Virus record (IMG/VR): IMGVR_UViG_3300028416_000004
Location: 124,001 to 188,000 of that record
Direction: 5' to 3' (one strand)
DNA: 64,000 bases
In this document: positions 1 through 64,000 of the stretch, piece after piece
Layout of the letters: each line of letters begins with the position of its first letter
Position numbering within the stretch: position 1 is the stretch's first letter
Notes under the pieces: generated by a model
Databases searched by the model: none
Seen by the model: only the letters and a program-made list of their open reading frames with translations
What the model was told of the DNA's origin: nothing
Made by a program: the position numbers and the translations under genes

Positions 1-1
1 C

Positions 2-1210
2 CTTTATGTTGACATTTATATTACCACAAGTTAATTGTCTCATATTAAAAACTTGAGCTAACGACAACATATATTCGCCATTTATATCAATATTAGATGA
101 AGTGCAATTGTTTCTAATATAAAAAGAATAAGCGCAATCATAATAGTATCTACGTTTTACGTAAGATGAAAAATCCAAAAACTCGGAATCCATAATAGTA
201 TAGACACTACCATATCCAGCATTACCAGATAAGAAGTATTTGTGTTCCTCATCAGATATTAATGTGAATTTACAGTCATTAACGGTATTTCTGATTTCAA
301 TTAATTGACAACTATTAGACCTTAAACTTTTAGTTTCTGAAAAGAAGTTAAAATTATTACCACCATTACATGTGAAATACATCGATAAACCGTTACTTGT
401 ATCTGGTCCTAAACCAGTAGCTTCAAATTCTAAATAACCCAACACTGTACATGTTTCACCAGTTGTTCCGTTTGGTGAGAATAGACCAACACTTTGACCA
501 GTTGGTGCCTCATTAATCATATTAATTTTAACACCAGCACAAAAATAATACGTTATACCATCTTTCCATAAATTTAATTCAGTCTGCCAAACACCATCAT
601 ATTGATTACCAGTAGAATCACTATTATCAAAAACAATTGTTTGTGGTAACACATATATTAAATCACCATATGTTGAAGCTGTTTTAGCACCATAAAGTGT
701 TTTAAATGGTTTATCTAATCTACCTTTTTCACCAGTTGAGTCATCACCATTCTCATCAACAAAAAGTGTATTTGAAATAGTTACACCTGTAAAGAAACCA
801 TCAATGTTTATACTATTATTAGCATTATCTAATAATGTTAATACACCATTCTCTTTACTATAAGTGCTTCCTGTAATAAAAGTATCTGTTATACCTGTAA
901 CATCTATTGTAACAAAATCATTTCTAGAAATTGTTAATAAATCTAACTCTTGATTATAAGTAGCTCCAGTTACATATTTATCTTGAGATGTTGCTGCACT
1001 AATTATATGTTGAACATCAACATAATCTATATTCCCATTTGATGAATTTCTTGCTAATATTTGAAATAAAGAATTATCATTACTTGGAACATCTACAATA
1101 TTTAATGTATTAGCAGATAAGTTAGCTTGAATATAAGTATTTCCACTTACAGTACCACCACTTAATGGTAAAAATTTATCATCTATTTTAAAAAAATATT
1201 GTCCAGCCAC
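2..1210 (-). CDS. Tail fibre/spike protein with probable beta-helix domain (partial, runs off window start)
   Basis: Not in the ORF track. Hand translation from GTG at 1210 (MAGQYFFKIDDKFLPLSGGTVSGNT...) stays open to the window edge. It has the fibre-type FLPLSGGT motif and LFVDENGDDSTG...KPFKTL..GDLIYVLP, typical of the start of pectin-lyase-like beta-helix domains. Confidence 0.7.
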   Translation of the reverse strand, partial: MAGQYFFKIDDKFLPLSGGTVSGNTYIQANLSANTLNIVDVPSNDNSLFQILARNSSNGNIDYVDVQHIISAATSQDKYVTGATYNQELDLLTISRNDFVTIDVTGITDTFITGSTYSKENGVLTLLDNANNSINIDGFFTGVTISNTLFVDENGDDSTGEKGRLDKPFKTLYGAKTASTYGDLIYVLPQTIVFDNSDSTGNQYDGVWQTELNLWKDGITYYFCAGVKINMINEAPTGQSVGLFSPNGTTGETCTVLGYLEFEATGLGPDTSNGLSMYFTCNGGNNFNFFSETKSLRSNSCQLIEIRNTVNDCKFTLISDEEHKYFLSGNAGYGSVYTIMDSEFLDFSSYVKRRYYYDCAYSFYIRNNCTSSNIDINGEYMLSLAQVFNMRQLTCGNINVNIK

Positions 1211-1211
1211 T

Positions 1212-1571
1212 TTATATATTATTTATATCTTCTTCAATTTTAATACTTATACCTCCTTCTCTAGGTAAAGACATCTTTGTTCCATTTGCAAAAAACAATT
1301 CAAATTCACCAATAAAATTTCCAGAAATAGCAGTATCTCCTTCTACCCATTGATATTGTATTATACCAGAGTCATTAGAAATTACTTGAGCTACTTTAGA
1401 AGATATAACTAAAGCTCCACAATCATCTACCATAGAAAATTCAACTTTAGTTACAGCACTTAAATTCAATCTATTCCAACCTCCTAAACAACCTTTATCA
1501 TAAACGGTAGCTATCAAAGCTGGTGCTGTATCATTTCTTTTTATAATAAATGGTTTTTCTCCTCTTGCCAT
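1212..1571 (-). CDS. BppU-like baseplate upper/Ig-like virion protein
   Basis: IKRNDTAP...GIIQYQWVEGDT...GNFIGEFE pattern typical of BppU N-terminal domains; tail gene context. Confidence 0.6.
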   Translation of the reverse strand: MARGEKPFIIKRNDTAPALIATVYDKGCLGGWNRLNLSAVTKVEFSMVDDCGALVISSKVAQVISNDSGIIQYQWVEGDTAISGNFIGEFELFFANGTKMSLPREGGISIKIEEDINNI

Positions 1572-1575
1572 ACTT

Positions 1576-1938
1576 TTAATTATTAACTATTTCTAATCTT
1601 ACTTCTTGATTTTCAAGTCTTATGTCAATATTTTGACCAACTACAACAGGGCTTAATTTAAATCTTGTTATAAGTCTCTTTTCTGGACTATCTACTGTAT
1701 ATTTTAAAACCCAATTCATTTCATATATATCATCAATATTGTATAAACCTGGGGATAAATTTACATAATACCTTCCTAAAGAATCATTTATAACTTCAGG
1801 ACTCTCTATAACAATAGAATCTCCTTCTATTGTTACATAACCAGATATTTCTTCTACATTTATTAAATCATATGTTTCTCCACTTAAAGTGGTTATATTG
1901 ATACAATAAAAATCTCTATAAAGTCTTAAATAAGCCAT
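1576..1938 (-). CDS. Hypothetical virion protein
   Basis: ORF track gives 1576..1962; ATG at 1938 (MAYLRLYRDF) is the more likely start. GRYYVNL Ig-like strand; structural context. Confidence 0.5.
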   Translation of the reverse strand: MAYLRLYRDFYCINITTLSGETYDLINVEEISGYVTIEGDSIVIESPEVINDSLGRYYVNLSPGLYNIDDIYEMNWVLKYTVDSPEKRLITRFKLSPVVVGQNIDIRLENQEVRLEIVNN

Positions 1939-2033
1939 AATCAAAAAAAGATATTTCCTCACAAATAAATAGTAACAAAAAAGGAGACTGTATTAAAACA
2001 ATCTCCTTTTTAAAAAATTTATTTATATATGTT

Positions 2034-2522
2034 TTAAGCACTAAGAAGACATCTGTCTGGTTGAACATTGATTTTAACTTTTGAAATATCATCTGAACCA
2101 TAATCATAACTATCAAAAGAAGCATTTGTAATAAAACAACCTATTAAAGTCCACTTTTCAACTTCAACACCAACAGGGTCAAGAGCTTTTAAAACTAAAT
2201 TCTTTTTGTATCCTACTGCATAACCCATTCTACCAGTTGCAGATTCAGCATGTAATCTTACCCATTCCATCACTTTTTGAGTTGTTGATGGTCCGATAAC
2301 ATCAATAAATTCAATATCAATTGCTGACCATTTGTATCTACCAGCAACGTATGTACTAGTGTTCATATATTGAATTTCAGTACTATTAATTTCTATCGTA
2401 GGTTTTCCAGAAGTTTGAACATTAAATGATTCAATACCTAATTCAGAAGGAAATTCCAATACGAATCTATTTTTTCTTTTAGGTTCCTGGTCTACAGGAA
2501 CTGGTCTAAACATTGTAGCCAT
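2034..2522 (-). CDS. Tail tube protein (T4 gp19-like)
   Basis: EPKRKNRF, YVAGRYKW, GRMGYAVGYKK, VEKWTLIGCF; 162 aa; directly downstream of the sheath gene. Confidence 0.9.
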   Translation of the reverse strand: MATMFRPVPVDQEPKRKNRFVLEFPSELGIESFNVQTSGKPTIEINSTEIQYMNTSTYVAGRYKWSAIDIEFIDVIGPSTTQKVMEWVRLHAESATGRMGYAVGYKKNLVLKALDPVGVEVEKWTLIGCFITNASFDSYDYGSDDISKVKINVQPDRCLLSA

Positions 2523-2635
2523 CTTAAACTTGTTTTTATTATTTTAATTACTTATAAATATTAAACAAAAAAAATTATTTGATTATATTTAATTTTTTTT
2601 TTAATTTATTTCTATAAAATTTAAAATTCACCAAT

Positions 2636-2662
2636 AAAAAAAGGGAACTAAATAGCTCCCTT
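2636..2662 (-). terminator. Intrinsic terminator after sheath gene
   Basis: Minus strand AAAGGGAGCTA-TT-TAGTTCCC followed by a T-run. Confidence 0.65.
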
Positions 2663-2700
2663 TATTTTTATAAATTTGTAAATTCTTAATATTTAAAAAG

Positions 2701-5034
2701 TTAAAAATCTTCGAATCTAGCTCCAGTAGGTAAAACTTGAAAAGTTAAATCTATAAACTCAGCAGTTCTTGTAGGTTTCAATTGAATTTTACCAACTAAA
2801 GTATTTCTATCTACAACCTCTGGTGGATTATTTGTTTCATCCATTATAACTCTAAATCCAGTTAAACCTCTTTGATTTTGAATTTGTAATAATAAAGGTT
2901 CTACTTTAGATAAGAATTGGTCTCTTAAAGTTTGGTCATTTTGCTCAAACAATAAAGTTTGAGATGTTGCAGCTACTACTCTTCTAATTTGTAACAATAA
3001 TCTTCTTACACTAATTCTATCAAGAGCAGACTGTCTAATTTGAAGTGTTTTTTGTCCATAAATTACCACTCCATTTTGAACAAATGTGGCGATTGGATTA
3101 ATTCTTCCTTCATATAATGAATCTCTATCAGTTTGACTCAATTTAATATCTGCTTTTCTTACAGAATCTCCAACAGTACCTCTATTTATACCAGCAGGTG
3201 CAAACCAAGGGAATGATACATTATCTGTTAAAGCGATTGATTTAACAACTTCAGCTGTAGGAGGTAAATATAAAAATTGTCCAGTTGATTGGTCTTCAAT
3301 TTGTACCCAAGGCCAATAAGTTGCTGCATAATTTGAATCAATACCTGTGTCTTGCATTGCTAAAACGGCTTCTTCTGGAGTACCTTTTGCTGTATCTGTA
3401 GTTAACCTAGGAGCATCAATTATATATAAAGTATCAGCTCTATCTTCTATCTTTCCTAAAGCATACTTAACTAATTCTTGGTTATTTCCGTAATCAATAC
3501 CTGGAGTAGCAAATAAGTTAACATCAACTTCTTCTGGGTTAGTGAAGATATCTATCGCTTCTTTAAAAGCCGTTCTATTAGAAGTGTCTGAAATATTTGT
3601 TGTAAATGTAGGAGTTCTAAATTTATTCCAACCATCAAAACCTCCAGCAGGAGCAAGTGTGAACTTTCTTTCTGCTTTAGTGTAACCACTTAAAGTTAAA
3701 CTTCCAGAAACAAACGTTGAAGGTGCTCCAGATTCTAAGTGAAAACCAGGTACTACAACTTTTCCAGCACTTCCAGTTCCTACATACTTAAACATATCTG
3801 CTTCAACAGTATTAATAACATTAGAAAAAGTAACTTTATCTGCAGTAAATTCAGTGTAAGCTAATTCTGAAATACCTAAGAAAGTTTTATTTACAGAATC
3901 TCCTGATAAATAAGATGTTTTATAATATAAAGGTGTTGCAGTAGTTCCAGTTTCTACCTCTACTTGACTATATCCTTCAAAACCTGCTGGAACAACATTT
4001 GAAGGATGTCCTTCTTGCATATCTAACGTTACAAATACAGATTGTCTAGGATATTCTTCATCAGTAGTACCAATTACTCTAGCAATATAATTTCTTTGAG
4101 TAGGGTCCATAGTAACACCTCTAAATCTCTCTAAAGCTGTTTGAAAAGCTGCTGAATCATTATCGTTAAAATCTCTAATTATTACATCAAAAGTTTTTGT
4201 GATTGTATCTATATTTGATATAGATATCTTAATTTCTCTATTCGCAGAATCTCCATCAGAAATAGATTGAAATTTAAATAATTTTCTAACTTGACCACCA
4301 ACTAAATTAGAAACAATATAAGGTGTCTCTGGATTAGTGTAAGGTCCAGCAAAATCTGTATAAGTTGAATCAGTTGAAAAAGTTATAGAATCTGAAATTC
4401 CTGTTATTGAACCTTCAGCTACTGCTTGTCTTAAAAAATGAGGATAAATAGATTCTACATAAATGCCATAATCTCCTGATAATTTTTTAGGATTTTTACC
4501 TATAACATTAACAATATAATCTTCTCTACTTTCATCTAAAGAAACTGTTAAAGTATTTGCAGAAAAAGGCCCTGTTGAAGCACTTAATACAAAACTTCCT
4601 AAAGGAGATGAAGATACTCCCTTTTCTAAGTCAGTTGCAATATTGTGTAAAAAAGTATTTCCTTCATCATCTGATTTACTTTTTATTACAGCAATAATAG
4701 CTCCATCATCTATTGTTCCTCCAGTAGGAGATGTTGCTGTGATAATCCATGCATTAGAATCGGTAAAACCTTCTTTTCCTAAAACTCTAGTTACAGTTAA
4801 TTCATTAGATTGTGTTAAAAAAGCGTTTGCTACATAAGGTAATTGTAAACTTGAATTTGTTCCTCCAAATCTAAACAAAAACTCATCAGTACTTCTAATA
4901 CTAATTGGTTCAAATGCTGGTCCTTTTTGTGTTAATCCAACAAGGCCTAACTTAGTTAAACCAACTCTTGATGCGAATACCGAAAAATCTTGCTCTTTTG
5001 TGTAAACGCCGGGCGATACGAATATAGTTGCCAT
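2701..5034 (-). CDS. Tail sheath protein (T4 gp18-like)
   Basis: N-terminal VSPGVYTKEQD and KGPAFEP; C-terminal YAATYWPW, WFAPAGINRG, GQKTLQ, LDRISVRRLL, KPTRTAEFI. Confidence 0.95.
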   Translation of the reverse strand: MATIFVSPGVYTKEQDFSVFASRVGLTKLGLVGLTQKGPAFEPISIRSTDEFLFRFGGTNSSLQLPYVANAFLTQSNELTVTRVLGKEGFTDSNAWIITATSPTGGTIDDGAIIAVIKSKSDDEGNTFLHNIATDLEKGVSSSPLGSFVLSASTGPFSANTLTVSLDESREDYIVNVIGKNPKKLSGDYGIYVESIYPHFLRQAVAEGSITGISDSITFSTDSTYTDFAGPYTNPETPYIVSNLVGGQVRKLFKFQSISDGDSANREIKISISNIDTITKTFDVIIRDFNDNDSAAFQTALERFRGVTMDPTQRNYIARVIGTTDEEYPRQSVFVTLDMQEGHPSNVVPAGFEGYSQVEVETGTTATPLYYKTSYLSGDSVNKTFLGISELAYTEFTADKVTFSNVINTVEADMFKYVGTGSAGKVVVPGFHLESGAPSTFVSGSLTLSGYTKAERKFTLAPAGGFDGWNKFRTPTFTTNISDTSNRTAFKEAIDIFTNPEEVDVNLFATPGIDYGNNQELVKYALGKIEDRADTLYIIDAPRLTTDTAKGTPEEAVLAMQDTGIDSNYAATYWPWVQIEDQSTGQFLYLPPTAEVVKSIALTDNVSFPWFAPAGINRGTVGDSVRKADIKLSQTDRDSLYEGRINPIATFVQNGVVIYGQKTLQIRQSALDRISVRRLLLQIRRVVAATSQTLLFEQNDQTLRDQFLSKVEPLLLQIQNQRGLTGFRVIMDETNNPPEVVDRNTLVGKIQLKPTRTAEFIDLTFQVLPTGARFEDF

Positions 5035-5100
5035 CTGATTATTATTTTTTAATTTTAAATTTATACAGTTTTACAATAAATAGGATAAAAAAATTCAAAA

Positions 5101-5817
5101 CTAACATTCGTCCTCACGAATTTGTATAGAAATTTTTGTAATTGTCTGAACTCTCTCGAATTTCTTTGGGTCTACGATTCTAGAATGTACCGTTAAAGGA
5201 TATACTAATTGAAAAAATCTATCTGAATCTATACTATCTACAGTGTTATCTTCACTAGGGTCTCCTAAAATAGCTGGTACATTATAACCATTAATTTTCA
5301 TATAACCTTGTCCGTCAGAAAAACCTTCTTCTAACATTTTTTCATATGAAATATTTACATCTTGCATATAATGAGTTAAAAATCTTAATTCATATTCTAC
5401 ATCCACCCAAGTAGGTTGTGGAATTTTAAAAATTTCATAACCCCCCAGCACTCCATCTGTACTAGGAACTTTAACATAATTAAATTTTAATTTTTTTGGT
5501 ACAGTTCTCCTTAATGGAGCTGTACCTTTTTTTACTGACTTTCTCCTCATAGTCATAAAAGGCATTCTTATCTCCTCTCCACTTTCATCTTTAAGATATT
5601 TCCAGTTCATTTTAAATTCAGCCCACCTTTCTTGTGTTAAAAATATAACTGGAACTCTTATGTCTTTACCTTCTGCATCTTCAACAGTAATATTTAAATC
5701 ATAAATGAAATCTCTCATACCCCTATCAACATCTTCTAATAAAAGTTTTTGAGGTAAATAATTATTATTTTTAAAACTATCATCAAGATTATCATTAATA
5801 TTTTTTTGTATAGACAT
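5101..5817 (-). CDS. Tail terminator/sheath stabiliser (T4 gp15-like)
   Basis: VPVIFLTQERW...IRMPFM..PQPTWVDVEYEL; position between neck and sheath genes. Confidence 0.65.
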   Translation of the reverse strand: MSIQKNINDNLDDSFKNNNYLPQKLLLEDVDRGMRDFIYDLNITVEDAEGKDIRVPVIFLTQERWAEFKMNWKYLKDESGEEIRMPFMTMRRKSVKKGTAPLRRTVPKKLKFNYVKVPSTDGVLGGYEIFKIPQPTWVDVEYELRFLTHYMQDVNISYEKMLEEGFSDGQGYMKINGYNVPAILGDPSEDNTVDSIDSDRFFQLVYPLTVHSRIVDPKKFERVQTITKISIQIREDEC

Positions 5818-5870
5818 TTATTTTTATTTTATCTTTTTTATAATAAATATTATATAATTTTAATTAAACA

Positions 5871-5902
5871 TTTGATTTTAAAATAAATTATGTATATATT
5901 CG
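5871..5902 (+). promoter_or_regulatory. Bacteroidota-type host promoter (TTTG-N20-TATATTCG)
   Basis: TTTG 5871-5874, 20-nt spacer, TATATTCG 5895-5902; near the -33/-7 consensus TTTG/TAnnTTTG. Confidence 0.5.
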
Positions 5903-5917
5903 CAAAAAGTTTTTAAA

Positions 5918-6697
5918 TTGAAGAGAGTAAGAATTACACATAACTTAATAAATAAATTGATAAAATCTGAAGAGATTTTAACTTTTTCTTATTTTGTTAA
6001 ATTAAAATACTTATACTCAAATTCTACTATTTATAATTTTTCATTAAGAAAAGCTGCTAGACTTATAGGCGTTTCTCCTAATTCTATAAAATTCCATTTA
6101 AAAAAAATGGAAGAAATGGAAATTATAAAAATTGTAAAAAATAAAAAAGGGGGTACAAATATCACCTTTTCTTCAATAGAAAAAATTTCAAAAAAATACG
6201 GAGTAAACCATAATAGTAAATGTGGTTCTATAATATTTCGTGATTCTGAAAATGTACAAGATATTAAAACTAGATTTTATTCTAAAGTTTTAATTAACAA
6301 TCTCAATAAACAGAGATATACTATCAAAGGAAAGTCCAACTCGCTTATGCGGAAAAGAGACCAATTAAACAAGTTAAATAAAAGTGGAGTTAATCCAGAT
6401 TTTTTACAAAGGTCAATTGCGAGTGAAAGGATAATGTTTGATACTTTTATATGCTGTGATACAATTGGTGATATGTTAGATAAAACTAAAATGACAGGTT
6501 ATAACCAACTAAAAAAAATGGTTAGGATGGGCTTGTTAAATATAAAAAAGAAACAAATGAAAGTTTTAGAAAATTGTAAAAAAGAAGACTTTGAACATTT
6601 ATGCAAAAATGGCAATTTAATAAAAGGTAAACATTTTTATAGTGTAAAAGAATCTTCTATTTTGAAAAATGTTGGTTTTTCAGTTGAAGTATTATAA
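5918..6697 (+). CDS. Basic tandem winged-helix DNA-binding protein
   Basis: Two HTH-like segments, FSLRKAARLIGVSPNSIKFHLKKMEEMEII and CDTIGDMLDKTKMTGYNQLKKMVRMGLL; Lys-rich; TTG start. Confidence 0.55.
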   Translation: MKRVRITHNLINKLIKSEEILTFSYFVKLKYLYSNSTIYNFSLRKAARLIGVSPNSIKFHLKKMEEMEIIKIVKNKKGGTNITFSSIEKISKKYGVNHNSKCGSIIFRDSENVQDIKTRFYSKVLINNLNKQRYTIKGKSNSLMRKRDQLNKLNKSGVNPDFLQRSIASERIMFDTFICCDTIGDMLDKTKMTGYNQLKKMVRMGLLNIKKKQMKVLENCKKEDFEHLCKNGNLIKGKHFYSVKESSILKNVGFSVEVL

Positions 6698-6795
6698 TTT
6701 TTTTTGTGTGTGCATTTTATTTTACTAACATACGGCGAGTTAATATCTTATACAGTAAACTATATGTTTTATTTTTGTTAATATTTTTTTGAAAA

Positions 6796-7359
6796 TTATC
6801 TTGCATTAAAAACATCACTGTTTACCTCAACAGCTATGATTGTAATTGAGAATAATTTATCACCACCCCAAGAATGTTTATTATCTATATTTGAACTACC
6901 ATCATCTGTTACTTCATAATAGTTACCTTTATGATAAACAAAGTCACCTACTCTTATTTCAGCATCTAATTCATCTAAATGTGTAAGATATATGCTAGCA
7001 GTTAATTTACCATATCCCCTTCTTATTAATCCACCTGGTGCAATATAATTTGGAGACTGAGATTCTACGTTAATTCTTCCGAAAACTTCAACAGGAGTTA
7101 AATGAACTTTCTTTTTAGATTCGCCATACAAATCGTGAGTTCTTGTCTTTTGATAATCTATTCTATATAAAATGAAAGATTCTTGTAATATCTCTTCAGT
7201 TATTTCTCTTCCTGAACTTTCAAAAAATCTTCTTTCTTTTTCGCCAAAAAATTTTTTAATCCCCTTTTGGGAATTATCCATCTCTCTTGCTTCAGCAGGT
7301 TTTTTTTGATTTCTATTTAATAACCTGTCTCTATTATTATTTCCTTTATTTCTAGACAT
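6796..7359 (-). CDS. Neck/head-closure protein (T4 gp14-like)
   Basis: ILYRID..T..HDLYGES..K, RVGDFV..KGNYYEV; follows the gp13-like gene. Confidence 0.7.
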   Translation of the reverse strand: MSRNKGNNNRDRLLNRNQKKPAEAREMDNSQKGIKKFFGEKERRFFESSGREITEEILQESFILYRIDYQKTRTHDLYGESKKKVHLTPVEVFGRINVESQSPNYIAPGGLIRRGYGKLTASIYLTHLDELDAEIRVGDFVYHKGNYYEVTDDGSSNIDNKHSWGGDKLFSITIIAVEVNSDVFNAR

Positions 7360-7373
7360 AAAATATCATTTAA

Positions 7374-8603
7374 TTAACCTAAATAAATAGGAAGTGGACC
7401 ATAACCTAAAGTTTTGTTTACATACTCTTGCATTAATGCATTGTTTTCTAATAAAGATTTATAATTTAATCTATCTAATAAATCTCTTAACTCCTCTTTT
7501 AAAGTTTTCATATCTTCTTTACCATTAGATATTAAATCTGCATGATTCATTGTTAGAGAAGCATCTGGTATTGGTAATTCACCTGAAAATTTACCTCTAA
7601 CACCAATTCCTAACAATTCTTTCGCATTAGCTTGTGCATATTTTTTAACCCATGTTTTTGCTGGGTCATTTAATTCATTAAATCTTAAATTATATAAAAC
7701 AGCATCAGAAGGGCCAGAAACTAAACCATTACCTTGATTTTGTAAACCGTCTACTGAATTTGTACTACCTGTAAATCCTGGATTTGCAGTATTTCCACTA
7801 AAAGCATCATTACCACCAATTCCTATTTTATCATAATAATAATAAAACATAGTTCCTGGAGTACCAGCACCTCCACCAATACCCATATTGGAAGCACCAA
7901 GACCTGTAGTAGTGTTTATTCTAGGTATAGGATATAAAGAAATTACTTTAGTCCCATTTGCACCTCCTCTAACCCTGTATGAATATTCAGAACCTCTAAC
8001 TTTATTTCTTAATTCAGCAGCTTGAGCTGTTAAAATAGTGTCATATACTGGCATCACATGGTATAATGTGTGACCAGCAAAAGAAGCTCCAAATTCAGAA
8101 AAAGCTATATTTGAATTTGCAAAAGGGTCTAAACCAAATAAATTTATAAAGTTAGGAGTAAACCAAAGAACTTCATTTATTTCTTGACCTGCAGGAATTA
8201 TGTAATCTTGTGTACCAGCTGTTAGGGGAATATTTCCTAACTTCAACTCCCTATTACTGTTCATACCCCCAAGACCACTTACTTGTTCAGCATAAGCAGT
8301 TGAGAATGTTTTTTCAAAACCAAAATTTTGTGAAACAAATTTTAAAGTAAAATCTATATCACTAGGCAAACCTAACATTTGTGAAAGTCTATTTTCTAAA
8401 GCCCATTGATGTATATAAGAAGAATATTCTTCAATAGCTTCACATAAACATTCTTCTAATTGTTCATCTTCTAATTCAACACCCATAACAGGCTCACCCA
8501 ACTTTCTTCTAATTCTTCTATAAATTCTAGAAATTTGTTGGTCAGTCATTCCTTCTAAACAACCTTCAGAAATAATTTCACAATACCCAAAACCTTGACT
8601 CAT
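7374..8603 (-). CDS. Neck/head-tail adaptor (T4 gp13-like)
   Basis: RRKLGEPVMGVELEDEQL, WVKKYAQANAKELLG..RGKFSG, C-terminal PLPIYLG. Confidence 0.85.
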   Translation of the reverse strand: MSQGFGYCEIISEGCLEGMTDQQISRIYRRIRRKLGEPVMGVELEDEQLEECLCEAIEEYSSYIHQWALENRLSQMLGLPSDIDFTLKFVSQNFGFEKTFSTAYAEQVSGLGGMNSNRELKLGNIPLTAGTQDYIIPAGQEINEVLWFTPNFINLFGLDPFANSNIAFSEFGASFAGHTLYHVMPVYDTILTAQAAELRNKVRGSEYSYRVRGGANGTKVISLYPIPRINTTTGLGASNMGIGGGAGTPGTMFYYYYDKIGIGGNDAFSGNTANPGFTGSTNSVDGLQNQGNGLVSGPSDAVLYNLRFNELNDPAKTWVKKYAQANAKELLGIGVRGKFSGELPIPDASLTMNHADLISNGKEDMKTLKEELRDLLDRLNYKSLLENNALMQEYVNKTLGYGPLPIYLG

Positions 8604-8633
8604 ATTATCTTTTTTTTAATTCAATAAATAAAA

Positions 8634-8891
8634 TTAATAAATGTTACTTTTTGATTTAAAACCTATAAAAGTTCCACTATTAACATTAATTGATTTAACT
8701 ACAACATCTATAGAACTATTTGTTGTACCACTCCAAGTAAAAGTTCCACCACCTAAAGCTGTTATATCAATTGAACCATCTGAAAGACAATAAACTTGAT
8801 GAACACTAGAACCTGTAATACCATCTCCTAAATCATTTAAATCCATAGTACCCACTAAAGGAATAACTTTATAGTTCGCTTTTATATTCAT
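8634..8891 (-). CDS. Small putative virion protein
   Basis: 85 aa, beta-rich and G/S/T-rich; upstream late-type motif; co-oriented with neck genes. Confidence 0.5.
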   Translation of the reverse strand: MNIKANYKVIPLVGTMDLNDLGDGITGSSVHQVYCLSDGSIDITALGGGTFTWSGTTNSSIDVVVKSINVNSGTFIGFKSKSNIY

Positions 8892-8916
8892 AATTTTATT
8901 TTTTATATATAAATAG

Positions 8917-8947
8917 TTGGAAAAAACAATCTATTTGGTTATATTTG
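8917..8947 (+). promoter_or_regulatory. Bacteroidota-type host promoter (TTG-N20-TATATTTG)
   Basis: TTG 8917-8919, 20-nt spacer, perfect TAnnTTTG at 8940-8947. Confidence 0.6.
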
Positions 8948-8979
8948 TGTTTATTTTTAAGGAGTAATATTTTAGGGGA

Positions 8980-9651
8980 ATGAATAAAGATTATATAATT
9001 AATGTTGATAATAAAAAAGATAAAGAAGCTTTAAAATCTTTTTTTAATTATATTGAAGAAAATTATGGTGAAGAATTTCCAATTCCTGATAATCATTTAG
9101 AAAATATTATTTCTAAAAAAATGTATAATGAATTGTTGTTTGAATATTATTTAGATACATATACGACTCTTTCTATTATGGAAGATAGAAATGTTGATGA
9201 ATTATTAGAGATTGAAAAAGAAGATTTATTAGGTTTTCATCATAATTTAACAAAAAAATTTAAAGTTAACTCAGATTTATATTTAACTAAACAGTATGAG
9301 AAACAATTAGAAGATTTTATTAATCTTTCTATTGATACAGATGATTATATTGTTAGTCCTATAAAAAAATTGAAAGAACTTGACTGGGAGGGGAGATATA
9401 TGAATCATTGTATTTCTACATATAGATATAAAATAACAGATGGTGATTATGTAGCCTTTAAATTTTATAACAAAAAATCTTGGGAAAGACTGACTTTAGG
9501 TTTTAATATAAAAAATAATGAATTAATTTTTAATCAACTAAAAGCTCATTCTAATTTTTCAGCTTCAAAAGAAAGTAGAGAGATGGTAATTGATTATTGC
9601 AATAAATTAAATTTAAAATTTGATAAAAATAATTACGATTTAAGAATTTAA
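8980..9651 (+). CDS. PcfJ-like domain protein
   Basis: ELDWEGRYMNHCISTY...RLTLG...QLKAHSN matches the PcfJ C-terminal signature. Confidence 0.7.
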   Translation: MNKDYIINVDNKKDKEALKSFFNYIEENYGEEFPIPDNHLENIISKKMYNELLFEYYLDTYTTLSIMEDRNVDELLEIEKEDLLGFHHNLTKKFKVNSDLYLTKQYEKQLEDFINLSIDTDDYIVSPIKKLKELDWEGRYMNHCISTYRYKITDGDYVAFKFYNKKSWERLTLGFNIKNNELIFNQLKAHSNFSASKESREMVIDYCNKLNLKFDKNNYDLRI

Positions 9652-9672
9652 TTTATATTTATATAATCTAAA

Positions 9673-9747
9673 GGCCCATTCGTCTAGTGGTTAGGACGCC
9701 AGGTTTTCATCCTGGAAACAGGAGTTCGATTCTCCTATGGGCTACCA
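9673..9747 (+). tRNA. tRNA-Glu(TTC)
   Basis: Cloverleaf GGCCCAT/ATGGGCT, anticodon arm CCAGG-TTTTCAT-CCTGG, GTTCGA T-loop, encoded CCA. Confidence 0.95.
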
Positions 9748-9821
9748 GGTCTGGTAGTTCAGATGGTTAGAATATCTGCCTGTCACGCAGAGGGTCGTGA
9801 GTTCGAATCTCATCCAGACCG
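9748..9821 (+). tRNA. tRNA-Asp(GTC)
   Basis: GGTCTGG/CCAGACC acceptor stem, TCTGC-CTGTCAC-GCAGA anticodon arm, GTTCGAA; no encoded CCA. Confidence 0.95.
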
Positions 9822-9826
9822 CAAAA

Positions 9827-9899
9827 TGACCTATGGTGTAACTGGTAACACATCTGATTTTGGTTCAGAAGAGTCTAGGTTCGAAACCTAGTAGGTCAA
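9827..9899 (+). tRNA. tRNA-Gln(TTG)
   Basis: TGACCTA/TAGGTCA acceptor with U1:A72, TCTGA-TTTTGGT-TCAGA anticodon arm, GGTTCGAA. Confidence 0.95.
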
Positions 9900-9900
9900 C

Positions 9901-9935
9901 AAAAAAACACAATCATTAATGGTTGTGTTTTTTTT
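9901..9935 (+). terminator. Intrinsic terminator after tRNA cluster
   Basis: AAAAAAACACAATCAT..ATGGTTGTGTTTTTTTT hairpin with T-tail. Confidence 0.7.
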
Positions 9936-9951
9936 TATAATTTAAAAATAT

Positions 9952-10338
9952 ATGAAAGCTATAATTGCAGTAAACAAATTGGGGTATATAGGTAAAGAAG
10001 AGAGTTTACCTTGGAAATGTAAAGATGATTTAAATCATTTTAAAAAAATGACTATGGGTTGCAAGTTACTTGTAGGTAGAAAAACTTATGAAACTTTACC
10101 CCCCCTAAAAGGAAGGGAATTAATTGTTGTAGGGAAAGGTTATAATACTTTAGAGGAAGCACTTGAACAAAAACCAGATTGGATTATAGGTGGAAAAAAA
10201 ATTTATGAATCAACAATTCATTTATGTGACGAACTTCATATATCTGAAATAAATGATGAAACTATAGGTGATACTAAAATGCCAGAGATAAAAAACTTTT
10301 TTGGTAAGAAAATTTTTTATAAATTTGACATAGATTAA
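9952..10338 (+). CDS. folA: Dihydrofolate reductase (compact)
   Basis: IIAVN..GYIG...LPW...DLNHFKKMT, VGRKTYE, LKGR, WIIGG..IY, GDT.MP. Confidence 0.9.
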   Translation: MKAIIAVNKLGYIGKEESLPWKCKDDLNHFKKMTMGCKLLVGRKTYETLPPLKGRELIVVGKGYNTLEEALEQKPDWIIGGKKIYESTIHLCDELHISEINDETIGDTKMPEIKNFFGKKIFYKFDID

Positions 10339-10349
10339 AAAAAAAATAA

Positions 10350-11954
10350 ATGGAAAATAAAAATTTTATAGAAAGTATAATTGAAAATGATAATTTAAAA
10401 GAAATAGTAACTAGATTCCCCCCAGAAAATTCTGGTTACCTTCATTTGGGACATGCTAAATCTATATTTTTAAATTTTGGGTTAGCAGAAAAGTATAAGG
10501 GAAAATGTAATTTAAGAATTGATGATACAAATCCTTCTAATGAATCTGACATTTATACAAAATCTATAATTGAAAACATTAAATGGTTAGGTTTAAATCC
10601 AAACAAGATTACTTATGCTTCAGATTATTTTGAAGAAATTTATAATTTTGCTATAGAATTAATAAAAAAAGGTAAAGCTTATGTATGTTCTTTAGATTCA
10701 AAAGAGATAAAAGAATACATGGGTACAACTGACAAGCCAGGAAAACCTAGTCCAAATAGAAATTTAACTGTAGAAGAAAATTTGCTTTTATTTGATTCTA
10801 TGAAAAAAGGTCAAATTAATGATGGAGCAATGACTTTAAGAGCTAAAATAGATATGTCTTCTCCAAATGTACATATGAGAGACCCGATTATATACAGAAT
10901 TAAAATGGAAAACCATCAAAAAACTGGAGATAAATGGTGTATATATCCTATGTATGATTTTGCTCATTGTTTGTCCGATGCTATTGAATGTATTACTCAT
11001 TCTATTTGTACTTTAGAATTTGAACCGCATAGACCTCTTTATAATTGGATTTTAAATGAGTTAATTGAAAGAGAAATTAAACCAAAACAAATAGAATTTT
11101 CTAGACTTAATTTATCTCATACTGTTATGAGTAAAAGGAAAATTAAAAAACTAGTAGAAGAAAATGTTGTAGATGGTTGGGATGACCCTAGACTTCCTAC
11201 TTTATCAAGTTTAAGAAGAAAAGGTGTACCAGCAAAAGCAATTAAAATCTTTTGTGATAAGATAGGAATTTCTAGAAGAGAGAGTTTAGTCGATTATTCT
11301 TTATTTGATTCTTGTATCAAAGAAGTATTAAATAAAGAAGCTAATAGAAGAATGGTTGTTTTTGACCCAATAAAGGTAACAATAACAAATTGGGATAAAG
11401 AAGATGAAATGTTACCAGCTAAATTAAATCCTGAATCTGAAGAAGAAAAATATAGATATGTAAATTTTGGTAAAAACTTATATATTGAAAGAGAAGATTT
11501 TATGGAAAATGCTCCAAAAAAATTCTTTAGATTGACTCAAGGTAGAGAAGTTAGGTTTAAATATGGTTATTATGTTACTTGTAATGATATTATTAAAGAT
11601 AGTGAAGGTAAAATTGTAGAACTTCTTTGCACTTATGACCCAAACACTAAAGGAGGTTGGTCAGATGATGGAAGAAAAGTGAAAGGTACTATACATTGGG
11701 TTAATGCAGATAAAAATATACCAATTAAAGTTAATTTATATGATAGACTTTTTAATGTTGAAGAGCCTGGTGAAAACTTTTTAGATGAATTAAATGAAAA
11801 ATCTAAAGTTGAAACAGATGCTTTTATGGAAATAGATGGAAATGATGAAAATGAAGGGGTTGGTATTCAATTTGAAAGAAATGGATATTATGTTAGAGAA
11901 AATTTAGATATCTGGAATAGGATTACACCACTTAAAGATTCATTTAAAATTTAA
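10350..11954 (+). CDS. glnS: Glutamine--tRNA ligase
   Basis: TRFPPE..GYLHLGHAKSI (HIGH), YPMYDFAH, THSICTLEF, VMSKRK, GWDDPRLPT, KGTIHWV, QFERNGY. Confidence 0.93.
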   Translation: MENKNFIESIIENDNLKEIVTRFPPENSGYLHLGHAKSIFLNFGLAEKYKGKCNLRIDDTNPSNESDIYTKSIIENIKWLGLNPNKITYASDYFEEIYNFAIELIKKGKAYVCSLDSKEIKEYMGTTDKPGKPSPNRNLTVEENLLLFDSMKKGQINDGAMTLRAKIDMSSPNVHMRDPIIYRIKMENHQKTGDKWCIYPMYDFAHCLSDAIECITHSICTLEFEPHRPLYNWILNELIEREIKPKQIEFSRLNLSHTVMSKRKIKKLVEENVVDGWDDPRLPTLSSLRRKGVPAKAIKIFCDKIGISRRESLVDYSLFDSCIKEVLNKEANRRMVVFDPIKVTITNWDKEDEMLPAKLNPESEEEKYRYVNFGKNLYIEREDFMENAPKKFFRLTQGREVRFKYGYYVTCNDIIKDSEGKIVELLCTYDPNTKGGWSDDGRKVKGTIHWVNADKNIPIKVNLYDRLFNVEEPGENFLDELNEKSKVETDAFMEIDGNDENEGVGIQFERNGYYVRENLDIWNRITPLKDSFKI

Positions 11955-11959
11955 AAAAA

Positions 11960-11987
11960 TGTAATATTTTTGTAAAAAAAACGTTAT
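11960..11987 (+). promoter_or_regulatory. ECF-sigma-type promoter (TGTAAT-N16-CGTTAT)
   Basis: Same motif with the same 16-nt spacer recurs at 12472-12499. Confidence 0.55.
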
Positions 11988-12011
11988 TATAAATAAATAA
12001 AAATTAATATT

Positions 12012-12476
12012 ATGAATTGTCAAGAAGAAAGATTTTATATTGCAACAATTTTTGGTTCTGAACCTACTGAAATTATTTTTGATTTAGAAAATTTAATTGA
12101 AAACTTTTTTGATTCTAATGAAATAAATTATGTTCGTGCTGGAAGTACTATTTATTTTGTTTTTTCTGAAGGAATTGAAAAAATAGATGAAATATTTCAT
12201 GACTTACCTCTTCATTCTGCTTATACAATTATTGATATAACTGATAATTTGAATGTTTTTGATTTTAGGGGTTACATAACAAACGAACATTCAGAATCAA
12301 AAAAATTTATGTCAATTATGAATAAATTTTTAGAATCAAATGAAATTGGTTTAAAAGAAGAGGAAGAAGTTGAGTTGACAAATGAAGAAAAATTAGAAAT
12401 GGCTATTTCGACAGAAAATTATGAATTAGCAGCTCAAATAAGAGATGAAATGAATAAAGTTGAATCTTCATTGTAA
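12012..12476 (+). CDS. Protein with C-terminal UvrB/UvrC (UVR) coiled-coil motif
   Basis: C-terminal KLEMAISTENYELAAQIRDEM. Confidence 0.7.
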   Translation: MNCQEERFYIATIFGSEPTEIIFDLENLIENFFDSNEINYVRAGSTIYFVFSEGIEKIDEIFHDLPLHSAYTIIDITDNLNVFDFRGYITNEHSESKKFMSIMNKFLESNEIGLKEEEEVELTNEEKLEMAISTENYELAAQIRDEMNKVESSL

Positions 12477-12499
12477 TATTTTAAAAAAAAATACGTTAT
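12472..12499 (+). promoter_or_regulatory. ECF-sigma-type promoter (TGTAAT-N16-CGTTAT)
   Basis: TGTAATATTTT...ACGTTAT, second copy of the 11960 motif. Confidence 0.55.
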
Positions 12500-12528
12500 A
12501 AAAATATAAACCATTAAAAATAAAAAAA

Positions 12529-13047
12529 ATGAAAAAAATATTTAGTTTAATTATTTTAATTTTATTAACAGTATCTTGTACACATAAAGATGTTAATGAA
12601 TCTGTAGAGATAAAACAAGATAATTTAAAAAATGTGAAATTATTAAAAAAAGAAACAAAAAAAGAATTTAATCCTTCTTTAATTAATGGTTCAGATATAT
12701 TAACTATATTTTTAAGTTATAAAAAATATTCTCAATATGAACAAATGGTTAATATGTGCTTAATTGAAAATGGAAAAGAATTTTATGATATCAAAAATTA
12801 TTGTAAAAGTATTAAAAATTTTCCAAGAATAGGAGAAGGTAGAGATAAAACTTTTAAAATGGTTAAATGGAATAAATTGAATGACAGCACTTATGAATGT
12901 ATTTATAATTTCAAAGAATTTTATAGAGAATTTACAAATAAGAAGGTTTTAGTTAATTACAACCAAAAAACTGAAAAAGCAAAAATTATATTAGATAAAA
13001 ATAAAATATCTTTTAATGATATGAGTTCAATTTTGAGAAATGAATAA
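12529..13047 (+). CDS. Lipoprotein
   Basis: MKKIFSLIILILLTVSC signal peptide with lipobox Cys. Confidence 0.75.
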   Translation: MKKIFSLIILILLTVSCTHKDVNESVEIKQDNLKNVKLLKKETKKEFNPSLINGSDILTIFLSYKKYSQYEQMVNMCLIENGKEFYDIKNYCKSIKNFPRIGEGRDKTFKMVKWNKLNDSTYECIYNFKEFYREFTNKKVLVNYNQKTEKAKIILDKNKISFNDMSSILRNE

Positions 13048-13072
13048 AAAAAGCCCTAATTAGGGCTTTTTT
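13047..13072. terminator. Bidirectional intrinsic terminator
   Basis: AAAAAAGCCCTAATTAGGGCTTTTTT perfect palindrome between convergent genes. Confidence 0.8.
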
Positions 13073-13073
13073 G

Positions 13074-13301
13074 TTAGTAGTTTACATATAAACACTTAAA
13101 AGTGCTATCTATTAATGTTATATCTTTTATTGTTGGATATTCTAAAATTAAATAGTTATCTATTAAACTTTTAAGAGTTGTAACATCTGTAATAACATTT
13201 TCCATTACAATAATATATGATTTTATGTTATTTTCTCTACAAACAATAACGTTTCCATAATTATTTAAATCATTTTCTAAAGCTTGATTATCTATTGCCA
13301 T
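13074..13301 (-). CDS. Hypothetical protein
   Basis: 75-aa ORF starting 2 nt after the stop of the upstream fibre-like gene. Confidence 0.55.
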   Translation of the reverse strand: MAIDNQALENDLNNYGNVIVCRENNIKSYIIVMENVITDVTTLKSLIDNYLILEYPTIKDITLIDSTFKCLYVNY

Positions 13302-13303
13302 AA

Positions 13304-14587
13304 TTAGTATTTTATTTTAAAGTTAGGTCTATATGATTGGTCTCTTGTTCCATATCCAGATGGATATGAATTATCTTGATAACTATACCATGAATCATAA
13401 TAAGTGTTATCAAAATGACATTCAGCCCATCCAAAACCAGACCCCCAATTAGCATCTCTATTTTCCCAAATTATCAATAAACTATCATTTCCGTTATATT
13501 CAAAGTTATTATCGAAATCTATAGATTGATAACCAGAATTGTTTATAGTCCAGTTAAAATTTGATTTAACAGTTGTTAAGTTAGAAACGTCATTAATATT
13601 TGTTAAATCCACTTTAACATTACTTCCAAATTCTAAATCGCTAATATGAGCTAATTTTATAGTTTGATTATTAAAAGTGTAACCTGGTGTATATCCACCA
13701 ACTTCTATTTCTAAACCATGTAATATTTTACTTCCAGAGCCTATTTCTGAAGCTCTAATTATAAACATAGAGTGTGAATAATCATAATATCCATATGCAG
13801 GATATCTTTCTTCATTACTTGTCCCAACTGATGATGTCCAAATTAAATTTTGTATTACTGGTGAATTTGTACCTCCCGATGTACTTCCCGATGTACTTCC
13901 TGATGTACTTCCCGATGTACTTCCTGATGTACTTCCTGATGTATCTCCCGATGTACTTCCAGAAGTTTCTCCAGAATAAGTAATTCCACTATTAGAACTT
14001 AAAATTGAAATTGAAGAAGAACCTATCTCTACAACTTCATAATTGCCATCGACACCTTTTAAAGTAAAAAGTTTCCCATCTGCAATATTTAACATTAACT
14101 CACCAGGTAGTAAGTCGCTTACTGAAGGTGTTAAACCGCTTTGTTCTGAAGATTTAACTAAAAATTTAAAAAATCTATTACTTCCACTATAAGAAGTTTC
14201 ACCACTTATAGTACCACCATTAACAACATCTGTTTCTTTAATTACTCTAACTCCATCCAAAGAAGAGTTTGAACTATTACACAAAACAATATCATTCAAT
14301 TCTGTTGCAAAACCTAAATTTGTATATCCACTACTAGAATTATATTCACTTATGTTTAACTGATTGTTAGTTAATACATTTAATGAAGCTATTCTAAATG
14401 TAACATCATTACCTAAAGCATCACCATCTTGTATAGTTAAACCAGCACCTATACCTTTATTAGATGTATTTCCACTTAGTTGATAATTTAATACTACATT
14501 ATTATCTTCAATATTTAATTCACCTAACCTATTAAGGTAATAAGGCATTTTATCTATGTCTTGAATTTGTGAAAGAAATAATTTCAT
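13304..14587 (-). CDS. Fibre/decoration-like virion protein with (SGST)n linker
   Basis: LLPGELMLNIADGKLF fibre-type motif, S/G/T tandem linker, beta-rich C-terminal domain. Confidence 0.6.
   Translation of the reverse strand: MKLFLSQIQDIDKMPYYLNRLGELNIEDNNVVLNYQLSGNTSNKGIGAGLTIQDGDALGNDVTFRIASLNVLTNNQLNISEYNSSSGYTNLGFATELNDIVLCNSSNSSLDGVRVIKETDVVNGGTISGETSYSGSNRFFKFLVKSSEQSGLTPSVSDLLPGELMLNIADGKLFTLKGVDGNYEVVEIGSSSISILSSNSGITYSGETSGSTSGDTSGSTSGSTSGSTSGSTSGSTSGGTNSPVIQNLIWTSSVGTSNEERYPAYGYYDYSHSMFIIRASEIGSGSKILHGLEIEVGGYTPGYTFNNQTIKLAHISDLEFGSNVKVDLTNINDVSNLTTVKSNFNWTINNSGYQSIDFDNNFEYNGNDSLLIIWENRDANWGSGFGWAECHFDNTYYDSWYSYQDNSYPSGYGTRDQSYRPNFKIKY
13875..13960 (-). repeat. 12-bp tandem repeat encoding (TSGS)n
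   Basis: About 7 copies of GATGTACTTCC[CT] on the + strand; in frame. Confidence 0.9.
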
Positions 14588-14627
14588 AATATCTTTTGTT
14601 ATATAAATATTATAAAAATAAAATAAG

Positions 14628-14984
14628 TTATTTAGTTTTCCATAACATTTGTATTGCTAAGATACAAACACAAAGAAATATACATACACCTGTTTTTAAA
14701 TTTATTGGTTCATTGTTGAAATGTGATGTTAAAAATGCAAAAGATATTATACCCAAACAGAAACCTATAATACGTGATGGCCACATAGTACCACCAGTAC
14801 CTAATACAATATACTCAACACCTTTAATAAACATAAAGGAGATTGGGATAGCTATAATATATGGAAACCATGAACTCTTATTCTTAAACCATTCTACTTT
14901 AACAGGCGCATAGATTTGAAACCAAACTAATAGTTGTGCAACAAATAAAAATGCTGACCCAATACCTATCTTAATGTAATCCAT
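14628..14984 (-). CDS. Small four-TM membrane protein (SMR/DMT-like)
   Basis: Four hydrophobic segments; F.NEPIN.K..V motif resembling DMT-superfamily loops. Confidence 0.55.
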   Translation of the reverse strand: MDYIKIGIGSAFLFVAQLLVWFQIYAPVKVEWFKNKSSWFPYIIAIPISFMFIKGVEYIVLGTGGTMWPSRIIGFCLGIISFAFLTSHFNNEPINLKTGVCIFLCVCILAIQMLWKTK

Positions 14985-15027
14985 AACATCTTTTTTATAA
15001 ATATATTATAAATATTAAAGAATAAAA

Positions 15028-16503
15028 TTAATATTTTTTAAACTCAAATTTAGCTTTTCCACAATCCCATATTCTATCATAACCTAATTCTTGCATCATT
15101 TGCCATTCTGTTTTATTTTTATCATATATTTCTGGGAATTTTTTTGATATTTTATTTTTTCCAAATAAAAATTTATGAAATCTATTATATTTTGAAACTT
15201 TAGAATTATAATATGTGTAATCTGGATTTATTACTTTTTTCAATTTGAAATCATTTTTAGCATAAACATTATTTTCTTTATCAAAATTCCATCTTAAGTC
15301 TAAAAAAGTAAAAAGATTATTAAATTCATAATTATTTGAAATAAAATAAATAAATTTAGAAAATATTCCAACTACATTATAATTAATATCTGAAGCAAAT
15401 CTTTTTATTTCATAATTTTCATCTTTTATTTTTGAAACCATATTTCTTTTGTTAGATAAAGTAATAACAGAAACTAATTTACCTTCATATAAAGCTCCTA
15501 GTTTTATTTCACTTTTATCATTGCCTTGTATATGATTTTTTTCTAAAAAAATCCCTTTTTCTTTTGATGTTATCTCTTTTATAATACATTTTCTAGCAAA
15601 AATCGATGGCTTATTTTTAGTTTTTAAGATATTTTTTATTTTCTCTTTTACAATATTATTTTTCAAAAACCATTCATCTTCAAAAATATGAATTAATTTA
15701 TAGCCTTTTTTAAAACATATTTCAGATTTACTTAAATGAAAATTTCTATTTTTTTTGCCATAATTTTCTGAATGATAAAGATTTCCATTGAATTCTATAC
15801 AAATTTTTTTGTCTGGTATTATTATATCTATTTCCATACCATTAAAAATTTTTCTATTGTTTTTTAATATTTTTAAATTTAAGTCATTTTCTAAAAAATA
15901 TTTTAATTCTAATTCTGGTTTTGAAACAAAAGTTTTTTCTATTTTTTGAGAAGCTTTTTTTAAAATTTCACCTGCTTTATCTTTAAAAGAACTACTTGCA
16001 TATTGTTCTTTTGGAAATCTTAATTTATATGTTTCAAGGTTTAAATTGTGTTTTTTTAAATGTGTATTTGTTAAATATCTTACTTTTTTATTACATATTT
16101 TACAAGTAACAAAATTACCTTCTTTTATAGTTTCTAAATTTTTTTCTTTATTTTTTATAAAAGTTTTAAATTTTATAGATTCTTCTGGGAAATCTTTTAA
16201 ATATTCTTCGATGTTTTTGTTGTGCACTTTCTTTAAATGTAAAGTATATTGTCCACTTGAATTTTCTATATCTAATGTGTTCCAATTACAATATTTACAT
16301 TTGAATTTATTTTTTTCTTCCTTTTCTATTAAATCAAAATATTTAAAATGCCAATATTCTCCTTTTTCTTTTAAATATTTCCTTCTTTTATAAGAAGATT
16401 CAACTTTGATAGATAGAGTTTTTAAATGATTAGTAATACAACCACTTTTATTTTCTATATCATTAAATTCTTTTTGTGTTATTTTGCAAATTAAAACTTT
16501 CAT
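15028..16503 (-). mobile_element. Free-standing Hef-like homing endonuclease gene (zinc fingers + PD-(D/E)XK/Vsr-like nuclease + C-terminal domain)
   Basis: CKYC..HLKKVH and CKIC..HLKKH fingers; EIDIIIPDKKICIEFNGNLYH nuclease motif; IHIFEDEW; FARKC...NHIQG...RIWDCG tail. Very Lys/AT-rich and inserted after the capsid terminator. Confidence 0.7.
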
Positions 16504-16561
16504 ATTTGTAAATATAACTTAAAAAAGTCATAAAACCTAAATTAGGCATAAAATTTATAAC

Positions 16562-16592
16562 AAAAAAAAGAGGCTAACATTGTTAGCCTCTT
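16562..16592 (-). terminator. Intrinsic terminator of major capsid gene
   Basis: AAGAGGCTAACA-A-TGTTAGCCTC plus T8 on the minus strand. Confidence 0.85.
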
Positions 16593-16632
16593 AATTATTT
16601 CAAACTTACTTATAAAGTTTTAACTAATTATC

Positions 16633-18192
16633 TTAGTTATAAACTTGTTGGTAAGTGTTGATGTTATCGATTGAAATAACTCCGTAGAAACGGTTGTTAA
16701 CCATCTTCTTAGCGTAACGAGTCATAATTCCTTTTCTAGGAGTGAAATCGTTAGGGTCATAGATAGTTTGTGTTAATTGCAACGGAATGTACGGTGCATA
16801 AACATAACCAGCTTCTAAGAAAGTATCTCCTTTATGTCCACAAAGAACGATGTTTGCAGGCATATAAGGGTCTTTATAAACAACATATCTGTTTCCTAAG
16901 TTACCGATTTTCTCGATACCTAAGTTATATTTTTCAGCTTCTGGCTGAGCAGAACCATCTACGTGGAAGTATTCTAAATCATCAAAGATAGCACCAGCTT
17001 CAGCAGAACAGATAATCCAGTTAGCACCACCTCTTAAAGTAGCTTTGTGGATTTGAGCTGAAATTTCGTTTACTTTAGTGATTAAAGTTTGGTTCCAGTC
17101 TTTTTGAGTACCAAAGAAGTTTGCATTGTTTCTTAAACCAGCATAATCCCATCTAGCTTCGAACATTGCCCCATTGATAAGGTCTCTAATAATCTCTCTA
17201 TCGATTTCAGCAGCTACCTCTTCTGATAATAAAGCTGTCAATTCAGCTTCAGCATCAATACTGTGGTAAGCTTCTAAATCTTGAGCTAATTCTGGAGTCC
17301 AGTGAGCTCTCATTTTTCTTGTAATAGTATTTACTGTTACAGAAGAGAATCTAATTGTTAACTCACTCATTTCTGATTTAGCTTCTAAGTCATTGAATAC
17401 TTCATAAGCAGGAATAACAGTAAAGTCAGCTAATAATGAAGCATCAAAATCTGCACCATAAACACCAGCAGGTCTTACATCTAAAATAACTTTAGCTTGT
17501 TGACCAGAAAATTGGTCTTGACCCCAAGTTTGTAATTGAGAGTAATATTTAACGCTATCACCAGCAGCGAAAACTTCAGCTCCATCATATTCAACAGCTG
17601 TTACAGCAGAGAATCTTAAAGTTGAGCTTGATTGTTGTTTGTTAACATCAAATTGAGAACCTAAAGCAAAAGTAACTTCAACTAAACCATCAACAGTATT
17701 ACCTGAACCTAAAGTTTGTTGAGTACCATTTGCAGTTGCACCAGTTCCAAAAGAAGCAGCTTGACCTCTGTTGTCATAAAATCTTTCGTAAGCAGAATTT
17801 CCATCAAAAGTTGAACCAGCTTGACCGTTTGCTGTATTAGCAGGAGCAACTTTATCAGTTGATACTCTAGCATCCATATAGAATAACAATCCTGAAGGAA
17901 GTGCTAATGGTTGTACAGATACGATTTCGTTTGCCAATAATCTAGAGAAAATTCTTCTAACCATTGGGAATGCTACAGTGTCAAAACGACCTGCAGATGA
18001 ATCAAGTGTCACCTCATTTAACATGTGAGACGCTTGGTTTTCTAATAATTGAGCAATGTTTGATTTTTTTGCACCGTTAAGACCTTCTAAAAGTCCTGAC
18101 TTGTCCCAGTTTCCAACGATTTCTCTTCTTTGTTCTGAAAGACTTCTTAAGTTTGTTAAACCAACATTACCGCTGTTTAATAATTCACTCAT
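16633..18192 (-). CDS. Major capsid protein (T4 gp23-like)
   Basis: W.KSGLLEGL, LLENQA, VSVQP...PSGLLF, RKMRAHWTPELAQDL, EIDREII, YAPYIPL, PRKGIMTRY. Confidence 0.97.
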   Translation of the reverse strand: MSELLNSGNVGLTNLRSLSEQRREIVGNWDKSGLLEGLNGAKKSNIAQLLENQASHMLNEVTLDSSAGRFDTVAFPMVRRIFSRLLANEIVSVQPLALPSGLLFYMDARVSTDKVAPANTANGQAGSTFDGNSAYERFYDNRGQAASFGTGATANGTQQTLGSGNTVDGLVEVTFALGSQFDVNKQQSSSTLRFSAVTAVEYDGAEVFAAGDSVKYYSQLQTWGQDQFSGQQAKVILDVRPAGVYGADFDASLLADFTVIPAYEVFNDLEAKSEMSELTIRFSSVTVNTITRKMRAHWTPELAQDLEAYHSIDAEAELTALLSEEVAAEIDREIIRDLINGAMFEARWDYAGLRNNANFFGTQKDWNQTLITKVNEISAQIHKATLRGGANWIICSAEAGAIFDDLEYFHVDGSAQPEAEKYNLGIEKIGNLGNRYVVYKDPYMPANIVLCGHKGDTFLEAGYVYAPYIPLQLTQTIYDPNDFTPRKGIMTRYAKKMVNNRFYGVISIDNINTYQQVYN

Positions 18193-18221
18193 TTTTTTTC
18201 TTTTTTTTTTAATTAAGTTTG

Positions 18222-19658
18222 TTAAGAATTCAAGGTTTTATTAATACCAGCAAGAAGTTTCATTCTAGCAACTTCTTTATTCTCGTATAATGCTTCTGTT
18301 TTAGTAACAGGAGTAATAGACGGGCTAGTAGACTTTAATTTGCTTTTTAATTGTTCAGTTTTTTCATTTGATAAATTAGTACTTTCACTAATAATTTTGT
18401 TGTAAAGCGTTTTAGCTTCTTCGACAGTATTTGTCTCATCAAAATTTTCAGCAATTTTAACTTTTTCATCATTTGTCAAACCTCCCTTTGAGAACAATTT
18501 GTTAACATATGCTAACTTTGCATTAAAAGTTTGAACCTCGTTAATTTGTTTTCTAAGTACTTTGAAAGATTCTTTGTACTCTTTTAGGGATTCTTTTAAA
18601 CTTTCGTTTTCCTCTGTGAGCTCAGCTATTTTAGCTTCATTATGAGCGTTATTTTCGTGTAAAGGAGCTATTGGTGAATGGTGTCCTTGTGCTTTTGTTT
18701 TGTTCCCAAAAGCTCTTTGAACTCCATGTCCGACTCCCATAACTTCTTCTAATTCTTCTTCAGTTTCGATATCTAAAATATCTTCATCACCTTCTTCATT
18801 ATCTTTTGGTAAAATACCTGCTAAAATGTCTTCAATTTCTTTTTCAGAAACTTCTTCATCTTCATCTACCACTTCAATTTCTTCTAAGTATTCTTCAGAA
18901 ACTACTTCTTCTTCTGTTTCAGGAGCTTCTGTAGCTTCATCATCAGTTATCTCTATTTCAACTTCACCTTCAGCTGCTGGATTTTCTTCTGATTTTTCAC
19001 TTGCCACTTCTTCTTCTTCTTGAGCTGCTTCTATATTTTCTTGTGGTTGTTCTAATTTAGAAAGAATTGCATCTAATTTTGAACTTAATTGTTCGATAGC
19101 AGATTTAGTAGGAACTTCTACTGTTTGAGAATCTTCTTCAGTATCTAAATCTCCTTCTACTGGAGCTTCTTCTACTGGAGCTTCTTCTACTGGAGCTTCT
19201 TCTACTGGTGCTTCTTCTACTGGTGCTTCTTCTATTTCTTCTTCAAAAAGATTTACTTCAAACAATTCTTCATCCTCATCTTCATCATCTTCTTCAGATT
19301 CAAATTCTTCTTTTTCTGTTTCATCTTCTTCTTTAGATTCGATTTCTTCTTCAGAATCAATTCCTTCCTCTTCTTCGTCAGTAGGTATAATGTTTAAATC
19401 GTCTTCCTCTGCATCTACTTTAATAGAAGTTACTCCATCTTCAACGCTAACTGAAATATCAGCATCTCCAACTTCAATTTCAACACCTTCTTCGATAGTT
19501 TTATTTTCTAACTCCTCAAGAGCTTTTTTTACAGCCTCGTTCATTTTTGCAATAGTAGATTCTTCAACTACTTTTTTTGCACTGTTAATCGCTGCTTGTT
19601 CTATTTCTCTAGTTTCTAATAAAGCTTTTTCTAGAGATGTTTTGCTTTTTTCTGACAT
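18222..19658 (-). CDS. Prohead scaffold/core protein
   Basis: Extremely Glu-rich, coiled-coil C-terminus (NEVQTFNAKLAYVNKLF); lies between protease and capsid genes. Confidence 0.8.
   Translation of the reverse strand: MSEKSKTSLEKALLETREIEQAAINSAKKVVEESTIAKMNEAVKKALEELENKTIEEGVEIEVGDADISVSVEDGVTSIKVDAEEDDLNIIPTDEEEEGIDSEEEIESKEEDETEKEEFESEEDDEDEDEELFEVNLFEEEIEEAPVEEAPVEEAPVEEAPVEEAPVEGDLDTEEDSQTVEVPTKSAIEQLSSKLDAILSKLEQPQENIEAAQEEEEVASEKSEENPAAEGEVEIEITDDEATEAPETEEEVVSEEYLEEIEVVDEDEEVSEKEIEDILAGILPKDNEEGDEDILDIETEEELEEVMGVGHGVQRAFGNKTKAQGHHSPIAPLHENNAHNEAKIAELTEENESLKESLKEYKESFKVLRKQINEVQTFNAKLAYVNKLFSKGGLTNDEKVKIAENFDETNTVEEAKTLYNKIISESTNLSNEKTEQLKSKLKSTSPSITPVTKTEALYENKEVARMKLLAGINKTLNS
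19155..19232 (-). repeat. 15-bp tandem repeat encoding (EEAPV)5
   Basis: TTCTACTGG[AT]GCTTC x5 on the + strand. Confidence 0.9.
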
Positions 19659-19730
19659 TTTATTTTTTTTTACTTAAATGAAAGGTTTACGGATAAATAG
19701 TTTATAAAAAATTAAATTCCATTTAAAATG

Positions 19731-20375
19731 TTATTTTTTCCAAAAATCTTTTTTAGAAACTTTGAATAATTCTTTCATTGAATCATTAAAAGTATTCAAT
19801 TCATTTGGTTTTAATATTTTTGAACTATTACCATCTAATTTAGTCATCCCCCAGCTTTTTGACTCTTTAAATAAGTATGCACCAGGAGTAGAAGGAGAAG
19901 AAACAAAGTCGAAACCTATAAGTTCAAAATCTTCTTGAACAACATCGAGTCCATTTTTATTTTTTACAGAACCAACACCTCTTGAAGATATACCTAGCAT
20001 AACTCCACTTTTCAACAATCCTTTTAAAATGTTTCCAGAAGGAGTATCAAGTAATTTTACTTTACCCATTAAAGTTTCACCTTCCCACCACATTTCAGTA
20101 ACCATATGAGAAACATTAGACAAACTAACTACAGCACTATCTGGATGGTCTAATTCTCCAGTAGCTCTATTTTCTTTTACTGCTTCCTCATATTTTTTAG
20201 CTTCTCTTTTTAAAATATCTAATGGATAAACTCTTCCATTTCTATTTTCAGTATTAGCCTTTTGAAGAATACCAGTCATAAAGATTGGTTGATTTTTTTC
20301 TTCAGCTTCCTTTATTAAGGTAGAGTCTACTTCAAAAGTATAAAACTCTGATATTACATATTTATCTAAACTCAT
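19731..20375 (-). CDS. Prohead protease (T4 gp21-like)
   Basis: NRNGRVYP, GELDHP, VSH, GISSRGVGS, DFVSSPSTPGA. Confidence 0.95.
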   Translation of the reverse strand: MSLDKYVISEFYTFEVDSTLIKEAEEKNQPIFMTGILQKANTENRNGRVYPLDILKREAKKYEEAVKENRATGELDHPDSAVVSLSNVSHMVTEMWWEGETLMGKVKLLDTPSGNILKGLLKSGVMLGISSRGVGSVKNKNGLDVVQEDFELIGFDFVSSPSTPGAYLFKESKSWGMTKLDGNSSKILKPNELNTFNDSMKELFKVSKKDFWKK

Positions 20376-20452
20376 TTTTTTTTATTTATTATATAATAAT
20401 TAACATATATAAATATGATGAAAAAAAGTTTATTAATTTTTAATTAAAAAAC

Positions 20453-20483
20453 TTGTTTTAATTAAAAAAAAAATTTAAAATTG
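20453..20483 (+). promoter_or_regulatory. Bacteroidota-type host promoter (TTG-N20-TAAAATTG)
   Basis: TTG 20453-20455, 20-nt spacer, TAAAATTG 20476-20483. Confidence 0.4.
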
Positions 20484-20522
20484 TAAAGTGTAGCAGAAAT
20501 AAATTATTGTATAACTTAAAAA

Positions 20523-21098
20523 ATGAGAGAATGTAATGAATTAACTTTAGAAGACAAACAAACAAAAAGGACTGGGAAAGAGATTAAAATAGATGGAAGT
20601 CTTTTTGGGAATGATAAAATAAAATTTAAAATAGGAACTTGTTTTCAAAAACAAAGCCCAGAAACTATATATATAGAATTAGGTTTTTGGATAGATATAA
20701 AAGAAAAATATTATCAACATGAATCTGATAAATATTCTTTTTTAGATTATGATTATGAGATTTCTAAAAAATTGAAAAATTATATTAGAAGTATATATAG
20801 AGAAGATTTAAAAAGTTTTTTGTCAAATAATAAAATATTTCCCGCATATTTAGAAAATATATATGTTTATGATTTTCCTGAAAATGTAAATTATAATAAC
20901 AAAAGAAGTTTTGTTTCTATAGAATTAAATTTACATACATTAAATATGGAAAGTTTTAATGATAAAAATTACCCCTTATCTGAAAAAGGAGATAATACTT
21001 TATTAAATGAAGCTTTAAAGGTTTGTGAAATTATATCTAATTCTGATTTATTAAAAGATAAAACTGAATTTAGTGTACATAAATCTAAGAAGGATTAA
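20523..21098 (+). CDS. Hypothetical protein
   Basis: 191-aa ORF, divergent from the protease gene, followed by a terminator. Confidence 0.65.
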   Translation: MRECNELTLEDKQTKRTGKEIKIDGSLFGNDKIKFKIGTCFQKQSPETIYIELGFWIDIKEKYYQHESDKYSFLDYDYEISKKLKNYIRSIYREDLKSFLSNNKIFPAYLENIYVYDFPENVNYNNKRSFVSIELNLHTLNMESFNDKNYPLSEKGDNTLLNEALKVCEIISNSDLLKDKTEFSVHKSKKD

Positions 21099-21104
21099 AC
21101 AAAG

Positions 21105-21130
21105 AAAAGAGAGCATTGCTCTCTTTTTTT
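21105..21130. terminator. Bidirectional intrinsic terminator
   Basis: AAAAGAGAGCA-T-TGCTCTCTTTTTTT between convergent genes. Confidence 0.8.
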
Positions 21131-21133
21131 ATG

Positions 21134-21451
21134 TTATAGTTTAGGTTCAATTTTGGATTTTATTTCTTCTTTACTTTTAATTCCTACTAATTTATCATAG
21201 ACTTCTCCATCTTTAAAAAAAAGCATTGTAGGTATATTTCTAACTCCATAATCTCTAGCTATATCAGAATATAAATCTACATTTACTTTACTGATTATTG
21301 CTTTGTCTGATAATTCATTATGAATCTCATCTATTACTGGCCCTATCATTTTACAAGGATTACACCATTCCGCCCAAAAATCTACTAAAACAGGTTTATT
21401 AGATTTTAAAACTAACTCTTCAAAATTTTCTTTTGTTAATTCTAGTGCCAT
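21134..21451 (-). CDS. trxA: Thioredoxin
   Basis: VLVDFWAEWCNPCKMIGP, KVNVD, YGVRNIPT. Confidence 0.93.
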   Translation of the reverse strand: MALELTKENFEELVLKSNKPVLVDFWAEWCNPCKMIGPVIDEIHNELSDKAIISKVNVDLYSDIARDYGVRNIPTMLFFKDGEVYDKLVGIKSKEEIKSKIEPKL

Positions 21452-21513
21452 ATTTATAATACATTTAATTTATATAAAGATAATAAATAATAATTTATAA
21501 AACAAATTATTAA

Positions 21514-21918
21514 TTATAAACCAGTACTTCCTTCTCCTTTTTTCCAACCTTGTTTAGCTCTGATTGCGAAAAGTAATTGTCCCATTCTTTTTTTGTTTTT
21601 TTCTGGTACTTTTTTATCTTCTTCTTGAAATTTATCATTTTCTTTTTTAAGTTTTGCAACTTCTTTTTTAAGTTCTGAAATTGTCATATCTGAAAATTCA
21701 CCTGTACTTTTTATTTCAACATCACTTTCGAAAGATTCATTTTTATTTTGTTTATCCATCTCTATTGCAGATTCAATATTTTCTATCTCTTCTGGAGTTA
21801 ATTTAATTCCATTCATTTGTTCGATAGTTTTTAAAATATTTTCACTTTCTTTGAGATTTTTGAAAACATTAATTTCCTCTAATATAATTTCTCTTAGTCT
21901 GTTTTTGTTGATTTTCAT
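21514..21918 (-). CDS. Putative internal head protein
   Basis: Charged and helical; N-terminal KINKNRLREIILEE motif shared with neighbouring proteins. Confidence 0.5.
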   Translation of the reverse strand: MKINKNRLREIILEEINVFKNLKESENILKTIEQMNGIKLTPEEIENIESAIEMDKQNKNESFESDVEIKSTGEFSDMTISELKKEVAKLKKENDKFQEEDKKVPEKNKKRMGQLLFAIRAKQGWKKGEGSTGL

Positions 21919-21923
21919 AACTA

Positions 21924-22736
21924 TTAAATTTGGTTTAATATATCATTTATTTCAGCACAATTTATAATAATTTCATCAACATTTTTAGAATTTATTTCTT
22001 CAATAGATTCTAATTTGTTTTTAAAATTCTCTAAAAAACTTTCACCCTCTTCCAGAATAATACCATCAATTAAAGAAAGACTTTCACTTTTTAAATCATT
22101 AGCATATTTTATTTTTATATCATCAGAAGAAATTAATACTTTAAATAATTTTTTGTCAGATTCATTTAAATGTCTATACCTTTTATTAAAATTACTTACA
22201 GCATGTTCATTTACATATCTCCAAGATAAAAATTTAGGCATATCATTCAAATCTTCTTCTAATTTATTTTCATTAGAAACATTTCTTTGTAAATGAGATA
22301 AAATATGCTCATAAGATTCATGAGATTTATTTATGTTTGAAAAAGATAAGTTACTTCTCGATTCAATTAAAGTATGAATTGATTCATATAATTCATCATA
22401 TCCATTAGAAGCAGATACGAAGTGTTCATCTAAGATTTCTTTTCTTAATTTTTTGTTTACTTCTAATAACTTATTCCAATCTAACTTTTCAGATAGAGAA
22501 AGATTTTCATTTATATATCTCTCAGCTAATCTCTCATTTTCAAAGTGTCCTTTTGTAAGATTTTCAAAAATCATATATTGAACTCTTAAAATAGGTTCTT
22601 CTTTTAATTTTTTAATAAATTTATTTAAAGAGTTTTTATTATTAGAATCTTTATTCGATTCATTTACCAACTCTCTACAAGATAATTTGTATACAGTATC
22701 TCTTAAAGCACCAAAATTTAAGCTAATTTTTTCCAT
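21924..22736 (-). CDS. Hypothetical helical protein, possibly head assembly
   Basis: 270 aa helical protein with FNKRY..LNE..K motif; late-type motif upstream; head-gene region. Confidence 0.5.
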   Translation of the reverse strand: MEKISLNFGALRDTVYKLSCRELVNESNKDSNNKNSLNKFIKKLKEEPILRVQYMIFENLTKGHFENERLAERYINENLSLSEKLDWNKLLEVNKKLRKEILDEHFVSASNGYDELYESIHTLIESRSNLSFSNINKSHESYEHILSHLQRNVSNENKLEEDLNDMPKFLSWRYVNEHAVSNFNKRYRHLNESDKKLFKVLISSDDIKIKYANDLKSESLSLIDGIILEEGESFLENFKNKLESIEEINSKNVDEIIINCAEINDILNQI

Positions 22737-22770
22737 TTTATATATTTTTTAAATAAATATGAAAGAAATT

Positions 22771-24003
22771 TTAATTTACAGCTACTTCACTTTTTTCTTT
22801 GTGTAATTTCAAATAGCTTTCAACTCTACTTTTCGTTACATTTTTCAAGTCATATTTTTCTTTTACGAAATTATGTAGATTTTCTGAAATTCTTTTTACT
22901 TCTTCTGGGTTGTTAATAAGTTTTTTGATATTTTTATACCAATCTTTATGATTTCTATTATCTTTAACTAAGAAACCATTTTCACCATCTTCAATTAATT
23001 CTTTGTAAACCCCAAAATCTTGAGCAATTAAAACTTTTTTTGTCATTCCAGCCTCAATTATTTTAAGTTCAGATTTGACTTCATTAAATTTATTATGAAC
23101 TAAAGGAGCTAAACAAACATCACAAAAACTATAATGTTTACCATATTGAGTTAATGGCAAAGTCCATCTTCTAACATAATTCAATTTAGAATAATCTTCT
23201 GGATATTTTTCATTTTTAAATTCACTTAAAAACTTTCTATAATCTTCATCAACTATTTTGTAATCACTTGTAAAAATTTTTTCAAAACGATTCCAAACAC
23301 TTTCTTCTGGTTTTATTTTTCTTGTCTTTTTTTGACCAGTTTGTTGATTAATTTCTGTAATGTGACCTCTAGTATCAAAACCACATAAAATAATTTGATA
23401 TTTATCTTTTAAAGAATCGTCTGAATTTAATTTTGCCATAGAAGTTTCCATTAACTTCAAATCTTCTAAATGAGATGAACCACCAATCCAAGAAACTCTA
23501 AGTTTATCAAATTTTTCGGCTGTCTCATCTTGTTTCCACATTTTATGTTCTGAATCAATAGCATTAGGCATAACAATCACATTTTTGTTATATTTAGCTA
23601 TTTCTTTAGCAAAAATATCTGTTGTAGTTGTTACATAATCAGATTTTTTGATAGTTTTAATAATTTTTTCCTCTATATTTTCACTTTTTGCAGCATGATA
23701 CATAGGATGTGTAGTTGGAGGAGACCAATAATCATCAATATCCATAATCATAGTTACACCAGCAGATTTTAAGGTATCAAAAATTTCATCAATTCTTTCT
23801 ATTGGTCCAAAGTGTCTATGAAAGTGTATGATATCATATTTTTTTAAAGATTCTAAATCATTAAAATTAGGACTTAAATCAATTTTAACTTCAAAAGAGT
23901 CTTTATATTTTCTTTGAATTTCTTGTGCAGGCCAAATAGACCTAAAGTGCCCAACTCCAGCCAAATCTGAAGGTTGAAATAATATTTTTATTTTATCAGA
24001 CAT
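22771..24003 (-). CDS. Glycosyltransferase (GT-B, GT4-like)
   Basis: GVGHFRSIWP, DIDDYW, WIGGSSHLEDL, DVCLAPL..NKFNEVKSELKIIEAG, DGENGFLV. Confidence 0.85.
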   Translation of the reverse strand: MSDKIKILFQPSDLAGVGHFRSIWPAQEIQRKYKDSFEVKIDLSPNFNDLESLKKYDIIHFHRHFGPIERIDEIFDTLKSAGVTMIMDIDDYWSPPTTHPMYHAAKSENIEEKIIKTIKKSDYVTTTTDIFAKEIAKYNKNVIVMPNAIDSEHKMWKQDETAEKFDKLRVSWIGGSSHLEDLKLMETSMAKLNSDDSLKDKYQIILCGFDTRGHITEINQQTGQKKTRKIKPEESVWNRFEKIFTSDYKIVDEDYRKFLSEFKNEKYPEDYSKLNYVRRWTLPLTQYGKHYSFCDVCLAPLVHNKFNEVKSELKIIEAGMTKKVLIAQDFGVYKELIEDGENGFLVKDNRNHKDWYKNIKKLINNPEEVKRISENLHNFVKEKYDLKNVTKSRVESYLKLHKEKSEVAVN

Positions 24004-24006
24004 ATA

Positions 24007-24351
24007 TTATGAATTTTCGTTATTTATATATTTATCTGCTGCTTCAGCAGCTTTTTCAAAATCAGATTTTTCTTTATTTTCTTCTTCAGAGTTTATTTTT
24101 TTTAATAAAGTTTCTAGGTGTTTTTCTGAATAATTTTTAACAAATTCTAATTCTAATTTAGAATTATCGAATTCTCTATCTACAGAAATAAAACCTCTTC
24201 TTTCTTGTGCATCTAAAGAGGCAGTTAATTGTGCTTCAGAAATGCAAAATTCACCTGGATTTAAAATAATTCCTTTTGAGTGCATTGATGCAGTTTTACA
24301 TGCAACTTTTACATGTTCTTTTGAGTTGTTAGTAATTTTCCAAACTTTCAT
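24007..24351 (-). CDS. Hypothetical protein
   Basis: 114-aa ORF immediately upstream of the glycosyltransferase. Confidence 0.6.
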   Translation of the reverse strand: MKVWKITNNSKEHVKVACKTASMHSKGIILNPGEFCISEAQLTASLDAQERRGFISVDREFDNSKLELEFVKNYSEKHLETLLKKINSEEENKEKSDFEKAAEAADKYINNENS

Positions 24352-24409
24352 AGTTAATTATATTTTTAGTTCAAAATAGTAATTAATTATTAAAAGTAAA
24401 TGATAAATA

Positions 24410-24916
24410 TTATTGATTTTTATTTGAAATTTTTAAAGAATTAAAAATGTTATCTATGATTTCATTTTTAAATAACTCCAAATCTTTAGAAGAATGTTTA
24501 GAATTTAAATTAAACCTACTTATAATTCCTTTAAAGTTTATTGAAGCAACTGTATTTGAGTCATTTGAAAATTGTACAGTTAAAACTAAATCAAAGTTTT
24601 CATCTATTGGTTTTTCTTCAAAAATACCATTTATATTAATGTTTATAAATAAAGAATTTGAATTTATTTTTGTTGAGCTTTTTAAAAGTTTTAGATTTAG
24701 TGATTTATCTTTTTCAATTTCATCATCAATACTAGTTAATATGTCAGAACCTAAATTTAACAGGTAGTCTTCTGAGAACCAACCTAAAGTATCCTTATCG
24801 CTTCTACCTGTATCAGACTTAAGTTCAATATTATCTTCTTTTAATATTCCAGATAAAAATTTGATTCTATTTTTGTAAGATTCACTAATCATTTTATTGA
24901 ATATATTTTTTGACAA
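24410..24916 (-). CDS. Putative internal head protein
   Basis: N-terminal ISESYKNRIKFLSGILKE resembles the scaffold C-terminal RMKLLAGI motif. Confidence 0.5.
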   Translation of the reverse strand: MSKNIFNKMISESYKNRIKFLSGILKEDNIELKSDTGRSDKDTLGWFSEDYLLNLGSDILTSIDDEIEKDKSLNLKLLKSSTKINSNSLFINININGIFEEKPIDENFDLVLTVQFSNDSNTVASINFKGIISRFNLNSKHSSKDLELFKNEIIDNIFNSLKISNKNQ

Positions 24917-25772
24917 TTTCCTCTATTCTTTTGCTTAAAATCATATCATAATGATTTTCTTCTTCTACATCATTATGTAAACTATTTTCTTCTGAATTTA
25001 AATTTTCATTTGAATTATCTATCATAGGTTGAGTTACATCTTTTACAGGTTCAATAGAATCTTTCATATTACTTTGACTATCTAACTCAATATCACTTAA
25101 CTCTAAATCGTCTTCTTTATTTTCTAATATATCTTCTATGAATTCAGTATTACCTTCGAATGGGTCAAATTCTAATTTTCCTATTTTTTCAAATTTAACA
25201 ATATATAATTCTGCTTCTTTAACTCCTTTGTTTAACCAAATATCTTTCATATTTGTTTTTTCTTCAGGATTTTCAAGTGTTTTAAGGTCTATACTAGAAA
25301 GTTTTTCAGAACCTACAGAAATTTCATTTTCATCAAAAATAAATAATTTTTCACTTTCTAATTTTTTTAATTGTTTTGGAATTTCTGGATGATGTTTTAA
25401 TTCTTCTTCTTTAGATAATAAAATAGTTTCTTTATCATTAAGTTCTAATTCTTTTTTTGATAATTCTTCTTCTTTTCTTTTTAGTTCTTCTTCTCTTTTT
25501 AAAATATCTTCCATCTCCTTAGAGGTTTCTAAGGTAGAAGTTATAGATTCTGGAACTTTTCCTTCTTCATCTTTAGGTTTAGAAATATCAATATTTAAAA
25601 CTTTTTCTTCATTGTTTTCATTATCTATTTTTTTACCTTCTTTAGATTTATTTTTAATTTTTTCTGTTATGTTTTTTATTACCTCTTCTTTTATTTCATC
25701 TGTAGAAGCTCCTTTTTCTAAAAATTTACTTCTAATCATCTCTTCTAATTCTGAAACAGTTATTTTTTCCAT
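24894..25772 (-). CDS. Acidic coiled-coil protein, putative head protein
   Basis: ORF track start is 25790; ATG 25772 (MEKITVSELEEMIR) is the more likely start. E/K-rich. Confidence 0.55.
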   Translation of the reverse strand: MEKITVSELEEMIRSKFLEKGASTDEIKEEVIKNITEKIKNKSKEGKKIDNENNEEKVLNIDISKPKDEEGKVPESITSTLETSKEMEDILKREEELKRKEEELSKKELELNDKETILLSKEEELKHHPEIPKQLKKLESEKLFIFDENEISVGSEKLSSIDLKTLENPEEKTNMKDIWLNKGVKEAELYIVKFEKIGKLEFDPFEGNTEFIEDILENKEDDLELSDIELDSQSNMKDSIEPVKDVTQPMIDNSNENLNSEENSLHNDVEEENHYDMILSKRIEEIVKKYIQ

Positions 25773-25881
25773 AATACTTTTATAAAACATTTAATAATAA
25801 ATATTAAATAAAATTAAGTTATTAGTTACAAAGAATAAAATAATACTTATATTTATAATATAATAAACTAATATAAATTAT

Positions 25882-26598
25882 ATGTCAACTAAAAAAAATT
25901 CAAAATCAACAAAAGGTAGAGGAAATGATACTAAACAATTTTTAAAAAATATAATAGGAGAAATACATTTTAAATCTAAAAATCAGAAACAGCAAGAATT
26001 TTATGATTTAATGCATAATAAAGAAATTGTAATATGTACAGGTCCTGCAGGAGTTGGAAAGTCTTATTTGACTGCTTTAAAGGCTTTAGAATTATTAGCT
26101 TCTTCAGAGAATGAATATTACAAAATAGTTATAACTACACCTGCAGTTGAAGCAGATGAAAAGTTAGGTTTTTTACCAGGTGATATATTAGAAAAAATGT
26201 CTCCATATACTTATTCAACAATTTATCTATTAGAAAAAATTATTGGCAAACAAAATGTTAAAGCCTTAATGGATTCTGAACATATTCAGATTATGCCTTT
26301 AGCATATATGAGAGGTATAAATATAGATAATTCAATATTAATAGCAGAAGAATTTCAAAACTCCACAAAAAGACAGACTAAAACTTTATTAACAAGGATA
26401 GGTTGGAAAAGTAAGTTTATAATCTCTGGAGATTTAGAACAATCAGATAGGTATAAAAACACATTAGATACTGGTTTATATGATGCTTTGAATAGATTTA
26501 AAAATATATCTGAAATAGGTACTATTTCATTTGAAGAAACTGATGTTGTAAGAAATCCAGTAATTCAAAAAATATTAGATACATATAAAAATGAATAA
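25882..26598 (+). CDS. phoH: PhoH-family ATPase
   Basis: GPAGVGKSY, EKLGFLPG, PLAYMRG, EEFQN, LLTRIG, GDLEQSD, DVVRNP. Confidence 0.93.
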   Translation: MSTKKNSKSTKGRGNDTKQFLKNIIGEIHFKSKNQKQQEFYDLMHNKEIVICTGPAGVGKSYLTALKALELLASSENEYYKIVITTPAVEADEKLGFLPGDILEKMSPYTYSTIYLLEKIIGKQNVKALMDSEHIQIMPLAYMRGINIDNSILIAEEFQNSTKRQTKTLLTRIGWKSKFIISGDLEQSDRYKNTLDTGLYDALNRFKNISEIGTISFEETDVVRNPVIQKILDTYKNE

Positions 26599-26629
26599 TT
26601 TTTTATATTTATAAATAAAAACAGAAATT

Positions 26630-26845
26630 ATGATTGTACAAAAGATGAAATGCCCTCATGGTTGCGAAAACACAACTTTTTTAGAAAGTGTAAAATCTGT
26701 TAATTCGTCTAATAATAATCTTCTATTAGATTCACAAAAGGGAAATGTAAATAATGTTCAAAAAGTAAAAGTATATACTTGCAATTGTTGTCACAATTCT
26801 TTTGAGATAAAAGAAGGTATTAATTCTGGTAGGATGATTTTATAA
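26630..26845 (+). CDS. Small zinc-ribbon protein
   Basis: CPHGC ... YTCNCC. Confidence 0.6.
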   Translation: MIVQKMKCPHGCENTTFLESVKSVNSSNNNLLLDSQKGNVNNVQKVKVYTCNCCHNSFEIKEGINSGRMIL

Positions 26846-26862
26846 AAAAGTTCTAAAAAAAT

Positions 26863-26895
26863 AAAAAACCCTCAAGTTATCTTGAGGGTTTTTTT
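26863..26895. terminator. Bidirectional intrinsic terminator
   Basis: AAAAAACCCTCAAG-TTAT-CTTGAGGGTTTTTTT. Confidence 0.85.
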
Positions 26896-26914
26896 GTATT
26901 ATTGATATTAAATA

Positions 26915-27484
26915 TTATTCCTTAATTAAACCAGCTAATTTTTTCATTCTAGACTGTTCTTCAGTAAGAATATTTTCTGTATTGTTTTTTGATTCAGAAA
27001 CTACTTCTTCATCTTCACACATTTCTTCTTCTTCAGAAACTTCTTCTTTTTCAGAAACTTCTTCTTCTTCTTCGCAAACTTCTTCCTTTTCAGAAACTAC
27101 TTCTTCTTCTTCCATAGTTCCACATTCTTCTAAATCTTCATCTTCTTCAGACATGATTTCAGCTAACATTTCTTCTAAAGTTTTCTCTTCTTCATCTTCC
27201 ATTTTTTCTGACATCATTTCCATCATATCTTCTTCTTCAGAAATTTCTTCTCCAAATTCTTCTTCTTCTTCTTTTAAAGCTGGGAAACCTCCATCTTTGC
27301 TTAATTCTTCAAATTCTGGCTTATACTTTTTTGTCCCATCAGGTAATTCATGCATATCACCAGCTTCAACTTCAGCAAGTTGAGCTTCAATTTCAGCAAG
27401 TTTAGATTCTAATTGTAGCTTTTTTTTGAATTTTAAAGCTTCCTCTTTAATAATTTGTGTTAATTCTGATTTTGTAATTTTCAT
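26915..27484 (-). CDS. Highly acidic putative prohead core/internal protein
   Basis: MKITKSELTQIIKEE N-terminus, poly-Glu repeats, C-terminal RMKKLAGLIKE. Confidence 0.6.
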   Translation of the reverse strand: MKITKSELTQIIKEEALKFKKKLQLESKLAEIEAQLAEVEAGDMHELPDGTKKYKPEFEELSKDGGFPALKEEEEEFGEEISEEEDMMEMMSEKMEDEEEKTLEEMLAEIMSEEDEDLEECGTMEEEEVVSEKEEVCEEEEEVSEKEEVSEEEEMCEDEEVVSESKNNTENILTEEQSRMKKLAGLIKE

Positions 27485-27503
27485 TTTTTTGTTATTTTAA
27501 TTA

Positions 27504-27899
27504 TTATTTGTCAGCTTTTTTCATTTCTGATATAAATGCTGTAATTTCTTCTATTTGCTTTTTTAAATTTTTATTTTCTTTTTTTAACTCATCTATTTCA
27601 TTTAACTCATCTTCATTGATTGTAGAAGCTTCTTCAATTTCATCTTGTTTAGCAAATTCTTTTTCTAATTGAGCTATATAAGAAATGTTTGGAGTATCAA
27701 CAAATCCAGACACACTTTTATCTTTATTGTCTCCTTGAAATCCAAAAGTTCCAACAAAATCTCTATTTTCATAAAGATTTTTAATTTCTTCATTGATTTG
27801 AGTTACTTTTTTATAGTACTCTTCTTTTTTAAGAATAAATTCTGCTTCCTCTTTTATAAGGTTAAGAATATTTGATTTGTTTAATTTTTTACTGTTCAT
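27504..27899 (-). CDS. Putative internal head protein
   Basis: KLNKSNILNLIKEE N-terminus; coiled coil; late-type motif upstream. Confidence 0.5.
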   Translation of the reverse strand: MNSKKLNKSNILNLIKEEAEFILKKEEYYKKVTQINEEIKNLYENRDFVGTFGFQGDNKDKSVSGFVDTPNISYIAQLEKEFAKQDEIEEASTINEDELNEIDELKKENKNLKKQIEEITAFISEMKKADK

Positions 27900-28031
27900 T
27901 TTAAATTATATTTAATAATTTTATAATTTTTAAAAATAAATAGCTGAAAAAAAAGTTTTTTACACTTTTCATTTATTTTTAATAAAAAAAATGTATATTG
28001 CTTAATATAAGAAATAATACAATTCATAAAT

Positions 28032-28901
28032 ATGAAAAATAAAATTAAAGTCATAGTCCCATTTTATAATCCAGGAAAGTTTCTAGATAGGTGTATAAAT
28101 TCTTTGCTAACTCAAGATTATGATAACTATGAAATTCTTTTTATAGATGATTGTTCTACAGATGATTCTTTTTCTAAAATACCTGCTGTAAAATATAAAG
28201 GTGATAGTGAAGGAAATCTTTTGATGGATGATAATGGAGAACCTATAGTTGAAAGTAAACATCACTTATTAGACAAAACTAATTGTAGCAATATTTTAGC
28301 TTGGAGGTCTGGGGAAAGAATTACTGCTCTTCCTAATTTGCATAACGGAATAATGAGGTTTGCTACAGACTCAGAAGATATTGTTGTAATTGTAAATGGA
28401 GATGATTGGCTTGTTAATAAGAGAGTTTTATCTCAAATTAATGATTTTTATAACAAAAATGAAGAGTGTTGGTTAATGTATGGGAATTCAAAAAGTTCTA
28501 ACAATAGTCAAACATATAATCATAAAGAGTATACAAAAGAAGAATTTGAGGATTTAAGAAAAATACCTTTTATAATACCTCACATAAGAACTTTTAAAGC
28601 TGGTCTTTATAGTAAAATTGCAGAACAAGATGAAAATTTTGAATGTATGAAAGATAAATCAGGCAATTGGTATAAAGTTAAATATGATGTTTGTATGTTT
28701 TTACCCATGTTTGAAATGGCTGGTAAGGAGCATGTGTTCTTTAATAAAGAAGAAATGTATATACACAATGTAGATAATCCAATATCCGATAATAGACTAC
28801 AAAGAGAATTGCAGTTAACTACCTATATTGATGTTAATAGAAAGAAAAGTTTCGAAAAATTAGAAAGTTATAAAACAGAAAAATTAGAAGAAAATGATTA
28901 A
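28032..28901 (+). CDS. Glycosyltransferase family 2
   Basis: VIVPFYN, LLTQDYDNYEILFIDDCSTD, VNGDDWL. Confidence 0.88.
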   Translation: MKNKIKVIVPFYNPGKFLDRCINSLLTQDYDNYEILFIDDCSTDDSFSKIPAVKYKGDSEGNLLMDDNGEPIVESKHHLLDKTNCSNILAWRSGERITALPNLHNGIMRFATDSEDIVVIVNGDDWLVNKRVLSQINDFYNKNEECWLMYGNSKSSNNSQTYNHKEYTKEEFEDLRKIPFIIPHIRTFKAGLYSKIAEQDENFECMKDKSGNWYKVKYDVCMFLPMFEMAGKEHVFFNKEEMYIHNVDNPISDNRLQRELQLTTYIDVNRKKSFEKLESYKTEKLEEND

Positions 28902-29676
28902 TGGTATAATAATTTCACAAAACAATCCAGTACAATTAAACCTTTTATTATCATCTATTGATGTAAATTCAAATGATATTTTTGATTTGAGTGTTGTATA
29001 TACTTCTACAAACTATAGTTATAATTTAGGTTATGAAAAGTTAATCAAGAAATATCCTAAAATTAATTGGGTAGAAGGGGTAGAAGATTTTAAAGAAAAA
29101 ATTTTAGACTTATTAGAAAAGTCAAAAAGTGATTATACTTGTTTCTTTACAGATGACAATATTCTTTTTAGTAAAGTTAAGGAAGAAGATTTGGTTACTC
29201 AATTGAGAGATGATAAAGATACATTTTGTTTCTCTATGAGGTTAGGTAAAAATACTATAAAGTGTCATACGATGGATGCTGATAATATTATAAGACCTAA
29301 CTATGAAGATGATAAGTACATTATGTGGGATTGGCAAGTTCATTATTTGGATTTTGGTTATCCTTTATCTTTAAATGGACATATCTTTAGAACAAAAGAA
29401 ATAAAGAAGTTGACAAAAAAAGTTTCTTTTAGTTCTTTGGAAGATTATGAGAGCGGATTACAAATATTTGATAATTTCCCCAGAAAAAATATGTCTTCTT
29501 TCAAAGAGAGTGTTTTAGTTAGTGGTTTAGCAAAAGAAACTGAAAGTATTGAAAAATTAAACACTTCTTTTATATTGGATGACTTAGAAGTTGACTATAA
29601 AAATATGGATTTTAATCAAATTGAAGGATGTTATCAAGAGTTAGATTTTCCTTTAAACAAATTTGAATTAATTTAA
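28894..29676 (+). CDS. GT-A-fold glycosyltransferase-like protein
   Basis: IIISQNNPVQLNLLLSSI, FFTDDNI (DxD-like), FGYPLSLNGHIFR. Confidence 0.6.
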   Translation: MINGIIISQNNPVQLNLLLSSIDVNSNDIFDLSVVYTSTNYSYNLGYEKLIKKYPKINWVEGVEDFKEKILDLLEKSKSDYTCFFTDDNILFSKVKEEDLVTQLRDDKDTFCFSMRLGKNTIKCHTMDADNIIRPNYEDDKYIMWDWQVHYLDFGYPLSLNGHIFRTKEIKKLTKKVSFSSLEDYESGLQIFDNFPRKNMSSFKESVLVSGLAKETESIEKLNTSFILDDLEVDYKNMDFNQIEGCYQELDFPLNKFELI

Positions 29677-29680
29677 TGAT

Positions 29681-29974
29681 ATGAAACCAATAATAGTTCA
29701 CTATATAAATATAGGAAATTTAGATAATGTAGAAGTTTCAGAATATATTAATAATATAAAACAAACTTTTACATATAATGAAGAATATCATAGTATTTTT
29801 ATTCCTATTAGAAACAAAGAAACATATATTGACTGTTTAAATCCTATTGTATTACCAGAAGAAGAAAGAGAAAAATATATTAAAAAAATAGAAAATCTTA
29901 AAAAAAATGTAGAGGAAATGTTGAAAGAATTTCCTTTTTTAAACAAAAATGAACTTTTAATCGAAAAGAAATGA
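29681..29974 (+). CDS. Hypothetical protein
   Basis: 97-aa ORF coupled within the GT operon. Confidence 0.6.
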   Translation: MKPIIVHYINIGNLDNVEVSEYINNIKQTFTYNEEYHSIFIPIRNKETYIDCLNPIVLPEEEREKYIKKIENLKKNVEEMLKEFPFLNKNELLIEKK

Positions 29975-30684
29975 AAAAATTTTCAGAAAGAAATATTCAA
30001 GAAGGTTGGAGTGTAATAGTACCAGCTTATCAGGCACAAAAATATATTGAAAGTTGTTTAGATTCAATTCAAAATCAAACATTATTTCAAAAAAAAGATA
30101 ATTATGAAATTTTATTAGGTATAGATGGTTGTTTAGATACATTAAATGAAGTAAAGAAAATAAAAAATAAATACAAAAACTTAAAAGTTATAAATTTCAA
30201 AGAGAATAAAGGTACTTTTGTAACTTTAAACTCTTTACTTAATAATGTAAATTTTGACAAAACTATAACTGTTGGTGCTGATGATATTCAAATAAATAAT
30301 TTGTTAGAAACTGTAGAGCCTCACTTAAAAGAAAATGACTTAGTTTTGTATCATTGTCAAAATTTTACTGAAGATGGTAAGAATAGTTTAAGTCCAAAAG
30401 AAATGGAAGGTATAGCTGCTGTCAAATGGAGCGTATGGAAAGAAATAGGTGGTTATAAAGCTTGGAAAGTGGGTGCTGATAGTGATTTTGAAATGAGAAC
30501 TAAAAAATTTAAGAGATATATAATCAGAAAACCTCTTTATTTAAGAAGAATTCATTCTGAATCCTTAACTCAAAAAAGAGAAACTGGTTATGGTAGTGAA
30601 TATAGAAAAAGTATCACTAAAAAATTAGCTAAAGATTTTGAATATATTGAACCAGAAATGAATGAAAATTTTGAAATAATATGA
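29971..30684 (+). CDS. Glycosyltransferase family 2
   Basis: SVIVPAY, CLDSIQNQ, GIDG, GADD, IGGY...GADSDF, RRIH..SLT. Confidence 0.88.
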   Translation: MKKFSERNIQEGWSVIVPAYQAQKYIESCLDSIQNQTLFQKKDNYEILLGIDGCLDTLNEVKKIKNKYKNLKVINFKENKGTFVTLNSLLNNVNFDKTITVGADDIQINNLLETVEPHLKENDLVLYHCQNFTEDGKNSLSPKEMEGIAAVKWSVWKEIGGYKAWKVGADSDFEMRTKKFKRYIIRKPLYLRRIHSESLTQKRETGYGSEYRKSITKKLAKDFEYIEPEMNENFEII

Positions 30685-31349
30685 AATTAAAAGTAGTAGG
30701 AATTGCAAGTTTGCCTGAAAGAGAAGAATGCCTTAGAGATACTGTAAATTCTCTATATAATCAAGTAGATAAAATTATAGTAGGATTAAACAATTATAAA
30801 GAAGTGCCTAGTTTCTTAAAAAAAGAAAAAATAGAAAGTTATTTATTGGATAACTCCTTAGGAGATGCTGCTAAATTTTACAAAGTAGATGAATATAAAG
30901 GTCATTTTTATTTTGCGTGTGATGATGATTTGATATATAAAAAAAATTATATTGAGCATTTATTAAAAAACAACAACCCAGTAATTGGTATTCATGCTTC
31001 AATAATAAAATATCCTTGTAAAAATTATTATAAAGACAGAATAGTTTTGCATTCAAATTCTGCATTAGACAAAGATACTGAAGTAGATGTTATAGGTACT
31101 GGTTGTTGTAGAATAGATTTAGAAGTTTTAGATTTAAAATTAAAAGATTTTAAAACACCAAATAAAGCAGATATATATTTATCGGATATTTGCAAAAAAC
31201 AAAATGTAAAAATGATAAGTATTGCAAGAAAAGCTAAAGAGTTTTTTATATACAATCCAAAAATGAAAAATAAATATACAATATATGATGATTTACACTC
31301 TAAAGAAACACCTATACATTGTGAAATAATTAAAAAATGGGAAAAATAA
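30681..31349 (+). CDS. GT-A-fold glycosyltransferase
   Basis: IASLPER...TVNSLYNQVD, GDAAKF, CDDDLIY, GTG. Confidence 0.75.
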   Translation: MKLKVVGIASLPEREECLRDTVNSLYNQVDKIIVGLNNYKEVPSFLKKEKIESYLLDNSLGDAAKFYKVDEYKGHFYFACDDDLIYKKNYIEHLLKNNNPVIGIHASIIKYPCKNYYKDRIVLHSNSALDKDTEVDVIGTGCCRIDLEVLDLKLKDFKTPNKADIYLSDICKKQNVKMISIARKAKEFFIYNPKMKNKYTIYDDLHSKETPIHCEIIKKWEK

Positions 31350-31350
31350 A

Positions 31351-31941
31351 ATGATAAATTTAGAAAAAACAAAAACTTTTGTTATAAACTTAGATAGAAG
31401 AGTAGATAGAATATCTGAAATAAAATTACCTTTAAAATGGGAAAGGTTTTCAGCAACTGATGGCAAAGAAAGTTTCTCAAATAAACCAATGTTTGAAAGA
31501 GGTTGGAGAGGATGTAGAGATTCGCATATAAGATTGTTGGAAAAAGTAAAAGAGTTAGATGAAGATTTTTTTATAATTTTTGAAGATGATGTTGAAGTTG
31601 GTGAAAATTTTATTAATGATTTAGAAAAAATAACTAAAACTTTACCAGAAAATTGGGATTTATTATTTTTAGGTGGTTGGAATGTTGGAGATAAAATTAA
31701 ATATAATGATTTTTTATATTTAGCTAAAAAAGTATATTGTACACACGCTTTTATTATTAGAAAAGAGATTGTTGAAAAAATGTTAAACAAATTTAAAGAA
31801 AGAGAATTTAAAGTTGATGTGTTATTATCTGAATTATTACCTAACATTAATTCTTTTATATGCAATCCAACAATAGCATGGCAAAAGCCAGGATTTTCAG
31901 ATATAGAAAATATTATAACTAATAATAAACATTTAAGATAA
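31351..31941 (+). CDS. Glycosyltransferase family 25
   Basis: FVINLDRRVDR, RFSATDG, GC..SH, IFEDD, WDLLFLG, THAF. Confidence 0.88.
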   Translation: MINLEKTKTFVINLDRRVDRISEIKLPLKWERFSATDGKESFSNKPMFERGWRGCRDSHIRLLEKVKELDEDFFIIFEDDVEVGENFINDLEKITKTLPENWDLLFLGGWNVGDKIKYNDFLYLAKKVYCTHAFIIRKEIVEKMLNKFKEREFKVDVLLSELLPNINSFICNPTIAWQKPGFSDIENIITNNKHLR

Positions 31942-31943
31942 TT

Positions 31944-32543
31944 ATGCCAATATCACATAAAAATAAATTAATTTTTATACATATCCCAAAGAATGCTGGG
32001 ACATCAATAACTGACTCAGAAGGGATGAATTTTTCTTTTAAAGGTCATCATTTGCCTTCTTTTTATAAAAGTAACTTTCCAAATCAATGGGAAAATTATA
32101 TAAAGTTTTGTGTTATTAGAAATCCTTGGGATAGAGTAGTGTCTAATTATGAATACGCTAGAATGCCTGAAAGTCATTGGCATTCAGTTAGTGGTAATTC
32201 TATATATGGAGCTCACCCAGATTATAAAAATTTAATAAAACTTAACTTTAAAGAAACTTTACAAGCTTTTAAAGAAGATAATAACTTTTTAAAACATCAA
32301 GGTTGGGAATCTCAAAATAAGTATATTTATAATAATGAAGGTTTGATGTTATTGGATTACGTTTTTAAATTAGAAGATATTGAGTTAGATTTAAAATTTA
32401 AAAAAATAATTCCTAACTTAAGTGTTAAAAATGTAAGTAAAAAAAGTTATAAAAAATATAAAGATTATTATGATAATGAAACTAAAGATATTGTTTCTGA
32501 GATATATGCTAAAGATATAGAATTATTTAAATTTAAATTTTAA
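31944..32543 (+). CDS. Carbohydrate sulfotransferase (Sulfotransfer_2 family)
   Basis: 5'-PSB motif FIHIPKNAGTSI; 3'-PB motif RNPWDRVVSNY; Y..D.ELF.F C-terminus. Confidence 0.9.
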   Translation: MPISHKNKLIFIHIPKNAGTSITDSEGMNFSFKGHHLPSFYKSNFPNQWENYIKFCVIRNPWDRVVSNYEYARMPESHWHSVSGNSIYGAHPDYKNLIKLNFKETLQAFKEDNNFLKHQGWESQNKYIYNNEGLMLLDYVFKLEDIELDLKFKKIIPNLSVKNVSKKSYKKYKDYYDNETKDIVSEIYAKDIELFKFKF

Positions 32544-33391
32544 TGAAAAAAATATTTTTTATAAACAATTGGAATGAAGACAATCGAAAACTTTTAGAAA
32601 GATATTCCAAACAAACTCCAAATAGTGATGGTGTTTGGAAAGATTTGGTTGGAACAATAAATATGAATGAAGCTGATTATTTTATTGTCTTAGAAGTTTT
32701 TGCAACAAATACTCCAATTGAAAAAACAATTTTTATAAAAAGAGAACCAAATTATATAAGACCTTATAGAAATTTAAAATATAAACATATAGTAGATTAT
32801 AATTTAAAAAATACTGGTGTCACTTATTGGTTGAATAAATCTTATAAACAATTAACAGAATTAAAATATCCAAATAAAAGTAAAAAGATTAGTTGTGTTG
32901 CCTCTTCAAAACATACTCACAGAAATGAATATATTAAAAATTTATTTAAAACAAAAAATAATATTGAATTATATGGAAAGGGTCACAATGAAAAATATTA
33001 TGGCGATAATTATAAGGGCATTTTAAATTATGATGGAAATTGTAAATTTGAAGGTTTAATTGATTATGAATATACTATTGTTATGGAAAATTCACAACAA
33101 AAAAATTATTGGACTGAAAAGTTAGCTGATGCTTATTTGTCTTGGTGTATGCCAATTTATTGGGGGTGTCCAAATATAGAAAATTACTTTCCAAAAGATA
33201 GTTATAGATTAATTGATATTAATAGTAGTAATCCTTTAGATGATATAAATGAAATTATTAAAAAACCTTTAACAAAAACTGAAAAAAATTCACTAAAAGA
33301 AGCAAGGATGTTAATACTCAATGAATATAATATATGGGAAGTAATATATAAAAAAATAAAAGAAATTGAAAATAAAAAAATAATAATTTAA
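32543..33391 (+). CDS. Glycosyltransferase family 10 (fucosyltransferase-like)
   Basis: YEYTIVMENSQQKNYWTEKLADAY...PIYWGCPNI, the GT10 signature. Confidence 0.85.
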   Translation: MKKIFFINNWNEDNRKLLERYSKQTPNSDGVWKDLVGTINMNEADYFIVLEVFATNTPIEKTIFIKREPNYIRPYRNLKYKHIVDYNLKNTGVTYWLNKSYKQLTELKYPNKSKKISCVASSKHTHRNEYIKNLFKTKNNIELYGKGHNEKYYGDNYKGILNYDGNCKFEGLIDYEYTIVMENSQQKNYWTEKLADAYLSWCMPIYWGCPNIENYFPKDSYRLIDINSSNPLDDINEIIKKPLTKTEKNSLKEARMLILNEYNIWEVIYKKIKEIENKKIII

Positions 33392-33405
33392 ATAATAATA
33401 ATAAT

Positions 33406-34029
33406 ATGAAGTTTTATAGTCAATATGGTCAAGATAAATGGTTATATGAAAAATATTTTAAAAATAAAAAAAATGGTGTATTCTTAGAGATAGGTGCAGA
33501 TGATGGAATAGATAAAAGTAATACAAAATTTTTTGAAGATATTGGATGGTATGGGATGTGTATAGAACCCAGCCCTAAACGCTTTAAATTACTTGAGAAT
33601 AATAGAACATGTATATGTGAAAATTACGCACTATCTAATAAGGTTGATGAAGTTGATTTTATGGATATATCAGGGTGGGGCAAAGGTTTAAGTGGAATAG
33701 TTGACTCTTATGATGAAAAACATAAAAAAAGAATTGAGCAAGAAATAAAAAATCCTAAAAATAAAGGAATTGAAATTATAAAAGTTAAAACAGAATTGTT
33801 AAATAATTTATTAAATAAGCATAATATTAATGAGATTGATTTTTGCACTATAGATACTGAAGGTGGTGAAATTGATATAATAAAAAGTATAGATTTCGAC
33901 AAAGTGAAAATAAAATTAATTATTGTTGAAAATAATTATAACAATACTTTAATTCAAAAAATATTATCAAATAATGGATATCAGTTGATAAAAAAAATAA
34001 ATGTTGATGATATATATGAAAAAAAATAA
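33406..34029 (+). CDS. FkbM-family SAM methyltransferase
   Basis: YSQYGQD, FLEIGADDG..SNT, GW.G.CIEP, IDTEGGE. Confidence 0.9.
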   Translation: MKFYSQYGQDKWLYEKYFKNKKNGVFLEIGADDGIDKSNTKFFEDIGWYGMCIEPSPKRFKLLENNRTCICENYALSNKVDEVDFMDISGWGKGLSGIVDSYDEKHKKRIEQEIKNPKNKGIEIIKVKTELLNNLLNKHNINEIDFCTIDTEGGEIDIIKSIDFDKVKIKLIIVENNYNNTLIQKILSNNGYQLIKKINVDDIYEKK

Positions 34030-34038
34030 TATAAAACA

Positions 34039-34614
34039 ATGAATAAAAATATAATTTCTCAAAATTTTTTAATAACTCAAAAAGAAAGAATAGAAATATT
34101 AAAACAAAAACCTCAAGTTATTTGGTTAACTGGATTATCTGGTTCTGGTAAATCAACTATAGCAAATGAGTTAGCATCTAAATTGCATAATGAAGGTAAA
34201 TTAGCTTATATTTTAGATGGTGACAATGTTAGAATGGGTCTTAATAAAGATTTGAGTTTTTCTGATGATGATAGAAAGGAAAATATTAGAAGAATAGCTG
34301 AAGTTGCAAATTTAATGATTGATTTAGGTGCTATAGTTATCACAGCTTTCATTTCGCCATTTGAAAATGAAAGACAAATGGCTAAAGAGATAATAGGCAA
34401 AGATAATTTTGTTGAAATTTATATTAAAACACCATTAGAAACTTGTGAAGAGCGTGACCCAAAAGGGTTGTATAAAAAGGCTAGAGCTGGAGAAATACCT
34501 ATGTTTACAGGTATAGATTCACCTTATGAAGAACCTAAAAACCCTAATATGTTTATTAGAACAGACAAGATGAGTATAGAAGATAGTGTAGAATTTATTT
34601 ATAAAAATTTATGA
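34039..34614 (+). CDS. cysC: Adenylyl-sulfate (APS) kinase
   Basis: WLTGLSGSGKSTIA, LDGDNVR, DRKENIRR, FISPF, RDPKGLYKKARAGEI, FTGIDSPYEEP. Confidence 0.95.
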   Translation: MNKNIISQNFLITQKERIEILKQKPQVIWLTGLSGSGKSTIANELASKLHNEGKLAYILDGDNVRMGLNKDLSFSDDDRKENIRRIAEVANLMIDLGAIVITAFISPFENERQMAKEIIGKDNFVEIYIKTPLETCEERDPKGLYKKARAGEIPMFTGIDSPYEEPKNPNMFIRTDKMSIEDSVEFIYKNL

Positions 34615-35078
34615 GTTGGGAAAAGAAAAATCATGGAGGTGAACCCACCAAAAACAAAGATAAGAAATATGCGATATTCGTTGGTAGATATCAACCATAC
34701 CATTATGGGCATATCAATTTAATTCAACAAAAGTTGGATGAGGGTGTTCCAGTACTTATTATGGTTAGAGATATTGAACCAGATGAAAAGAATCCTTTTA
34801 CAACAGAACAAACTGTAAGTATGATTGAAAAGTATCATAATTCTAAAGGTGATGATGTAAAGGTAATGATTATACCTGATATTGAATCGGTTAATTATGG
34901 TAGAGGTGTAGGATACGAGATTAATGAATACAGACCAACAGAAGAGATTGGGTTTATTTCAGCCACTAAGATTAGGGAATCAATTAAAGAAGGTAATAAC
35001 TCTTGGAGAGAGATGGTTGATGAATCAATCCAGGGAGATGTTGAAAATTATTTATATGAAACTAGAAATAAGTCATAA
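34611..35078 (+). CDS. HxGH nucleotidyltransferase (cytidylyltransferase-like)
   Basis: GRYQPYHYGH, KNPF, ISATKIRE; 4-nt overlap with cysC. Confidence 0.8.
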   Translation: MSWEKKNHGGEPTKNKDKKYAIFVGRYQPYHYGHINLIQQKLDEGVPVLIMVRDIEPDEKNPFTTEQTVSMIEKYHNSKGDDVKVMIIPDIESVNYGRGVGYEINEYRPTEEIGFISATKIRESIKEGNNSWREMVDESIQGDVENYLYETRNKS

Positions 35079-35274
35079 AAGACATATTGCCAAAACTATA
35101 ACTTGGAGATTATTAGGAACAATAGATACTATAATAATTAGTTGGTTTTTGACAAATAATTGGATGATTGGTTTTTCAATTGGAGGTGTTGAAGTTATAA
35201 GTAAAATGATTCTTTATTATATTCATGAGAGATTATGGTATAAATCTAACTTTGGAATTAAAAGAAATAAATAA
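35056..35274 (+). CDS. DUF2061 small membrane protein
   Basis: In-frame ATG at 35056: SHKRHIAKTITWRLLGTIDT...K..LYYIHERLW. Confidence 0.85.
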   Translation: MKLEISHKRHIAKTITWRLLGTIDTIIISWFLTNNWMIGFSIGGVEVISKMILYYIHERLWYKSNFGIKRNK

Positions 35275-35277
35275 AAA

Positions 35278-35309
35278 TTTGTTTTTTATAAAAAAAAGTC
35301 TTTAATTTG
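35278..35309 (+). promoter_or_regulatory. Bacteroidota-type host promoter (TTTG-N20-TTAATTTG)
   Basis: TTTG 35278-35281, 20-nt spacer, TTAATTTG 35302-35309. Confidence 0.45.
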
Positions 35310-35338
35310 CTACTCAAATAATTAATAACAGTAGTTCA

Positions 35339-36952
35339 ATGAATTTTAAAGATATGACAAAAAGCGACATAAAACGCTTCACTAAAATTTATAAAGACAA
35401 AGAGTTAAGTTGGGACAAAAGAATGGAAAAGCTTATGAAACTAACTGGTAAAAGTGAAAGAACAGTTAGAAAGTGGGCTTCAGAAAAGTTGAACTTAAGC
35501 GAAAAAAAAGAAAGTATCCCAGAAGAGTATGTTAAAGCTCAAAAAAGAATTTTCAATAAAAAGAAAAAGAAATTTATTGTAACTTGGGCACAAAATAATA
35601 CTCCAGTAAATGAAAGGTTTTTCAAAAATTTAATTAAATATTCTAAACACATAGACGCAGATATACACGTTATTGCTGGACGTTATAAAAATCCAACATC
35701 TGTATGGTCTGATGAACAAGAAGAAGATGAAAGATGGGATGAAATGGTTCAACCATATCTTGATGCCAATAGACACGATATACATAAGTATGTTTCAATT
35801 ATGTCTGACATTAAGATTCATCCTACTGCAGTTAATCCAATGACTGGTATGCAATCTATTTCTGGTGTTAACTCTTGTATATTTGGCTCTCCTAAATTAC
35901 AAATGGAAATGATACCAGTAATAGAAGGTGAAAAGTCAAAAATGATGGTTACCACTGGAGCTTGTACTGAAAAAAATTATACTGATTCTAAAGCTGGAAA
36001 GAAAGGTGAGTTTCATCACGTAATAGGTTTTGTAGTAGTTGAAATTGAAGATGATGAAACATTTTATATAAGACAAGTTTCCGCTGAAGATAATGGTGAT
36101 TTTTTAGATTTGTACAAAGAGGTTACTTATGATGTTAAGAATTCAAAAACAATCATTAAAGATATTAAAGATATAGAAGCTTGTATTTTAGGTGATTTAC
36201 ACTGGGGACATCATGAACAAGAAGTGTTAGATGTTACTCATAAGATGTTAAATAAAATCAAACCTAAACATGTAGTTTTGCATGATGTTTTTGATGGATA
36301 TTCAATTTCACATCATGATATGAAAGACCCATTTATTCAATACTCAAAAGAGATAAATGATAAGAATAATCTTAAAAAAGAAGTTGATGAACTTTTAGAA
36401 GGTTTAGAAACTTTTGAAAAGTATGAAAATGTAGTTATTGTAAGAAGTAATCACGATGACTTTTTAGATAGATGGGTTAAAAATGAAGATTGGAAACGTC
36501 AACCAACCCCCAAAAATTCCCCTTTATATATGGAATACTCTTCTATTTTGTTGAAACAATATGCAGAACACCCTGAAAATGTAAAAGGTATTATACCTTC
36601 CATTATAAATAATAAATTTCCAAATTTCAAAACTTTAGGAAGAAGAGATTCATATAAAGTTTTAGATTGGGAATTAGGTCAACATGGAGATGTTGGTTCG
36701 AATGGTTCAAGAGGTAGTTTATTACAATATAGAAAATTAAATACAAAAATTGTTGTGGGTCATTACCATAGTCCACAAAGAAAGGATGGTGCTCTTGCAG
36801 TTGGTACTTCAACAAAATTAAGAGTAGGTTATAATAATGGTCCAAGTTCTTGGTTACAATCTCATGTTATAATTCATAAAAACGGAAAAGCACAACATAT
36901 TAATTTTTTTAAGAATAAAAAAGGAGATATAAATTATACAACATTTAAATAA
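35339..36952 (+). CDS. T5 A1-like metallophosphoesterase/nuclease with N-terminal HTH
   Basis: FIVTWAQNNTP, TTGACT.KNY..SKAGKK, GDLH, LHDVFD, SNHD, HGD.G.NGSRG, GHYHS, GYN.GPSSW: the motif series recalled for phage T5 A1 and calcineurin-like phosphoesterases. Confidence 0.8.
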   Translation: MNFKDMTKSDIKRFTKIYKDKELSWDKRMEKLMKLTGKSERTVRKWASEKLNLSEKKESIPEEYVKAQKRIFNKKKKKFIVTWAQNNTPVNERFFKNLIKYSKHIDADIHVIAGRYKNPTSVWSDEQEEDERWDEMVQPYLDANRHDIHKYVSIMSDIKIHPTAVNPMTGMQSISGVNSCIFGSPKLQMEMIPVIEGEKSKMMVTTGACTEKNYTDSKAGKKGEFHHVIGFVVVEIEDDETFYIRQVSAEDNGDFLDLYKEVTYDVKNSKTIIKDIKDIEACILGDLHWGHHEQEVLDVTHKMLNKIKPKHVVLHDVFDGYSISHHDMKDPFIQYSKEINDKNNLKKEVDELLEGLETFEKYENVVIVRSNHDDFLDRWVKNEDWKRQPTPKNSPLYMEYSSILLKQYAEHPENVKGIIPSIINNKFPNFKTLGRRDSYKVLDWELGQHGDVGSNGSRGSLLQYRKLNTKIVVGHYHSPQRKDGALAVGTSTKLRVGYNNGPSSWLQSHVIIHKNGKAQHINFFKNKKGDINYTTFK

Positions 36953-36961
36953 TATATAAAA

Positions 36962-38110
36962 ATGAAATTAACAAGTAGAGAAAAGTTTTTATTATCAAAT
37001 GGTAGAAATATAGAAACTATAAAATTTTGTAAGAGTTTAAAAGTTCCTCAAAACCACATAGTTTGGTTTGTAGATAAAATAGAAAAAGAAAATTTTTCTA
37101 TTAATTCTGAAGAAGTTAAGAAAAATATACGTTTAGTTGTTAAGCTTTTTAATAAAAATATAAAACTTAAAGAGGATTTAAAAAGTTTAAAACAAGCTTT
37201 TTTTCACGCTTCTCAATTTATAGAGAGTGATGAAAGTGAAAAGAAGAGAATTTTATACACCTTCCCAGATAAAAGTTACATTATTAACTTAACTCCTAAA
37301 GAATTATATTTTGAGGCAAAGTTTATGAGAAACTGCTTAAATGATTTAAGTTCTGAAGTTAGAAGAAAAGATATAGCAATATTATCTTTAAAAGATAAAA
37401 ACTCAAAAACAATATGTCATTTACAAATAGGTAAAAATGGAAATTTAGAACAACATTATGAGTTTGCAAATTCAAATATTACTTTAAAAACTTTAGAGTA
37501 TATAAATGAGTTTTTTGAAAAAAGTGAAGTTTTTGAAGAAAAGTTAAAACAAAATAAAATAAATAAATTATATGATATAAATCAATATGATTTTGATTTT
37601 TCAATTACAAGTAAAATACCTTTTGAAAAAAAAGTTTCACTTTTTGGAGAAGAATTGGATGATAAAGAATTTAATACTATACCTTTAAAGACTTACAATC
37701 AAAATAACTTTTTCGAAAATGACTATAAAAACTTAAATTATGATGAGGTAATTTCTACTCTTAAAGAGATGAAAGAAAATATGATAAAAAGTTTTGAAAA
37801 TATAATTATGCAATTAGAAGTATCTAAAGAAAACTTTTTTATTTTAAATGATGAAATGTATTATAGAATATTTGACAAAAAACAAACAATATTAGAAAGG
37901 TTTAAATGTATAGTAGATTTTCATAAAGAACCTAGAAAAATGCAAGCAGCTTTGAGACCAATCAGACCTTTTGGTGAAGATATTAATGAAGAGTGGGGTG
38001 ATGTAGAATTTGGTGAAGAGGAAGATGTTTTTCTAGTAAATTTTGAAGGAAAAGAAGAAATTATTGAAGAAGAATTTGTAAATTTAAGTAACAATAGAGA
38101 ATTGTTTTAA
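36962..38110 (+). CDS. Hypothetical protein with PcfJ-like motif
   Basis: ELYFEAKFMRNCL...ILSLKD resembles the PcfJ signature. Confidence 0.5.
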   Translation: MKLTSREKFLLSNGRNIETIKFCKSLKVPQNHIVWFVDKIEKENFSINSEEVKKNIRLVVKLFNKNIKLKEDLKSLKQAFFHASQFIESDESEKKRILYTFPDKSYIINLTPKELYFEAKFMRNCLNDLSSEVRRKDIAILSLKDKNSKTICHLQIGKNGNLEQHYEFANSNITLKTLEYINEFFEKSEVFEEKLKQNKINKLYDINQYDFDFSITSKIPFEKKVSLFGEELDDKEFNTIPLKTYNQNNFFENDYKNLNYDEVISTLKEMKENMIKSFENIIMQLEVSKENFFILNDEMYYRIFDKKQTILERFKCIVDFHKEPRKMQAALRPIRPFGEDINEEWGDVEFGEEEDVFLVNFEGKEEIIEEEFVNLSNNRELF

Positions 38111-38167
38111 TTTATTAGCATTTATATAAAAAAAAATATATATTTGTTTAAATAAAAAAAATATAAT

Positions 38168-38668
38168 ATGTCAAAAGTAATAGAAAAAGAATATAAGATA
38201 TTAAAAGTAGATAATAAAAATAAAAACTTTAGAGCTTACACAAAAGAGGTTGTTGAAGATTGGATTCAAAATCAAAAACAAAGTGAAGAGAATGGAGTTA
38301 TAGATGGTTATGAATTGGAATATGCTATAGACAATGAAGAAGAGGGAGTTTTTAGAGATATTTACAATGATTTTATTTTAGATTCTTTAAGTTGTGGTAT
38401 TGTTAGGAATTTAAGAATAGATGATAAAGGATATTTGGTTGGACTTGTTTCTTTTAAGCAACCTGGATTTTGTAATGGTTTGACTGGAGAGATTTATAGT
38501 GAAGAAATTGATTTAGAAAAGTATGCTATAGTTCCAAAAGGAAAAGGTTCAGTTAAAAATCAAGAGGTTCAAAGTGATTATGAACTATATGGTTTTAATT
38601 TAATAATGAAAGAAGAATCTTCTTTTTATTATGAAGATGAAGTAGAAAATATTAATATAACAAAATAA
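38168..38668 (+). CDS. Hypothetical protein
   Basis: 166-aa ORF; TATATTTG at 38139-38146 upstream. NKNFRAY and VPKGKGSV faintly echo prohead-protease motifs. Confidence 0.55.
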   Translation: MSKVIEKEYKILKVDNKNKNFRAYTKEVVEDWIQNQKQSEENGVIDGYELEYAIDNEEEGVFRDIYNDFILDSLSCGIVRNLRIDDKGYLVGLVSFKQPGFCNGLTGEIYSEEIDLEKYAIVPKGKGSVKNQEVQSDYELYGFNLIMKEESSFYYEDEVENINITK

Positions 38669-38673
38669 AAAAT

Positions 38674-39348
38674 ATGAAAAATAAAAAAGTATTAGCAATA
38701 GGAATAGATGGGACAATAAGAGATGTTTTCACTCAATTTGACAATTGGTACAGAAGAACTTTTATAAAAAATGATTCTCTTGTACAGATGGATGACAATT
38801 TTAATTATGTAGAATCTCCAGAAGAAACTGAAGAAGATATTTTAGAGATACAAAGACAGATTGATGAAAAAATAAATTTACCATTAGATACTTTTGATTT
38901 ATTAAATCATTATTTTTTTGAAAATAGAGAGGATTTAGAGAAATTTATGTATAATGATTTTTCATTTCAAATTTTTGGCTCTTCTCAGTGCTTTCCAAAA
39001 TCTATGGATTCAGTAAATTTTTTACAAATTTTTGGAGAAGTATCAAAAATGTTTGATGTAGTATTGTTTGCAAAGTGTAAAGATGCTTCTATTATTTCGA
39101 CTTATCATTTCTTAGCTAAAAATGCTTGTAAGGTAAAAAATGTAAAATTTATTGAAGATTATAAAGATGTTTGGGAATTTGCTGATGTTGCTATTAGTGA
39201 TTCTCCTGAAGTTTTTGAGTCTAAACCTAATGATAAGATTTCAATAAAAATCAATCATATGTATAATTCTTATTCTCAATCAGATTATTCATTTGATTCT
39301 ATAAATGATATAAAAAATGAAAAATTTATAAAAAATTTATTTGAATAA
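38674..39348 (+). CDS. HAD-fold 5'-nucleotidase-like protein (degenerate)
   Basis: VLAIGIDGTIRD (first catalytic Asp replaced by Gly), DV.ISDSP, I...YN. Confidence 0.6.
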   Translation: MKNKKVLAIGIDGTIRDVFTQFDNWYRRTFIKNDSLVQMDDNFNYVESPEETEEDILEIQRQIDEKINLPLDTFDLLNHYFFENREDLEKFMYNDFSFQIFGSSQCFPKSMDSVNFLQIFGEVSKMFDVVLFAKCKDASIISTYHFLAKNACKVKNVKFIEDYKDVWEFADVAISDSPEVFESKPNDKISIKINHMYNSYSQSDYSFDSINDIKNEKFIKNLFE

Positions 39349-39368
39349 GTATTTAAATTGAATTTAAG

Positions 39369-39399
39369 AAAAGTCTCAATTATTTGAGGCTTTTTTTTT
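39369..39399 (+). terminator. Intrinsic terminator
   Basis: AAAAGTCTCAA-TTAT-TTGAGGC followed by T9. Confidence 0.75.
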
Positions 39400-39465
39400 G
39401 TTTAAAGTTTACTTTTATGATTTAAGTACTATATTACATTTATAAATAAAAAATTAATTAATAAT

Positions 39466-40674
39466 ATGGAAACAGTTTCTCAACAAATTTCAGAAGAAGA
39501 AATGTTAAAACAAAGAGAAAAAGCAATTTCAAGTCTTATTTCTAAAATAGAAAAAGAAGAAAATACAGTATATATATACTGTCCTGCTATGAACACTCCT
39601 AGTGGAGGTATCTCTGTTTTATTCGAACACGCAAAAATATTAAAAGATGCTGGAAAAAGTGTGGCAATCATTTATGAACCACAACAAAATAATAAAGCAT
39701 CATTAGAAGCTACTCAAAAAGCTAGATTAAAAGGTGCTAAAGACCCAGTAATTATTTTTGATAAATTTAACCCAACTTGGTTAGGTGATTTAAAAGAAGA
39801 AATTGATGTTAGATGTTTAGCTGAAGGAGTTCTTACTTATACTGATGGAACGACTGAAACAGTAGAATCATTAAAAATGAATCCAGAAGACATCTTAATT
39901 ATACCTGAAGGATTTCCTAATATTATGGAAAACACTTCTCAATTACCTTGTAGAAGAGTTGTTATGGCTCAAAGTTGGTATTATGTTTTATCTGGTATGA
40001 AGGTTGGTCAAAAATGGCAACACTTTGGAATTAAAGATGTAATTTCTGTTTCAGATGGTATTACAGAATATTTAAATACTATTATGCCAGGTTTAAATAT
40101 TAAAAATTATAAACAAGGTATTGATAGAAAATTGTTTAATGTCCCAGAAAAAATTTCTGATAAAGCTCCAATGATTTCCTATATGCCTGGTAGAGGGCCA
40201 GAGTCTCAAATGAAAACTAATACTGTTATTAGAACATTTTATGAATTTTATCCACATTATAGATGGATTCGTTTCGCTCCTCTTCAAGGTTTAACTAAAG
40301 AACAATTTGCACAACAGTTAAAAAATTCTGCTATCGCATTATATACTGATGAAGTTGCTGGATTTGGTACATTACCTTTAGAAGCTATGGCTAGCGGTAC
40401 TCACGTTGTTGGTTGGACTCCTTTTGGAAGTAAAGAATATGTGAATGAAAAAAATGGATTTTGGGCTGTTAACGGAGATGTTTTCCAATTGGCTGAATTG
40501 ATTGGTATGGCTTTGGATAGATATTTTTCTGGAGTTTTAGATTCAGAAGAAATTCAAAAAGAATACGAAAGAACAATTTCAGAGTATACAAGAGAAAAAG
40601 AAGTAGAATCTGTATTAAATATTTATAACACTATTAAAAATGAAAGAATTGAAGAATTTAGAAACCTTAAATAA
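39466..40674 (+). CDS. Glycosyltransferase (GT-B, GT4-like)
   Basis: PSGG...LFEHA..L, DILIIPE, GID..LF, GFGTLPLEAMASG..VVG. Confidence 0.85.
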   Translation: METVSQQISEEEMLKQREKAISSLISKIEKEENTVYIYCPAMNTPSGGISVLFEHAKILKDAGKSVAIIYEPQQNNKASLEATQKARLKGAKDPVIIFDKFNPTWLGDLKEEIDVRCLAEGVLTYTDGTTETVESLKMNPEDILIIPEGFPNIMENTSQLPCRRVVMAQSWYYVLSGMKVGQKWQHFGIKDVISVSDGITEYLNTIMPGLNIKNYKQGIDRKLFNVPEKISDKAPMISYMPGRGPESQMKTNTVIRTFYEFYPHYRWIRFAPLQGLTKEQFAQQLKNSAIALYTDEVAGFGTLPLEAMASGTHVVGWTPFGSKEYVNEKNGFWAVNGDVFQLAELIGMALDRYFSGVLDSEEIQKEYERTISEYTREKEVESVLNIYNTIKNERIEEFRNLK

Positions 40675-41590
40675 TAAAAATTTATTAGTTGTATTACCAA
40701 TTAATAAAATTGAAGAAGAAACTTTAAGTGAATCTTTATATAATTTAGCAGAACAAACAAATCCTACGGATGTTTTGATTTTAGTTTCTGAAAATTTAGA
40801 AAAAGATACTTTAGAAAAAATTTCTGAAATAGCTAACAAACCTTATAAAAGAGCTTTTGAAACAGATGATAAAGGAAATCCTTTAACAAAAACTTTAACT
40901 TCAGAAAAAACATTGAACTTTGCTATTCAGACAACTACATCAACTAGTTTTAACTCTGTTTTTAACGATGCTTTTAATATTGCTAACGAAAATGGATATA
41001 AGTGGTTTTCTGTAATTGATAAAGATGATGTTGTTGAAGAAAGTTGGGTCTATAATTTTGATAGATTCTCTACTGAAAAAGAAGACGTATCTGTATTTTT
41101 CCCAATTGTAAGACAAGTTTCAGCTGGAAATATGACTGGACATTTAAATGAAGCTACTTGGCTTGAAGGTAAAGTTGAAGTTTCTGGGCAAGCTGACTTA
41201 CAATTATTAATGTCTTGGAATTGCTTATCACCAACAGGTTGTATGTTGAAAGTTGAAGATATTAAAGAATACAGTGAAGAAAGAGAAGGTAAATATTATC
41301 CTTTTAAGGAAAATATGAGTATCGCTTCTTCATATGAATTTTTCTTAAGAATGATTTATGAAGATTTAAAAACTTATACTATTCCAAGATATGGTTATCA
41401 AATGAGAATGGATGTTAATAGCTCAACTTTTGATAGATTCTCTTCAAAAATCCCTTCAAATATAACTACAATATCTAAGGAAAATGGAGGTTTGACTGCT
41501 AAAGAGATTGGCTTTTGGATGGAACAAGCTAAAAGTGAATACTTTATGTCTGAAGATAGAGAAATAGAATACGAAGAAACAACCGCCTAA
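40640..41590 (+). CDS. GT-A-fold glycosyltransferase-like protein
   Basis: VVLPI, SL..Q, WFSVIDKDD, YEFFLR...TIPRYGY. Confidence 0.6.
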   Translation: MKELKNLETLNNKNLLVVLPINKIEEETLSESLYNLAEQTNPTDVLILVSENLEKDTLEKISEIANKPYKRAFETDDKGNPLTKTLTSEKTLNFAIQTTTSTSFNSVFNDAFNIANENGYKWFSVIDKDDVVEESWVYNFDRFSTEKEDVSVFFPIVRQVSAGNMTGHLNEATWLEGKVEVSGQADLQLLMSWNCLSPTGCMLKVEDIKEYSEEREGKYYPFKENMSIASSYEFFLRMIYEDLKTYTIPRYGYQMRMDVNSSTFDRFSSKIPSNITTISKENGGLTAKEIGFWMEQAKSEYFMSEDREIEYEETTA

Positions 41591-41597
41591 TAAAAAT

Positions 41598-41627
41598 AAA
41601 AGGCAACCTCTTAAAAAGGTTGCCTTT
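41598..41627 (+). terminator. Hairpin/terminator
   Basis: AAAGGCAACCT...AGGTTGCCTTT. Confidence 0.65.
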
Positions 41628-41717
41628 AAATTTTCAAACAAAACATGAGACGTAAAAATTGTACAAATCATTTACGTATAAAAAAGTAAATGTCCTAAAA
41701 AATAAAAAAAATGAAAA

Positions 41718-42602
41718 ATGCCAGGGCAAAATTTAAAATCTTTAAGTGAATTAAAGTTTGAATCAATAGGAGAAGAATTTTTGTATTTACATAAAAATAT
41801 TACAAAATACAATCCAGAATTTGAACAAGAAAATGACGATAAAAAAGAATTAACAATTGAATTCCTTAGAGAAGAATATTCTAGAATTGTCAATGAAGAA
41901 GAAGTCGAAGAAAAGTATGAAAAAAACTCTGTATATTGGAGTGTAGAACAAGAAAGAGCTATAGCTAATTTTATAAAAGAGAAAGATAATATCAAAAAAG
42001 AAAAAATTTTTAGAGAAGATATTTATAAATCTTTAAAAAAATTAGTTGAAAACATTATATTTACCTATAAACTTTTTCGTTCTGATATAGAAATAAGAGA
42101 GTTACAAGAGGATTGTATGTCTTTTTTAATAACAAAAATGGATAGGTATGACCCCTCAAAAGGTGCGAGAGCCTTTGCTTTTTTCGGTACTATTGCTAAG
42201 CATTATTTAATGGGTGAAAAGAAAATCTCTTATAAAAATACACAAAGTAACATAAGTATAGAAAATTCATCAGCTGAAGTAAATTTAGGAGAAGATAGTG
42301 AAGAAAAGAAAATGGATTTAGAGTCTGAAAAGATTAATAATGTAGTTTTTAGAGAGACAATAAAAAAATTAGAAGAAGAATTAATAAATCCTAAAATTTT
42401 ACCAAATGACAAAAAGGTAATGGAGGCTATAATTTTTATATTTAATAGACATGAAGTAATTAATATTTACAATAAAAATTTATTGTATCATTTAATTAAG
42501 GAAAGAACAGATTTACAAACAAAAGAAATAACTTATTCTTTAACTAGAATAAGAAATATGTATAAAAACTTTAAAGAAGATTTTTTAAGAGGATTAAATT
42601 AG
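41718..42602 (+). CDS. Late-transcription sigma factor (T4 gp55-like)
   Basis: YW...QERAI, KLVENII, ELQEDCMSFL..KMDRYDPSKG.RAFAFFGTIAKHYL (sigma region 2). Confidence 0.75.
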   Translation: MPGQNLKSLSELKFESIGEEFLYLHKNITKYNPEFEQENDDKKELTIEFLREEYSRIVNEEEVEEKYEKNSVYWSVEQERAIANFIKEKDNIKKEKIFREDIYKSLKKLVENIIFTYKLFRSDIEIRELQEDCMSFLITKMDRYDPSKGARAFAFFGTIAKHYLMGEKKISYKNTQSNISIENSSAEVNLGEDSEEKKMDLESEKINNVVFRETIKKLEEELINPKILPNDKKVMEAIIFIFNRHEVINIYNKNLLYHLIKERTDLQTKEITYSLTRIRNMYKNFKEDFLRGLN

Positions 42603-42643
42603 TTATTTTTTTTGTTAAATATATTTATTAATAAATTAAAAGT

Positions 42644-43003
42644 ATGGAAAATCAAGGTGATACAAATAATTTAGAAGATATGTTTCGAAAATTATTAGAT
42701 AAATCTCTTAAAAATATGGAAGAAGAAAGAGATTTATCTTTAGAGAGATATAGAAGACAAGATGAAACTATAGTTAGTCCAGAAGATTTTGTTTTGCAAG
42801 GTAAATTTGCAGTTGATTATTTAAAAGTTGCTGCTGAACGTTCTAATTCGATGCTTTCTGTAGCAAAAATGATAAAGGATATAATTTATAAAGATGGTTC
42901 AAATCCAGATTCTTCATTATCTTCTAACGGAATGCCTAATGATGATATGAAAAAAGAAATTTTTAAATATATAAACGGTAATAAAAATAAAAGTGCTGAA
43001 TAA
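42644..43003 (+). CDS. Hypothetical helical protein
   Basis: 119 aa; late-type motif upstream. Size and helicity fit a small terminase, but no diagnostic motif. Confidence 0.5.
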   Translation: MENQGDTNNLEDMFRKLLDKSLKNMEEERDLSLERYRRQDETIVSPEDFVLQGKFAVDYLKVAAERSNSMLSVAKMIKDIIYKDGSNPDSSLSSNGMPNDDMKKEIFKYINGNKNKSAE

Positions 43004-43011
43004 ATTAAATT

Positions 43012-45603
43012 ATGCCATTTAAAAAACCTTTAAATTCACTATTAACAGAAAGTCAAAATAAAGCACTTTCTAAATTAAATTCGCTTAACACTTATGTTAC
43101 AGCACCTAAAATTCAATTTCCAAATTTAAAGAAAAGTCAACAAATAAGCACTTTTGATTTATCAACTAAATTTTTAGATGCAATATCTGGGCCAGGTACT
43201 ACTGATGCTGTTATGAATCAGTTTTTAAGGAAAGTTTTTGCTACTTATGGTGAAAATGAATTTTTATTAGAAGACATAATTATAAAAGGTTTAGCTAAAT
43301 CTTTAGATGTAAGACAAATTAATTTAGCTCCACAAGTAAAAGATACTACAGTTTCAGATTCATCTGATTCAAATTCTTCTACACAAGAATTGACTAATGT
43401 TGTAGAGTATGAATTTTCTGAATTTCAAGTAAATGGAGCTAGGTATGCAAATGTTTATAGTAATATACCAGATAGACTTCCTACTGTAAAAGTAACAAAA
43501 TTTTCAGCAGATACTCAGATTACAGTTGATGAATTTATAAAAAAAGTAAAAACAGAATTTAATAATGTTGGTTACTATTCAGAAGAGTTTGACATTAACT
43601 ATCCACCTACTGGAACTTTAAAAGCAGAAGTTCCTTATCTGTATGGAGATGTGTCTGGGAATATTAAATCTTTAAGTGAAGACAAATCCTTAAATGGTGC
43701 AAAAATAGAAATTGTTGGAGCTAATCCGCCTTTGGAATTACTTTCTGATGAAAGTGGTAATTATTTAATAAAGAAATTGAAATCAGGAACCTATGTTCTT
43801 AAAGCGTCTTTAGATGGATATAAAGAAGCTTTAAATAACATAGAAATTGATAAAAATAAAAATATAGAAAATATATTAAATTTTGAATTAGAAATTGATA
43901 GTAGTTTTTCTGGAAATAGTCAATCTTATAGTACTGGTGTTACTAATTCTAATTCAAGTGGAAATACTGAAAATTTAGTATATAGTTACAGTTTAGTTGC
44001 AGAACCTTTAACTTATGAATTTAAAAAACAAAAAATACCTGCAAATGCAACAAGAGTTGAAGATATTACTAGTTTAATTTTAACTGTTACTAATAATAAA
44101 GGTCTCCCAACTGCATCTATAACAATTGGACCAATAGATGGTGATGAATTTGTTGATTATCAATCTTTAGATGATAAATATTATGATTGGGTAAGTGACT
44201 TTTCTGACTCTAATGAATTAGTTGTAGATGGAGTTACATATCCTGGAAATACTGATTCGAATTATGTATTTTTAGTTACAAATAATGCTAGTTTACCAAG
44301 TTATAAATATGTTGATAATGCAGATTTATCAGAAAGCTACATTGAAGTCTTCCTAAGATTTGATGATAGCTTAAATGAAGAAAGAGTTATAAGTGGAACA
44401 ACTTATCCACCTCAAGGTGCTGAATTTGTCCCTACCCAATCAAATGTTGGTTCTTCTACGTTTATACCAAATCAAGACTCAACTGATTCAAATAACACAT
44501 CAAATCAAACTGTTGGAGTTATAGAATCAGATATTCAAATTGATGAAAATTTATTATTAACAAGCTTAAGTTCTGTAACTGAGGATTTTAGGAATCAAAT
44601 AATAAACACATTTTCATTTAGAGTAAATCCAGATGATATAGGATTAACAAATGAACAATATCTAACAAAATACTTAAGACCTTCATTATCAATGGGTAAA
44701 AGAGCTTTAGTTGCTCAAATTATAAAAATGATTTTTGGACCTAAAGAAAAAATAAACCCAGACTCAGAAGTTCAAGAAAAACTATTAAATGCTGCTGCTT
44801 GTGGAGAAAAGATGTATTCTATTTCTAATAATCCAGGAGTAACTGAACAAGAATTAGAATATAATAGAGTTGAACTAAAAAGACAGTTAGAGGCTGGAAA
44901 AATTGAATTAATAGTTTCTTGTCAAAAAGTTGAAATAAGCTTACCAGAAAATTTTGAAGATGAATTTGATTTAGTTTCTTCTGAAGACTTAGGAATATCT
45001 GAAAGCCAAAGACCTAATCCAGCAGAATCTTTTACATTATTAAATAATTATGTAAAATCAGAAATGCAAAGACAAAGAAATGAAGAAGATTCTACACAAG
45101 TAAAACAAAGTTTTTTTCAAATAGTTATTGAAAAAATAATGCAATATATAAGTGTTTCTTTATCTGTTAGTCCTGAAATGAATCAAGTATTTGGTGTTAT
45201 AAATGCTGAGTTAATAAAAACTGGACAAGAACCTTTGAGCTCTAAAGAAATTTTATCAAGTCCTTGTGAAATTTGTGAATCTTGTAAAAGTGGAAATGAA
45301 AAAGATTTTGAGCAAAAATCAGCATTTTCTAAGAGTATAATAAATTCTTTATATTCTATCGTTTTATCTATGCTTATAAGAAGGTTAGTTTCTGAAGCTA
45401 AATCAAAAATAGCAAAATTAATACAAGAAAAAGCAAAAGAGAAAATCTTAAAATTAATAAAGAGACAAAAAGAACAATTTGACTTTTTAAAGAAAATTCA
45501 AAACGCTTCTGAAAAAGTTAGTAAAGCAACAGAATATAAAGAAAGGTTAAATTCTAGTGGATTAAAAGATGTTTTTAATTTTAGAAAAGAAGATAATCAA
45601 TAA
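43012..45603 (+). CDS. Large virion protein with carboxypeptidase-regulatory-like (Ig) domain
   Basis: VSGNIKS...LNGAKIEIVG...SDESGNYLIKKLKSGTYVLKASLDGY; baseplate region. Confidence 0.6.
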   Translation: MPFKKPLNSLLTESQNKALSKLNSLNTYVTAPKIQFPNLKKSQQISTFDLSTKFLDAISGPGTTDAVMNQFLRKVFATYGENEFLLEDIIIKGLAKSLDVRQINLAPQVKDTTVSDSSDSNSSTQELTNVVEYEFSEFQVNGARYANVYSNIPDRLPTVKVTKFSADTQITVDEFIKKVKTEFNNVGYYSEEFDINYPPTGTLKAEVPYLYGDVSGNIKSLSEDKSLNGAKIEIVGANPPLELLSDESGNYLIKKLKSGTYVLKASLDGYKEALNNIEIDKNKNIENILNFELEIDSSFSGNSQSYSTGVTNSNSSGNTENLVYSYSLVAEPLTYEFKKQKIPANATRVEDITSLILTVTNNKGLPTASITIGPIDGDEFVDYQSLDDKYYDWVSDFSDSNELVVDGVTYPGNTDSNYVFLVTNNASLPSYKYVDNADLSESYIEVFLRFDDSLNEERVISGTTYPPQGAEFVPTQSNVGSSTFIPNQDSTDSNNTSNQTVGVIESDIQIDENLLLTSLSSVTEDFRNQIINTFSFRVNPDDIGLTNEQYLTKYLRPSLSMGKRALVAQIIKMIFGPKEKINPDSEVQEKLLNAAACGEKMYSISNNPGVTEQELEYNRVELKRQLEAGKIELIVSCQKVEISLPENFEDEFDLVSSEDLGISESQRPNPAESFTLLNNYVKSEMQRQRNEEDSTQVKQSFFQIVIEKIMQYISVSLSVSPEMNQVFGVINAELIKTGQEPLSSKEILSSPCEICESCKSGNEKDFEQKSAFSKSIINSLYSIVLSMLIRRLVSEAKSKIAKLIQEKAKEKILKLIKRQKEQFDFLKKIQNASEKVSKATEYKERLNSSGLKDVFNFRKEDNQ

Positions 45604-45629
45604 TTTATTTAAATTTAATATTTATAAAT

Positions 45630-46046
45630 ATGGGTTGTATAAAAGTTGATGATAAATTACAAAAATCTGAAGAGCTTTCTAAGTTTTTACTTTTTTTGTT
45701 TAAAGAGAATAGAGTAAAAATACCTAAGTTTAGTTTGTTTCAAATATTACTATCTAAATTTAGACCAGGCTTAGATAGTGATTCTATAAGTTCTGAAATT
45801 ATATCAAAATTTGAAAAAATAGGAATTCCAACTGGACCTTTAGAGAATGGAACTCCAAATGTAATGGAAGAATATACTAAGCTTGTAACTAATGAAATAG
45901 TTGATGCTATTCAAAATGATATGAGAGTTGATATTGCGGTAGATTCAGGTATGAATGTTATATCTAGTGGAGCGAATGGAGGGGGTCCTCTTGTTGCAAC
46001 TGGTGCTAATGTTGCACCTCATAGTGGAAGTGGATTAGCTACATAA
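45630..46046 (+). CDS. Putative baseplate/tail protein
   Basis: RPGL, GIPTGP..NGTPN, Gly-rich C-terminus (GANGGGP); precedes the gp5-like gene. Confidence 0.5.
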   Translation: MGCIKVDDKLQKSEELSKFLLFLFKENRVKIPKFSLFQILLSKFRPGLDSDSISSEIISKFEKIGIPTGPLENGTPNVMEEYTKLVTNEIVDAIQNDMRVDIAVDSGMNVISSGANGGGPLVATGANVAPHSGSGLAT

Positions 46047-46051
46047 ATATT

Positions 46052-46213
46052 ATGGAAGAGGTAACAAAAAGAAGTAAAACTCAAATTTTAAGAGAAATTC
46101 AAGAAACTGTAGATGAATTTTTACAAAAAAAACAATTAGTTGAAAGTTTACTTGAAGAAATTGATAATTTAGAGTTAAAATATTATGAACTTCAAAAAGA
46201 AATAAAAAAATAA
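46052..46213 (+). CDS. Small coiled-coil protein (53 aa)
   Basis: Not in the ORF track: MEEVTKRSKTQILREIQETVDEFLQKKQLVESLLEEIDNLELKYYELQKEIKK exactly fills the gap. Confidence 0.65.
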   Translation: MEEVTKRSKTQILREIQETVDEFLQKKQLVESLLEEIDNLELKYYELQKEIKK

Positions 46214-46217
46214 TAAA

Positions 46218-47243
46218 ATGAGTTTAGATGGATTATCTGAAAATTTGAATATTATGGGAGGTCAATCTTCTGTGTTTGGAGATGCAACTCAAGGCAATAG
46301 GATAATATATTTGGGTAAAGTAATAAGTAATGAAGATGCTTCTAATATGGGAAGGCTTTTAGTTACTATAATAGATTTTGCTTCTGAAACTGGTATAGAA
46401 CAACCAGGTAAAGATAAAAATGATAATACTCCAAAAATGGCTTATCCATTAATACCTCAATTTGTAAATGTAATACCTAGAGTTGATGAATTAGTTTATG
46501 TATTTTTGGAAAACCCTAAAGACCAAAGTTCTAGAAGGTTTTATGCAGGACCAATTAGAAGTGTAAAAAAAGCTCAAACAGAATTTGAAAGTACTTCTTC
46601 TTCTAATGAATTATTTACTGTAAATACATTTTCTAGAGAAAATAAAAGTGTAGATGTACAAAATTTTATAATAAAAGATAATATTAGATTAGATGGTAAA
46701 AATAATGCTAATATTGCTCTAAAGCCTAGAGAAGTTTTAATTACTGCTGGAGGTTTAAAAGATAATAGTTTTGAAAAAAATGAAAAAACAGAATGTTATA
46801 TTCAAATAAAAGATAATTTAGAACAAACTCGTGAAAAAATAGCTCGTTCTTCTTTGGATATAAATCAAAATATAATTACTAGAGACTCTTTTTCTCAAGC
46901 TAACATTGTAGCATCCAATATAAATTTAATATCCTCAAATAAGTCTTCTAGAAAAAATAGAGCACTAGATGAAAATGGAAATCTAAAAGATTTATCTAAT
47001 GTTGAGATAAATACGAATCCAGATTTAGAAACTTATGGAGATTTAGCAAAAGAATTACATCCTTTAGTTTTAGGTGATGAATTGGTGAAACTTTTAAAGA
47101 TTATAATTAGATTTTGTTTAAATCATAAACATACACCACAAGAAAAACCTTATGCTACAGTAGAAGAAATAAATCTTTTAAATGAATATTTATCTGATGA
47201 AAAAATACAAGAAATTCTTTCAAAATCTGTAAGAACAAATTAA
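46218..47243 (+). CDS. Baseplate central spike (gp5/VgrG OB-fold-like)
   Basis: GKVISNED...GRLLV, AYPLIPQF..VIPRVDELVYV, C-terminal LVLGDEL...HKH. Confidence 0.7.
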   Translation: MSLDGLSENLNIMGGQSSVFGDATQGNRIIYLGKVISNEDASNMGRLLVTIIDFASETGIEQPGKDKNDNTPKMAYPLIPQFVNVIPRVDELVYVFLENPKDQSSRRFYAGPIRSVKKAQTEFESTSSSNELFTVNTFSRENKSVDVQNFIIKDNIRLDGKNNANIALKPREVLITAGGLKDNSFEKNEKTECYIQIKDNLEQTREKIARSSLDINQNIITRDSFSQANIVASNINLISSNKSSRKNRALDENGNLKDLSNVEINTNPDLETYGDLAKELHPLVLGDELVKLLKIIIRFCLNHKHTPQEKPYATVEEINLLNEYLSDEKIQEILSKSVRTN

Positions 47244-49099
47244 GTTGTTCTTATTTTTAAATCTGCATCAGGATATCTAACTTCAAACATTGATAAAGGC
47301 GTTGAATATATAGTGTTATCAATTAAATTTATTAAAGTCTTTCTTATGTTATTAGAAGCACTAGAAGGTAATAGAGTTGTAGGTCCACTAGCTTGAGAAA
47401 TTAAATTAGAAGAATATAATCCTCCATCTAAATTGTAAACTCTTATTCCAGAAACATTTATTACACCTGGAACTTCTCTTAGGATATCTGTTAATTGAGA
47501 AATATAAACATGTTGTCCCATATCCCAATTGTCAATATTAAAATAATCTTTTAATTGTTGCAAACAAGTTACTTTAACTTCATTACTATTAAAACTTTTA
47601 TCTGTAAGTAAATCTATTTCAAAAGATAAATTAACAACTTTTGCATCATTTATTTCTATAAAGTCATTGATAGCTCTATATTTAGAAAGATAGTTTACAA
47701 GATTATTTTTTAGTAAACTTAAAGAAGTTTCTGAAAGTTTTCCATTAGAATCTTTAGATAAAACATAAAGTTGAATTTTATTATCATTAACTCTTCCATT
47801 AATTCTAAAAGGAGCACCAAATTTGCCAGGTATCTGTTTTGCTCTTGCAATATAATCTTCAAGCGTTATACATCTTTCTTGAGCTGCAAAATTACTAGAT
47901 GCAGCATATCTAATTTCTTGAACATTAGGCAAACCTCGACCTCCTAATGCTGGAATAATATTAGTCCCTTTTGTTGAAGATAAGACAGAATCGTTAACTG
48001 TAGCATTAACTCCTTGTATTACAGCATTTATGTTTCCTATTTTATTTAAAACGTTTGTACCAACATTAGATTCTTCCCCGCCTCCTATTCTATATTTTAT
48101 AAATAGAGTAGAGTCAGCAGGTAATTTTTCACCTAAAGAAGTATTATTTAATATTCTTTCATAACTAACTTGATTAGCACTATTTAATGCTAGACTATTT
48201 AAGTATTCAGCATATGCATTAACATTTGGTGTACCACCTCCAAAAGTTAATTTACAAGAACCATCTGATAAAAATTCTTTTGTAAATCTTCTATTTACTT
48301 CAACCCATCTCCCATAAGAAAAAGAACCAGTAGAAACCCCAGTATCTTCTAAGAAGATTTCATCTTCAGCTAAGTGGTCTACTTCGTAATATTTGTAATC
48401 AAAATTTTTATAATCAGTATATGTTGGAGGAATGTTTATGTTAGTTCCTGGAAGAACTATAACATCTAAAATTTCTAAAATATTAGTTTGTGATAAAAAC
48501 ACCTCTAAAAATTCTGTTTCAGAATCTTCATCTGTGATAATTTTTTGTAAAGTTGTAGTTATACCAGCAACTGCAAATTCTCTTTTTGTGATATTATATC
48601 CTAATATATTTTGTGAAGCATCAAAAATTGGATTTATAATTCTATTAGTAACACCAGTTTCAGAAAAATCACTTGAAAAATCAACTTGATTAACAGTTTC
48701 AAAAGATTGGCCATTCCCATCAAATCTAACTCCAGGTCTATAAATAGGCAAATATTGTTCGTCTGGTCCTGTAGAAATAGCTGGAACTCTAATAGTTATA
48801 TCGACAAGAGTGGAGCTACCTCTAACTCCAGGTACTTTGTATCCTAAAGTTTTAGCTAATCTATAAGCTGAAGAAATTTCACTAACTCCATCTAAAAATA
48901 ATTCATTAAATCTTTTATCTGTATAATAAGATAATAAATCAGAAACATAAGCAAGTAAGTCTACTAAAGCCATACCAGCACTTGTCACATTGAAATCTTG
49001 CCATTGTTTTGGAAAATAAACTTTTAAAACTTTTTCTATATCTTCTCTTATAGTGTTAAAATCTCTTTTAAGATAATCCTGCTTTTTTAATACTGGCAT
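47240..49099 (-). CDS. Baseplate wedge protein (T4 gp6-like)
   Basis: RDFNTIR, DLLAYVSDLLSYY.D, LA.TLGY, YRIGGG..SN, AQERCIT.EDY. Confidence 0.9.
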   Translation of the reverse strand: MPVLKKQDYLKRDFNTIREDIEKVLKVYFPKQWQDFNVTSAGMALVDLLAYVSDLLSYYTDKRFNELFLDGVSEISSAYRLAKTLGYKVPGVRGSSTLVDITIRVPAISTGPDEQYLPIYRPGVRFDGNGQSFETVNQVDFSSDFSETGVTNRIINPIFDASQNILGYNITKREFAVAGITTTLQKIITDEDSETEFLEVFLSQTNILEILDVIVLPGTNINIPPTYTDYKNFDYKYYEVDHLAEDEIFLEDTGVSTGSFSYGRWVEVNRRFTKEFLSDGSCKLTFGGGTPNVNAYAEYLNSLALNSANQVSYERILNNTSLGEKLPADSTLFIKYRIGGGEESNVGTNVLNKIGNINAVIQGVNATVNDSVLSSTKGTNIIPALGGRGLPNVQEIRYAASSNFAAQERCITLEDYIARAKQIPGKFGAPFRINGRVNDNKIQLYVLSKDSNGKLSETSLSLLKNNLVNYLSKYRAINDFIEINDAKVVNLSFEIDLLTDKSFNSNEVKVTCLQQLKDYFNIDNWDMGQHVYISQLTDILREVPGVINVSGIRVYNLDGGLYSSNLISQASGPTTLLPSSASNNIRKTLINLIDNTIYSTPLSMFEVRYPDADLKIRTT

Positions 49100-49117
49100 A
49101 TTGTGTTTGTTTAATTA

Positions 49118-49504
49118 TTAAAATTCTCTTGGTATATTTAGTGTTACAGAATCTGTAACTCCAAAGAAAGTGTTTATTTTAAATACTATTTCTATTGTTA
49201 ATAAATTAGTTTCTTCTTGTTCTGTGAAAAAAATTTTTACTATTGTTATTTGAGGAATAAATTCAGCAACCTTTTCTTCAATATCTTTTTGTAGTTCAGA
49301 TTTTGTAAAATCATCCAATGGCTCCATAATATAGTCGTATATTGGTGAAAAAAGAGTACTTCTCATAGGTCTTTGCCCTCTTCTTGTTGTCAATAAAGAA
49401 ATTAAATCAGCCTTTAAAGCTTGTTCAGTTGTTTGGTTAGTATCAAATATACCACCTGTTGTTGTTTCTTTAAAAGGAAATTTAATATTTATACTATTAG
49501 CCAT
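49118..49504 (-). CDS. Baseplate wedge protein (T4 gp25-like)
   Basis: INIKFPF, LKADLISLLTTRRGQRPM, YIMEP, FIPQI. Confidence 0.9.
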   Translation of the reverse strand: MANSINIKFPFKETTTGGIFDTNQTTEQALKADLISLLTTRRGQRPMRSTLFSPIYDYIMEPLDDFTKSELQKDIEEKVAEFIPQITIVKIFFTEQEETNLLTIEIVFKINTFFGVTDSVTLNIPREF

Positions 49505-49628
49505 TATGTTTTTTTATTATAAATAGTAAAGTCAAAAAAATTAAAGACTTTTTTAATGCACTATTTATGTTATATATAATAAATACTAATTAATATATAT
49601 AATTTAAAATAAAAATAAACTATAAAAT

Positions 49629-51035
49629 ATGGGAAGACTTAGAATTTATCCTGACAAAAATAACACAATAGCTTCTGGTTATTTCGAAAACTTTAACTCT
49701 GCCTATAATCCAGGTACTATATTGTGGTATGGGGGGTCTGGATTAAGAAATAGTATATCTAAATTTTTGATTCACTTTGATTTAGAAGAATTAAAAAATA
49801 AATTAAATTCTAAGGAGATAAATTCTGATTACATCTCTTCTTATAGACTTAAGATGACAAATGTAGTTCCAGACGGAAAATTGTTAGAAAGTGATTTTGA
49901 ATTTGCTAGATTGGACAAAAAAATAGCTTCTTCTTTTGATTTAATCGCTTTTCCTGTCAATAAAGAATGGGATGCTGGTAGAGGTTATGATTTAATGGGT
50001 CAAGAATATATAAAAACTACAAAAGGCGATACAAATTTAACTGGCTATTCAAATTGGAATCAAGCAACATCTATTACTTCTTGGGATGAGCCAGGAATTT
50101 TTATAAATCCTACAGCTTCAACAACTAATTATTCTATTCAACATTTTGATGTTGGAGACGAAGATTTAGATTTAGATATAACTAATATCGTAAAAGATTG
50201 GCTTAGTGGAGGTTCTGAAAATTATGGTTTAGCAATTTCTTATACAAGAGATTATGAATTAATTTCAGGATACACTAGGTATATGTCTAGATTTTATACT
50301 AAGCACACTAATACAGCTTTTAAACCTTATATGGAAATTGTGTATGACAATCAAATAATAAGAGATGATAGATTAAGAGTAGCAAATAATAGAACTTCTA
50401 GGTTATTCTTAAATTTATTTAGTGGAAATACATCGGCTAATTATTTTTCTGCTGGAACTGTTTCTATAAAAAACTCTGCTAATCAAGATGTTATAACTGG
50501 ATTAACGCCAAACCAATTAACAAAAGGTGTGTATTATGTAGATGTTTTAATGACAGGTGCAACAAAAAATCAAATTTATAAAGATGTGTGGAATGATATA
50601 ACATTTTCCCCAGGCATTGACAAACAATCTTTTGAACAAAAATTTCATATTTTAGGTAATTATTATACTAATTTTCCAAAAGAAATTAATCAATATGTAG
50701 TTGAGTTATATGGAATATCTAATAATCAAATTCTTAAAAAAGGAGAATTGATAAGAATATATGCAGAAACTAGAGTTGAATATAGTACAAAAACTCCTAA
50801 TGAATATTATGGTTTAGAATATAGATTAATCCATAATGAAATTACAGAAGTTATACCTTGGTCTTCTTTCAATTCAATAGTAATAGATGGTTGCACTAAA
50901 GAATTTATTGATTTAGACACTTCTTGGCTTTTATCTAATCAAAATTATAAGATTGAATTAAGAGTAAATGAACTAGGAACTAAAAGAGTATTGGATGAAA
51001 CGGTTTATTTTAAGATTTTCAATGAAAGAAATTAA
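49629..51035 (+). CDS. Virion structural protein
   Basis: KNNTI, SKFLIHFDL, W..G.GYD, DL.LDIT..V..W, FYTKHTNT.FKPY.E; baseplate-adjacent. Confidence 0.6.
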   Translation: MGRLRIYPDKNNTIASGYFENFNSAYNPGTILWYGGSGLRNSISKFLIHFDLEELKNKLNSKEINSDYISSYRLKMTNVVPDGKLLESDFEFARLDKKIASSFDLIAFPVNKEWDAGRGYDLMGQEYIKTTKGDTNLTGYSNWNQATSITSWDEPGIFINPTASTTNYSIQHFDVGDEDLDLDITNIVKDWLSGGSENYGLAISYTRDYELISGYTRYMSRFYTKHTNTAFKPYMEIVYDNQIIRDDRLRVANNRTSRLFLNLFSGNTSANYFSAGTVSIKNSANQDVITGLTPNQLTKGVYYVDVLMTGATKNQIYKDVWNDITFSPGIDKQSFEQKFHILGNYYTNFPKEINQYVVELYGISNNQILKKGELIRIYAETRVEYSTKTPNEYYGLEYRLIHNEITEVIPWSSFNSIVIDGCTKEFIDLDTSWLLSNQNYKIELRVNELGTKRVLDETVYFKIFNERN

Positions 51036-51089
51036 AATTCATTGACTTTTTTATTAAATTCCTTAAAATAACAATTATAAATATTCCAA

Positions 51090-54053
51090 ATGGCAGATAT
51101 TATAAAAAAAATAAAAACCAATAAAGATGTAAATGTAATAACTTACTTTACGACAGTTGATGCGAGTTCAAAAGAAATTTTTGAAAAACTCAAAAATATT
51201 TCCAGTTTACCAACTATAAATAGACAACTTAGAATTTGGGATACTATACAACAACAAGGAAAAGAAGCTTATGCAATAAAAGGAGCAAATAATAAAGTTG
51301 TTGAATTGTTAGAAATGGTAGATGGTTCTTATTGTAAAAGAATACCTTTAACTAATGAATTTAAATTTTTATCTGAAGATGAAGAAAAGAATGTAGTTAA
51401 AGGTAAAGTTTTTTATGCAAAACAAGATTATGTAAGACCATTAAAGAATGAAACTGTTGAAGAATTTATAGAACAAGCAATAGCTTACTCTGGAAATTCA
51501 GCATATTCAAATGTTTTTAATACAATTCAAAAAAAAACAGATTACTATGCTGACATAACTTTAAAAAGGAGTATAGATACACTCGATACTTTAAATGTCA
51601 AAAATAATCTTTTATCTGAAGTACCAACTCAAGAGTCAGACACTGGTGTTGTATGTGGAACTTTAGTAGCTAGACAAAAAGTTTTAGATGAAAATGGAGA
51701 AAGAGCTTTAATTCCTTTGGCAAATGTTCCAATAGTTATTTTTAATCCTTCAGAAGAATTTCCTACATATACTTCTCAGGATGAAAATGGCAATAGAATA
51801 ACTTTGAATGTCATACAAAATTCAGAACCAGAAGATTATTCAGATTTAAACTCTTATGTTTTAGATGTAGGTGTAGATAAGGCAAGAGAAGCTTTAGGGA
51901 GTAATGATGTTGGAGAGGAGTTTGATGGATTGAAACCTTTGTTAAAATCTGTTGAAAGTTTAAATTTACCTGAACATTATAAATATTCAACTATTACAAA
52001 TGAAAAAGGAGAATTTGTAATTCATGATGTACCTACTGGAAATCAAGTTTTATTATTTGAAGTAGATTTATTAAAACAAGGGATGAATAAAAGTGAAGTC
52101 GCCTTAAATTTCTTCCCATACACTAATGAAGAATTACCTAACATAGATAATGTACCTCATTTTTATTATAGGCAAATTCCAATCTCTGTAGTTTCTTCTT
52201 GGGGCGAATTTCAAACTGGATTTACTGAAGTGAATATAACTTCTAATTTAGATATGAGAAAATGGTCTACTTTTTATGTATCTCCCATTTCTGTTGAAGA
52301 TAATAATTTAGAAGAACTTTTTGCTTTAGGTAATTTTAGTAGATTAAATATTTTAGCTAAAGATATGACTAAAGAAGGATATCCTTTAACTACAGAAATA
52401 GTAGAAGTGGATGATATTTTTTCTAGAGTTGAAAATCAAAGATTAGAGTGGTTTAATGAAAATAAATTTACTAAGTCACAGATTAATTTTAGTAAAAATA
52501 ATTTTCAAACTTTTAAACTACCTGCTAATCTTTATGACCCAAATGGAATATCATCTAAAGATGGTGGAAGAACTAAATTAAATTCTAAAAAAGGTGTTTG
52601 GTTATGTTCTTATCAAATGAAAATGTATTACGAAGGAAATCCAGATGTTTATCGAACAACTGGATTTTTAAGAGATAAATTAGAAGAAAATGCTGTTCAT
52701 TCAAGTCATTTTGATGCTAATAGAGGTGTAGACTCTAATCCTTCTTCTGCTACTGGCAACGGATACAATACTTCTATCAACACTTTTCCATATGAAAGAA
52801 CTTGGACAATAAATTACCCAGAACCTTATAAAATACCTTCACTACCTATAGAATATAATGAAAAAGACTTCAATAATCAAGTTGAGCCTAGATATTTAGA
52901 TGGTGATTTAGCTGGGTTTTATTATGGTCAAGAAGAATCAACAGGGTATGGACTTATGACTCCCTTAGAAGGAGGTGATGCTATATATAATAAATTTTCA
53001 CAGACGATTACTAAAAGTAGAATATATAAATATGAAACAGATGTTTCTTGGCATGAAGAATATTCAAATGGATTTAGAAAATCACAACACTCTAATCTTT
53101 TTCAAGGTAAACATTTTACTGTAAAAAGTGGAGAAAAGTATCAAAGAATAGAATGTGGATTTGCTTATTGGTTAAAACCAGAAGGTTGGGGTAGAATTAA
53201 TAATCAAGGTTGGGGTGATATTATGTTAAATTCAGATATTAATTCAAATTATTCATCTTCAGACAATAAACTTATACCTCAATCTTATATAGGTGCAAAT
53301 TATAGACAGAGTGAAAATTTATTATTAAAAATGGATAGCTCAATTTCTCCTTCATGGTTAAGACAAGGTGCTATTGATTTTTATAGAATTGTAGATGATT
53401 CTCCTCAATTTTTAGAAGAAAAAATACCATCACCAATTAAAAAGTATGGCAAAGTTGTAATTGAAAATATCTACACCAATAGAGAAAAGGCTATCTCTAG
53501 GCTTGAATTACGAATAAGTAATAAAAAAAACTATAGAATGAGAATTTCACAAAATTCTGTTATTGAAATAACAAATAATGGTGCCATAAAATCTGAAATA
53601 ACAGTTAATGGTGATAAGAGACAAGTTGAACCAAAAAAATCTATCTCTTTTAATGTTGCATCTTATACTGAAATTACATTTACTTCAAATTTAGATTATG
53701 ATATTCAAAAAAATTCTTATGATACTTGTAATTATACATTTAAGTTTAAAAATAGTGAAATTAAGAAAGTAGACACTATAATTTATGATTATTATAACTT
53801 TACCTTAACAGCTGGTGAACAAACTCAAATACCAACTAGATATTTAGTTACGACAGTATATAGTGCTGAAGGTAATGTAAAAATCAAGAAAAAAGGAGTT
53901 AAGAAGTGTAAAAAAACATTCAATCAAGCAGGCACATATCAGATTAATGGTTTGATTTTTGAAAAAACTAAATCTTCATCAGCATTAAGCTTCACTTCAT
54001 CACGAGTAGGTCATGATTGTGCTGATGGTGGTATTAAAATTTTGAGAGTTTAA
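51090..54053 (+). CDS. Large virion/baseplate protein
   Basis: 987 aa; GVVCG, YKYSTITNEKGEFVIHDVPTG (Ig/carboxypeptidase-regulatory-like). Confidence 0.55.
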   Translation: MADIIKKIKTNKDVNVITYFTTVDASSKEIFEKLKNISSLPTINRQLRIWDTIQQQGKEAYAIKGANNKVVELLEMVDGSYCKRIPLTNEFKFLSEDEEKNVVKGKVFYAKQDYVRPLKNETVEEFIEQAIAYSGNSAYSNVFNTIQKKTDYYADITLKRSIDTLDTLNVKNNLLSEVPTQESDTGVVCGTLVARQKVLDENGERALIPLANVPIVIFNPSEEFPTYTSQDENGNRITLNVIQNSEPEDYSDLNSYVLDVGVDKAREALGSNDVGEEFDGLKPLLKSVESLNLPEHYKYSTITNEKGEFVIHDVPTGNQVLLFEVDLLKQGMNKSEVALNFFPYTNEELPNIDNVPHFYYRQIPISVVSSWGEFQTGFTEVNITSNLDMRKWSTFYVSPISVEDNNLEELFALGNFSRLNILAKDMTKEGYPLTTEIVEVDDIFSRVENQRLEWFNENKFTKSQINFSKNNFQTFKLPANLYDPNGISSKDGGRTKLNSKKGVWLCSYQMKMYYEGNPDVYRTTGFLRDKLEENAVHSSHFDANRGVDSNPSSATGNGYNTSINTFPYERTWTINYPEPYKIPSLPIEYNEKDFNNQVEPRYLDGDLAGFYYGQEESTGYGLMTPLEGGDAIYNKFSQTITKSRIYKYETDVSWHEEYSNGFRKSQHSNLFQGKHFTVKSGEKYQRIECGFAYWLKPEGWGRINNQGWGDIMLNSDINSNYSSSDNKLIPQSYIGANYRQSENLLLKMDSSISPSWLRQGAIDFYRIVDDSPQFLEEKIPSPIKKYGKVVIENIYTNREKAISRLELRISNKKNYRMRISQNSVIEITNNGAIKSEITVNGDKRQVEPKKSISFNVASYTEITFTSNLDYDIQKNSYDTCNYTFKFKNSEIKKVDTIIYDYYNFTLTAGEQTQIPTRYLVTTVYSAEGNVKIKKKGVKKCKKTFNQAGTYQINGLIFEKTKSSSALSFTSSRVGHDCADGGIKILRV

Positions 54054-54068
54054 TTTTAAAAAAAACTA

Positions 54069-56396
54069 ATGAAAGATAAAATAAAAATATTATTAGGTGA
54101 AAAAGATGTTTTTCCTCAAGTAAATAAAGATGTTTATATAAATTTAGAAATTTATAATTCACCTAATGAAATTAAAAAAGAGTTAGTTAATAATGACTTT
54201 AATGTAAGAGAACAATTTAACAAAGAAAGAAGAGAATCTTTGAGATTTTGTATATATGGAACCTTAAATTCAATCTTTTCTGATACCAACAATTTATCGA
54301 TAGAAATAAAAACTAATCATGAAGATTTGTTGTTTAGCCCAAGAATAGAACCTAATGCTAAATCTTCTGTTACACATAAAGTGTTATCAGCACCTTTATC
54401 AAAAAATAATAATTTATCTAAAAATATATTTAAAAAAAATAAAAGTTGTTTTAATTTTTTGTTTGAAATTAGCCCTGATATAAATAATTATGGAGAAACT
54501 AAAGTTTTAGAAGTTAAAATTATTGATGAGGAAAAAAATATTTTTGCCAATTTTGAGATACCATTTTTATTTTTCGATTCTGAAGGTAATTTTATTGATT
54601 TTGGTACAGAAACAGTTGATATAGATATAGACGGTAATGAACAAGTTGTAGAAAATGATTTTCCTTTTTTTTATGGAACTCATTGGATAAAACAAGAATT
54701 TAGTCTATCTAAACCCCTCAAAATATCCCTAGTTAAATCTGAATTTGATAATTTAAATAATTTAACTGTAAACGAAAGAACGGGTGAAGTAAAGTTTTAT
54801 GCTAAATTAGAAACGCCTAGTTTATATGGGGTTGAAGAGGCTGAAATTTATATAGAAAGAGATGAGACTTTAAAAGACCCAAATGAAGATTTTGTTTTTG
54901 AAAATCAAATTTTAAAATGGGAAAAAGGAGAACAATTTAAAGAAGTTAATCTACAAGTTTTAGATGATTTATTTACGGAGGAAGATGAAAGAATTATTTT
55001 TGGTATTAAAAATCTAAAATATTCAGAAAAAGATATTAATTCTAATTTTGAATTAATCATAAAAAATGATGATTTACCATCTCCTATAGGGTTTGAAAGT
55101 AAGCAATTTGAAATTACTTCTGGAGATAAATTGAATATATCATTAGAAGCAGACACTCCAATAAAAGGTATTAATCAAACTATAGATTTAATTTTAGATG
55201 ATGTTAATAGTACAATAATAATAGGAGAGGACATAGAGAATACTGGTACTATTGAAGACCCAGAATTTAGAAAGACCATACTTTTAAAAGAAGGTTTAGA
55301 TTTATTTGAAATAGAAATAGATATAAAAGAATATTTTAATTATGGATTAGATAAAAAAGCTATTTTTAAATTAGAAAATCCTACTCAAAATATTAAAGTA
55401 AAAGATAATTTAAAACAACTTAATTTAACTGTAAAAGATAAATCAGTAAAAAGATATACTACATACAAAATAGATAATGACCCTTTAAGAGGTCAAGGTA
55501 TATTTAGATTGTCATACCCTAGTCCTAAATTAGTGGGGGCTCCAATATCTTTTGCTAATACGAATCTGTATTCTCAATATAATGTAACTAACAACTTTAC
55601 TTATAAAATTAATATTATAAACGAAGGAGAAATTGTTTTATATGATAATAAATTAATTAATCCTGGGGAGGTTGTTACAAGTATAAGTTCAAGTGATGGA
55701 TTTCAAAACTTTGAGTTTACATTACCTTCTAATTATTCTTTTGATAAACAAAATGTTTTTTATGAAAAATCAAAATATAAGTTTGTAATAACAGATATAG
55801 AAGATTCTTCTAAAATACAAGTTATAAAAAATGATTACATAACTTTCGCAGATGTTAATATAGATTCTCAAGCATTAGATTCTTCACTTGATTTTTCTGG
55901 TAAAACTTATTATTTAACTTCAGAAATTTTAAAAATAAAAACTAGATTAGATTTAAATGGTGATTTAAAAAGTGAAAAGGCAATTTATGATATAATCAAT
56001 AACGCTAAGATTAACACAAGTGATAATTTAACTGTAATTAAGCAAAAATTAAGAGATGCAGGTTATTATAAAAAAAATACGTTTACATTTTTGAATAATA
56101 AATTTGATGAAAATAAAATAACTTCCACAGCAAATAGTATATTGAATTTTATTAGTAAATATCCAACCTTTGAAATACCTAACTTTTTTACTCCTTCAGA
56201 TGAAATTAGTAGTTTCTCTATAGATTGCAAAATAAATGGTTTATTAATATTAAGTAAATTATTTAGCAAAACATCAGCAGTTACTAAAGTTAATAATATT
56301 AAATTTGAAGAAAATCCTATAAAATATACTTATTTTAAAGAAGTAGATGGTAGTAATTATACATTAATGCCAGTAGAACCATTAAATAATTATTAG
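54069..56396 (+). CDS. Virion protein with Calx-beta-like repeats
   Basis: FNKER.ES..F.IYG; LKWEKGEQFKEVNLQVLDD...EEDE and LKEG...FEIEI Calx-beta-like segments. Confidence 0.55.
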   Translation: MKDKIKILLGEKDVFPQVNKDVYINLEIYNSPNEIKKELVNNDFNVREQFNKERRESLRFCIYGTLNSIFSDTNNLSIEIKTNHEDLLFSPRIEPNAKSSVTHKVLSAPLSKNNNLSKNIFKKNKSCFNFLFEISPDINNYGETKVLEVKIIDEEKNIFANFEIPFLFFDSEGNFIDFGTETVDIDIDGNEQVVENDFPFFYGTHWIKQEFSLSKPLKISLVKSEFDNLNNLTVNERTGEVKFYAKLETPSLYGVEEAEIYIERDETLKDPNEDFVFENQILKWEKGEQFKEVNLQVLDDLFTEEDERIIFGIKNLKYSEKDINSNFELIIKNDDLPSPIGFESKQFEITSGDKLNISLEADTPIKGINQTIDLILDDVNSTIIIGEDIENTGTIEDPEFRKTILLKEGLDLFEIEIDIKEYFNYGLDKKAIFKLENPTQNIKVKDNLKQLNLTVKDKSVKRYTTYKIDNDPLRGQGIFRLSYPSPKLVGAPISFANTNLYSQYNVTNNFTYKINIINEGEIVLYDNKLINPGEVVTSISSSDGFQNFEFTLPSNYSFDKQNVFYEKSKYKFVITDIEDSSKIQVIKNDYITFADVNIDSQALDSSLDFSGKTYYLTSEILKIKTRLDLNGDLKSEKAIYDIINNAKINTSDNLTVIKQKLRDAGYYKKNTFTFLNNKFDENKITSTANSILNFISKYPTFEIPNFFTPSDEISSFSIDCKINGLLILSKLFSKTSAVTKVNNIKFEENPIKYTYFKEVDGSNYTLMPVEPLNNY

Positions 56397-56414
56397 TGAG
56401 ATATATTTATATAT

Positions 56415-56735
56415 ATGAAAGAGACTTATCAATATAAAATAAGATTAAATGTCACTCCTTTTGGGGGAATAAAAACTAGTACTGGTTTAATTTCAGATGC
56501 TTATGATAAAGACTTTTATATAAATATCCCAGTATACAAGACACATAATTTAGAGGGATATGTAAATGTTGACATTGACCCGTCAAGAGCTACTATGGAA
56601 AGACAATTTATAAATCCTTTTTTTATAGAATTAGGTTTTTTTGAAAATGTAGAATCAGTATTGAGTTCAAATACAAGTTCCGACAATTCCATACAAATTA
56701 AAGCTCAAAATTACGGAATAGATATTAATAAATAA
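56415..56735 (+). CDS. Hypothetical (likely virion) protein
   Basis: 106 aa; late-type motif just before the ATG. Confidence 0.55.
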   Translation: MKETYQYKIRLNVTPFGGIKTSTGLISDAYDKDFYINIPVYKTHNLEGYVNVDIDPSRATMERQFINPFFIELGFFENVESVLSSNTSSDNSIQIKAQNYGIDINK

Positions 56736-56737
56736 AA

Positions 56738-57568
56738 ATGTTAAAGTATAAAATAGTAATAAAACCAGTAAATCTATCAGATGCTACAATAGAAAATAAC
56801 TTTAGCGTTACAAATGGTTATTTAGTTTATGATAATTCTAAAGTTGAACAAGGAGTTTTGGTTGATGAGTTTAATGTTCAACAATTTTTAGAAGACCCCA
56901 ACAATTCTGTTGTTGTCGAAAAATTCAAAAAATACCTTAGAGAATATACTAATGAATTAGAATTTAATGAAATATTTTATAAACCAAAAAAAGTAGCTCC
57001 AATACTTAATGATTTTTATAATGAAGAAATTAGATTTAACTCTGAAGCAAATCCAGCATTAATAACTGATGCAATAAAAGATACAGAGGTTATATATTAT
57101 CAAAATAATAATTACGACTTTTTAAGTAATCAAAGAATGTCTTTTGAAAATAAATCTTTATTATTTGAGTCTTTAAGTGCTAATACAGAATATAAAGATT
57201 ACTATATTGATTTTAAAGTTGATTTAAATAAAAGCCTTATAGGCAATAATGATTATTCAAATTATATCAAAGATTATAAGGAAGATGATATTGTCTATAA
57301 AAATTCTTTTGTAAATTTAAATGATAAAGTTAATCCATTTGAGTTTTGGACAAATGAAAAAAATACAAAAAAATGGATTACAAGTCCAGAAAATACTGAA
57401 GAAATAAGAGTTCAAGATTTTGAAAATATAGCTTTAAAATTCGAACAACAAGCAGAAGCTGTAAAAGACAAGAATAGCATCGAATTTGCAACTCTAAATA
57501 ACAAAGCAATACAAGCTAGAAAAGTTGCTGATTTAGAAAGAGCTAAATTGAATAGAAAAACAAATTAA
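56738..57568 (+). CDS. Hypothetical (likely virion) protein
   Basis: 276 aa in the structural operon; MLKYKI start resembles YQYKI of the previous gene. Confidence 0.55.
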   Translation: MLKYKIVIKPVNLSDATIENNFSVTNGYLVYDNSKVEQGVLVDEFNVQQFLEDPNNSVVVEKFKKYLREYTNELEFNEIFYKPKKVAPILNDFYNEEIRFNSEANPALITDAIKDTEVIYYQNNNYDFLSNQRMSFENKSLLFESLSANTEYKDYYIDFKVDLNKSLIGNNDYSNYIKDYKEDDIVYKNSFVNLNDKVNPFEFWTNEKNTKKWITSPENTEEIRVQDFENIALKFEQQAEAVKDKNSIEFATLNNKAIQARKVADLERAKLNRKTN

Positions 57569-57628
57569 CAATTTAATAAAACTTTAAAAATATTTTTAAT
57601 TTATTATATTTATATTAAACGATAATTT

Positions 57629-58507
57629 ATGAGTGTAGGTATATACGGTACGAAAAAGTTGGCAGACATAACATCAGATGATGTAGATGTTTTATATGCA
57701 TATAGTCCTAGTAGAGAAGATTTAGGAGAAGTTACTTTTAAACCTTTATATAATGCTATTAATGAAAGTGATTTACTTAAAATGATTGGAGTTGATGGTA
57801 TGTATAAGTTAAGATTGCCTGCCGATATTTTTAATAAAATAGGTTTTTACTCCTTAATGATAAAACCTAAAACTTTTCAAGTTACAATAAGAGATTGTTC
57901 ATATGTAGTTACAGAAGATGAGACTGGTGTGCAATTATCCAAAAAAGGTGTAGTTATACCTGCGGCACAATTTAGAAAAACTAATGGACTAGTTGGTTGG
58001 TCTGTTGAATATATAGGTGCTGATGGGAGAAAGATAAAAAATTTAAATAGAATAATAACAAGTAGCGATTTAGTAAGTCCTTCTGTAAATACAACAACTG
58101 TTAATAGGGGTGCTACAACTTATAATTTAGATAGCACTGGAAGTAATTTATTTTTAACCTTAACGCCTGATGAAGGAAGTATAGTTTCTGGGGGTGGTGC
58201 AGCTAATTTAGGAGATGCTGGACAGGTTATTTTATTGTCTAACACTTATTTTGACCCTATTTCAATAGAAGTTGAAATGGTAGAACATGATGTTCAAACT
58301 TTATCTTATGCTCTTTATGGTAATACCACTAGAGATAATGAAACTGGTACATTAACATATTATGATGAAAATAATAATATTTATAGACAATATAATTTAT
58401 TTACACAGAAAAAACAGTTCTCTCAAGGTAGTATAGATATTCGTCAAATAAGAGACAATATAAATTTCAATCAAGATTTTCAAACAATAACTCAAGGTTT
58501 AAAATAA
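57629..58507 (+). CDS. Putative virion structural protein
   Basis: G.YGT, GMYKLRLPA..FN.IG.Y, NTYFDPI.IEVEMVEHD, YRQYNL; late-type motif upstream. Confidence 0.55.
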   Translation: MSVGIYGTKKLADITSDDVDVLYAYSPSREDLGEVTFKPLYNAINESDLLKMIGVDGMYKLRLPADIFNKIGFYSLMIKPKTFQVTIRDCSYVVTEDETGVQLSKKGVVIPAAQFRKTNGLVGWSVEYIGADGRKIKNLNRIITSSDLVSPSVNTTTVNRGATTYNLDSTGSNLFLTLTPDEGSIVSGGGAANLGDAGQVILLSNTYFDPISIEVEMVEHDVQTLSYALYGNTTRDNETGTLTYYDENNNIYRQYNLFTQKKQFSQGSIDIRQIRDNINFNQDFQTITQGLK

Positions 58508-58551
58508 AATATTTTTTTTCTTTTTAAGAATATATTTTAATATTTATATAT

Positions 58552-59187
58552 ATGAAAAAGAAAGTTAAAAAGTTAGAATTAAAAAAATTGATTCAAGAGT
58601 ATAATTATTTGTTGACAGATGAAACTTATAAACAAGAAGTTGTTTCTGAAACTAAATCTGATTTCCTTAAAGAAGTTCATAATAAAAGAGTTGATTTAGG
58701 TTTAATAAAAGATGAACCGTACACTCCAGAAAATGATAACAATAACAATAAAAAGGAAGAAGGAAGTAAAGGTGAAGAAGGGAATGAAGCAGAAGATAAT
58801 AAACAAAACTCTAATAGTGAAGACGAAATAACAAATGATTCAAACAAAAAAGAAAAATCACCTAAAGTTAAAAAAATATACAGAGAAATTGTAAAAAAAA
58901 CCCACCCAGACAAAGACAAAACAGAAAAGTATATAGATTTATATAAAGAAGCAACTTCTGCATATGAAAAAAACGATATAGTAGCCCTAATATTTATTTG
59001 TTCTAAATTAGATATTGAAATTGATTTAGAAGAAGATGATATAGGAAGTATAACTTTAGCAATTAAAGAAAAGAAAAAAGAACTACAAAATATAGAAATG
59101 TCTTATTTGTGGTTATGGTATAATTCTAAAACACAAGAACAAAGAGATAAAGTGGTAGAATTGTTTATAAGTAAAAATGTCAAATAA
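58552..59187 (+). CDS. J-domain (DnaJ-type) co-chaperone
   Basis: VKKIYREIVKKTHPDK...LYKEATSAYE with an intact HPD. Confidence 0.75.
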   Translation: MKKKVKKLELKKLIQEYNYLLTDETYKQEVVSETKSDFLKEVHNKRVDLGLIKDEPYTPENDNNNNKKEEGSKGEEGNEAEDNKQNSNSEDEITNDSNKKEKSPKVKKIYREIVKKTHPDKDKTEKYIDLYKEATSAYEKNDIVALIFICSKLDIEIDLEEDDIGSITLAIKEKKKELQNIEMSYLWLWYNSKTQEQRDKVVELFISKNVK

Positions 59188-59244
59188 AAAATTGCATCAT
59201 ACTTTATTATAAATAAATCATAATATTTATAATAAAAAATTATT

Positions 59245-59982
59245 ATGGCTTTATTAAATTTTATTATGGTGGTATTACCACCTGTTGTTTATAGTGGAAT
59301 AATCTATTTAACATCACCATACAAATCTATCAGCTTGACTAAATCATTACAATATCTAATTGGAGGTATTTTATCTATACCTTTAGTGATGTTATTTAAT
59401 TTACTATTACCTTATAAATCAGACTTATTAACCAGTCCATTTGTTTTCTGCTTTTTCGAAGTTGCACCACATGAAGAAATATCTAAATTATTAGTTTATT
59501 TTATTATATATAAAATAATGGATAAACAAAAATCAAAACACCCAATAGGTACAATGTTTTATATGGGAATGGTTGGTCTAGGCTTTGCTATGATTGAAAA
59601 TGTACAATACTTATGTAGGTTTGGCGAAAAAATATTATTTATAAGAAACTTTACATCAACATTTGCTCATATGATATTCGGTATGTTTACAGGTTATTGG
59701 ATATCTTTAAGTAAAATTAAAATAAATAAATATAGCACTAGGTCTGTATTTGATATTGTTATGTCTAGTAAACAAAAAATTAGGTTTTTTGTGTATGTGA
59801 TGATTGGTTTAATGTGTGGTATTGGTTATCATGGGTTATGGAATTATAATTTAACTGTTTCAGGCAAATCAGCACCATCAATAATGATTTTAATGTTGTT
59901 TATAGGTTTAATTAGTTCAAAGTTTGCTTCAAACAATCTTAGAAACAAAAAAAATATAAATCAAGAAAATGAATATAATTAA
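59245..59982 (+). CDS. PrsW-family intramembrane metalloprotease
   Basis: APHEEISK, GLGFAMIEN, FAHMIF, HGLWN motifs; multiple TM helices. Confidence 0.88.
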   Translation: MALLNFIMVVLPPVVYSGIIYLTSPYKSISLTKSLQYLIGGILSIPLVMLFNLLLPYKSDLLTSPFVFCFFEVAPHEEISKLLVYFIIYKIMDKQKSKHPIGTMFYMGMVGLGFAMIENVQYLCRFGEKILFIRNFTSTFAHMIFGMFTGYWISLSKIKINKYSTRSVFDIVMSSKQKIRFFVYVMIGLMCGIGYHGLWNYNLTVSGKSAPSIMILMLFIGLISSKFASNNLRNKKNINQENEYN

Positions 59983-60008
59983 ATAACTATAAAGCCAAAA
60001 AATAAATT

Positions 60009-60569
60009 ATGGAAAATTTAGAACAAATTTTAAATGAAATATATAACCAAACACCATATTTAGAGTATCAAAATAAAACAGAATTTAAAAAAGAATACCC
60101 AGCAACATATGGTGAAGTAACAAAACAATCCACAAATGCTATTGTAAACCAATTCAAAAAACACTTCAATCAAGATACAATATTTTATGACTTAGGTTGT
60201 GGGTTAGGAAAAATGGTAATACATGTTGCTTTACAATATAACCCTAAAAAATCTTGTGGTATTGAGTTATCAAAAGAAAGAATAAAGGGAGCAAATGATT
60301 TAAAAGAAAAACATTGTAAAGACAATAAAATTATTTCTTTTATTGAGGGTGATTTCTTTGATAATAATTTTAGTGATGCTACCGTTATTTATGTAGATAA
60401 CACCGCTATGTCACATGATATTACAAAAAAGATTATTGATAACTTATCGAAAGGTTGTTTATTTATTTGTAGAAAAAAACCACATTTTATTGAAACTGAG
60501 GAACTTAGTGCAGATAGATTTAAAACTGGGTATAAAAAACCAGATATACATTTTTTAATAAAAGAATAA
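60009..60569 (+). CDS. DOT1-like class I SAM methyltransferase
   Basis: TYGEV, FYDLGCGLGKMV, GIELS..R, GDFF, ATVIY.DN. Confidence 0.78.
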   Translation: MENLEQILNEIYNQTPYLEYQNKTEFKKEYPATYGEVTKQSTNAIVNQFKKHFNQDTIFYDLGCGLGKMVIHVALQYNPKKSCGIELSKERIKGANDLKEKHCKDNKIISFIEGDFFDNNFSDATVIYVDNTAMSHDITKKIIDNLSKGCLFICRKKPHFIETEELSADRFKTGYKKPDIHFLIKE

Positions 60570-60575
60570 AAAAAT

Positions 60576-61421
60576 ATGAAAGATTTAATAAAACTTTATG
60601 AAAACTTTTGTTTTTTAAAGGAAATCCCTTTTAAATTAGATGATAGTGTTAATAGTTATGATGACACAACTCTTTTTTGTCCAGCTGGTATGCAACAATT
60701 TAAAGACAAATTTAAAAATCCTGATAACACCACAATAGCAAATATACAATCTTGTATTAGGTTAAATGATTTAGAAGAAATCGGTGATGGTACCCATATG
60801 TTACACTTTAGAATGATTGGTTTGTTTTCTTTCGGTAAAATGACACTTAATGAGGCTGTTGATTTTTGGGTGGATTTTATTAAAGACTTCTTAGGTATAA
60901 AGATTGATTATGTTACTATTCACCCAGATAAATTTGATACTTGGAAATGGTTATATGAACGTCATAAAATACCAATTAAATTAGATAGTGAATGTATTTG
61001 GTCAGATGGTGAAATGGGTGGTTATTGCACCGAGTTTTATCATGATGATGTTGAAATTGGTAATATCGTAAATACAATGGATAAGTTTATTGATGTTGGT
61101 TTTGGATTCTCTAGAATTAATGATATTATTAATGGTAAGAACGAATTAACAAAAAATGATATATTGAGTGATGCTATCAATAAGATTATTGAAGCTGGTT
61201 TTAAACCTGGTCCACAAAAACAAGGATACGTGCTTAGGAGACTTTTAAGGCAACTTTATAAGGGTGGTGGTAGTATTGAACATCCATTCTTCACAAAAGA
61301 GGTTGAGAGACAAGAAAAGGCTAAAGTAAGATATGAAAGGCTTAAAATTAAACATCGTGACAAACCAAAAGAATGGTGGTTTGATACACATGGAATTGAT
61401 TTAGATGAAATGGAGGATTAA
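60576..61421 (+). CDS. Miniature alanyl-tRNA synthetase-like protein (catalytic core only)
   Basis: TTLFCPAGMQQFK, QSCIRLNDLEEIGDGTH..F.M.G.FSF, EIGNIV, IDVGFGFSRI, GYVLRRLLR, FDTHG; only 281 aa. Confidence 0.85.
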   Translation: MKDLIKLYENFCFLKEIPFKLDDSVNSYDDTTLFCPAGMQQFKDKFKNPDNTTIANIQSCIRLNDLEEIGDGTHMLHFRMIGLFSFGKMTLNEAVDFWVDFIKDFLGIKIDYVTIHPDKFDTWKWLYERHKIPIKLDSECIWSDGEMGGYCTEFYHDDVEIGNIVNTMDKFIDVGFGFSRINDIINGKNELTKNDILSDAINKIIEAGFKPGPQKQGYVLRRLLRQLYKGGGSIEHPFFTKEVERQEKAKVRYERLKIKHRDKPKEWWFDTHGIDLDEMED

Positions 61422-61439
61422 AAACCCTCCATTTTTTTT
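61408..61439 (+). terminator. Intrinsic terminator
   Basis: AAATGGAGG...CCTCCA followed by T8. Confidence 0.7.
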
Positions 61440-61440
61440 A

Positions 61441-62661
61441 TTATAACAAATTAAAATAGTTGTTTGTAGTAGGGTCGTATTTTAATTCAGAACTATTTCC
61501 ACCATTAAATAAATTATGGATTAATTTATCGTATGTTTTTGATATTAATGGGTTTGATACATGATATCTCCATAAAGATTGTTTATTACGTTCCTTATAG
61601 TATTCCAGATTTTTATCGTGGTTTTCCAATATCCAGTTTAACATTTCACCACCTTTTCTTGAATCTGAGTTTTCATAATAATAACCTATATCTTTACACA
61701 TTGGTGCGTTATGTAATACAGGATAACCCATATACGCAACATCCAAATAAAGATAGTTTAATGGGTTCATAATTTGATGAGAAACAACAATATCCAAAAA
61801 CTGAGATACAACATAAGAAGTTTGATATCTATGTTCCATTGTTACTTTTTTGTCCTTATATAAGTCCAAACTTTTAATAATTGATATGAATGGTGGATTT
61901 TTATCCAAACCACCTTTTTCGTGTTTTCCGTTTGTTATCATCAACTTATCAATCTTATTTTTACCAATTTCTGTACGATAAGATTCTTCTGCAATTAAAG
62001 TTGGTATAACAGCGGTTTTAACCATATTTAAGTTTGGTTCCATAATACCAATAACCTTCTTTTCTTTTGTTGGGTCGTATCTATGGTCTTTTTTATATTT
62101 TCCTTCTTTGCTTAATTTATTGATTGAGTTTAGGGATGAATCCAAGAAACTATTATCCCATAAGAAAGGTACACTTATTGCGTTTGTTCTATAAAGTGTT
62201 TTAAAGTAACCACTATTATTATAATCTTGTTGTGGCACATACCAAACTTCATCAACACCTTCATCAACAATATGTGGCTTTCCTTCTTTAAATAACATCT
62301 CTTCAATGAATAAAACATAATTGTTACCACACTTATAATTAATAACTTTATTGGTTGGTTTTTGTTTCTTAAAATCTTTAATTGTTTCGTTTGATATTTG
62401 TGCTCCCATGGATATAATTAAATCCATTTCTCTGTATTTATCTTTTAATAACGAAACATTAATTCCATCGAAGTGTTTTGGTGGGTTATTTAAATCAATA
62501 TCCAACGTATTCAATAAATAAATTTGATAATTCTTTTTTGATTTTTTTAATAGGTTAATCATCATAAGGATGTTTAGTTTCATCCCATTTGTCCACATTG
62601 ATTCTTTTATATCGTTTAATGCTATGGTAATACCTATTTTTATATTTTCTGTATCCATCAT
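61441..62661 (-). CDS. DUF2827-family (glycosyltransferase-like) protein
   Basis: IGIT...SMWTNG, YKCGN.Y, VW..PQ, VPFLW, IMEPN...VK, DIVVSHQ..NPLNYLY.D....GYPVLHNA. Confidence 0.75.
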   Translation of the reverse strand: MMDTENIKIGITIALNDIKESMWTNGMKLNILMMINLLKKSKKNYQIYLLNTLDIDLNNPPKHFDGINVSLLKDKYREMDLIISMGAQISNETIKDFKKQKPTNKVINYKCGNNYVLFIEEMLFKEGKPHIVDEGVDEVWYVPQQDYNNSGYFKTLYRTNAISVPFLWDNSFLDSSLNSINKLSKEGKYKKDHRYDPTKEKKVIGIMEPNLNMVKTAVIPTLIAEESYRTEIGKNKIDKLMITNGKHEKGGLDKNPPFISIIKSLDLYKDKKVTMEHRYQTSYVVSQFLDIVVSHQIMNPLNYLYLDVAYMGYPVLHNAPMCKDIGYYYENSDSRKGGEMLNWILENHDKNLEYYKERNKQSLWRYHVSNPLISKTYDKLIHNLFNGGNSSELKYDPTTNNYFNLL

Positions 62662-62894
62662 ACTATTCTTGGTTTTTTTGTGTTTTTATAGATATCAGAG
62701 TTAAATTTCTTCAAGTCATCTAATGAAATATTTAGTTTTTTTCTCCACTTTGTTATAACGTGTTCGTAACCATTATTATATAACTCACATTCTTCTAAAA
62801 CTGGGTTATCAACACCTACTTCATCTATATCATAAGATGGGTCCGAAATTAAATATAAATCTCTTGTTATCTTATAATAAATATCTTTTTCCAT
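62658..62894 (-). CDS. Hypothetical protein
   Basis: 78 aa; 4-nt overlap with the DUF2827 gene. Confidence 0.55.
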   Translation of the reverse strand: MEKDIYYKITRDLYLISDPSYDIDEVGVDNPVLEECELYNNGYEHVITKWRKKLNISLDDLKKFNSDIYKNTKKPRIV

Positions 62895-62929
62895 AACTTT
62901 TAAACCTTTAAAAATAAATATAAGGGAAT

Positions 62930-62960
62930 AAAAAAAGGTCTAAATAATTTTAGACCTTTT
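62930..62960 (-). terminator. Intrinsic terminator
   Basis: AAAAGGTCTAAA-TAAT-TTTAGACCTTTT inverted repeat with a T-run on the minus strand. Confidence 0.75.
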
Positions 62961-62979
62961 ATATTGTTTTTTTTATTTA

Positions 62980-63666
62980 TTATAATCCAAATCTTCCTTT
63001 GGTTGTGTTATAATTTTGTAATACTTCACTATCTGTTAACGCTCTATTGTAAATTAAAGTATTACCAATTTTTTTATCACTAGCAACATAACTACCACCT
63101 GGATAACTATTAATAGATATACCTTGTGTTGTTTGTGCTTGACTACTAGAATTAGAAGACCCAAACAAAACTCCATTATGATATAGTGATACTGTAGATG
63201 TACCATTATAAGTACCAACTATATTGTGCCAATTACCATCTTCTAAATCTGTTTTTAATATTTTAGGGGTTGCAGTACCATAAAAAAACTGTATACCACT
63301 ATTCTCATAAAACCAGTATGTTCTAGAGTTAATACCTAAACCCTTACTTAATAAAACTTTATTATTAGATAATAAATTGAATTTAACCCACATAGAAACT
63401 GAAACAGAGATGGTATTTAAAGAATCTGAATTTGATATTGAAACATAATCATTCACACCATCAAATGACACAATTCCTCCATTATCAGTTAAGTATGTTA
63501 CACCATTGGTTAATGTACCATCATTATTATTTGATGTTAAATCATTCCAAATAGTACCTGTACCTGGATATGATAATGTATTTCCTGCATCTAAATGTAA
63601 CACTAACCCATCTGTTATTATATTTGATGTTTGTCTTGGTCTCACCCCTACTCTTGTTTGTGCCAT
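62980..63666 (-). CDS. LamG/concanavalin A-like lectin-domain virion protein
   Basis: GLVLHLDAG..SYPGTGT.W.DL, FDGVNDY, WHNIVGTY, IYNRALT..EV.QNY. Confidence 0.88.
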   Translation of the reverse strand: MAQTRVGVRPRQTSNIITDGLVLHLDAGNTLSYPGTGTIWNDLTSNNNDGTLTNGVTYLTDNGGIVSFDGVNDYVSISNSDSLNTISVSVSMWVKFNLLSNNKVLLSKGLGINSRTYWFYENSGIQFFYGTATPKILKTDLEDGNWHNIVGTYNGTSTVSLYHNGVLFGSSNSSSQAQTTQGISINSYPGGSYVASDKKIGNTLIYNRALTDSEVLQNYNTTKGRFGL

Positions 63667-63689
63667 AATATTTTGTTTTTTAATTTATA

Positions 63690-63998
63690 TTATTTTTGTT
63701 TTCCGTTTCCTGAATTGTATAGTTGTGATACTTCTGTTGGTGTTAGTTCTCTGTTCCAAATACCTATTTCATCCATATTACCATTTAAGAATTGACTAGA
63801 TGTTCTCCTACTTAATATAAAACCATTTACAAAACCCAAAGATGTACAATCAGTGAATGTTGTTGTACCAGCAGAAATTAAATTACCATCCATATACATA
63901 TTTAATAATTTAGTTGACTCATTCCAAGCGAAAGCAACATGTCTCCAAACATTATTACCTATAGTTAAACTTTGTGATAAATAACCCCCATTTGTTTT
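63690..63998 (-). CDS. LamG-domain protein (partial, begins beyond window end)
   Basis: The frame is open to the edge: ..NNVWRHVAFAWN...MYMDG...NGNMDEIGIWNRELTPTEVSQLYNSG. Confidence 0.85.
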   Translation of the reverse strand, partial: KTNGGYLSQSLTIGNNVWRHVAFAWNESTKLLNMYMDGNLISAGTTTFTDCTSLGFVNGFILSRRTSSQFLNGNMDEIGIWNRELTPTEVSQLYNSGNGKQK

Positions 63999-64000
63999 GA

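Follow-up and report, generated by a model that had tools for sequence, protein, structure and literature searches.

An uncultured jumbo T4-like phage and its relatives have repeatedly evolved a short motif, [S/T]-[G/A]-x-T, in the outer loops of many unrelated virion proteins, and also carry soluble glycosyltransferases, a combination which fits a virion sugar coat that no experiment has yet shown. The analysis concerned a window of 64,000 nucleotides (positions 124,001 to 188,000 of IMG/VR record IMGVR_UViG_3300028416_000004), taken from a genome of at least 232 kb, the rest of which was not examined. A preliminary description of the window had proposed that [ST]-[GA]-x-[ST] is confined to exposed virion surfaces and is the acceptor site of a phage-encoded O-glycosylation pathway comprising about 10 glycosyltransferases. 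The motif pattern it described is confirmed by our counts, and in a sharper form than was stated; the glycosylation it inferred from this pattern is only partly supported.

Enrichment, directionality and distribution of the motif

Across the window proteins, [ST][GA]x[ST] occurs 82 times against 35.3 +/- 5.9 in whole-protein shuffles, or 73 against 34.2 upon removal of one tandem array, while permuted control motifs run at 0.94-1.43x. Every hand count of the preliminary description was reproduced (Table 1), including the absence of sites from the tube, the putative scaffold, the protease and a 534-aa protein, and the single site in the A1 homologue. All of the excess lies in the T-ending form: S[GA]xT is enriched 3.6-4.5x and T[GA]xT 2.8x, whereas the S-ending forms run at 1.1-1.4x. 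In virion-module proteins [ST][GA]xT occurs 45 times against 10.2 expected (4.4x; Poisson 1e-15), or 11.8 +/- 3.3 after shuffling in 8-residue blocks, while the reversed motif occurs 11 times; when only PHROG-confirmed virion proteins are considered, the count is 13 against 4.7 (P 0.0012). All other proteins have 4 against 5.2. The term "confined" nevertheless overstates the case, since S-ending hits occur in the P-loops of enzymes and one S/T-rich LamG-like virion protein has no site. Moreover, within this window neither the capsid (3 vs 1.6) nor the sheath (8 vs 3.8, p about 0.04-0.06) is significant alone, although their homologues in relatives are.

An unbiased scan of 8000 gapped tripeptides of the form "ab.c" ranked SG.T 2nd, TG.T 3rd and SA.T 6th. 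Only the full three-position combination is enriched, [ST]G.T being at 3.7x against 1.14x for [^ST]G.T, 0.95x for [ST]G.[^ST] and 1.1x for [ST]..T. D or N before G.T is not enriched, which argues against a generic Asx/ST-turn. Shared domains were rejected as the cause, as all-against-all BLASTP of the window proteins found no similarity among the motif-rich proteins. A DNA-level motif was likewise rejected, as the underlying 12-mers are diverse and only the Ser codon choice is skewed: Ser at the first position uses AGT, which is one step from Thr ACT, in 18 of 30 cases against 25% overall (p 6e-5). The possibility that the N-terminal SGGT-x-SG of the fibre-like protein is a widespread tail-fibre repeat was not borne out either, this element being absent from T4, Flavobacterium phage immuto, Mel-JY01 and RM378, and searches of Pfam and of cultured phages having given no hit.

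Table 1. Features of the window, with the number of [ST][GA]x[ST] sites and the supporting evidence.
Coordinates (strand)	Feature	Motif sites	Evidence and remarks
2..1210 (-)	Fibre-like protein; GTG start at 1210, C-terminus cut by the window edge	11, of which 9 in the first 180 residues	11 vs 1.7 expected, p<=0.0005; no Pfam, PHROG or cultured-phage homologue
2701..5034 (-)	Tail sheath	8 (5 T-ending), all in residues 99-449, the outer variable domains; none in 481-776	phrog_23 E 6e-79; only residues 5-95 and 481-776 align to T4 gp18; relatives' sheaths have 12-15 sites vs about 4.4 expected
7374..8603 (-)	Neck / head-tail adaptor-like protein	4	phrog_211; 4 vs 1.1 expected
10350..11954	534-aa protein, called GlnRS in the preliminary description	0	GlnRS identity not confirmed by any family search here
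13304..14587 (-)	S/T/G-rich protein of unknown role	14, of which about 9 from an (SGST)n array	Array encoded by a 12-nt tandem repeat at 13868-13960; no family hit
16633..18192 (-)	Major capsid protein (gp23-like)	3, at residues 150, 163 and 195	phrog_138 E 4e-70; sites in the region not alignable to T4 gp23 (PDB alignment); in 71 homologues the motif columns cluster at query residues 150-260; capsids of relatives mean 3.3 vs 1.1 for the T-ending form
22771..24003 (-)	GT4 glycosyltransferase (GT4a), just downstream of the head genes (protease, scaffold, capsid) on the same strand, apparently co-transcribed with 24007..24351		Pfam Glycos_transf_1 E 4e-10; 54-58% identical homologues in 7 relatives; promoter-like motif upstream of the operon
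28032..35078 (+)	Glycan island, in order: GT2, unknown, unknown, GT2, unknown, GT25, sulfotransferase, GT10, FkbM methyltransferase, APS kinase, cytidylyltransferase		Pfam; no membrane segment in any product (hydropathy scan); no late-promoter-like motif
39466..41590 (+)	GT4 (GT4b, 39466..40674) and GT-A/GT2-like enzyme (40640..41590), next to a sigma-like gene and the baseplate genes		Pfam; family profile matches GT-A enzymes in PDB, E 1e-6; synteny conserved across the clade; no homologue in 50,697 cultured phage records
43012..45603 (+)	863-aa protein with a CarboxypepD_reg-like domain, in the baseplate gene region	6	14-19 sites in close relatives
49629..51035 (+)	468-aa all-beta protein of predicted tandem Ig/FN3-like sandwiches, next to the gp25- and gp6-like baseplate genes	8	8 vs 1.1 expected, p<=0.0005; AlphaFold model and Foldseek; family used for the gain/loss analysis
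51090..56396 (+)	Two large baseplate-region proteins (987 and 775 aa)	4 and 3	Weak excess; no family assignment
61441..62661 (-)	DUF2827 protein, downstream of two LamG-like virion proteins		Pfam E 4e-94; called glycosyltransferase-type in the preliminary description, which no test here showed
62980..63666	S/T-rich LamG-like virion protein	0	0 vs 1.6 expected

Lineage specificity and repeated gain

The signal is specific to the lineage. Related loci, about 160 in number, show the motif at 2.29x and 2.17x (reverse motif 1.16x and 1.29x), whereas 80 unrelated environmental phage loci show 1.35x (reverse 1.46x), T4 1.06x, RM378 1.18x and immuto 1.49x (reverse 1.58x), with Mann-Whitney p values of 5e-9 and 1e-8. 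A generic property of T4-like or beta-rich virions was rejected on these grounds. In 12 near-colinear homologues of the 49629 protein (42-90% identical), one sub-lineage has 7-8 sites where others have, at the same positions, DNNTK, D-x-W-A, NNPT, DGDK or SSEV, and neighbouring proteins gained sites in the same genomes (5 vs 0; 3 vs 0). The motif thus replaces unrelated residues at many loops, so that it was gained repeatedly and the fold does not need it.

Two outcomes named beforehand as refuting the glycosylation hypothesis, a lack of enrichment over shuffled controls and burial of the sites, were examined as far as the data allowed, and neither test refuted the hypothesis. The enrichment survives composition and local-composition shuffles and is directional, and the sites lie in the variable outer parts of sheath and capsid and, in the AlphaFold model of the 49629 protein, in loops, turn ends or low-confidence coil.

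Glycan-related genes

Pfam searches confirmed seven clear glycosyltransferase-type genes and one weak one, rather than about 10, together with a sulfotransferase, an APS kinase, an FkbM methyltransferase and a cytidylyltransferase. All are soluble, and they are partly embedded in late structural operons, GT4a and the GT2-like gene lying in operons that carry the promoter-like motif shared with structural genes. This motif is [AC]TATTTAT; its reverse complement TATAAATA, first considered as the late promoter, is enriched (48 vs 24) but is not what sits upstream of structural genes. The glycan island appears specific to this strain: tracing it in relatives through the sulfotransferase returned only two identical copies, and the island was found only in identical copies of this phage.

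The link from motif to sugar is still pure inference. Another condition named in advance was the co-occurrence of motif enrichment with glycosyltransferase genes in related phages, which was examined within loci of about 20 kb, the only ones accessible, and not across whole genomes. The three glycosyltransferases tracked in these loci (22771, 39466 and 40640) are present in relatives with strong, weak or no motif excess, as illustrated by the related loci L150 (0 vs 3.2), L163 (0.97x) and L142 (4.2x), and therefore do not co-vary with motif density. An association scan of every gene cluster in the 20-kb loci against motif count gave nothing significant, and motif counts in different proteins of one genome correlate only weakly (rho 0.24). 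No enzyme in the window resembles a known protein O-glycosyltransferase.

Interpretation

We consider [S/T]-[G/A]-x-T, usually preceded by L, F or Y, to be a short linear motif selected for its own sake in outward-facing loops of most exposed virion proteins of this phage and its clade of uncultured T4-like jumbo phages. The most likely mechanism is that the motif is the acceptor site for a post-translational modification made in the cytoplasm before or during assembly, most plausibly O-glycosylation by the phage's own soluble glycosyltransferases. Other enzymes in the window could extend, methylate or sulfate the glycan, so that the finished virion would carry a sugar coat. The analysis establishes the enrichment of the motif, its directionality and its restriction, as an excess, to virion proteins, its repeated independent gain, its placement in loops and outer domains, and the presence and solubility of the glycan enzymes; that any residue is modified, which residue carries the modification, which enzyme starts the chain and what the sugar is are matters of inference, the mass of virion proteins not having been measured. 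O-glycosylation is the best single explanation but is unproven, and we hold it tentatively. Besides the lack of co-variation, the glycan island lacks the late-promoter-like motif, a Gly-containing four-residue motif is expected in turns anyway, some sites are conserved in all sheath homologues as a structural element would be, and one S/T-rich virion protein is devoid of sites. A second structure prediction, searches of large protein databases and genome and metagenome scans were not used, as none was judged able to decide between the hypotheses. There are, on the other hand, two precedents: glycans occur on mycobacteriophage capsid and tail tube subunits (as cited in PMC12619734), and the cultured phage Mel-JY01, whose capsid protein is among the closest in the cultured-phage collection, encodes beside its structural genes a TibC-like domain (E 1e-69 to PDB 4rap) fused to a GT4 domain, TibC being a protein O-heptosyltransferase that acts on folded protein in the cytoplasm (PMC4358343).

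Almost as possible is that the motif is a selected surface-loop element with no covalent modification, such as a loop-stabilising or hydration motif, or a weak adhesive patch for polysaccharide or mucus multiplied for avidity, in which case the glycosyltransferases would act on something else, such as host envelope glycans or phage DNA. The presence of Gly, the position of sites at strand-turn junctions, the conservation of several sites in all seven sheath homologues, and the alternation of S/T with D/N while Gly is kept at some aligned sites of the 49629 family (site 4), as in an Asx/ST-turn, are suggestive of this, as are the lack of co-variation and the missing promoter-like motif of the island. 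However, the fold exists without the motif in close relatives, where at most sites the replaced residues are unrelated and lack Gly; D/N at the first position and half-motifs are not enriched overall; T4, RM378 and the 80 unrelated loci, which are equally rich in beta structure, lack the directional signal; the phage's own non-virion proteins show none; and the motif-rich proteins are unrelated in sequence.

Less likely, the motif may be the acceptor for a different modification, such as phosphorylation or acylation, or for a host cytoplasmic Ser/Thr transferase, differences in motif density between relatives then reflecting different hosts. This would agree with the variation in density between close relatives sharing the same conserved glycosyltransferases, with the failure to link any phage enzyme to the motif, and with the hydroxyl requirement at two positions, which fits any Ser/Thr-directed enzyme. 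However, no kinase or acyltransferase was seen in the window, and the general O-glycosylation of Bacteroidota is periplasmic and uses another sequon, which is not enriched here. Finally, a chance or compositional artefact, to which the choice of the motif by eye, the tandem repeat and the non-significant capsid might have pointed, was rejected, as z is about 10 even with 8-residue block shuffles and the array removed, the reversed motif sits at expectation, the motif forms are among the top of 8000 patterns, and the signal is replicated in the related loci.

Comparison with known glycosylation systems

As in mycobacteriophage virion O-glycosylation (Freeman et al. 2023, as summarised in PMC12619734), glycosyltransferase genes lie with the structural genes and the proposed targets are exposed virion subunits modified in the cytoplasm. 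In mycobacteriophages, however, the glycans sit on the C-terminal ends of the capsid and tail tube subunits, while here the tube has no site, the last 40 residues of capsid and tube are only 10% and 17% S/T, and the candidate sites are internal loops that are spread over many proteins and follow a linear motif.

Self-encoded glycosylation of capsids or fibrils in chloroviruses and giant viruses has been reviewed (PMC5408694, PMC9614988). Those systems also combine soluble virus-encoded glycosyltransferases with sugar-modifying enzymes and acceptor sites that differ from the host's sequon, but belong to eukaryotic viruses, and the chlorovirus capsid glycans are N-linked, whereas here the virus is a tailed phage, the candidate motif is Ser/Thr-based and sulfation genes are present. 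The gene set of the window fits this type and the motif differs from the host-type sequon, but with glycan attachment unproven the assignment is left undecided.

BAHT enzymes (TibC/AAH) place many sugars on Ser residues at a patterned set of surface positions on folded beta-rich autotransporter adhesins in the cytoplasm (PMC4358343), and 333 viral contigs carry TibC homologues. However, no GT9 or TibC hit was obtained among the window proteins scanned with Pfam, which included all the glycosyltransferase candidates, and DUF2827 as a TibC relative was rejected (E 0.99 against the TibC-like domain). Loci carrying TibC-like genes are not enriched in the motif, and TibC has no reported linear sequon.

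The general O-glycosylation of Bacteroidota follows the same logic of a short sequon, D-[ST]-[AILVMT], found across many unrelated surface proteins, but this sequon is not enriched in the window proteome (59 vs 53.7) and the system works in the periplasm, so that cytoplasmically assembled virions cannot reach it. Serine-rich-repeat adhesin glycosylation by GtfA/GtfB shares with the window an S/T/G-rich tandem array and GT4-family enzymes. However, Pfam finds only the Glycos_transf_1 C-terminal region in 22771 and 39466, with no DUF1975/GtfA-type domain and no GtfB-like partner, the only paralogous glycosyltransferase pair among the window's ORFs being 28032/29971, and most motif sites are isolated loops rather than repeats.

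With respect to T4-type DNA glucosylation, neither the T4 alpha- or beta-glucosyltransferase families nor hydroxymethyl-pyrimidine synthesis genes were found by Pfam in the window, an observation that does not settle the matter for the genome as a whole. An envelope polysaccharide or O-antigen modification island would be expected to encode an initiating phosphoglycosyl transferase, a flippase and a polymerase. No glycan-gene product has a membrane segment, and the window has no flippase- or polymerase-like membrane protein, its only ORFs with several membrane segments being a PrsW protease and a 118-aa protein, although host components could still be used.

Biological implications

Virion glycosylation in phages is documented for mycobacteriophages, but we found no description of a linear sequon for it in the papers searched. 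A more far-reaching reading, which is not excluded but which we regard as unlikely rather than likely, is that a whole clade of uncultured T4-like jumbo phages, probably infecting Bacteroidota, coats its virions with a self-made glycan, which may be methylated and sulfated, attached at a true linear O-glycosylation sequon written dozens of times into the exposed loops of capsid, sheath, neck, baseplate and fibre proteins. Site density would then rise and fall between close relatives much as glycan shields do in animal viruses.

If the motif is a sequon, glycosylated phage proteins could be predicted from sequence alone, a function would be given to the conserved but unexplained glycosyltransferases of large aquatic phages, of which four core groups of unknown role are noted in a similar lineage (PMC12619734), and a phage counterpart of the evolving glycan shield would be shown. 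Even if no sugar is attached, the result stands: a four-residue motif gained independently at many loops of unrelated virion proteins, and not enriched in the phage's other proteins, is an unexplained signature of selection.

Genomic context and lineage

The window is 64 kb of about 26% G+C DNA from a T4-like myovirus. PHROG and Pfam searches identified a tube, sheath, neck adaptor, major capsid protein, prohead protease, gp6- and gp25-like baseplate wedge proteins, a T5 A1-like protein and PhoH. It matches IMG/VR contig IMGVR_UViG_3300024359_000008, and a 232.5-kb contig carries an identical copy of one of its genes, so this is a jumbo phage. The closest capsid protein hits among cultured phages are a Flavobacterium phage (34% identity over 97% of the query) and Microcystis phage Mel-JY01 (46% over 65%), and the lineage is therefore uncultured. 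A comparable lineage of large aquatic T4-like phages, with predicted Bacteroidota hosts and four core glycosyltransferase groups of unknown role, was described in 2025 (PMC12619734); whether this phage belongs to it was not examined here. One relative, IMGVR_UViG_3300020576_006344, has a 71% identical capsid protein and a homologue (E 2e-147) of the glycosyltransferase GT4a, but a G+C content of 52.6% against 26-36% in the rest of the clade, and shows no motif excess in the 12 kb available. The features with coordinates are collected in the table below.

The DNA of the HNH homing endonuclease gene next to the capsid gene is about 65% identical to homing endonuclease genes of Bacillus phages AR9 and PBS1 and of Pseudomonas jumbo phages, and the gene is present in some relatives and absent in others. 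The tRNA-Gln gene lies about 450 nt upstream of a 534-aa protein termed GlnRS in the preliminary description, which matches phrog_12136, a family for which no function is named.

Features of the window discussed in the text
Position	Strand	Feature	Support
9673-9900		tRNA-Glu, tRNA-Asp and tRNA-Gln genes in a row	
10350-11954		534-aa protein	phrog_12136
15028-16503	-	491-aa HNH homing endonuclease	
22771		GT4 (GT4a)	Pfam
28032		GT2	Pfam
29971		GT2	Pfam
31351		GT25	Pfam
31944-32543		Sulfotransferase	
32543		GT10	Pfam
34039-34614		APS kinase	E 5e-69
39466		GT4 (GT4b)	Pfam
40640		GT2-like gene	Weak GT2 hit; family profile matches GT-A enzymes in PDB
49629..51035		49629 protein, used for the gain and loss comparison	
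59245-61421		PrsW-family intramembrane protease, DOT1-like methyltransferase and a 281-aa fragment resembling the N-terminal part of alanyl-tRNA synthetase	
61441-62661	-	DUF2827	Pfam
62980-63998	-	Two concanavalin/LamG-like proteins	One matches phrog_8510, 'virion structural protein'

Enrichment of the motif in virion proteins

The preliminary description had counted by hand a [ST][GA]x[ST] motif in outward-facing structural proteins, and all of its counts were reproduced. Comparison with shuffled controls, the yardstick by which that description had proposed its motif be judged, gave 82 occurrences against 35.3 +/- 5.9 with whole-protein shuffles and against an expectation of 39.4 with 30-residue block shuffles. 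After removal of an (SGST)n array, which is a 12-nt tandem repeat, the count is 73 against 34.2, while six permutations of the same residue classes run at 0.94-1.43x. The excess lies entirely in the T-ending form, S[GA]xT being enriched 3.6-4.5x and T[GA]xT 2.8x, whereas the S-ending forms are at 1.1-1.4x. When the proteome was split into virion-module proteins, defined by family hits and synteny, and everything else, the former had 45 sites against 10.2 expected and the latter 4 against 5.2. The virion excess survives 8-residue block shuffles (11.8 +/- 3.3, z about 10), the reversed motif occurs 11 times, and the use of only PHROG-confirmed virion proteins gives 13 against 4.7 (P 0.0012). To guard against choosing the motif after the fact, all 8000 'ab.c' patterns were scanned; SG.T, TG.T and SA.T rank 2nd, 3rd and 6th. 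Only the full three-position combination is enriched, half-motifs being at expectation, and D or N does not substitute at the first position.

The signal is not generic. T4 (94 kb, including all structural genes) gives 1.06x and Rhodothermus phage RM378 1.18x. Flavobacterium phage immuto gives 1.49x, but its reversed motif gives 1.58x, which is compositional clustering rather than this motif. Eighty loci from unrelated environmental phages give 1.35x forward and 1.46x reversed, while 158 loci related through the capsid protein or the 49629 protein give 2.29x and 2.17x forward, and 1.16x and 1.29x reversed (Mann-Whitney p 5e-9 and 1e-8). Across 75 related genomes, the 49629 family averages 3.9 T-ending sites against 0.68 expected and the capsid protein 3.3 against 1.1, and sheaths of close relatives carry 12-15 sites against about 4.4 expected.

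Location of the sites

In the sheath, the sites lie between the two segments that align to T4 gp18, which correspond to the exposed domains, and in the capsid protein they lie in the stretch that does not align to gp23, where they also cluster in 71 homologues. Solvent exposure in the assembled lattices was not computed. An AlphaFold model of the 49629 protein (pLDDT 70.5) is all-beta, and Foldseek matched it only to tandem Ig/FN3/macroglobulin-type sandwiches. In that model the eight sites lie in low-confidence coil or in confident loops and strand ends; over the whole family, 62% of motif residues map to coil against 46% of the model overall.

Evidence for selection on the motif itself

Twelve homologues of the 49629 protein are almost colinear and 42-90% identical; one sub-lineage has 7-8 sites, others have 3 and two have none. 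Where the motif-rich proteins have SGAT, TGWT, TGAT, SGNT or TGET, relatives have DNNTK, D-x-W-A, NNPT, DGDK or SSEV. In the same genomes the neighbouring 650-aa and 520-aa proteins have 5 and 3 sites, against 0 and 0 in the low-motif genomes. The fold therefore does not need the motif, and the motif was gained many times. The motif-rich proteins of the window share no detectable similarity. Ser at the first position is encoded by AGT, one step from Thr ACT, in 18 of 30 cases against 25% of all Ser codons (p 6e-5), which fits repeated interchange with Thr ACT/ACA.

Glycan genes and a promoter-like motif

In addition to the glycosyltransferase-type genes listed in the table, the window encodes a sulfotransferase, an APS kinase, an FkbM methyltransferase and a cytidylyltransferase. 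None of these products has a membrane segment, and the window has no flippase- or polymerase-like membrane protein. The APS kinase and sulfotransferase genes lie in one operon with the glycosyltransferases, which implies a sulfated product. The sulfotransferase was recovered only from two other contigs, both carrying identical copies and representing identical copies of this phage. GT4a has full-length homologues at about 25% identity in about 150-kb E. coli myoviruses and in Campylobacter phages, and at 34.5% in a 735-kb metagenomic phage (records of Phapecoctavirus and related phages, and LR756501), most of which are annotated as hypothetical.

A promoter-like motif, [AC]TATTTAT, lies 12-59 nt upstream of 25 of 72 genes on the coding strand (for example 2522, 5034, 5817, 14587, 19658, 20375, 41590-side 40619 and 49504), against 2 on the opposite strand. 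It is the reverse complement of the T4 late box TATAAATA. It marks nearly all structural operons, so it is probably the late promoter of the lineage, as well as the GT2-like gene and the operon containing GT4a, but it does not mark the 28-35 kb glycan island.

TibC-like enzymes in other phages

Beside its structural genes, Mel-JY01 (PP395634.1, 4750-8427 of the locus examined) encodes a 1226-aa protein annotated as 'methyltransferase FkbM' that has a GT4 domain and a C-terminal domain clearly homologous to the protein O-heptosyltransferase TibC (E 1.4e-69 to PDB 4rap). By eye in the alignment, the Asp, Thr, Lys, Arg, Trp and Cys residues described as catalytic, sugar-binding or iron-binding (PMC4358343) appear conserved. 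TibC glycosylates serines on a folded beta-helical adhesin in the cytoplasm. Homologues are carried by 333 IMG/VR viral contigs, often as fusions of 600-1300 aa, and protein O-glycosyltransferases are therefore available to large aquatic phages. The loci with TibC-like genes do not show the motif, however, and the window has no TibC homologue. In the window, the two concanavalin/LamG-like proteins lie directly upstream of the DUF2827 gene, and homologues of the first appear in 25 of the 80 loci that carry TibC-like genes, which hints at a recurring pairing of a lectin-like virion protein with a transferase.

Interpretation

The observation made in the preliminary description is confirmed and sharpened to [S/T]-[G/A]-x-T. 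Its interpretation, that the motif is the acceptor site of a phage-encoded O-glycosylation pathway coating the virion, is only partly supported: whereas the enrichment of the motif, its repeated gain and the presence of the glycan genes are results of our analysis, nothing shows that a sugar is attached, and this step is inferred. Co-occurrence of the motif with glycosyltransferase genes in related phages had been proposed in advance as a test. GT4b, the GT2-like gene and a sigma-like gene proved to be present in nearly every relative whose locus covers that region, and fragments matching GT4a appear at the edge of many loci, in relatives with high and low motif density alike. No gene in the 20-kb loci tracks motif density, and the correlation of site counts between proteins of one genome is weak (rho 0.24). 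No enzyme in the window resembles a known protein O-glycosyltransferase, and some sheath sites are conserved in all homologues, as a structural element would be.

A cytoplasmic O-glycosylation coat is the best single explanation, although we hold it only tentatively. A surface motif that is not modified is possible and only somewhat less likely. Alternatively, another modification or a host enzyme may be involved, which we consider unlikely; chance and composition are excluded. The motif behaves like a sequon in five ways: it is short and directional, it needs all three positions, it is shared by unrelated proteins whose only common property is a place in the virion, it is absent from the phage's enzymes, and it is gained and lost between close relatives.

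What the first reader, a model, noticed from the sequence alone, without database searches (positions are those of the whole stretch)
2553..62921. Late promoter motif [AC]TATTTAT[AT] is the reverse complement of the T4 late promoter TATAAATA
Seen in sense orientation just upstream of about 20 units. Minus strand: 2553-2561 (tube), 5075-5083 (sheath), 5842-5850, 8908-8916, 14602-14610, 14996-15004, 19692-19700 (scaffold), 20408-20416 (protease), 22752-22760, 25796-25804, 27935-27943, 49518-49526, 62913-62921. Plus strand: 9655-9663 (tRNAs), 25849-25857, 26605-26613, 42621-42629, 49561-49569, 57606-57614, 59223-59231. It is absent before the GT operon and the A1 gene. Established: T4 gp55 reads a lone -10 element, TATAAATA. 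Inference: the gp55-like sigma at 41718..42602 reads TATTTATA. Caveat: the intergenic DNA is extremely AT-rich.
Basis: partly seen in the sequence, partly recalled or inferred. Interest (0 to 1): 0.6.

Follow-up and report, generated by a model that had tools for sequence, protein, structure and literature searches.

The report
Late-gene promoter of marine Flavobacteria phages
A short DNA word, TATTTAT, sits in the reading direction just before the virion and lysis genes of this uncultured sea-water phage and of hundreds of its relatives; it is most likely a promoter that needs no -35 box and is read by a very divergent phage sigma factor, a new variant of the phage T4 late-gene switch.

Summary
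All 20 listed sites carry TATTTAT in the sense orientation, and 18 fit the stated 9-mer. In same-direction intergenic DNA of the rebuilt 241-kb genome the 9-mer occurs 49 times sense and 6 antisense. It never occurs between convergent genes. TATTTAT is the most enriched upstream 7-mer against AT-matched Markov models.

It is conserved. In 79 related contigs the count is 313 sense to 6 antisense. It stands before 58 of 64 prohead-protease orthologues but only 4 of 77 capsid genes. It is also present in the cultured Flavobacterium phage immuto.

It marks portal, terminase, sheath, tube, baseplate and lysozyme genes. Replication genes carry the Bacteroidetes host box TAnnTTTG instead. There is no -35 element. 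A conserved purine 5-7 nt downstream fits a start site.

The window's sigma has a region-2 fold closest to T4 gp55. It shows no sequence similarity to gp55 and has an extra sigma-4-like domain. It co-occurs with the motif.

Caveats:
- Two more sigma genes lie outside the window.
- No transcript 5' ends could be mapped.
- The "reverse complement of T4" relation has no mechanistic meaning.

Verdict: a new variant of a known kind, of moderate interest.

The parts
1964..1972 (-). L site directly before ORF 1576-1962, just after a hairpin plus T-run
2553..2561 (-). L site 30 nt before tail tube gene 2034-2522
5075..5083 (-). L site 40 nt before tail sheath gene 2701-5034
5842..5850 (-). L site 24 nt before ORF 5101-5817; motif kept in 7 of 7 orthologues
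8908..8916 (-). L site 16 nt before ORF 8634-8891; kept in 6 of 7 orthologues
9655..9663 (+). L site 9 nt before the tRNA-Glu/Asp/Gln cluster (untranslated genes, so not a translation signal)
14602..14610 (-). L site 14 nt before ORF 13304-14587
14996..15015 (-). two tandem L sites (14996-15004, 15007-15015) before ORF 14628-14984
19692..19700 (-). L site (last base C) 33 nt before probable scaffold gene 18222-19658; kept in 17 of 17 orthologues
20408..20416 (-). L site 32 nt before prohead protease 19731-20375; kept in 58 of 64 orthologues
22752..22760 (-). L site 15 nt before ORF 21924-22736; kept in 11 of 11 orthologues
24402..24410 (-). L site (last base C) 50 nt before ORF 24007-24351
25796..25804 (-). 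L site 5 nt before ORF 24894-25790, in a divergent region
25849..25857 (+). L site 24 nt before PhoH gene 25882-26598; immuto and Mel-JY01 also carry the motif in their structural regions
26605..26613 (+). L site 16 nt before ORF 26630-26845
27935..27943 (-). L site 35 nt before ORF 27504-27899, inside the doubtful small ORF 27896-28054
41718..42602 (+). divergent sigma-70-family gene (294 aa): N-terminal extension, sigma-2 domain (res 72-172), disordered linker, sigma-4-like domain (res 202-294). No L site upstream of it.
42621..42629 (+). L site 14 nt before ORF 42644-43003, right after the sigma gene
45618..45626 (+). L site 3 nt before ATG of 45630-46046 (candidate leaderless mRNA)
49518..49526 (-). 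L site 13 nt before baseplate gp25-like gene 49118-49504
49561..49569 (+). L site (last base G) 59 nt before ORF 49629-51035
56403..56411 (+). L site 3 nt before ATG of 56415-56735 (candidate leaderless mRNA)
57606..57614 (+). L site 14 nt before ORF 57629-58507
58540..58548 (+). L site 3 nt before ATG of 58552-59187 (candidate leaderless mRNA)
59223..59231 (+). L site 13 nt before PrsW-protease gene 59245-59982
62913..62921 (-). L site 18 nt before ORF 62658-62894, downstream of a hairpin plus T-run
8623..8631 (-). weak variant (T at position -1) before 7374-8603; not kept in 8 orthologues, probably not functional

Best explanation
The word V-TATTTAT-W (V = not T) is the single recognition element of a phage-specific promoter class with no -35 box. 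This class drives the virion, assembly, lysis and tRNA genes of a roughly 241-kb T4-related sea-water phage whose host is very probably a flavobacterium.

Inferred geometry: the element lies at about -12 to -5, the place of the host sigma-A '-7 box' TAnnTTTG. It differs from that box at -7 (A for T) and -5 (A/T for G), and transcription starts at a conserved purine 5-7 nt downstream.

Inferred reader: host RNA polymerase core carrying the phage's divergent sigma (window 41718-42602). Early genes use host-type TAnnTTTG promoters.

What is shown: the existence of the motif, its strand bias, its position, the lack of a -35 partner, its conservation, its gene-class association and the sigma fold.

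What is inferred: promoter function (about 0.85), late timing (about 0.7), and that this particular sigma reads it (about 0.55-0.6).
For: - Strand and place: 49 sense to 6 antisense in same-direction spacers, 0 in convergent spacers, 22 in divergent spacers. The motif is enriched over Markov orders 1-3 and over shuffles.
- No -35: 384 non-redundant sites from 80 genomes show at most 0.14 bit at any upstream position. A or a purine stands at +11 to +13 from the first T.
- Conservation: 313 sense to 6 antisense in 79 relatives with capsid identity of 43-82%. The motif is kept before protease (58 of 64), scaffold (17 of 17) and three other genes, but absent before the capsid gene (4 of 77) and the gene at 7374 (0 of 8). 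It is present in cultured Flavobacterium phage immuto and in Mel-JY01.
- Gene class: 10 of 12 recognised virion or lysis genes with their own spacer carry it, against 1 of 9 replication genes, which carry TAnnTTTG instead; Fisher p 0.0019.
- Transcriptional, not translational: it precedes a tRNA cluster.
- Sigma: the best structural match of residues 72-172 is T4 gp55 (7d7d_F, Z 11.2, rmsd 2.4 A, 96 residues), followed by many sigma-2 domains. The family has at least 298 members, all viral and unannotated.
- Pairing: immuto has this sigma (E 5e-41) and the motif but no RpoD-like sigma. The other phage-specific motif (M) is not conserved in relatives.
- Host box position of -12 to -5: PMC9723704.
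Against: - No 5' ends or timing data exist.
- The genome encodes two further complete RpoD-like sigma factors that could read the motif in this phage.
- The window's sigma has a sigma-4-like domain, which usually reads a -35 box, yet no such box exists.
- One 87%-complete relative with the motif showed no copy of the sigma.
- The motif also precedes many small ORFs of unknown function, PhoH and a PrsW protease, so 'late' may really be 'middle plus late'.
- Six sites lie only 4 nt before the called ATG, which fits only if those mRNAs are leaderless or the start codons are miscalled.
- The relatives are phylogenetically related, so the pooled counts are not independent events.
Confidence: 0.6

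Rival explanations
1. The motif is a promoter, but it is read by another factor: one of the phage's two RpoD-like sigma factors, or host sigma-A redirected by a phage protein (as T4 AsiA/MotA do at middle promoters). The window's sigma would then serve another promoter class, for example the two-part M motif.
For: - Two complete sigma genes carrying regions 1.2, 2, 3 and 4 lie at G001 57223-58089 and 58184-59047.
- The window's sigma has a sigma-4-like domain, which suits a two-part promoter such as GTAAT-N16-CGT. That motif has 11 intergenic sense sites.
- The L word shares T-12, A-11, T-8 and T-6 with the host box.
Against: - Phage immuto keeps the L motif and the window-type sigma but has no RpoD-like sigma at E <= 1.
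- The M motif is absent from five relatives, three of which have RpoD-like sigmas and four the window-type sigma.
- So only the window-type sigma tracks the conserved L motif.
Confidence: 0.22
2. The motif acts on RNA, not on DNA. It would be an AU-rich processing site for an endoribonuclease, or a translation-initiation enhancer in a host that lacks Shine-Dalgarno sequences.
For: It is sense-specific and lies in short leaders 3-40 nt before start codons. Bacteroidetes mRNAs lack Shine-Dalgarno sequences (PMC6847099, listed).
Against: - The distance to the start codon varies from 3 to 60 nt.
- It precedes a tRNA cluster.
- It often follows a hairpin plus T-run that would already have ended the upstream transcript (9 of 77 sites, against 1 of 77 in the downstream control).
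- It is the only recurrent word in many divergent spacers, which must hold promoters.
- It has a -10-like make-up, a conserved purine at a fixed distance downstream and a co-conserved sigma.
Confidence: 0.08
3. The motif is a by-product of extreme AT richness, or it belongs to terminators or gene 3' ends.
For: Intergenic DNA is about 82% A+T. An order-4 Markov model, which largely contains the word itself, raises the expected count to 23.
Against: - The reverse complement has the same composition but is 8-fold rarer in sense here and 50-fold rarer in relatives.
- There are no copies in convergent spacers, where about 7.6 would be expected (p 5e-4).
- Presence and absence are conserved gene by gene in relatives of 30-36% GC.
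Confidence: 0.02

Closest known systems
Phage T4 late promoters (TATAAATA) read by gp55 with gp33 and the gp45 sliding clamp
   Same: - A single AT-rich -10-type element of 8-9 bp without a -35 box.
- It lies before virion genes, often right after a terminator.
- The phage is T4-related in its capsid, portal, protease, sheath, tube and baseplate genes.
- The phage sigma's region-2 domain has gp55 as its best structural match (PMC7892883, PMC2988020).
   Different: - The word is TATTTAT(A/T), not TATAAATA, and the T4 word is not enriched in sense.
- The sigma shows no sequence similarity to gp55. It is 294 aa against 185 aa, and it has an N-terminal extension and a sigma-4-like C-terminal domain.
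- No gp45-type or DnaN-type clamp gene was found in the 88%-complete record.
- The replicase is of the Pol III alpha type, not gp43.
Bacteroidetes sigma-A promoters (-33 TTG, -7 box TAnnTTTG at -12 to -5)
   Same: - If the conserved purine is +1, the element occupies the same position relative to the start.
- It shares T-12, A-11, T-8 and T-6 with the host box.
- The phage's own early genes use the true host box: TATATTTG is 13 sense to 0 antisense.
   Different: A instead of T at -7, A/T instead of G at -5, and no -33 element.
Two-domain phage sigma factors (ECF-like; e.g. Bacillus phage sigma-E-like proteins in BFVD)
   Same: The overall sigma-2 plus sigma-4 build of the window's protein.
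   Different: Those factors normally read two-part promoters with a -35 box and a CGT-type -10 box. The L motif has no upstream partner.

Membership tests
T4-type late promoter | Consensus TATAAATA on the non-template strand around -10 | tested here: not met
   TATAAATA in sense is 15 against 30 for its complement, and 19 against 213 in 79 relatives. The conserved word is TATTTAT(A/T).
T4-type late promoter | No -35 element; a lone -10-type box suffices | tested here: met
   384 non-redundant sites show at most 0.14 bit at any position from -50 to -2 relative to the box.
T4-type late promoter | Precedes late (virion, assembly, lysis) genes | tested here: met
   10 of 12 virion or lysis genes against 1 of 9 replication genes, Fisher p 0.0019. 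Timing itself was not measured.
T4-type late promoter | Depends on gp55, gp33 and a DNA-loaded sliding clamp | not testable with these tools
   No gp45 C-domain or DnaN domain-3 match in the 232-kb record. gp33 was not searched. Dependence needs experiments.
T4 gp55 sigma family | Detectable sequence homology to gp55 | tested here: not met
   hhalign of the family profile against T4 gp55 gives probability 0.1. There is no PHROG hit and no PDB sequence hit.
T4 gp55 sigma family | Sigma region-2 homology fold | tested here: met
   7d7d_F (gp55) is the top match of 48,161 chains: Z 11.2, rmsd 2.4 A, 96 residues. Other sigma-2 domains follow at Z 8-10, so the lead is small.
T4 gp55 sigma family | No sigma-4 domain; a C-terminal clamp-binding tail on a flexible linker | tested here: not met
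   Residues 202-294 fold as a sigma-4-like helical domain (3mzy Z 6.9; full-length sigma-B, sigma-S and sigma-32 align over residues 75-288). The conserved C-terminal F-K-x-D-F-L resembles the gp55 tail S-L-D-F-L, but it lies inside a predicted helix. This is a lead only.
Sigma-70 family | Region 2 recognised by curated profiles | tested here: inconclusive
   PF04542 scores E 9e-4 and 19.4 bits, below the cut-off of 24. TIGR02937 scores E 0.0015, below its cut-off. One family member carries PF04542. The fold evidence is clear.
Bacteroidetes sigma-A promoter | TAnnTTTG at -12 to -5 plus TTG near -33 | tested here: not met
   The L sites have A at the sixth and A/T at the eighth position, and no upstream TTG signal. 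True host-type boxes occur before other genes.

The most novel reading that the evidence does not exclude
This clade runs a three-tier transcription programme that is not organised like T4's:
- Host sigma-A reads TAnnTTTG early promoters. One of these drives a phage RpoD-like sigma.
- A fast-evolving two-part class (GTAATATTTT-N11-CGT) drives a second RpoD-like sigma and a few other genes.
- A clade-wide divergent sigma, which fuses a gp55-like region 2 to its own sigma-4-like domain and so replaces gp33 and the clamp, reads a lone TATTTAT box. That box would be derived from the host -7 box by two base changes, and would sometimes produce leaderless mRNAs.
Probability: 0.3. Interest if true: 0.65.

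Novelty: new variant of a known kind. Interest (0 to 1): 0.5.

Why it matters
Nothing appears to be published on how T4-related phages of Bacteroidota, a large and abundant uncultured group in sea and fresh water, time their gene expression. No paper in the searched library links this word to a phage promoter.

- A clade-wide promoter word and its probable sigma give a direct way to annotate transcription units and to separate early from late genes in hundreds of metagenomic phage genomes.
- The pair could supply an orthogonal promoter/sigma part for flavobacterial genetics.
- It shows how a T4-like late switch was rebuilt around the unusual promoter geometry of Bacteroidetes.
- It can be tested at once in the cultured relative, Flavobacterium phage vB_FspM_immuto.

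Tried and rejected
- **Reads:** The only RNA evidence is that 24 sea-water metatranscriptome runs hold 36-67% of the sampled words of 14500-20500.
- **Close relatives among deposited phages:** none at the DNA level.
- **Sequence routes to gp55:** the PDB profile search, PHROGs and hhalign against T4 gp55 were all blank. hhalign against the annotated RM378 sigma was also blank.
- **T4-type accessory genes:** no DNA_pol_B, no gp45 C-domain and no DnaN domain 3.
- **T4 word TATAAATA as a second promoter class:** rejected, because it is not enriched in sense.
- **A -35 partner for the motif:** none found.
- **M motif as a conserved class:** absent from five relatives.
- **Rhodothermus phage RM378:** no TATTTAT before its genes. 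A TTATTTAA-like word recurs instead. This was not followed up.
- **PHROGs and Pfam:** they left most large proteins unnamed.


Full report
**What the window is.** The 64-kb window is part of a 138,334-bp IMG/VR viral contig of 27% GC. CheckV estimates the contig at 49% complete. It encodes a T4-type major capsid protein (PF07068, E 3e-75), prohead protease, portal, large terminase, sheath, tube, and gp25- and gp6-like baseplate proteins. A 232,514-bp record that is 99.96% identical overlaps it and adds 102.8 kb on one side. I joined the two into a 241,158-bp working genome.

The added arm holds a Pol III alpha-type polymerase and a RecD2-like helicase, both with inteins. It also holds a second polymerase-like gene, a DnaB-like helicase, ribonucleotide reductase, a topoisomerase, a tape-measure-like protein and a baseplate hub. 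The nearest deposited phages are only distantly related, at 34-35% capsid identity: Flavobacterium phage vB_FspM_immuto, Microcystis phage Mel-JY01, uncultured huge phages and Rhodothermus phage RM378. IMG/VR holds more than 599 related capsid loci.

- The window has 49 matches against 25.6 expected from dinucleotide shuffles.
- Among all 7-mers, TATTTAT is the most enriched in sense-upstream DNA: 62 observed against 15 expected.
- The cleanest test uses spacers between genes of the same direction, where sense and antisense are unambiguous and composition is identical. The 9-mer is 32 to 4 in the contig and 49 to 6 in the 241-kb genome (p 2e-9).
- Markov models of orders 1-3 trained on the same spacers predict 5-10 copies of TATTTAT, against 38 seen.
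- Convergent spacers, which hold only gene ends, have no copy where about 7.6 would be expected. Divergent spacers, which hold only gene starts, have 22.

This rules out composition and a terminator or 3'-end role.

**Anatomy.**
- Aligned sites show no conserved position upstream. The base just before the box is A, C or G and almost never T (2 of 90 in an unconstrained set). The base after it is A or T.
- In 384 non-redundant sites from 80 genomes, no position from -50 to -2 exceeds 0.14 bit. There is therefore no -35 partner.
- Five to seven bases after the box there is a conserved A or purine: 81 of 90, and 281 and 277 of 384. I read this as the start site.
- That reading places the box at about -12 to -5. 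This is exactly where the sigma-A '-7 box' TAnnTTTG lies in flavobacteria (PMC9723704). The two words share T-12, A-11, T-8 and T-6, and differ at -7 and -5.
- The distance to the start codon peaks at 11-17 nt and ranges from 3 to 60 nt.
- Six sites in the contig lie exactly 4 nt before the called ATG. Three of them are in the window, at 45618, 56403 and 58540. These may give leaderless mRNAs. That is an inference only.
- One site lies 9 nt before the tRNA-Glu/Asp/Gln cluster. This argues for a transcriptional signal rather than a translational one.
- Nine of 77 sites follow a hairpin plus T-run within 60 nt, against 1 of 77 in a downstream control. This is the terminator-then-promoter layout familiar from T4 late genes.

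**Conservation.**
- In 79 related capsid loci (capsid identity 43-82%, GC 26-38%, one outlier at 53% GC), TATTTAT is the top or near-top strand-biased 7-mer in most. Pooled, the box is 313 sense to 6 antisense.
- Presence and absence are gene-specific and conserved. The motif lies within 80 nt upstream of 58 of 64 protease orthologues (11-23 nt from the start), 17 of 17 scaffold genes, 11 of 11, 7 of 7 and 6 of 7 orthologues of three other genes.
- By contrast it lies upstream of only 4 of 77 capsid genes, which sit behind the scaffold gene and are evidently co-transcribed, and of 0 of 8 orthologues of the gene at 7374.
- The cultured phage immuto (35% GC) shows the same word before its terminase, portal, sheath, PhoH and other genes: 17 sense to 5 antisense. 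Mel-JY01 shows eight sense sites. RM378 shows none; a TTATTTAA-like word recurs there instead.

**Which genes carry it.** In the 241-kb genome the box precedes portal, terminase, tube, sheath, scaffold, protease, gp25, baseplate hub, the tape-measure-like gene and a lysozyme. That is 10 of 12 recognised virion or lysis genes that have their own spacer.

The topoisomerase, a DNA polymerase, the primase, the ribonucleotide-reductase operon, a PcfJ-like gene and a ClpB-like gene instead carry TAnnTTTG, mostly as TATATTTG, which is 13 sense to 0 antisense. The box occurs before 1 of 9 such genes. Fisher's exact p is 0.0019.

The host-type box, the lack of Shine-Dalgarno sequences and the Flavobacterium host of the cultured relative together point to a Bacteroidota host. 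The box also precedes PhoH, a PrsW protease and many small unknown ORFs, so the class may be 'middle plus late'.

**The sigma.**
- ORF 41718-42602 (294 aa) gives only sub-threshold sigma-70 profile hits and no PHROG hit.
- It belongs to a family of at least 298 unannotated proteins, and the nearest ESM-Atlas clusters are all viral.
- An AlphaFold model built from 28 sequences (mean pLDDT 72) has a helical N-terminal part, a domain at residues 72-172, a disordered linker and a C-terminal helical domain.
- An exhaustive structural comparison puts T4 gp55 (7d7d_F) first: Z 11.2, rmsd 2.4 A over 96 residues. Sigma region-2 domains of many sigma factors follow at Z 8-10. The C-terminal domain aligns with sigma-4.
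- Profile comparison with T4 gp55 finds no sequence similarity.
- So it is a sigma-70-family protein with a gp55-like region 2, but it is not a gp55 family member and it is built differently.
- Its conserved C-terminal F-K-x-D-F-L recalls the clamp-binding tail of gp55. It lies in a predicted helix, however, and no clamp gene was found. I treat it as a lead only.

The first lies behind a host-type box. The second lies behind a further phage-specific two-part motif, GTAATATTTT-N11-CGT. That motif has 11 intergenic sense sites, two of them in the window at 11961-11984 and 12473-12496.

Comparative evidence favours the window's sigma:
- Phage immuto has the box and a homologue of the window's sigma (E 5e-41) but no RpoD-like sigma at all.
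- Two complete relatives have the window-type sigma.
- The two-part motif is absent from five relatives.

The only conserved sigma therefore goes with the only conserved phage-specific motif. The link remains a correlation, and I put it at about 0.55-0.6.

**Limits.**
- No transcript ends could be examined. I worked beside them and sent none of their letters to any search tool afterwards.
- Gene calls are my own greedy ORF choice, so some start codons may be wrong.
- Pooled counts over relatives are not independent.
- Literature searches found no earlier description of this word as a phage promoter, but the library is incomplete.

**Verdict.** This is a real, conserved, sense-specific promoter-like element without a -35 box, placed before virion and lysis genes. 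It works like the T4 late promoter but uses a different word, is placed like the Bacteroidetes -7 box, and is paired with a new divergent sigma family. It is a new variant of a known kind. The 'reverse complement of T4' relation in the title is a coincidence of two AT-rich near-palindromic words.

Noticed in passing
window 8940-8947 (+) and 38139-38146 (+); many more in the 241-kb genome: The host-type Bacteroidetes -7 box TATATTTG (TAnnTTTG) lies in sense before ORFs 8980-9651 and 38168-38668. Outside the window it lies before the topoisomerase, DNA polymerase, primase and ribonucleotide-reductase operon. It is 13 sense to 0 antisense. These are probably the early promoters, and they are a strong pointer to a Bacteroidota host.
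   Followed up: partly
window 11961-11984 (+) and 12473-12496 (+); nine more sites in the 241-kb genome: A third upstream motif, GTAATATTTT-N11-CGT, has a strict 16-nt spacer and an ECF-like two-part layout. It has 11 intergenic sense sites 25-54 nt before start codons, one of them before a phage RpoD-like sigma gene. It is absent from five relatives, so it evolves fast.
   Followed up: partly
outside the window: longer record G001 57223-58089 (-) and 58184-59047 (-) (locus L124): Two adjacent complete RpoD-like sigma genes (regions 1.2, 2, 3 and 4) bring the phage's total to three sigma factors. The first lies behind a host-type box and the second behind the GTAAT-N16-CGT motif, which suggests a cascade.
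   Followed up: partly
window 41669-41692 (+): A perfect 7-bp inverted repeat (CATTTAC, 10 nt, GTAAATG) lies about 25 nt before the sigma gene. It follows a terminator hairpin and is conserved in form in the closest relatives (L087-L092). It may be an operator or a leader hairpin controlling sigma expression.
   Followed up: partly
window 45618, 56403, 58540; also 98215, 130533 and 133390 of the oriented contig: Six genes have TATTTAT exactly 4 nt before the called ATG. With a start site 5-6 nt after the box, these would be leaderless mRNAs.
   Followed up: no
window 27994-28001 (+): The glycosyltransferase operon starting at 28032 has no L box. It does have TATATTGC, which fits the TAnnTTGY variant box reported before LPS-synthesis genes in Flavobacterium psychrophilum (PMC9723704).
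   Followed up: no
window 28032-41590 (+), also 22771-24003 (-): A 13.5-kb same-strand block of about 17 genes includes GT1 and GT2 glycosyltransferases. This is an unusually large sugar or polysaccharide modification module for a phage.
   Followed up: no
outside the window: G001 92545-95880 and 98060-102563: Inteins with homing-endonuclease domains interrupt the RecD2-like helicase and the Pol III alpha-type polymerase. The phage has no family-B (gp43-type) polymerase despite its T4-type virion genes.
   Followed up: partly
locus L128 (Rhodothermus phage RM378): RM378 lacks TATTTAT before its genes, but a TTATTTAA-like word recurs just upstream of several of them. It has an annotated 199-aa sigma next to the capsid gene. 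This may be a sister variant of the same system.
   Followed up: no
window 60576-61421 (+), 59245-59982 (+), 61441-62661 (-): Auxiliary genes here are an AlaX-like tRNA-synthetase editing-domain protein, a PrsW-family membrane protease (behind an L box) and a DUF2827 protein.
   Followed up: no
They lie in the divergent spacer between the protease gene and ORF 20523-21098 and were left out of all later searches.
   Followed up: no

Follow-up and report, generated by a model that had tools for sequence, protein, structure and literature searches.

Which signals bring proteins into the assembling head is the question raised by this window (the whole stretch of DNA that was analyzed, 64,000 nt long), where mutually unrelated proteins of a marine T4-like phage begin or end with one of two short motifs. 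In the 138-kb phage genome, tag A is found on 7 proteins and strict tag B likewise on 7, the latter number rising to up to 11 with the inclusion of B-like ends, which were defined by a regular expression picked post hoc on data already seen; altogether, about 13 to 17 proteins are tagged. We consider it probable, at roughly 60%, that both motifs serve as portable address tags by which proteins are brought into the assembling prohead.

Tagged genes of the head module

The phage encodes a gp23-like major capsid protein (16633..18192; Pfam Gp23 at 3e-75, with an N-terminal alignment to T4 and far-T4 relatives), a gp22-like acidic scaffold (18222..19658; 31% E+D), recognized by its composition, its location between the protease and capsid genes and the conservation of its ends in 70 relatives, and a gp21-like prohead protease (Peptidase_S77, 19731..20375; Pfam 1.8e-33, C-terminal tails compared). 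These genes and all other features described below are on the minus strand. Sheath and tube genes were identified in the genome as well, and ORFs of portal and terminase size are present; an encapsulin shell, which has no portal, scaffold or DNA, was rejected on the strength of this gene complement.

The C-terminus of the scaffold carries a tag A module (18237..18293), that is, an L-Y-E site followed by R-M-K-L-L-A-G-I. Upstream of the protease gene, the 21514 gene (21514..21918; tag B at 21859-21918) encodes a K/E-rich protein of 134 aa, a candidate core protein for which no Pfam or PHROG family was matched. The 24410 gene (24410..24892) encodes a conserved 160-aa protein with an N-terminal tag A (24836-24892) followed by L-K-E. 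The start of this gene is most likely the ATG at 24892 rather than the TTG at 24916, because each of the 38 database homologues has a length of about 160 aa and begins with M-I-x-E-S-Y; tag A would therefore occupy residues 1-16. In an AF2 model of this family, the tag is a low-confidence helix that is detached from the fold by a linker of roughly 20 aa, and structure comparison of the model yielded no match among known folds. In the adjacent 24894 gene (24894..25772; tag at 25713-25772), translation probably begins at the second ATG (25772); the E/K-rich product would then have about 292 aa, with motif B, in a weak form, at residue 2. The very acidic 189-aa product of the 26915 gene (26915..27484) has an N-terminal tag B (27425-27484) as well as a C-terminal tag A (26921-26977), a layout that recurs in one relative. 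The product of the 27504 gene (27504..27899) is a coiled-coil protein of 131 aa, in which tag B (27831-27893) is weak and offset.

The consensus of tag A is [IL]-S-E-x-Y-K-x-R-[MIL]-[KQ]-x-L-[AS]-G-[IL], a short basic amphipathic helix with an L-A-G-I cap. That of tag B is M-K-[IL]-[ST]-K-x-E-L-x-x-[IL]-I-[KR]-E-E, an N-terminal helix, the end of which appears to be the protease consensus I-x-E (I-[KRL]-E in 5 of the 7 proteins; 24894 and 115828 have I-R-S or I-R-A instead). All seven peptides quoted for the two motifs in the sequence-only reading were found where it placed them. The pattern given there for motif B, with an x3 spacing, yields zero matches as written, the true spacing being x4, K-[IL]-x4-[LI]-x2-[ILM]-I-x-[ES].

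Among 152 non-overlapping ORFs (43,722 aa), there are 5 matches to the strict motif A (0.003 expected), 7 to the loose motif A (0.12 expected) and 6 to motif B with the x4 spacing (0.25 expected), the expectations being derived from residue shuffles that preserve the composition of each protein. All matches to motifs A and B are no more than 25 aa from a protein end, in zones that make up 17% of the residues. The tag-A profile matched exactly 7 of the 152 ORFs, with no other ORF at E below 1, and in the leave-one-out scan, every tag-A protein was the best non-training match (E of 3e-8 to 5e-4 for six proteins and 0.53 for the scaffold). The equivalent scan for motif B recovered 5 of the 7 tag-B proteins at E below 0.001, with 24894 weak (E of 0.038) and 27504 not recovered. 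The carriers had been described as otherwise unrelated and indeed, in an all-against-all BLASTP comparison, similarity was confined to the tags, the N-terminal tag of one carrier aligning with the C-terminal tag of another. Tag codons differ at synonymous sites between carriers, and thus, the tags are conserved at the peptide level rather than as a DNA repeat. As a side observation, 13 to 17 internal proteins are many for a 138-kb T4-like phage, which counts against the tag reading.

Scaffold and protease tails in related phages

The scaffold ends in tag A in all close relatives and in the variant R-M-K-D-L-M-x-K-I in at least 60 distant ones. The extreme C-terminal peptide is conserved in at least 70 relatives as well as in three distant isolates. 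The tag A scaffold tail also occurs in the isolates immuto, Mel-JY01 and RM378 and in many IMG/VR contigs, a deep far-T4 lineage; the capsid proteins of the three isolates match at 29-35% identity over the full length (for Mel-JY01, 46% over the aligned 65%). The protease C-terminus of the distant (sister) clade, D-R-M-K-K-L-M-G, is the same variant as in the scaffold of that clade, and that of the close clade is the looser K-L-x-x-L-[AS]-x-N-x-F-W, in which K-L-x-x-L-[AS] is kept. Two core components would thus share a peptide that shifts in step between clades. By this comparison, the gp22-like scaffold would have had tag A at its C-terminus ancestrally, and in the sister clade, so would the gp21-like protease. 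Given that one tag copies the conserved scaffold tail, the tags most likely load their carriers into the growing head.

Whole-record searches of seven close-clade genomes detected further tag-A proteins in five, always at a protein end: a complete 519-kb phage encodes at least 10, and in one fragment, the sole extra match is weak. In the remaining two, fragments that are 18% complete, tag A was seen on the scaffold only. Five distant-clade genomes, with scaffolds lacking L-A-G-I, yielded no tag-A cargo proteins; the contrast between the clades, in which tags are restricted to phages with an L-A-G-I scaffold end, amounts to a single phylogenetic event. Among the global matches, 15 of 58 are internal rather than terminal, and these fit the tag reading only if assumed to be linker sites or fused gene calls. 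Flavobacterium phage immuto encodes one further tag-A protein; because immuto is culturable and has the same scaffold tail along with this tagged gene, the idea is directly testable. The neighbors of the tagged immuto gene are nucleotide-metabolism genes, an observation that counts against the tag reading.

Predicted cleavage sites, a putative late promoter and candidate cargo

In T4, gp21 cleaves according to the rule L/I-x-E (PMC9026906). The C-terminal tags are preceded by [LI]-x-E (L-Y-E, L-S-E, I-S-E or L-T-E) 8-20 aa upstream, the scaffold having a conserved L-Y-E or L-[SIN]-E at 8-20 aa from its end, and in N-terminal tag A, the consensus follows directly (G-I-[IL]-x-E), the post-tag [LI]-x-E of the 24410 family being kept in 19 of 20 homologues. 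The predicted propeptide site of the capsid protein, M-L-N-E|V, aligns with F-L-T-E|A of T4 gp23, and [LI]-x-E is conserved there. We therefore predict that the [LI]-x-E motifs beside the tags are sites of the gp21-type protease. The many [LI]-x-E sites previously attributed to the carriers are present (2.8 vs. 1.35 per 100 aa, with the largest excess, z of 3.5, in 27504), but the excess is mostly compositional.

The carriers had also been credited with late motifs. The T4 late motif TATAAATA is not enriched; another motif, [AC]TATTTAT, a putative late promoter with strand-specific enrichment, is found upstream of the scaffold gene (19693..19700), with further copies at 20409-20416, 22753-22760, 24403-24410, 25797-25804 and 27936-27943. 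The genes that it precedes include those of the sheath, tube, scaffold and protease, along with 8 of the 13 strict tag genes or, with the four B-like genes added, 11 of 17 tag genes compared to 37 of 135 other ORFs (p = 0.003). The tag genes belong mostly to units headed by this motif, which they have in common with structural genes. The 21.9-27.9 kb region is present in four marine RNA-library assemblies, and a discrete contig covers the 26915 gene in 4 RNA libraries.

Several carriers belong to recognizable families. Tag A is carried by a 322-aa GH24 lysozyme (PF00959 at 1.9e-19), encoded in addition to a separate amidase endolysin, and homologues of this lysozyme in other phages have tag A at the C- or the N-terminus or a B-like tag at either end. 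An ART-PolyVal protein of 836 aa has a B-like N-terminus (PF18760 at 1e-8), and the best global match to tag A is another ART-PolyVal protein, so that either tag is seen on these enzymes; fused versions occur among homologues, and GNAT proteins are among the B-like carriers. In T4, the ADP-ribosyltransferase Alt is packaged in the head, with propeptides cleaved at both ends (PMC9026906), and capsid packaging is predicted for polyvalent lysozyme and ART proteins (PMC9026906, PMC5512222).

The sequence patterns, their terminal position, conservation and interchangeability, and the domain identity of the cargo are observed; binding, a docking partner, cleavage, packaging and ejection would complete the following route. 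Tag A, the ancestral scaffold tail, would have been copied in this clade onto the N- or C-termini of unrelated proteins, which would thereby dock where the scaffold tail does, with the propeptide or the inner face of the capsid protein as the most likely site, and tag B would act in the manner of the T4 capsid targeting sequence (CTS). Once the shell is assembled, the tags would be cut off by the S77 protease at the adjoining [LI]-x-E sites, the GH24 lysozyme and ART-PolyVal protein being freed within the head and ejected with the DNA, and the acidic and coiled-coil carriers being degraded like T4 gp67 and gp68.

The sequence-only reading had proposed modular prohead-loading tags for ejected cargo. 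This reading is partly supported. Modular, cleavable loading tags came through every comparative test run and gained strong support from the match to the scaffold tail and, in the sister clade, to the protease tail, from the swapping of ends and tags within one cargo family and from the classes of cargo; the ejected-cargo part fits the tag-B carriers in the window less well, because these four small, acidic or coiled-coil proteins look more like degraded core proteins of the gp67/gp68 type. Alternatively, all carriers could be accessory proteins of the prohead core or scaffold, with tags that are scaffold-derived assembly helices, later degraded, and no delivery to the host. This is compatible with the location of 21514, 24894, 26915 and 27504 in the head module and with their lack of a known family, with the appearance of 26915, in which an acidic run between tags B and A looks like a 'mini-scaffold', with T4 gp67, which is also small and has an acidic tail and a CTS-like start, and with the restriction of the tag to scaffold and protease in the distant clade. 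We nevertheless consider it unlikely, given that tag A is found on a GH24 lysozyme, a globular 160-aa protein and an ART-PolyVal protein, and B-like tags on ART-PolyVal and GNAT proteins, and enzymes are no scaffolding material.

Another possibility is that the tags do not specify location but are docking or pro-sequence signals that mark a protein to be activated or inactivated by the S77 protease, so that, for instance, a lysozyme or ART stays silent until cut. The flanking [LI]-x-E sites, the inclusion of potentially self-harmful enzymes in the cargo and the processing of T4 proteins at both termini (PMC9026906) would agree with this. It appears improbable, however, because the sister-clade protease has the tag at its own C-terminus, the conservation of the scaffold tail far exceeds the needs of a cleavage site and gp21-type proteases are active in proheads only, so that cleavage itself implies earlier co-location. 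Least credible is a compositional origin in an AT-rich genome, whereby the tags are generic amphipathic end helices (for membrane or cell-wall binding of lysis enzymes, or oligomerization) or A-rich leader codons aiding translation: some endolysins do have cationic C-terminal helices, M-K-I-x-K starts use the A-rich codons typical of highly expressed genes in AT-rich genomes, and the [LI]-x-E excess is mostly compositional. However, 5 to 7 matches were observed where composition-preserving shuffles give 0.003 to 0.25, the tag agrees with the tails of scaffold and protease, B-like tags are seen at C-termini as well, beyond the reach of codon effects on initiation, and a separate amidase endolysin is encoded.

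More tentatively, and with rather less than even odds, the portable address tags may form a two-tag code that decides head entry throughout a large, mostly uncultured far-T4 lineage of phages of marine and freshwater bacteria, with tag A as a scaffold-tail mimic and tag B as a CTS-like propeptide, portable across ends and cargo families (lysozyme, ART-PolyVal, GNAT and unknown folds) and recurring as cleavable joints within proteins longer than 1000 aa.

Comparison with known systems

Without a culture and a proteome, the proteins that a phage head carries and injects are difficult to identify; the present phage is uncultured, and a search for virion proteomes of its relatives found none. T4 head cargo has been traced through a single signal of 10 residues, restricted to close T-even relatives. 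The pair of tags could predict, from sequence alone, the internal and ejected proteome of an uncultured lineage that includes phages of up to 519 kb, and could single out proteins without a family as candidate effectors of host takeover or anti-defence. To our knowledge, the scaffold-capsid contact of T4-type heads has not been described, and tag A could point to it. If the two-tag code is true, injected proteomes would become readable from genomes, and the tags would be usable for loading foreign proteins.

The closest parallel is the CTS of T4 IPI, IPII and IPIII (Mullaney and Black 1996; reviewed in PMC9026906, PMC3012670). Shared features are a short N-terminal peptide on unrelated proteins (here, 7 strict tag-B and 3 N-terminal tag-A proteins) that ends at L/I-x-E for a gp21-type protease, the gp21/gp22/gp23 machinery and an ADP-ribosyltransferase among the cargo, as in the case of Alt. 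The CTS itself, M-K-T-Y-Q-E-F-I-A-E, is not similar to the tags: neither tag showed significant similarity to the N-termini of IPII and IPIII, nor did motif B to the scaffold N-terminus of this phage. The link of motif B to the head is therefore indirect, resting on its co-occurrence with tag A, its location in the head module, its I-x-E end and the exchange of tags on the lysozyme, and its likeness to T4 would be one of logic, not homology. Tag B is also longer (about 15 aa), and here, there is a second, unrelated tag (A), the tags would act at either terminus and there are many more carriers.

Capsid-binding C-terminal tails of scaffolds and proteases are known from herpesvirus UL26.5/UL26, the targeting segment of the HK97 protease and the coat-binding helix-turn-helix of the P22 scaffold. 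As in these systems, the extreme C-terminus of the scaffold is conserved, the protease, at least in the distant clade, has a similar tail and a (here predicted) maturation site lies just upstream; the differences are that scaffold and protease are separate genes and that the tail is copied onto unrelated enzymes, even at N-termini. Encapsulin cargo-loading peptides are likewise short, terminal and portable, and load diverse cargo into an HK97-fold shell, whereas the present phage has a genuine tailed-phage head, complete with portal, scaffold and protease, its tags are apparently removed by proteolysis and there is no sequence relation. In the giant phages SPN3US and phiKZ, many head-internal ejection proteins bear propeptides and are processed by a T4-type prohead protease (PMC5694885), and polyvalent proteins include lysozyme and ART domains among predicted injected effectors (PMC5512222); no common short address motif is defined in PMC5694885 or PMC5512222, whereas in the lineage studied here, it is explicit and searchable.

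Terminal peptides shared by dissimilar proteins

All peptides quoted in the sequence-only reading for two short motifs, here tags A and B, were found in the sequence. Tag A is R-[MI]-K-x-L-[AS]-G-[IL]; for tag B the pattern was real, but the spacing as written (x3) was off by one residue and gave zero matches, whereas with x4 (K-[IL]-x4-[LI]-x2-[ILM]-I-x-[ES]) it matches the four quoted proteins, named by their start coordinates (21514, 24894, 26915 and 27504), and two others outside the window. Among 152 non-overlapping ORFs called across the whole genome, strict tag A occurs 5 times, its looser form 7 times and tag B 6 times, where shuffled residues would give 0.003, 0.12 and 0.25, respectively, and all occurrences lie at most 25 residues from a protein end, zones that hold only 17% of residues. 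Tag A is C-terminal in four proteins, namely the scaffold, 26915 and proteins of 181 and 322 aa, and N-terminal in 24410 and two neighbouring genes outside the window; the suggested profile scan of the proteome, run with a 22-segment tag-A profile, matched exactly these 7 proteins and no others. In leave-one-out profiles, each tag-A protein was the top non-training match, and 5 of 7 tag-B proteins were recovered, 24894 and 27504 being weak members. A looser B-like core, [ILMFV]-x2-[ILM]-[IL]-[KRL]-[EAS], an expression chosen post hoc on data already seen, has 27 occurrences, of which 13 fall within 20 residues of the N-terminus (1.9 expected).

Proteins with tag A, tag B or B-like ends (carriers) had been described as otherwise unrelated, and all-against-all BLASTP agrees, showing no mutual similarity beyond the tags; an N-terminal tag (24410) is aligned there with a C-terminal one (322-aa protein). 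Because the tags are written in differing synonymous codons, it is the peptide that is conserved, and a DNA-level repeat or recombination signal is ruled out. The small carriers matched no Pfam or PHROGs family, isolated phages yielded no tblastn match to the 26915 protein, and a literature search for the motif strings found no paper.

The phage, its head genes and their upstream motif

The window corresponds, on the opposite strand, to bases 53159-117158 of one virus contig of 138,334 bp; GC content is about 26%. The phage, a distant T4-type myovirus, is present in at least 14 DNA runs and 6 RNA libraries from seawater. Among isolates, its closest relatives are the culturable Flavobacterium phage immuto (host Flavobacterium sp. 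LMO8), Microcystis phage Mel-JY01 and Rhodothermus phage RM378, with capsid identity of only 29-35% over a full-length match (Mel-JY01, 46% across the 65% that aligns). Grouped on the minus strand are the capsid gene (gp23-like, 16633-18192), the scaffold gene, whose product is acidic (18222-19658), and the gene for a gp21-like protease with a Peptidase_S77 domain (19731-20375). The head module also contains a thioredoxin (21134-21451), a GT1 glycosyltransferase (22771-24003) and PhoH (25882-26598); from 28032 onward come a GT2 glycosyltransferase and then a series of plus-strand ORFs. Adjoining the capsid gene, as also in relative L008, is a gene for a 491-aa protein (15028-16503, minus strand), possibly a homing endonuclease; zinc-finger-like units recur in its N-terminal part, and it matches the nuclease REase_MTES_1575 weakly. 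Glu (ttc), Asp (gtc) and Gln (ttg) tRNA genes lie side by side at 9673-9900, a set that fits the very high E/D content of the late proteins (E+D is 31% in the scaffold and higher still in 26915). A family of approximately 230-aa paralogues (62980-63666, minus strand, and genes outside the window), all ending in Q-N-Y-N-A-x-K-x-R-F-G-L, and duplicated proteins of approximately 735 aa with their first 13 residues in common are probably tail-fibre-like.

The late motifs ascribed to these genes could be upheld only in another form: the T4 late promoter TATAAATA is not enriched upstream of genes and was dropped in favour of [AC]TATTTAT, which is. Read on the other strand, this motif resembles T4's TATAAATA. 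It is strand-specific: 48 of the 152 ORFs have it 12-50 nt ahead of them, compared to 12 for its own reverse complement. One copy is at 19693-19700 and about 47 more are spread over the genome; the genes it precedes include those for sheath, tube, scaffold and protease, and it is a candidate late promoter. It stands ahead of 11 of 17 tag or B-like genes compared to 37 of 135 others (p = 0.003), and of the carriers that remain, four are second genes of units headed by it. The stretch from 21.9 to 27.9 kb is covered in four marine RNA-library assemblies, and in each of the four a discrete contig of about 1 kb comprises exactly the 27504 and 26915 pair (26888-27899). Its depth of 13-30, compared to 2-9 in neighbouring pieces, is suggestive of an abundant transcript, contig depth being weak evidence and such contigs proving neither transcription nor expression ranking.

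Tag A as the tail of the scaffold

We compared 80 IMG/VR loci, each surrounding a gene related to that of the capsid protein. Where capsid identity is 67-89% (a close clade), all scaffolds terminate in L-[YF]-E-S-x-E-x-x-R-x-[KR]-x-L-A-G-I; where it is 43-49% (a large distant clade), they terminate in L-x-E-S-x-x-Y-E-x-P-Q-x-x-R-M-K-D-L-M-x-K-I; and those of immuto (immuto35A_203), Mel-JY01 and RM378 likewise end in [KR]-x-L-A-G-[IL]. Tag A is thus a scaffold tail of old standing, found across the lineage; it is absent from gp22 of T4 and of cyanophage Syn19 and from a Variovorax phage scaffold. The immuto scaffold (4707-5948 of locus L089), with its gene directly upstream of the capsid gene and a C-terminal end that is the scaffold tail, bears the GenBank annotation 'DNA polymerase phi-like protein', probably a low-complexity mis-annotation. 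The distant-clade protease ends in the variant of its scaffold (D-R-M-K-K-L-M-G-x-L-D-x-F-L) and the close-clade protease retains a looser tail, K-[LM]-x-x-L-[AS]-x-N-x-F-W. The peptide is therefore clearly common to two core components in the distant clade, with a clade-wise shift between L-A-G and L-M. On other proteins, tag A is best read as a mimic of the scaffold tail, which predicts that they share its docking site, probably on the capsid protein.

Searches of whole records with the tag-A profile added three N-terminally tagged proteins for a 222-kb relative (plus two picked out by eye), four tag-A proteins for a 372-kb relative and one (immuto35A_42) for immuto; a complete 519-kb relative has at least 10, the tag always being terminal. 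A 254-aa protein of the 372-kb relative starts with tag B and ends with tag A, which is the layout of 26915. Tag-B profiles gave 9, 5 and 1 N-terminal matches in the 222-kb relative, the 372-kb relative and immuto, respectively. Five distant-clade genomes, 38-76% complete, have zero L-A-G-I tags and carry their own variant only on scaffold and protease, a clade contrast that amounts to a single phylogenetic event. Against 1.84 billion representative proteins, the tag-A profile gave 58 matches at E ≤ 0.001: 23 N-terminal, 20 C-terminal (mostly scaffolds) and 15 internal. Several internal matches fall in proteins of more than 1000 aa with 2-4 copies or tandem tags, often directly after Met (database proteins P0190, P0193, P0203, P0217 and P0184); these copies may be cleavable joints in polyvalent proteins or reflect fused gene calls.

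Cleavage sites, cargo and prohead loading

T4 gp21 cleaves after L/I-x-E, the CTS (the first 10 residues of IPIII) directs proteins to the scaffolding core, and C-terminal processing is also known for gp21 and Alt (PMC9026906, PMC3012670). The T4 gp23 site F-L-T-E/A (slash, cleavage point) aligns with M-L-N-E/V here and with [LI]-x-E in every far-T4 relative, an alignment that argues for conserved protease specificity. Such sites flank the tags: L-Y-E, L-T-E or I-S-E upstream of C-terminal tags, and G-I-[IL]-x-E downstream of N-terminal ones, a site that 24410-family homologues keep in 19 of 20 cases and that is found after most N-terminal tag-A matches worldwide; tag B ends in I-[KRL]-E in 5 of 7 members. 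The abundance of [LI]-x-E sites attributed to carriers is indeed in excess, but mostly compositional; it adds little and was set aside as independent evidence.

A GH24 Phage_lysozyme domain (1.9e-19) is present in the 322-aa tag-A protein, and a separate PG_binding and Amidase_2 protein is the likelier endolysin. Among 120 lysozyme homologues, some carry tag A C-terminally and two N-terminally, others have a B-like peptide at either terminus, and some are fused to ART-PolyVal or GNAT domains; on one contig an A-tagged lysozyme lies near a B-tagged GNAT protein. This swapping of tags on one family is the strongest argument that both are address labels for the same destination. An 836-aa protein combines a B-like start (M-N-I-R-N-I-I-R-E) with an ART-PolyVal domain, and the top worldwide tag-A match is another ART-PolyVal protein; T4 Alt is a precedent, as is the prediction that polyvalent proteins are packaged in capsids. 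Outside the window (L128:83-2593:+; L084:16245-19067), a cluster on the minus strand in window orientation, with [AC]TATTTAT motifs upstream, holds the 836-aa protein and two tag-A proteins, together with a DUF5824 protein and one of 206 aa; it is a candidate cassette of 'injected effectors'. Proteins of the 24410 family are conserved and globular, and the AF2 model places their tag as a detached helix on a linker; a Foldseek PDB search with this model gave no match, and in an Atlas search the 203-aa tag-A protein matched nothing but viral clusters without names.

The proposal of modular prohead-loading tags for ejected cargo is better founded than could be known from the window. The tag-B carriers there look like gp67/gp68-type core proteins, and the enzymes likely to be ejected are encoded outside it. 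The proposal is the best available explanation, and still an inferred one.

In T4, the likeness of the gp22 N-terminus to the CTS is visible (M-L-K-E-Q-L-I-A-E vs. Y-Q-E-F-I-A-E). The analogous idea, that tag B mimics the scaffold N-terminus, is unsupported: a profile of 47 scaffold N-termini matches zero tag-B proteins, and the tag-B profile scores at most 8 bits against scaffold N-termini. Tag B is homologous neither to the T4 CTS nor to the scaffold N-terminus. We file the tag system as CTS-like targeting combined with a scaffold/protease-type capsid-binding tail.
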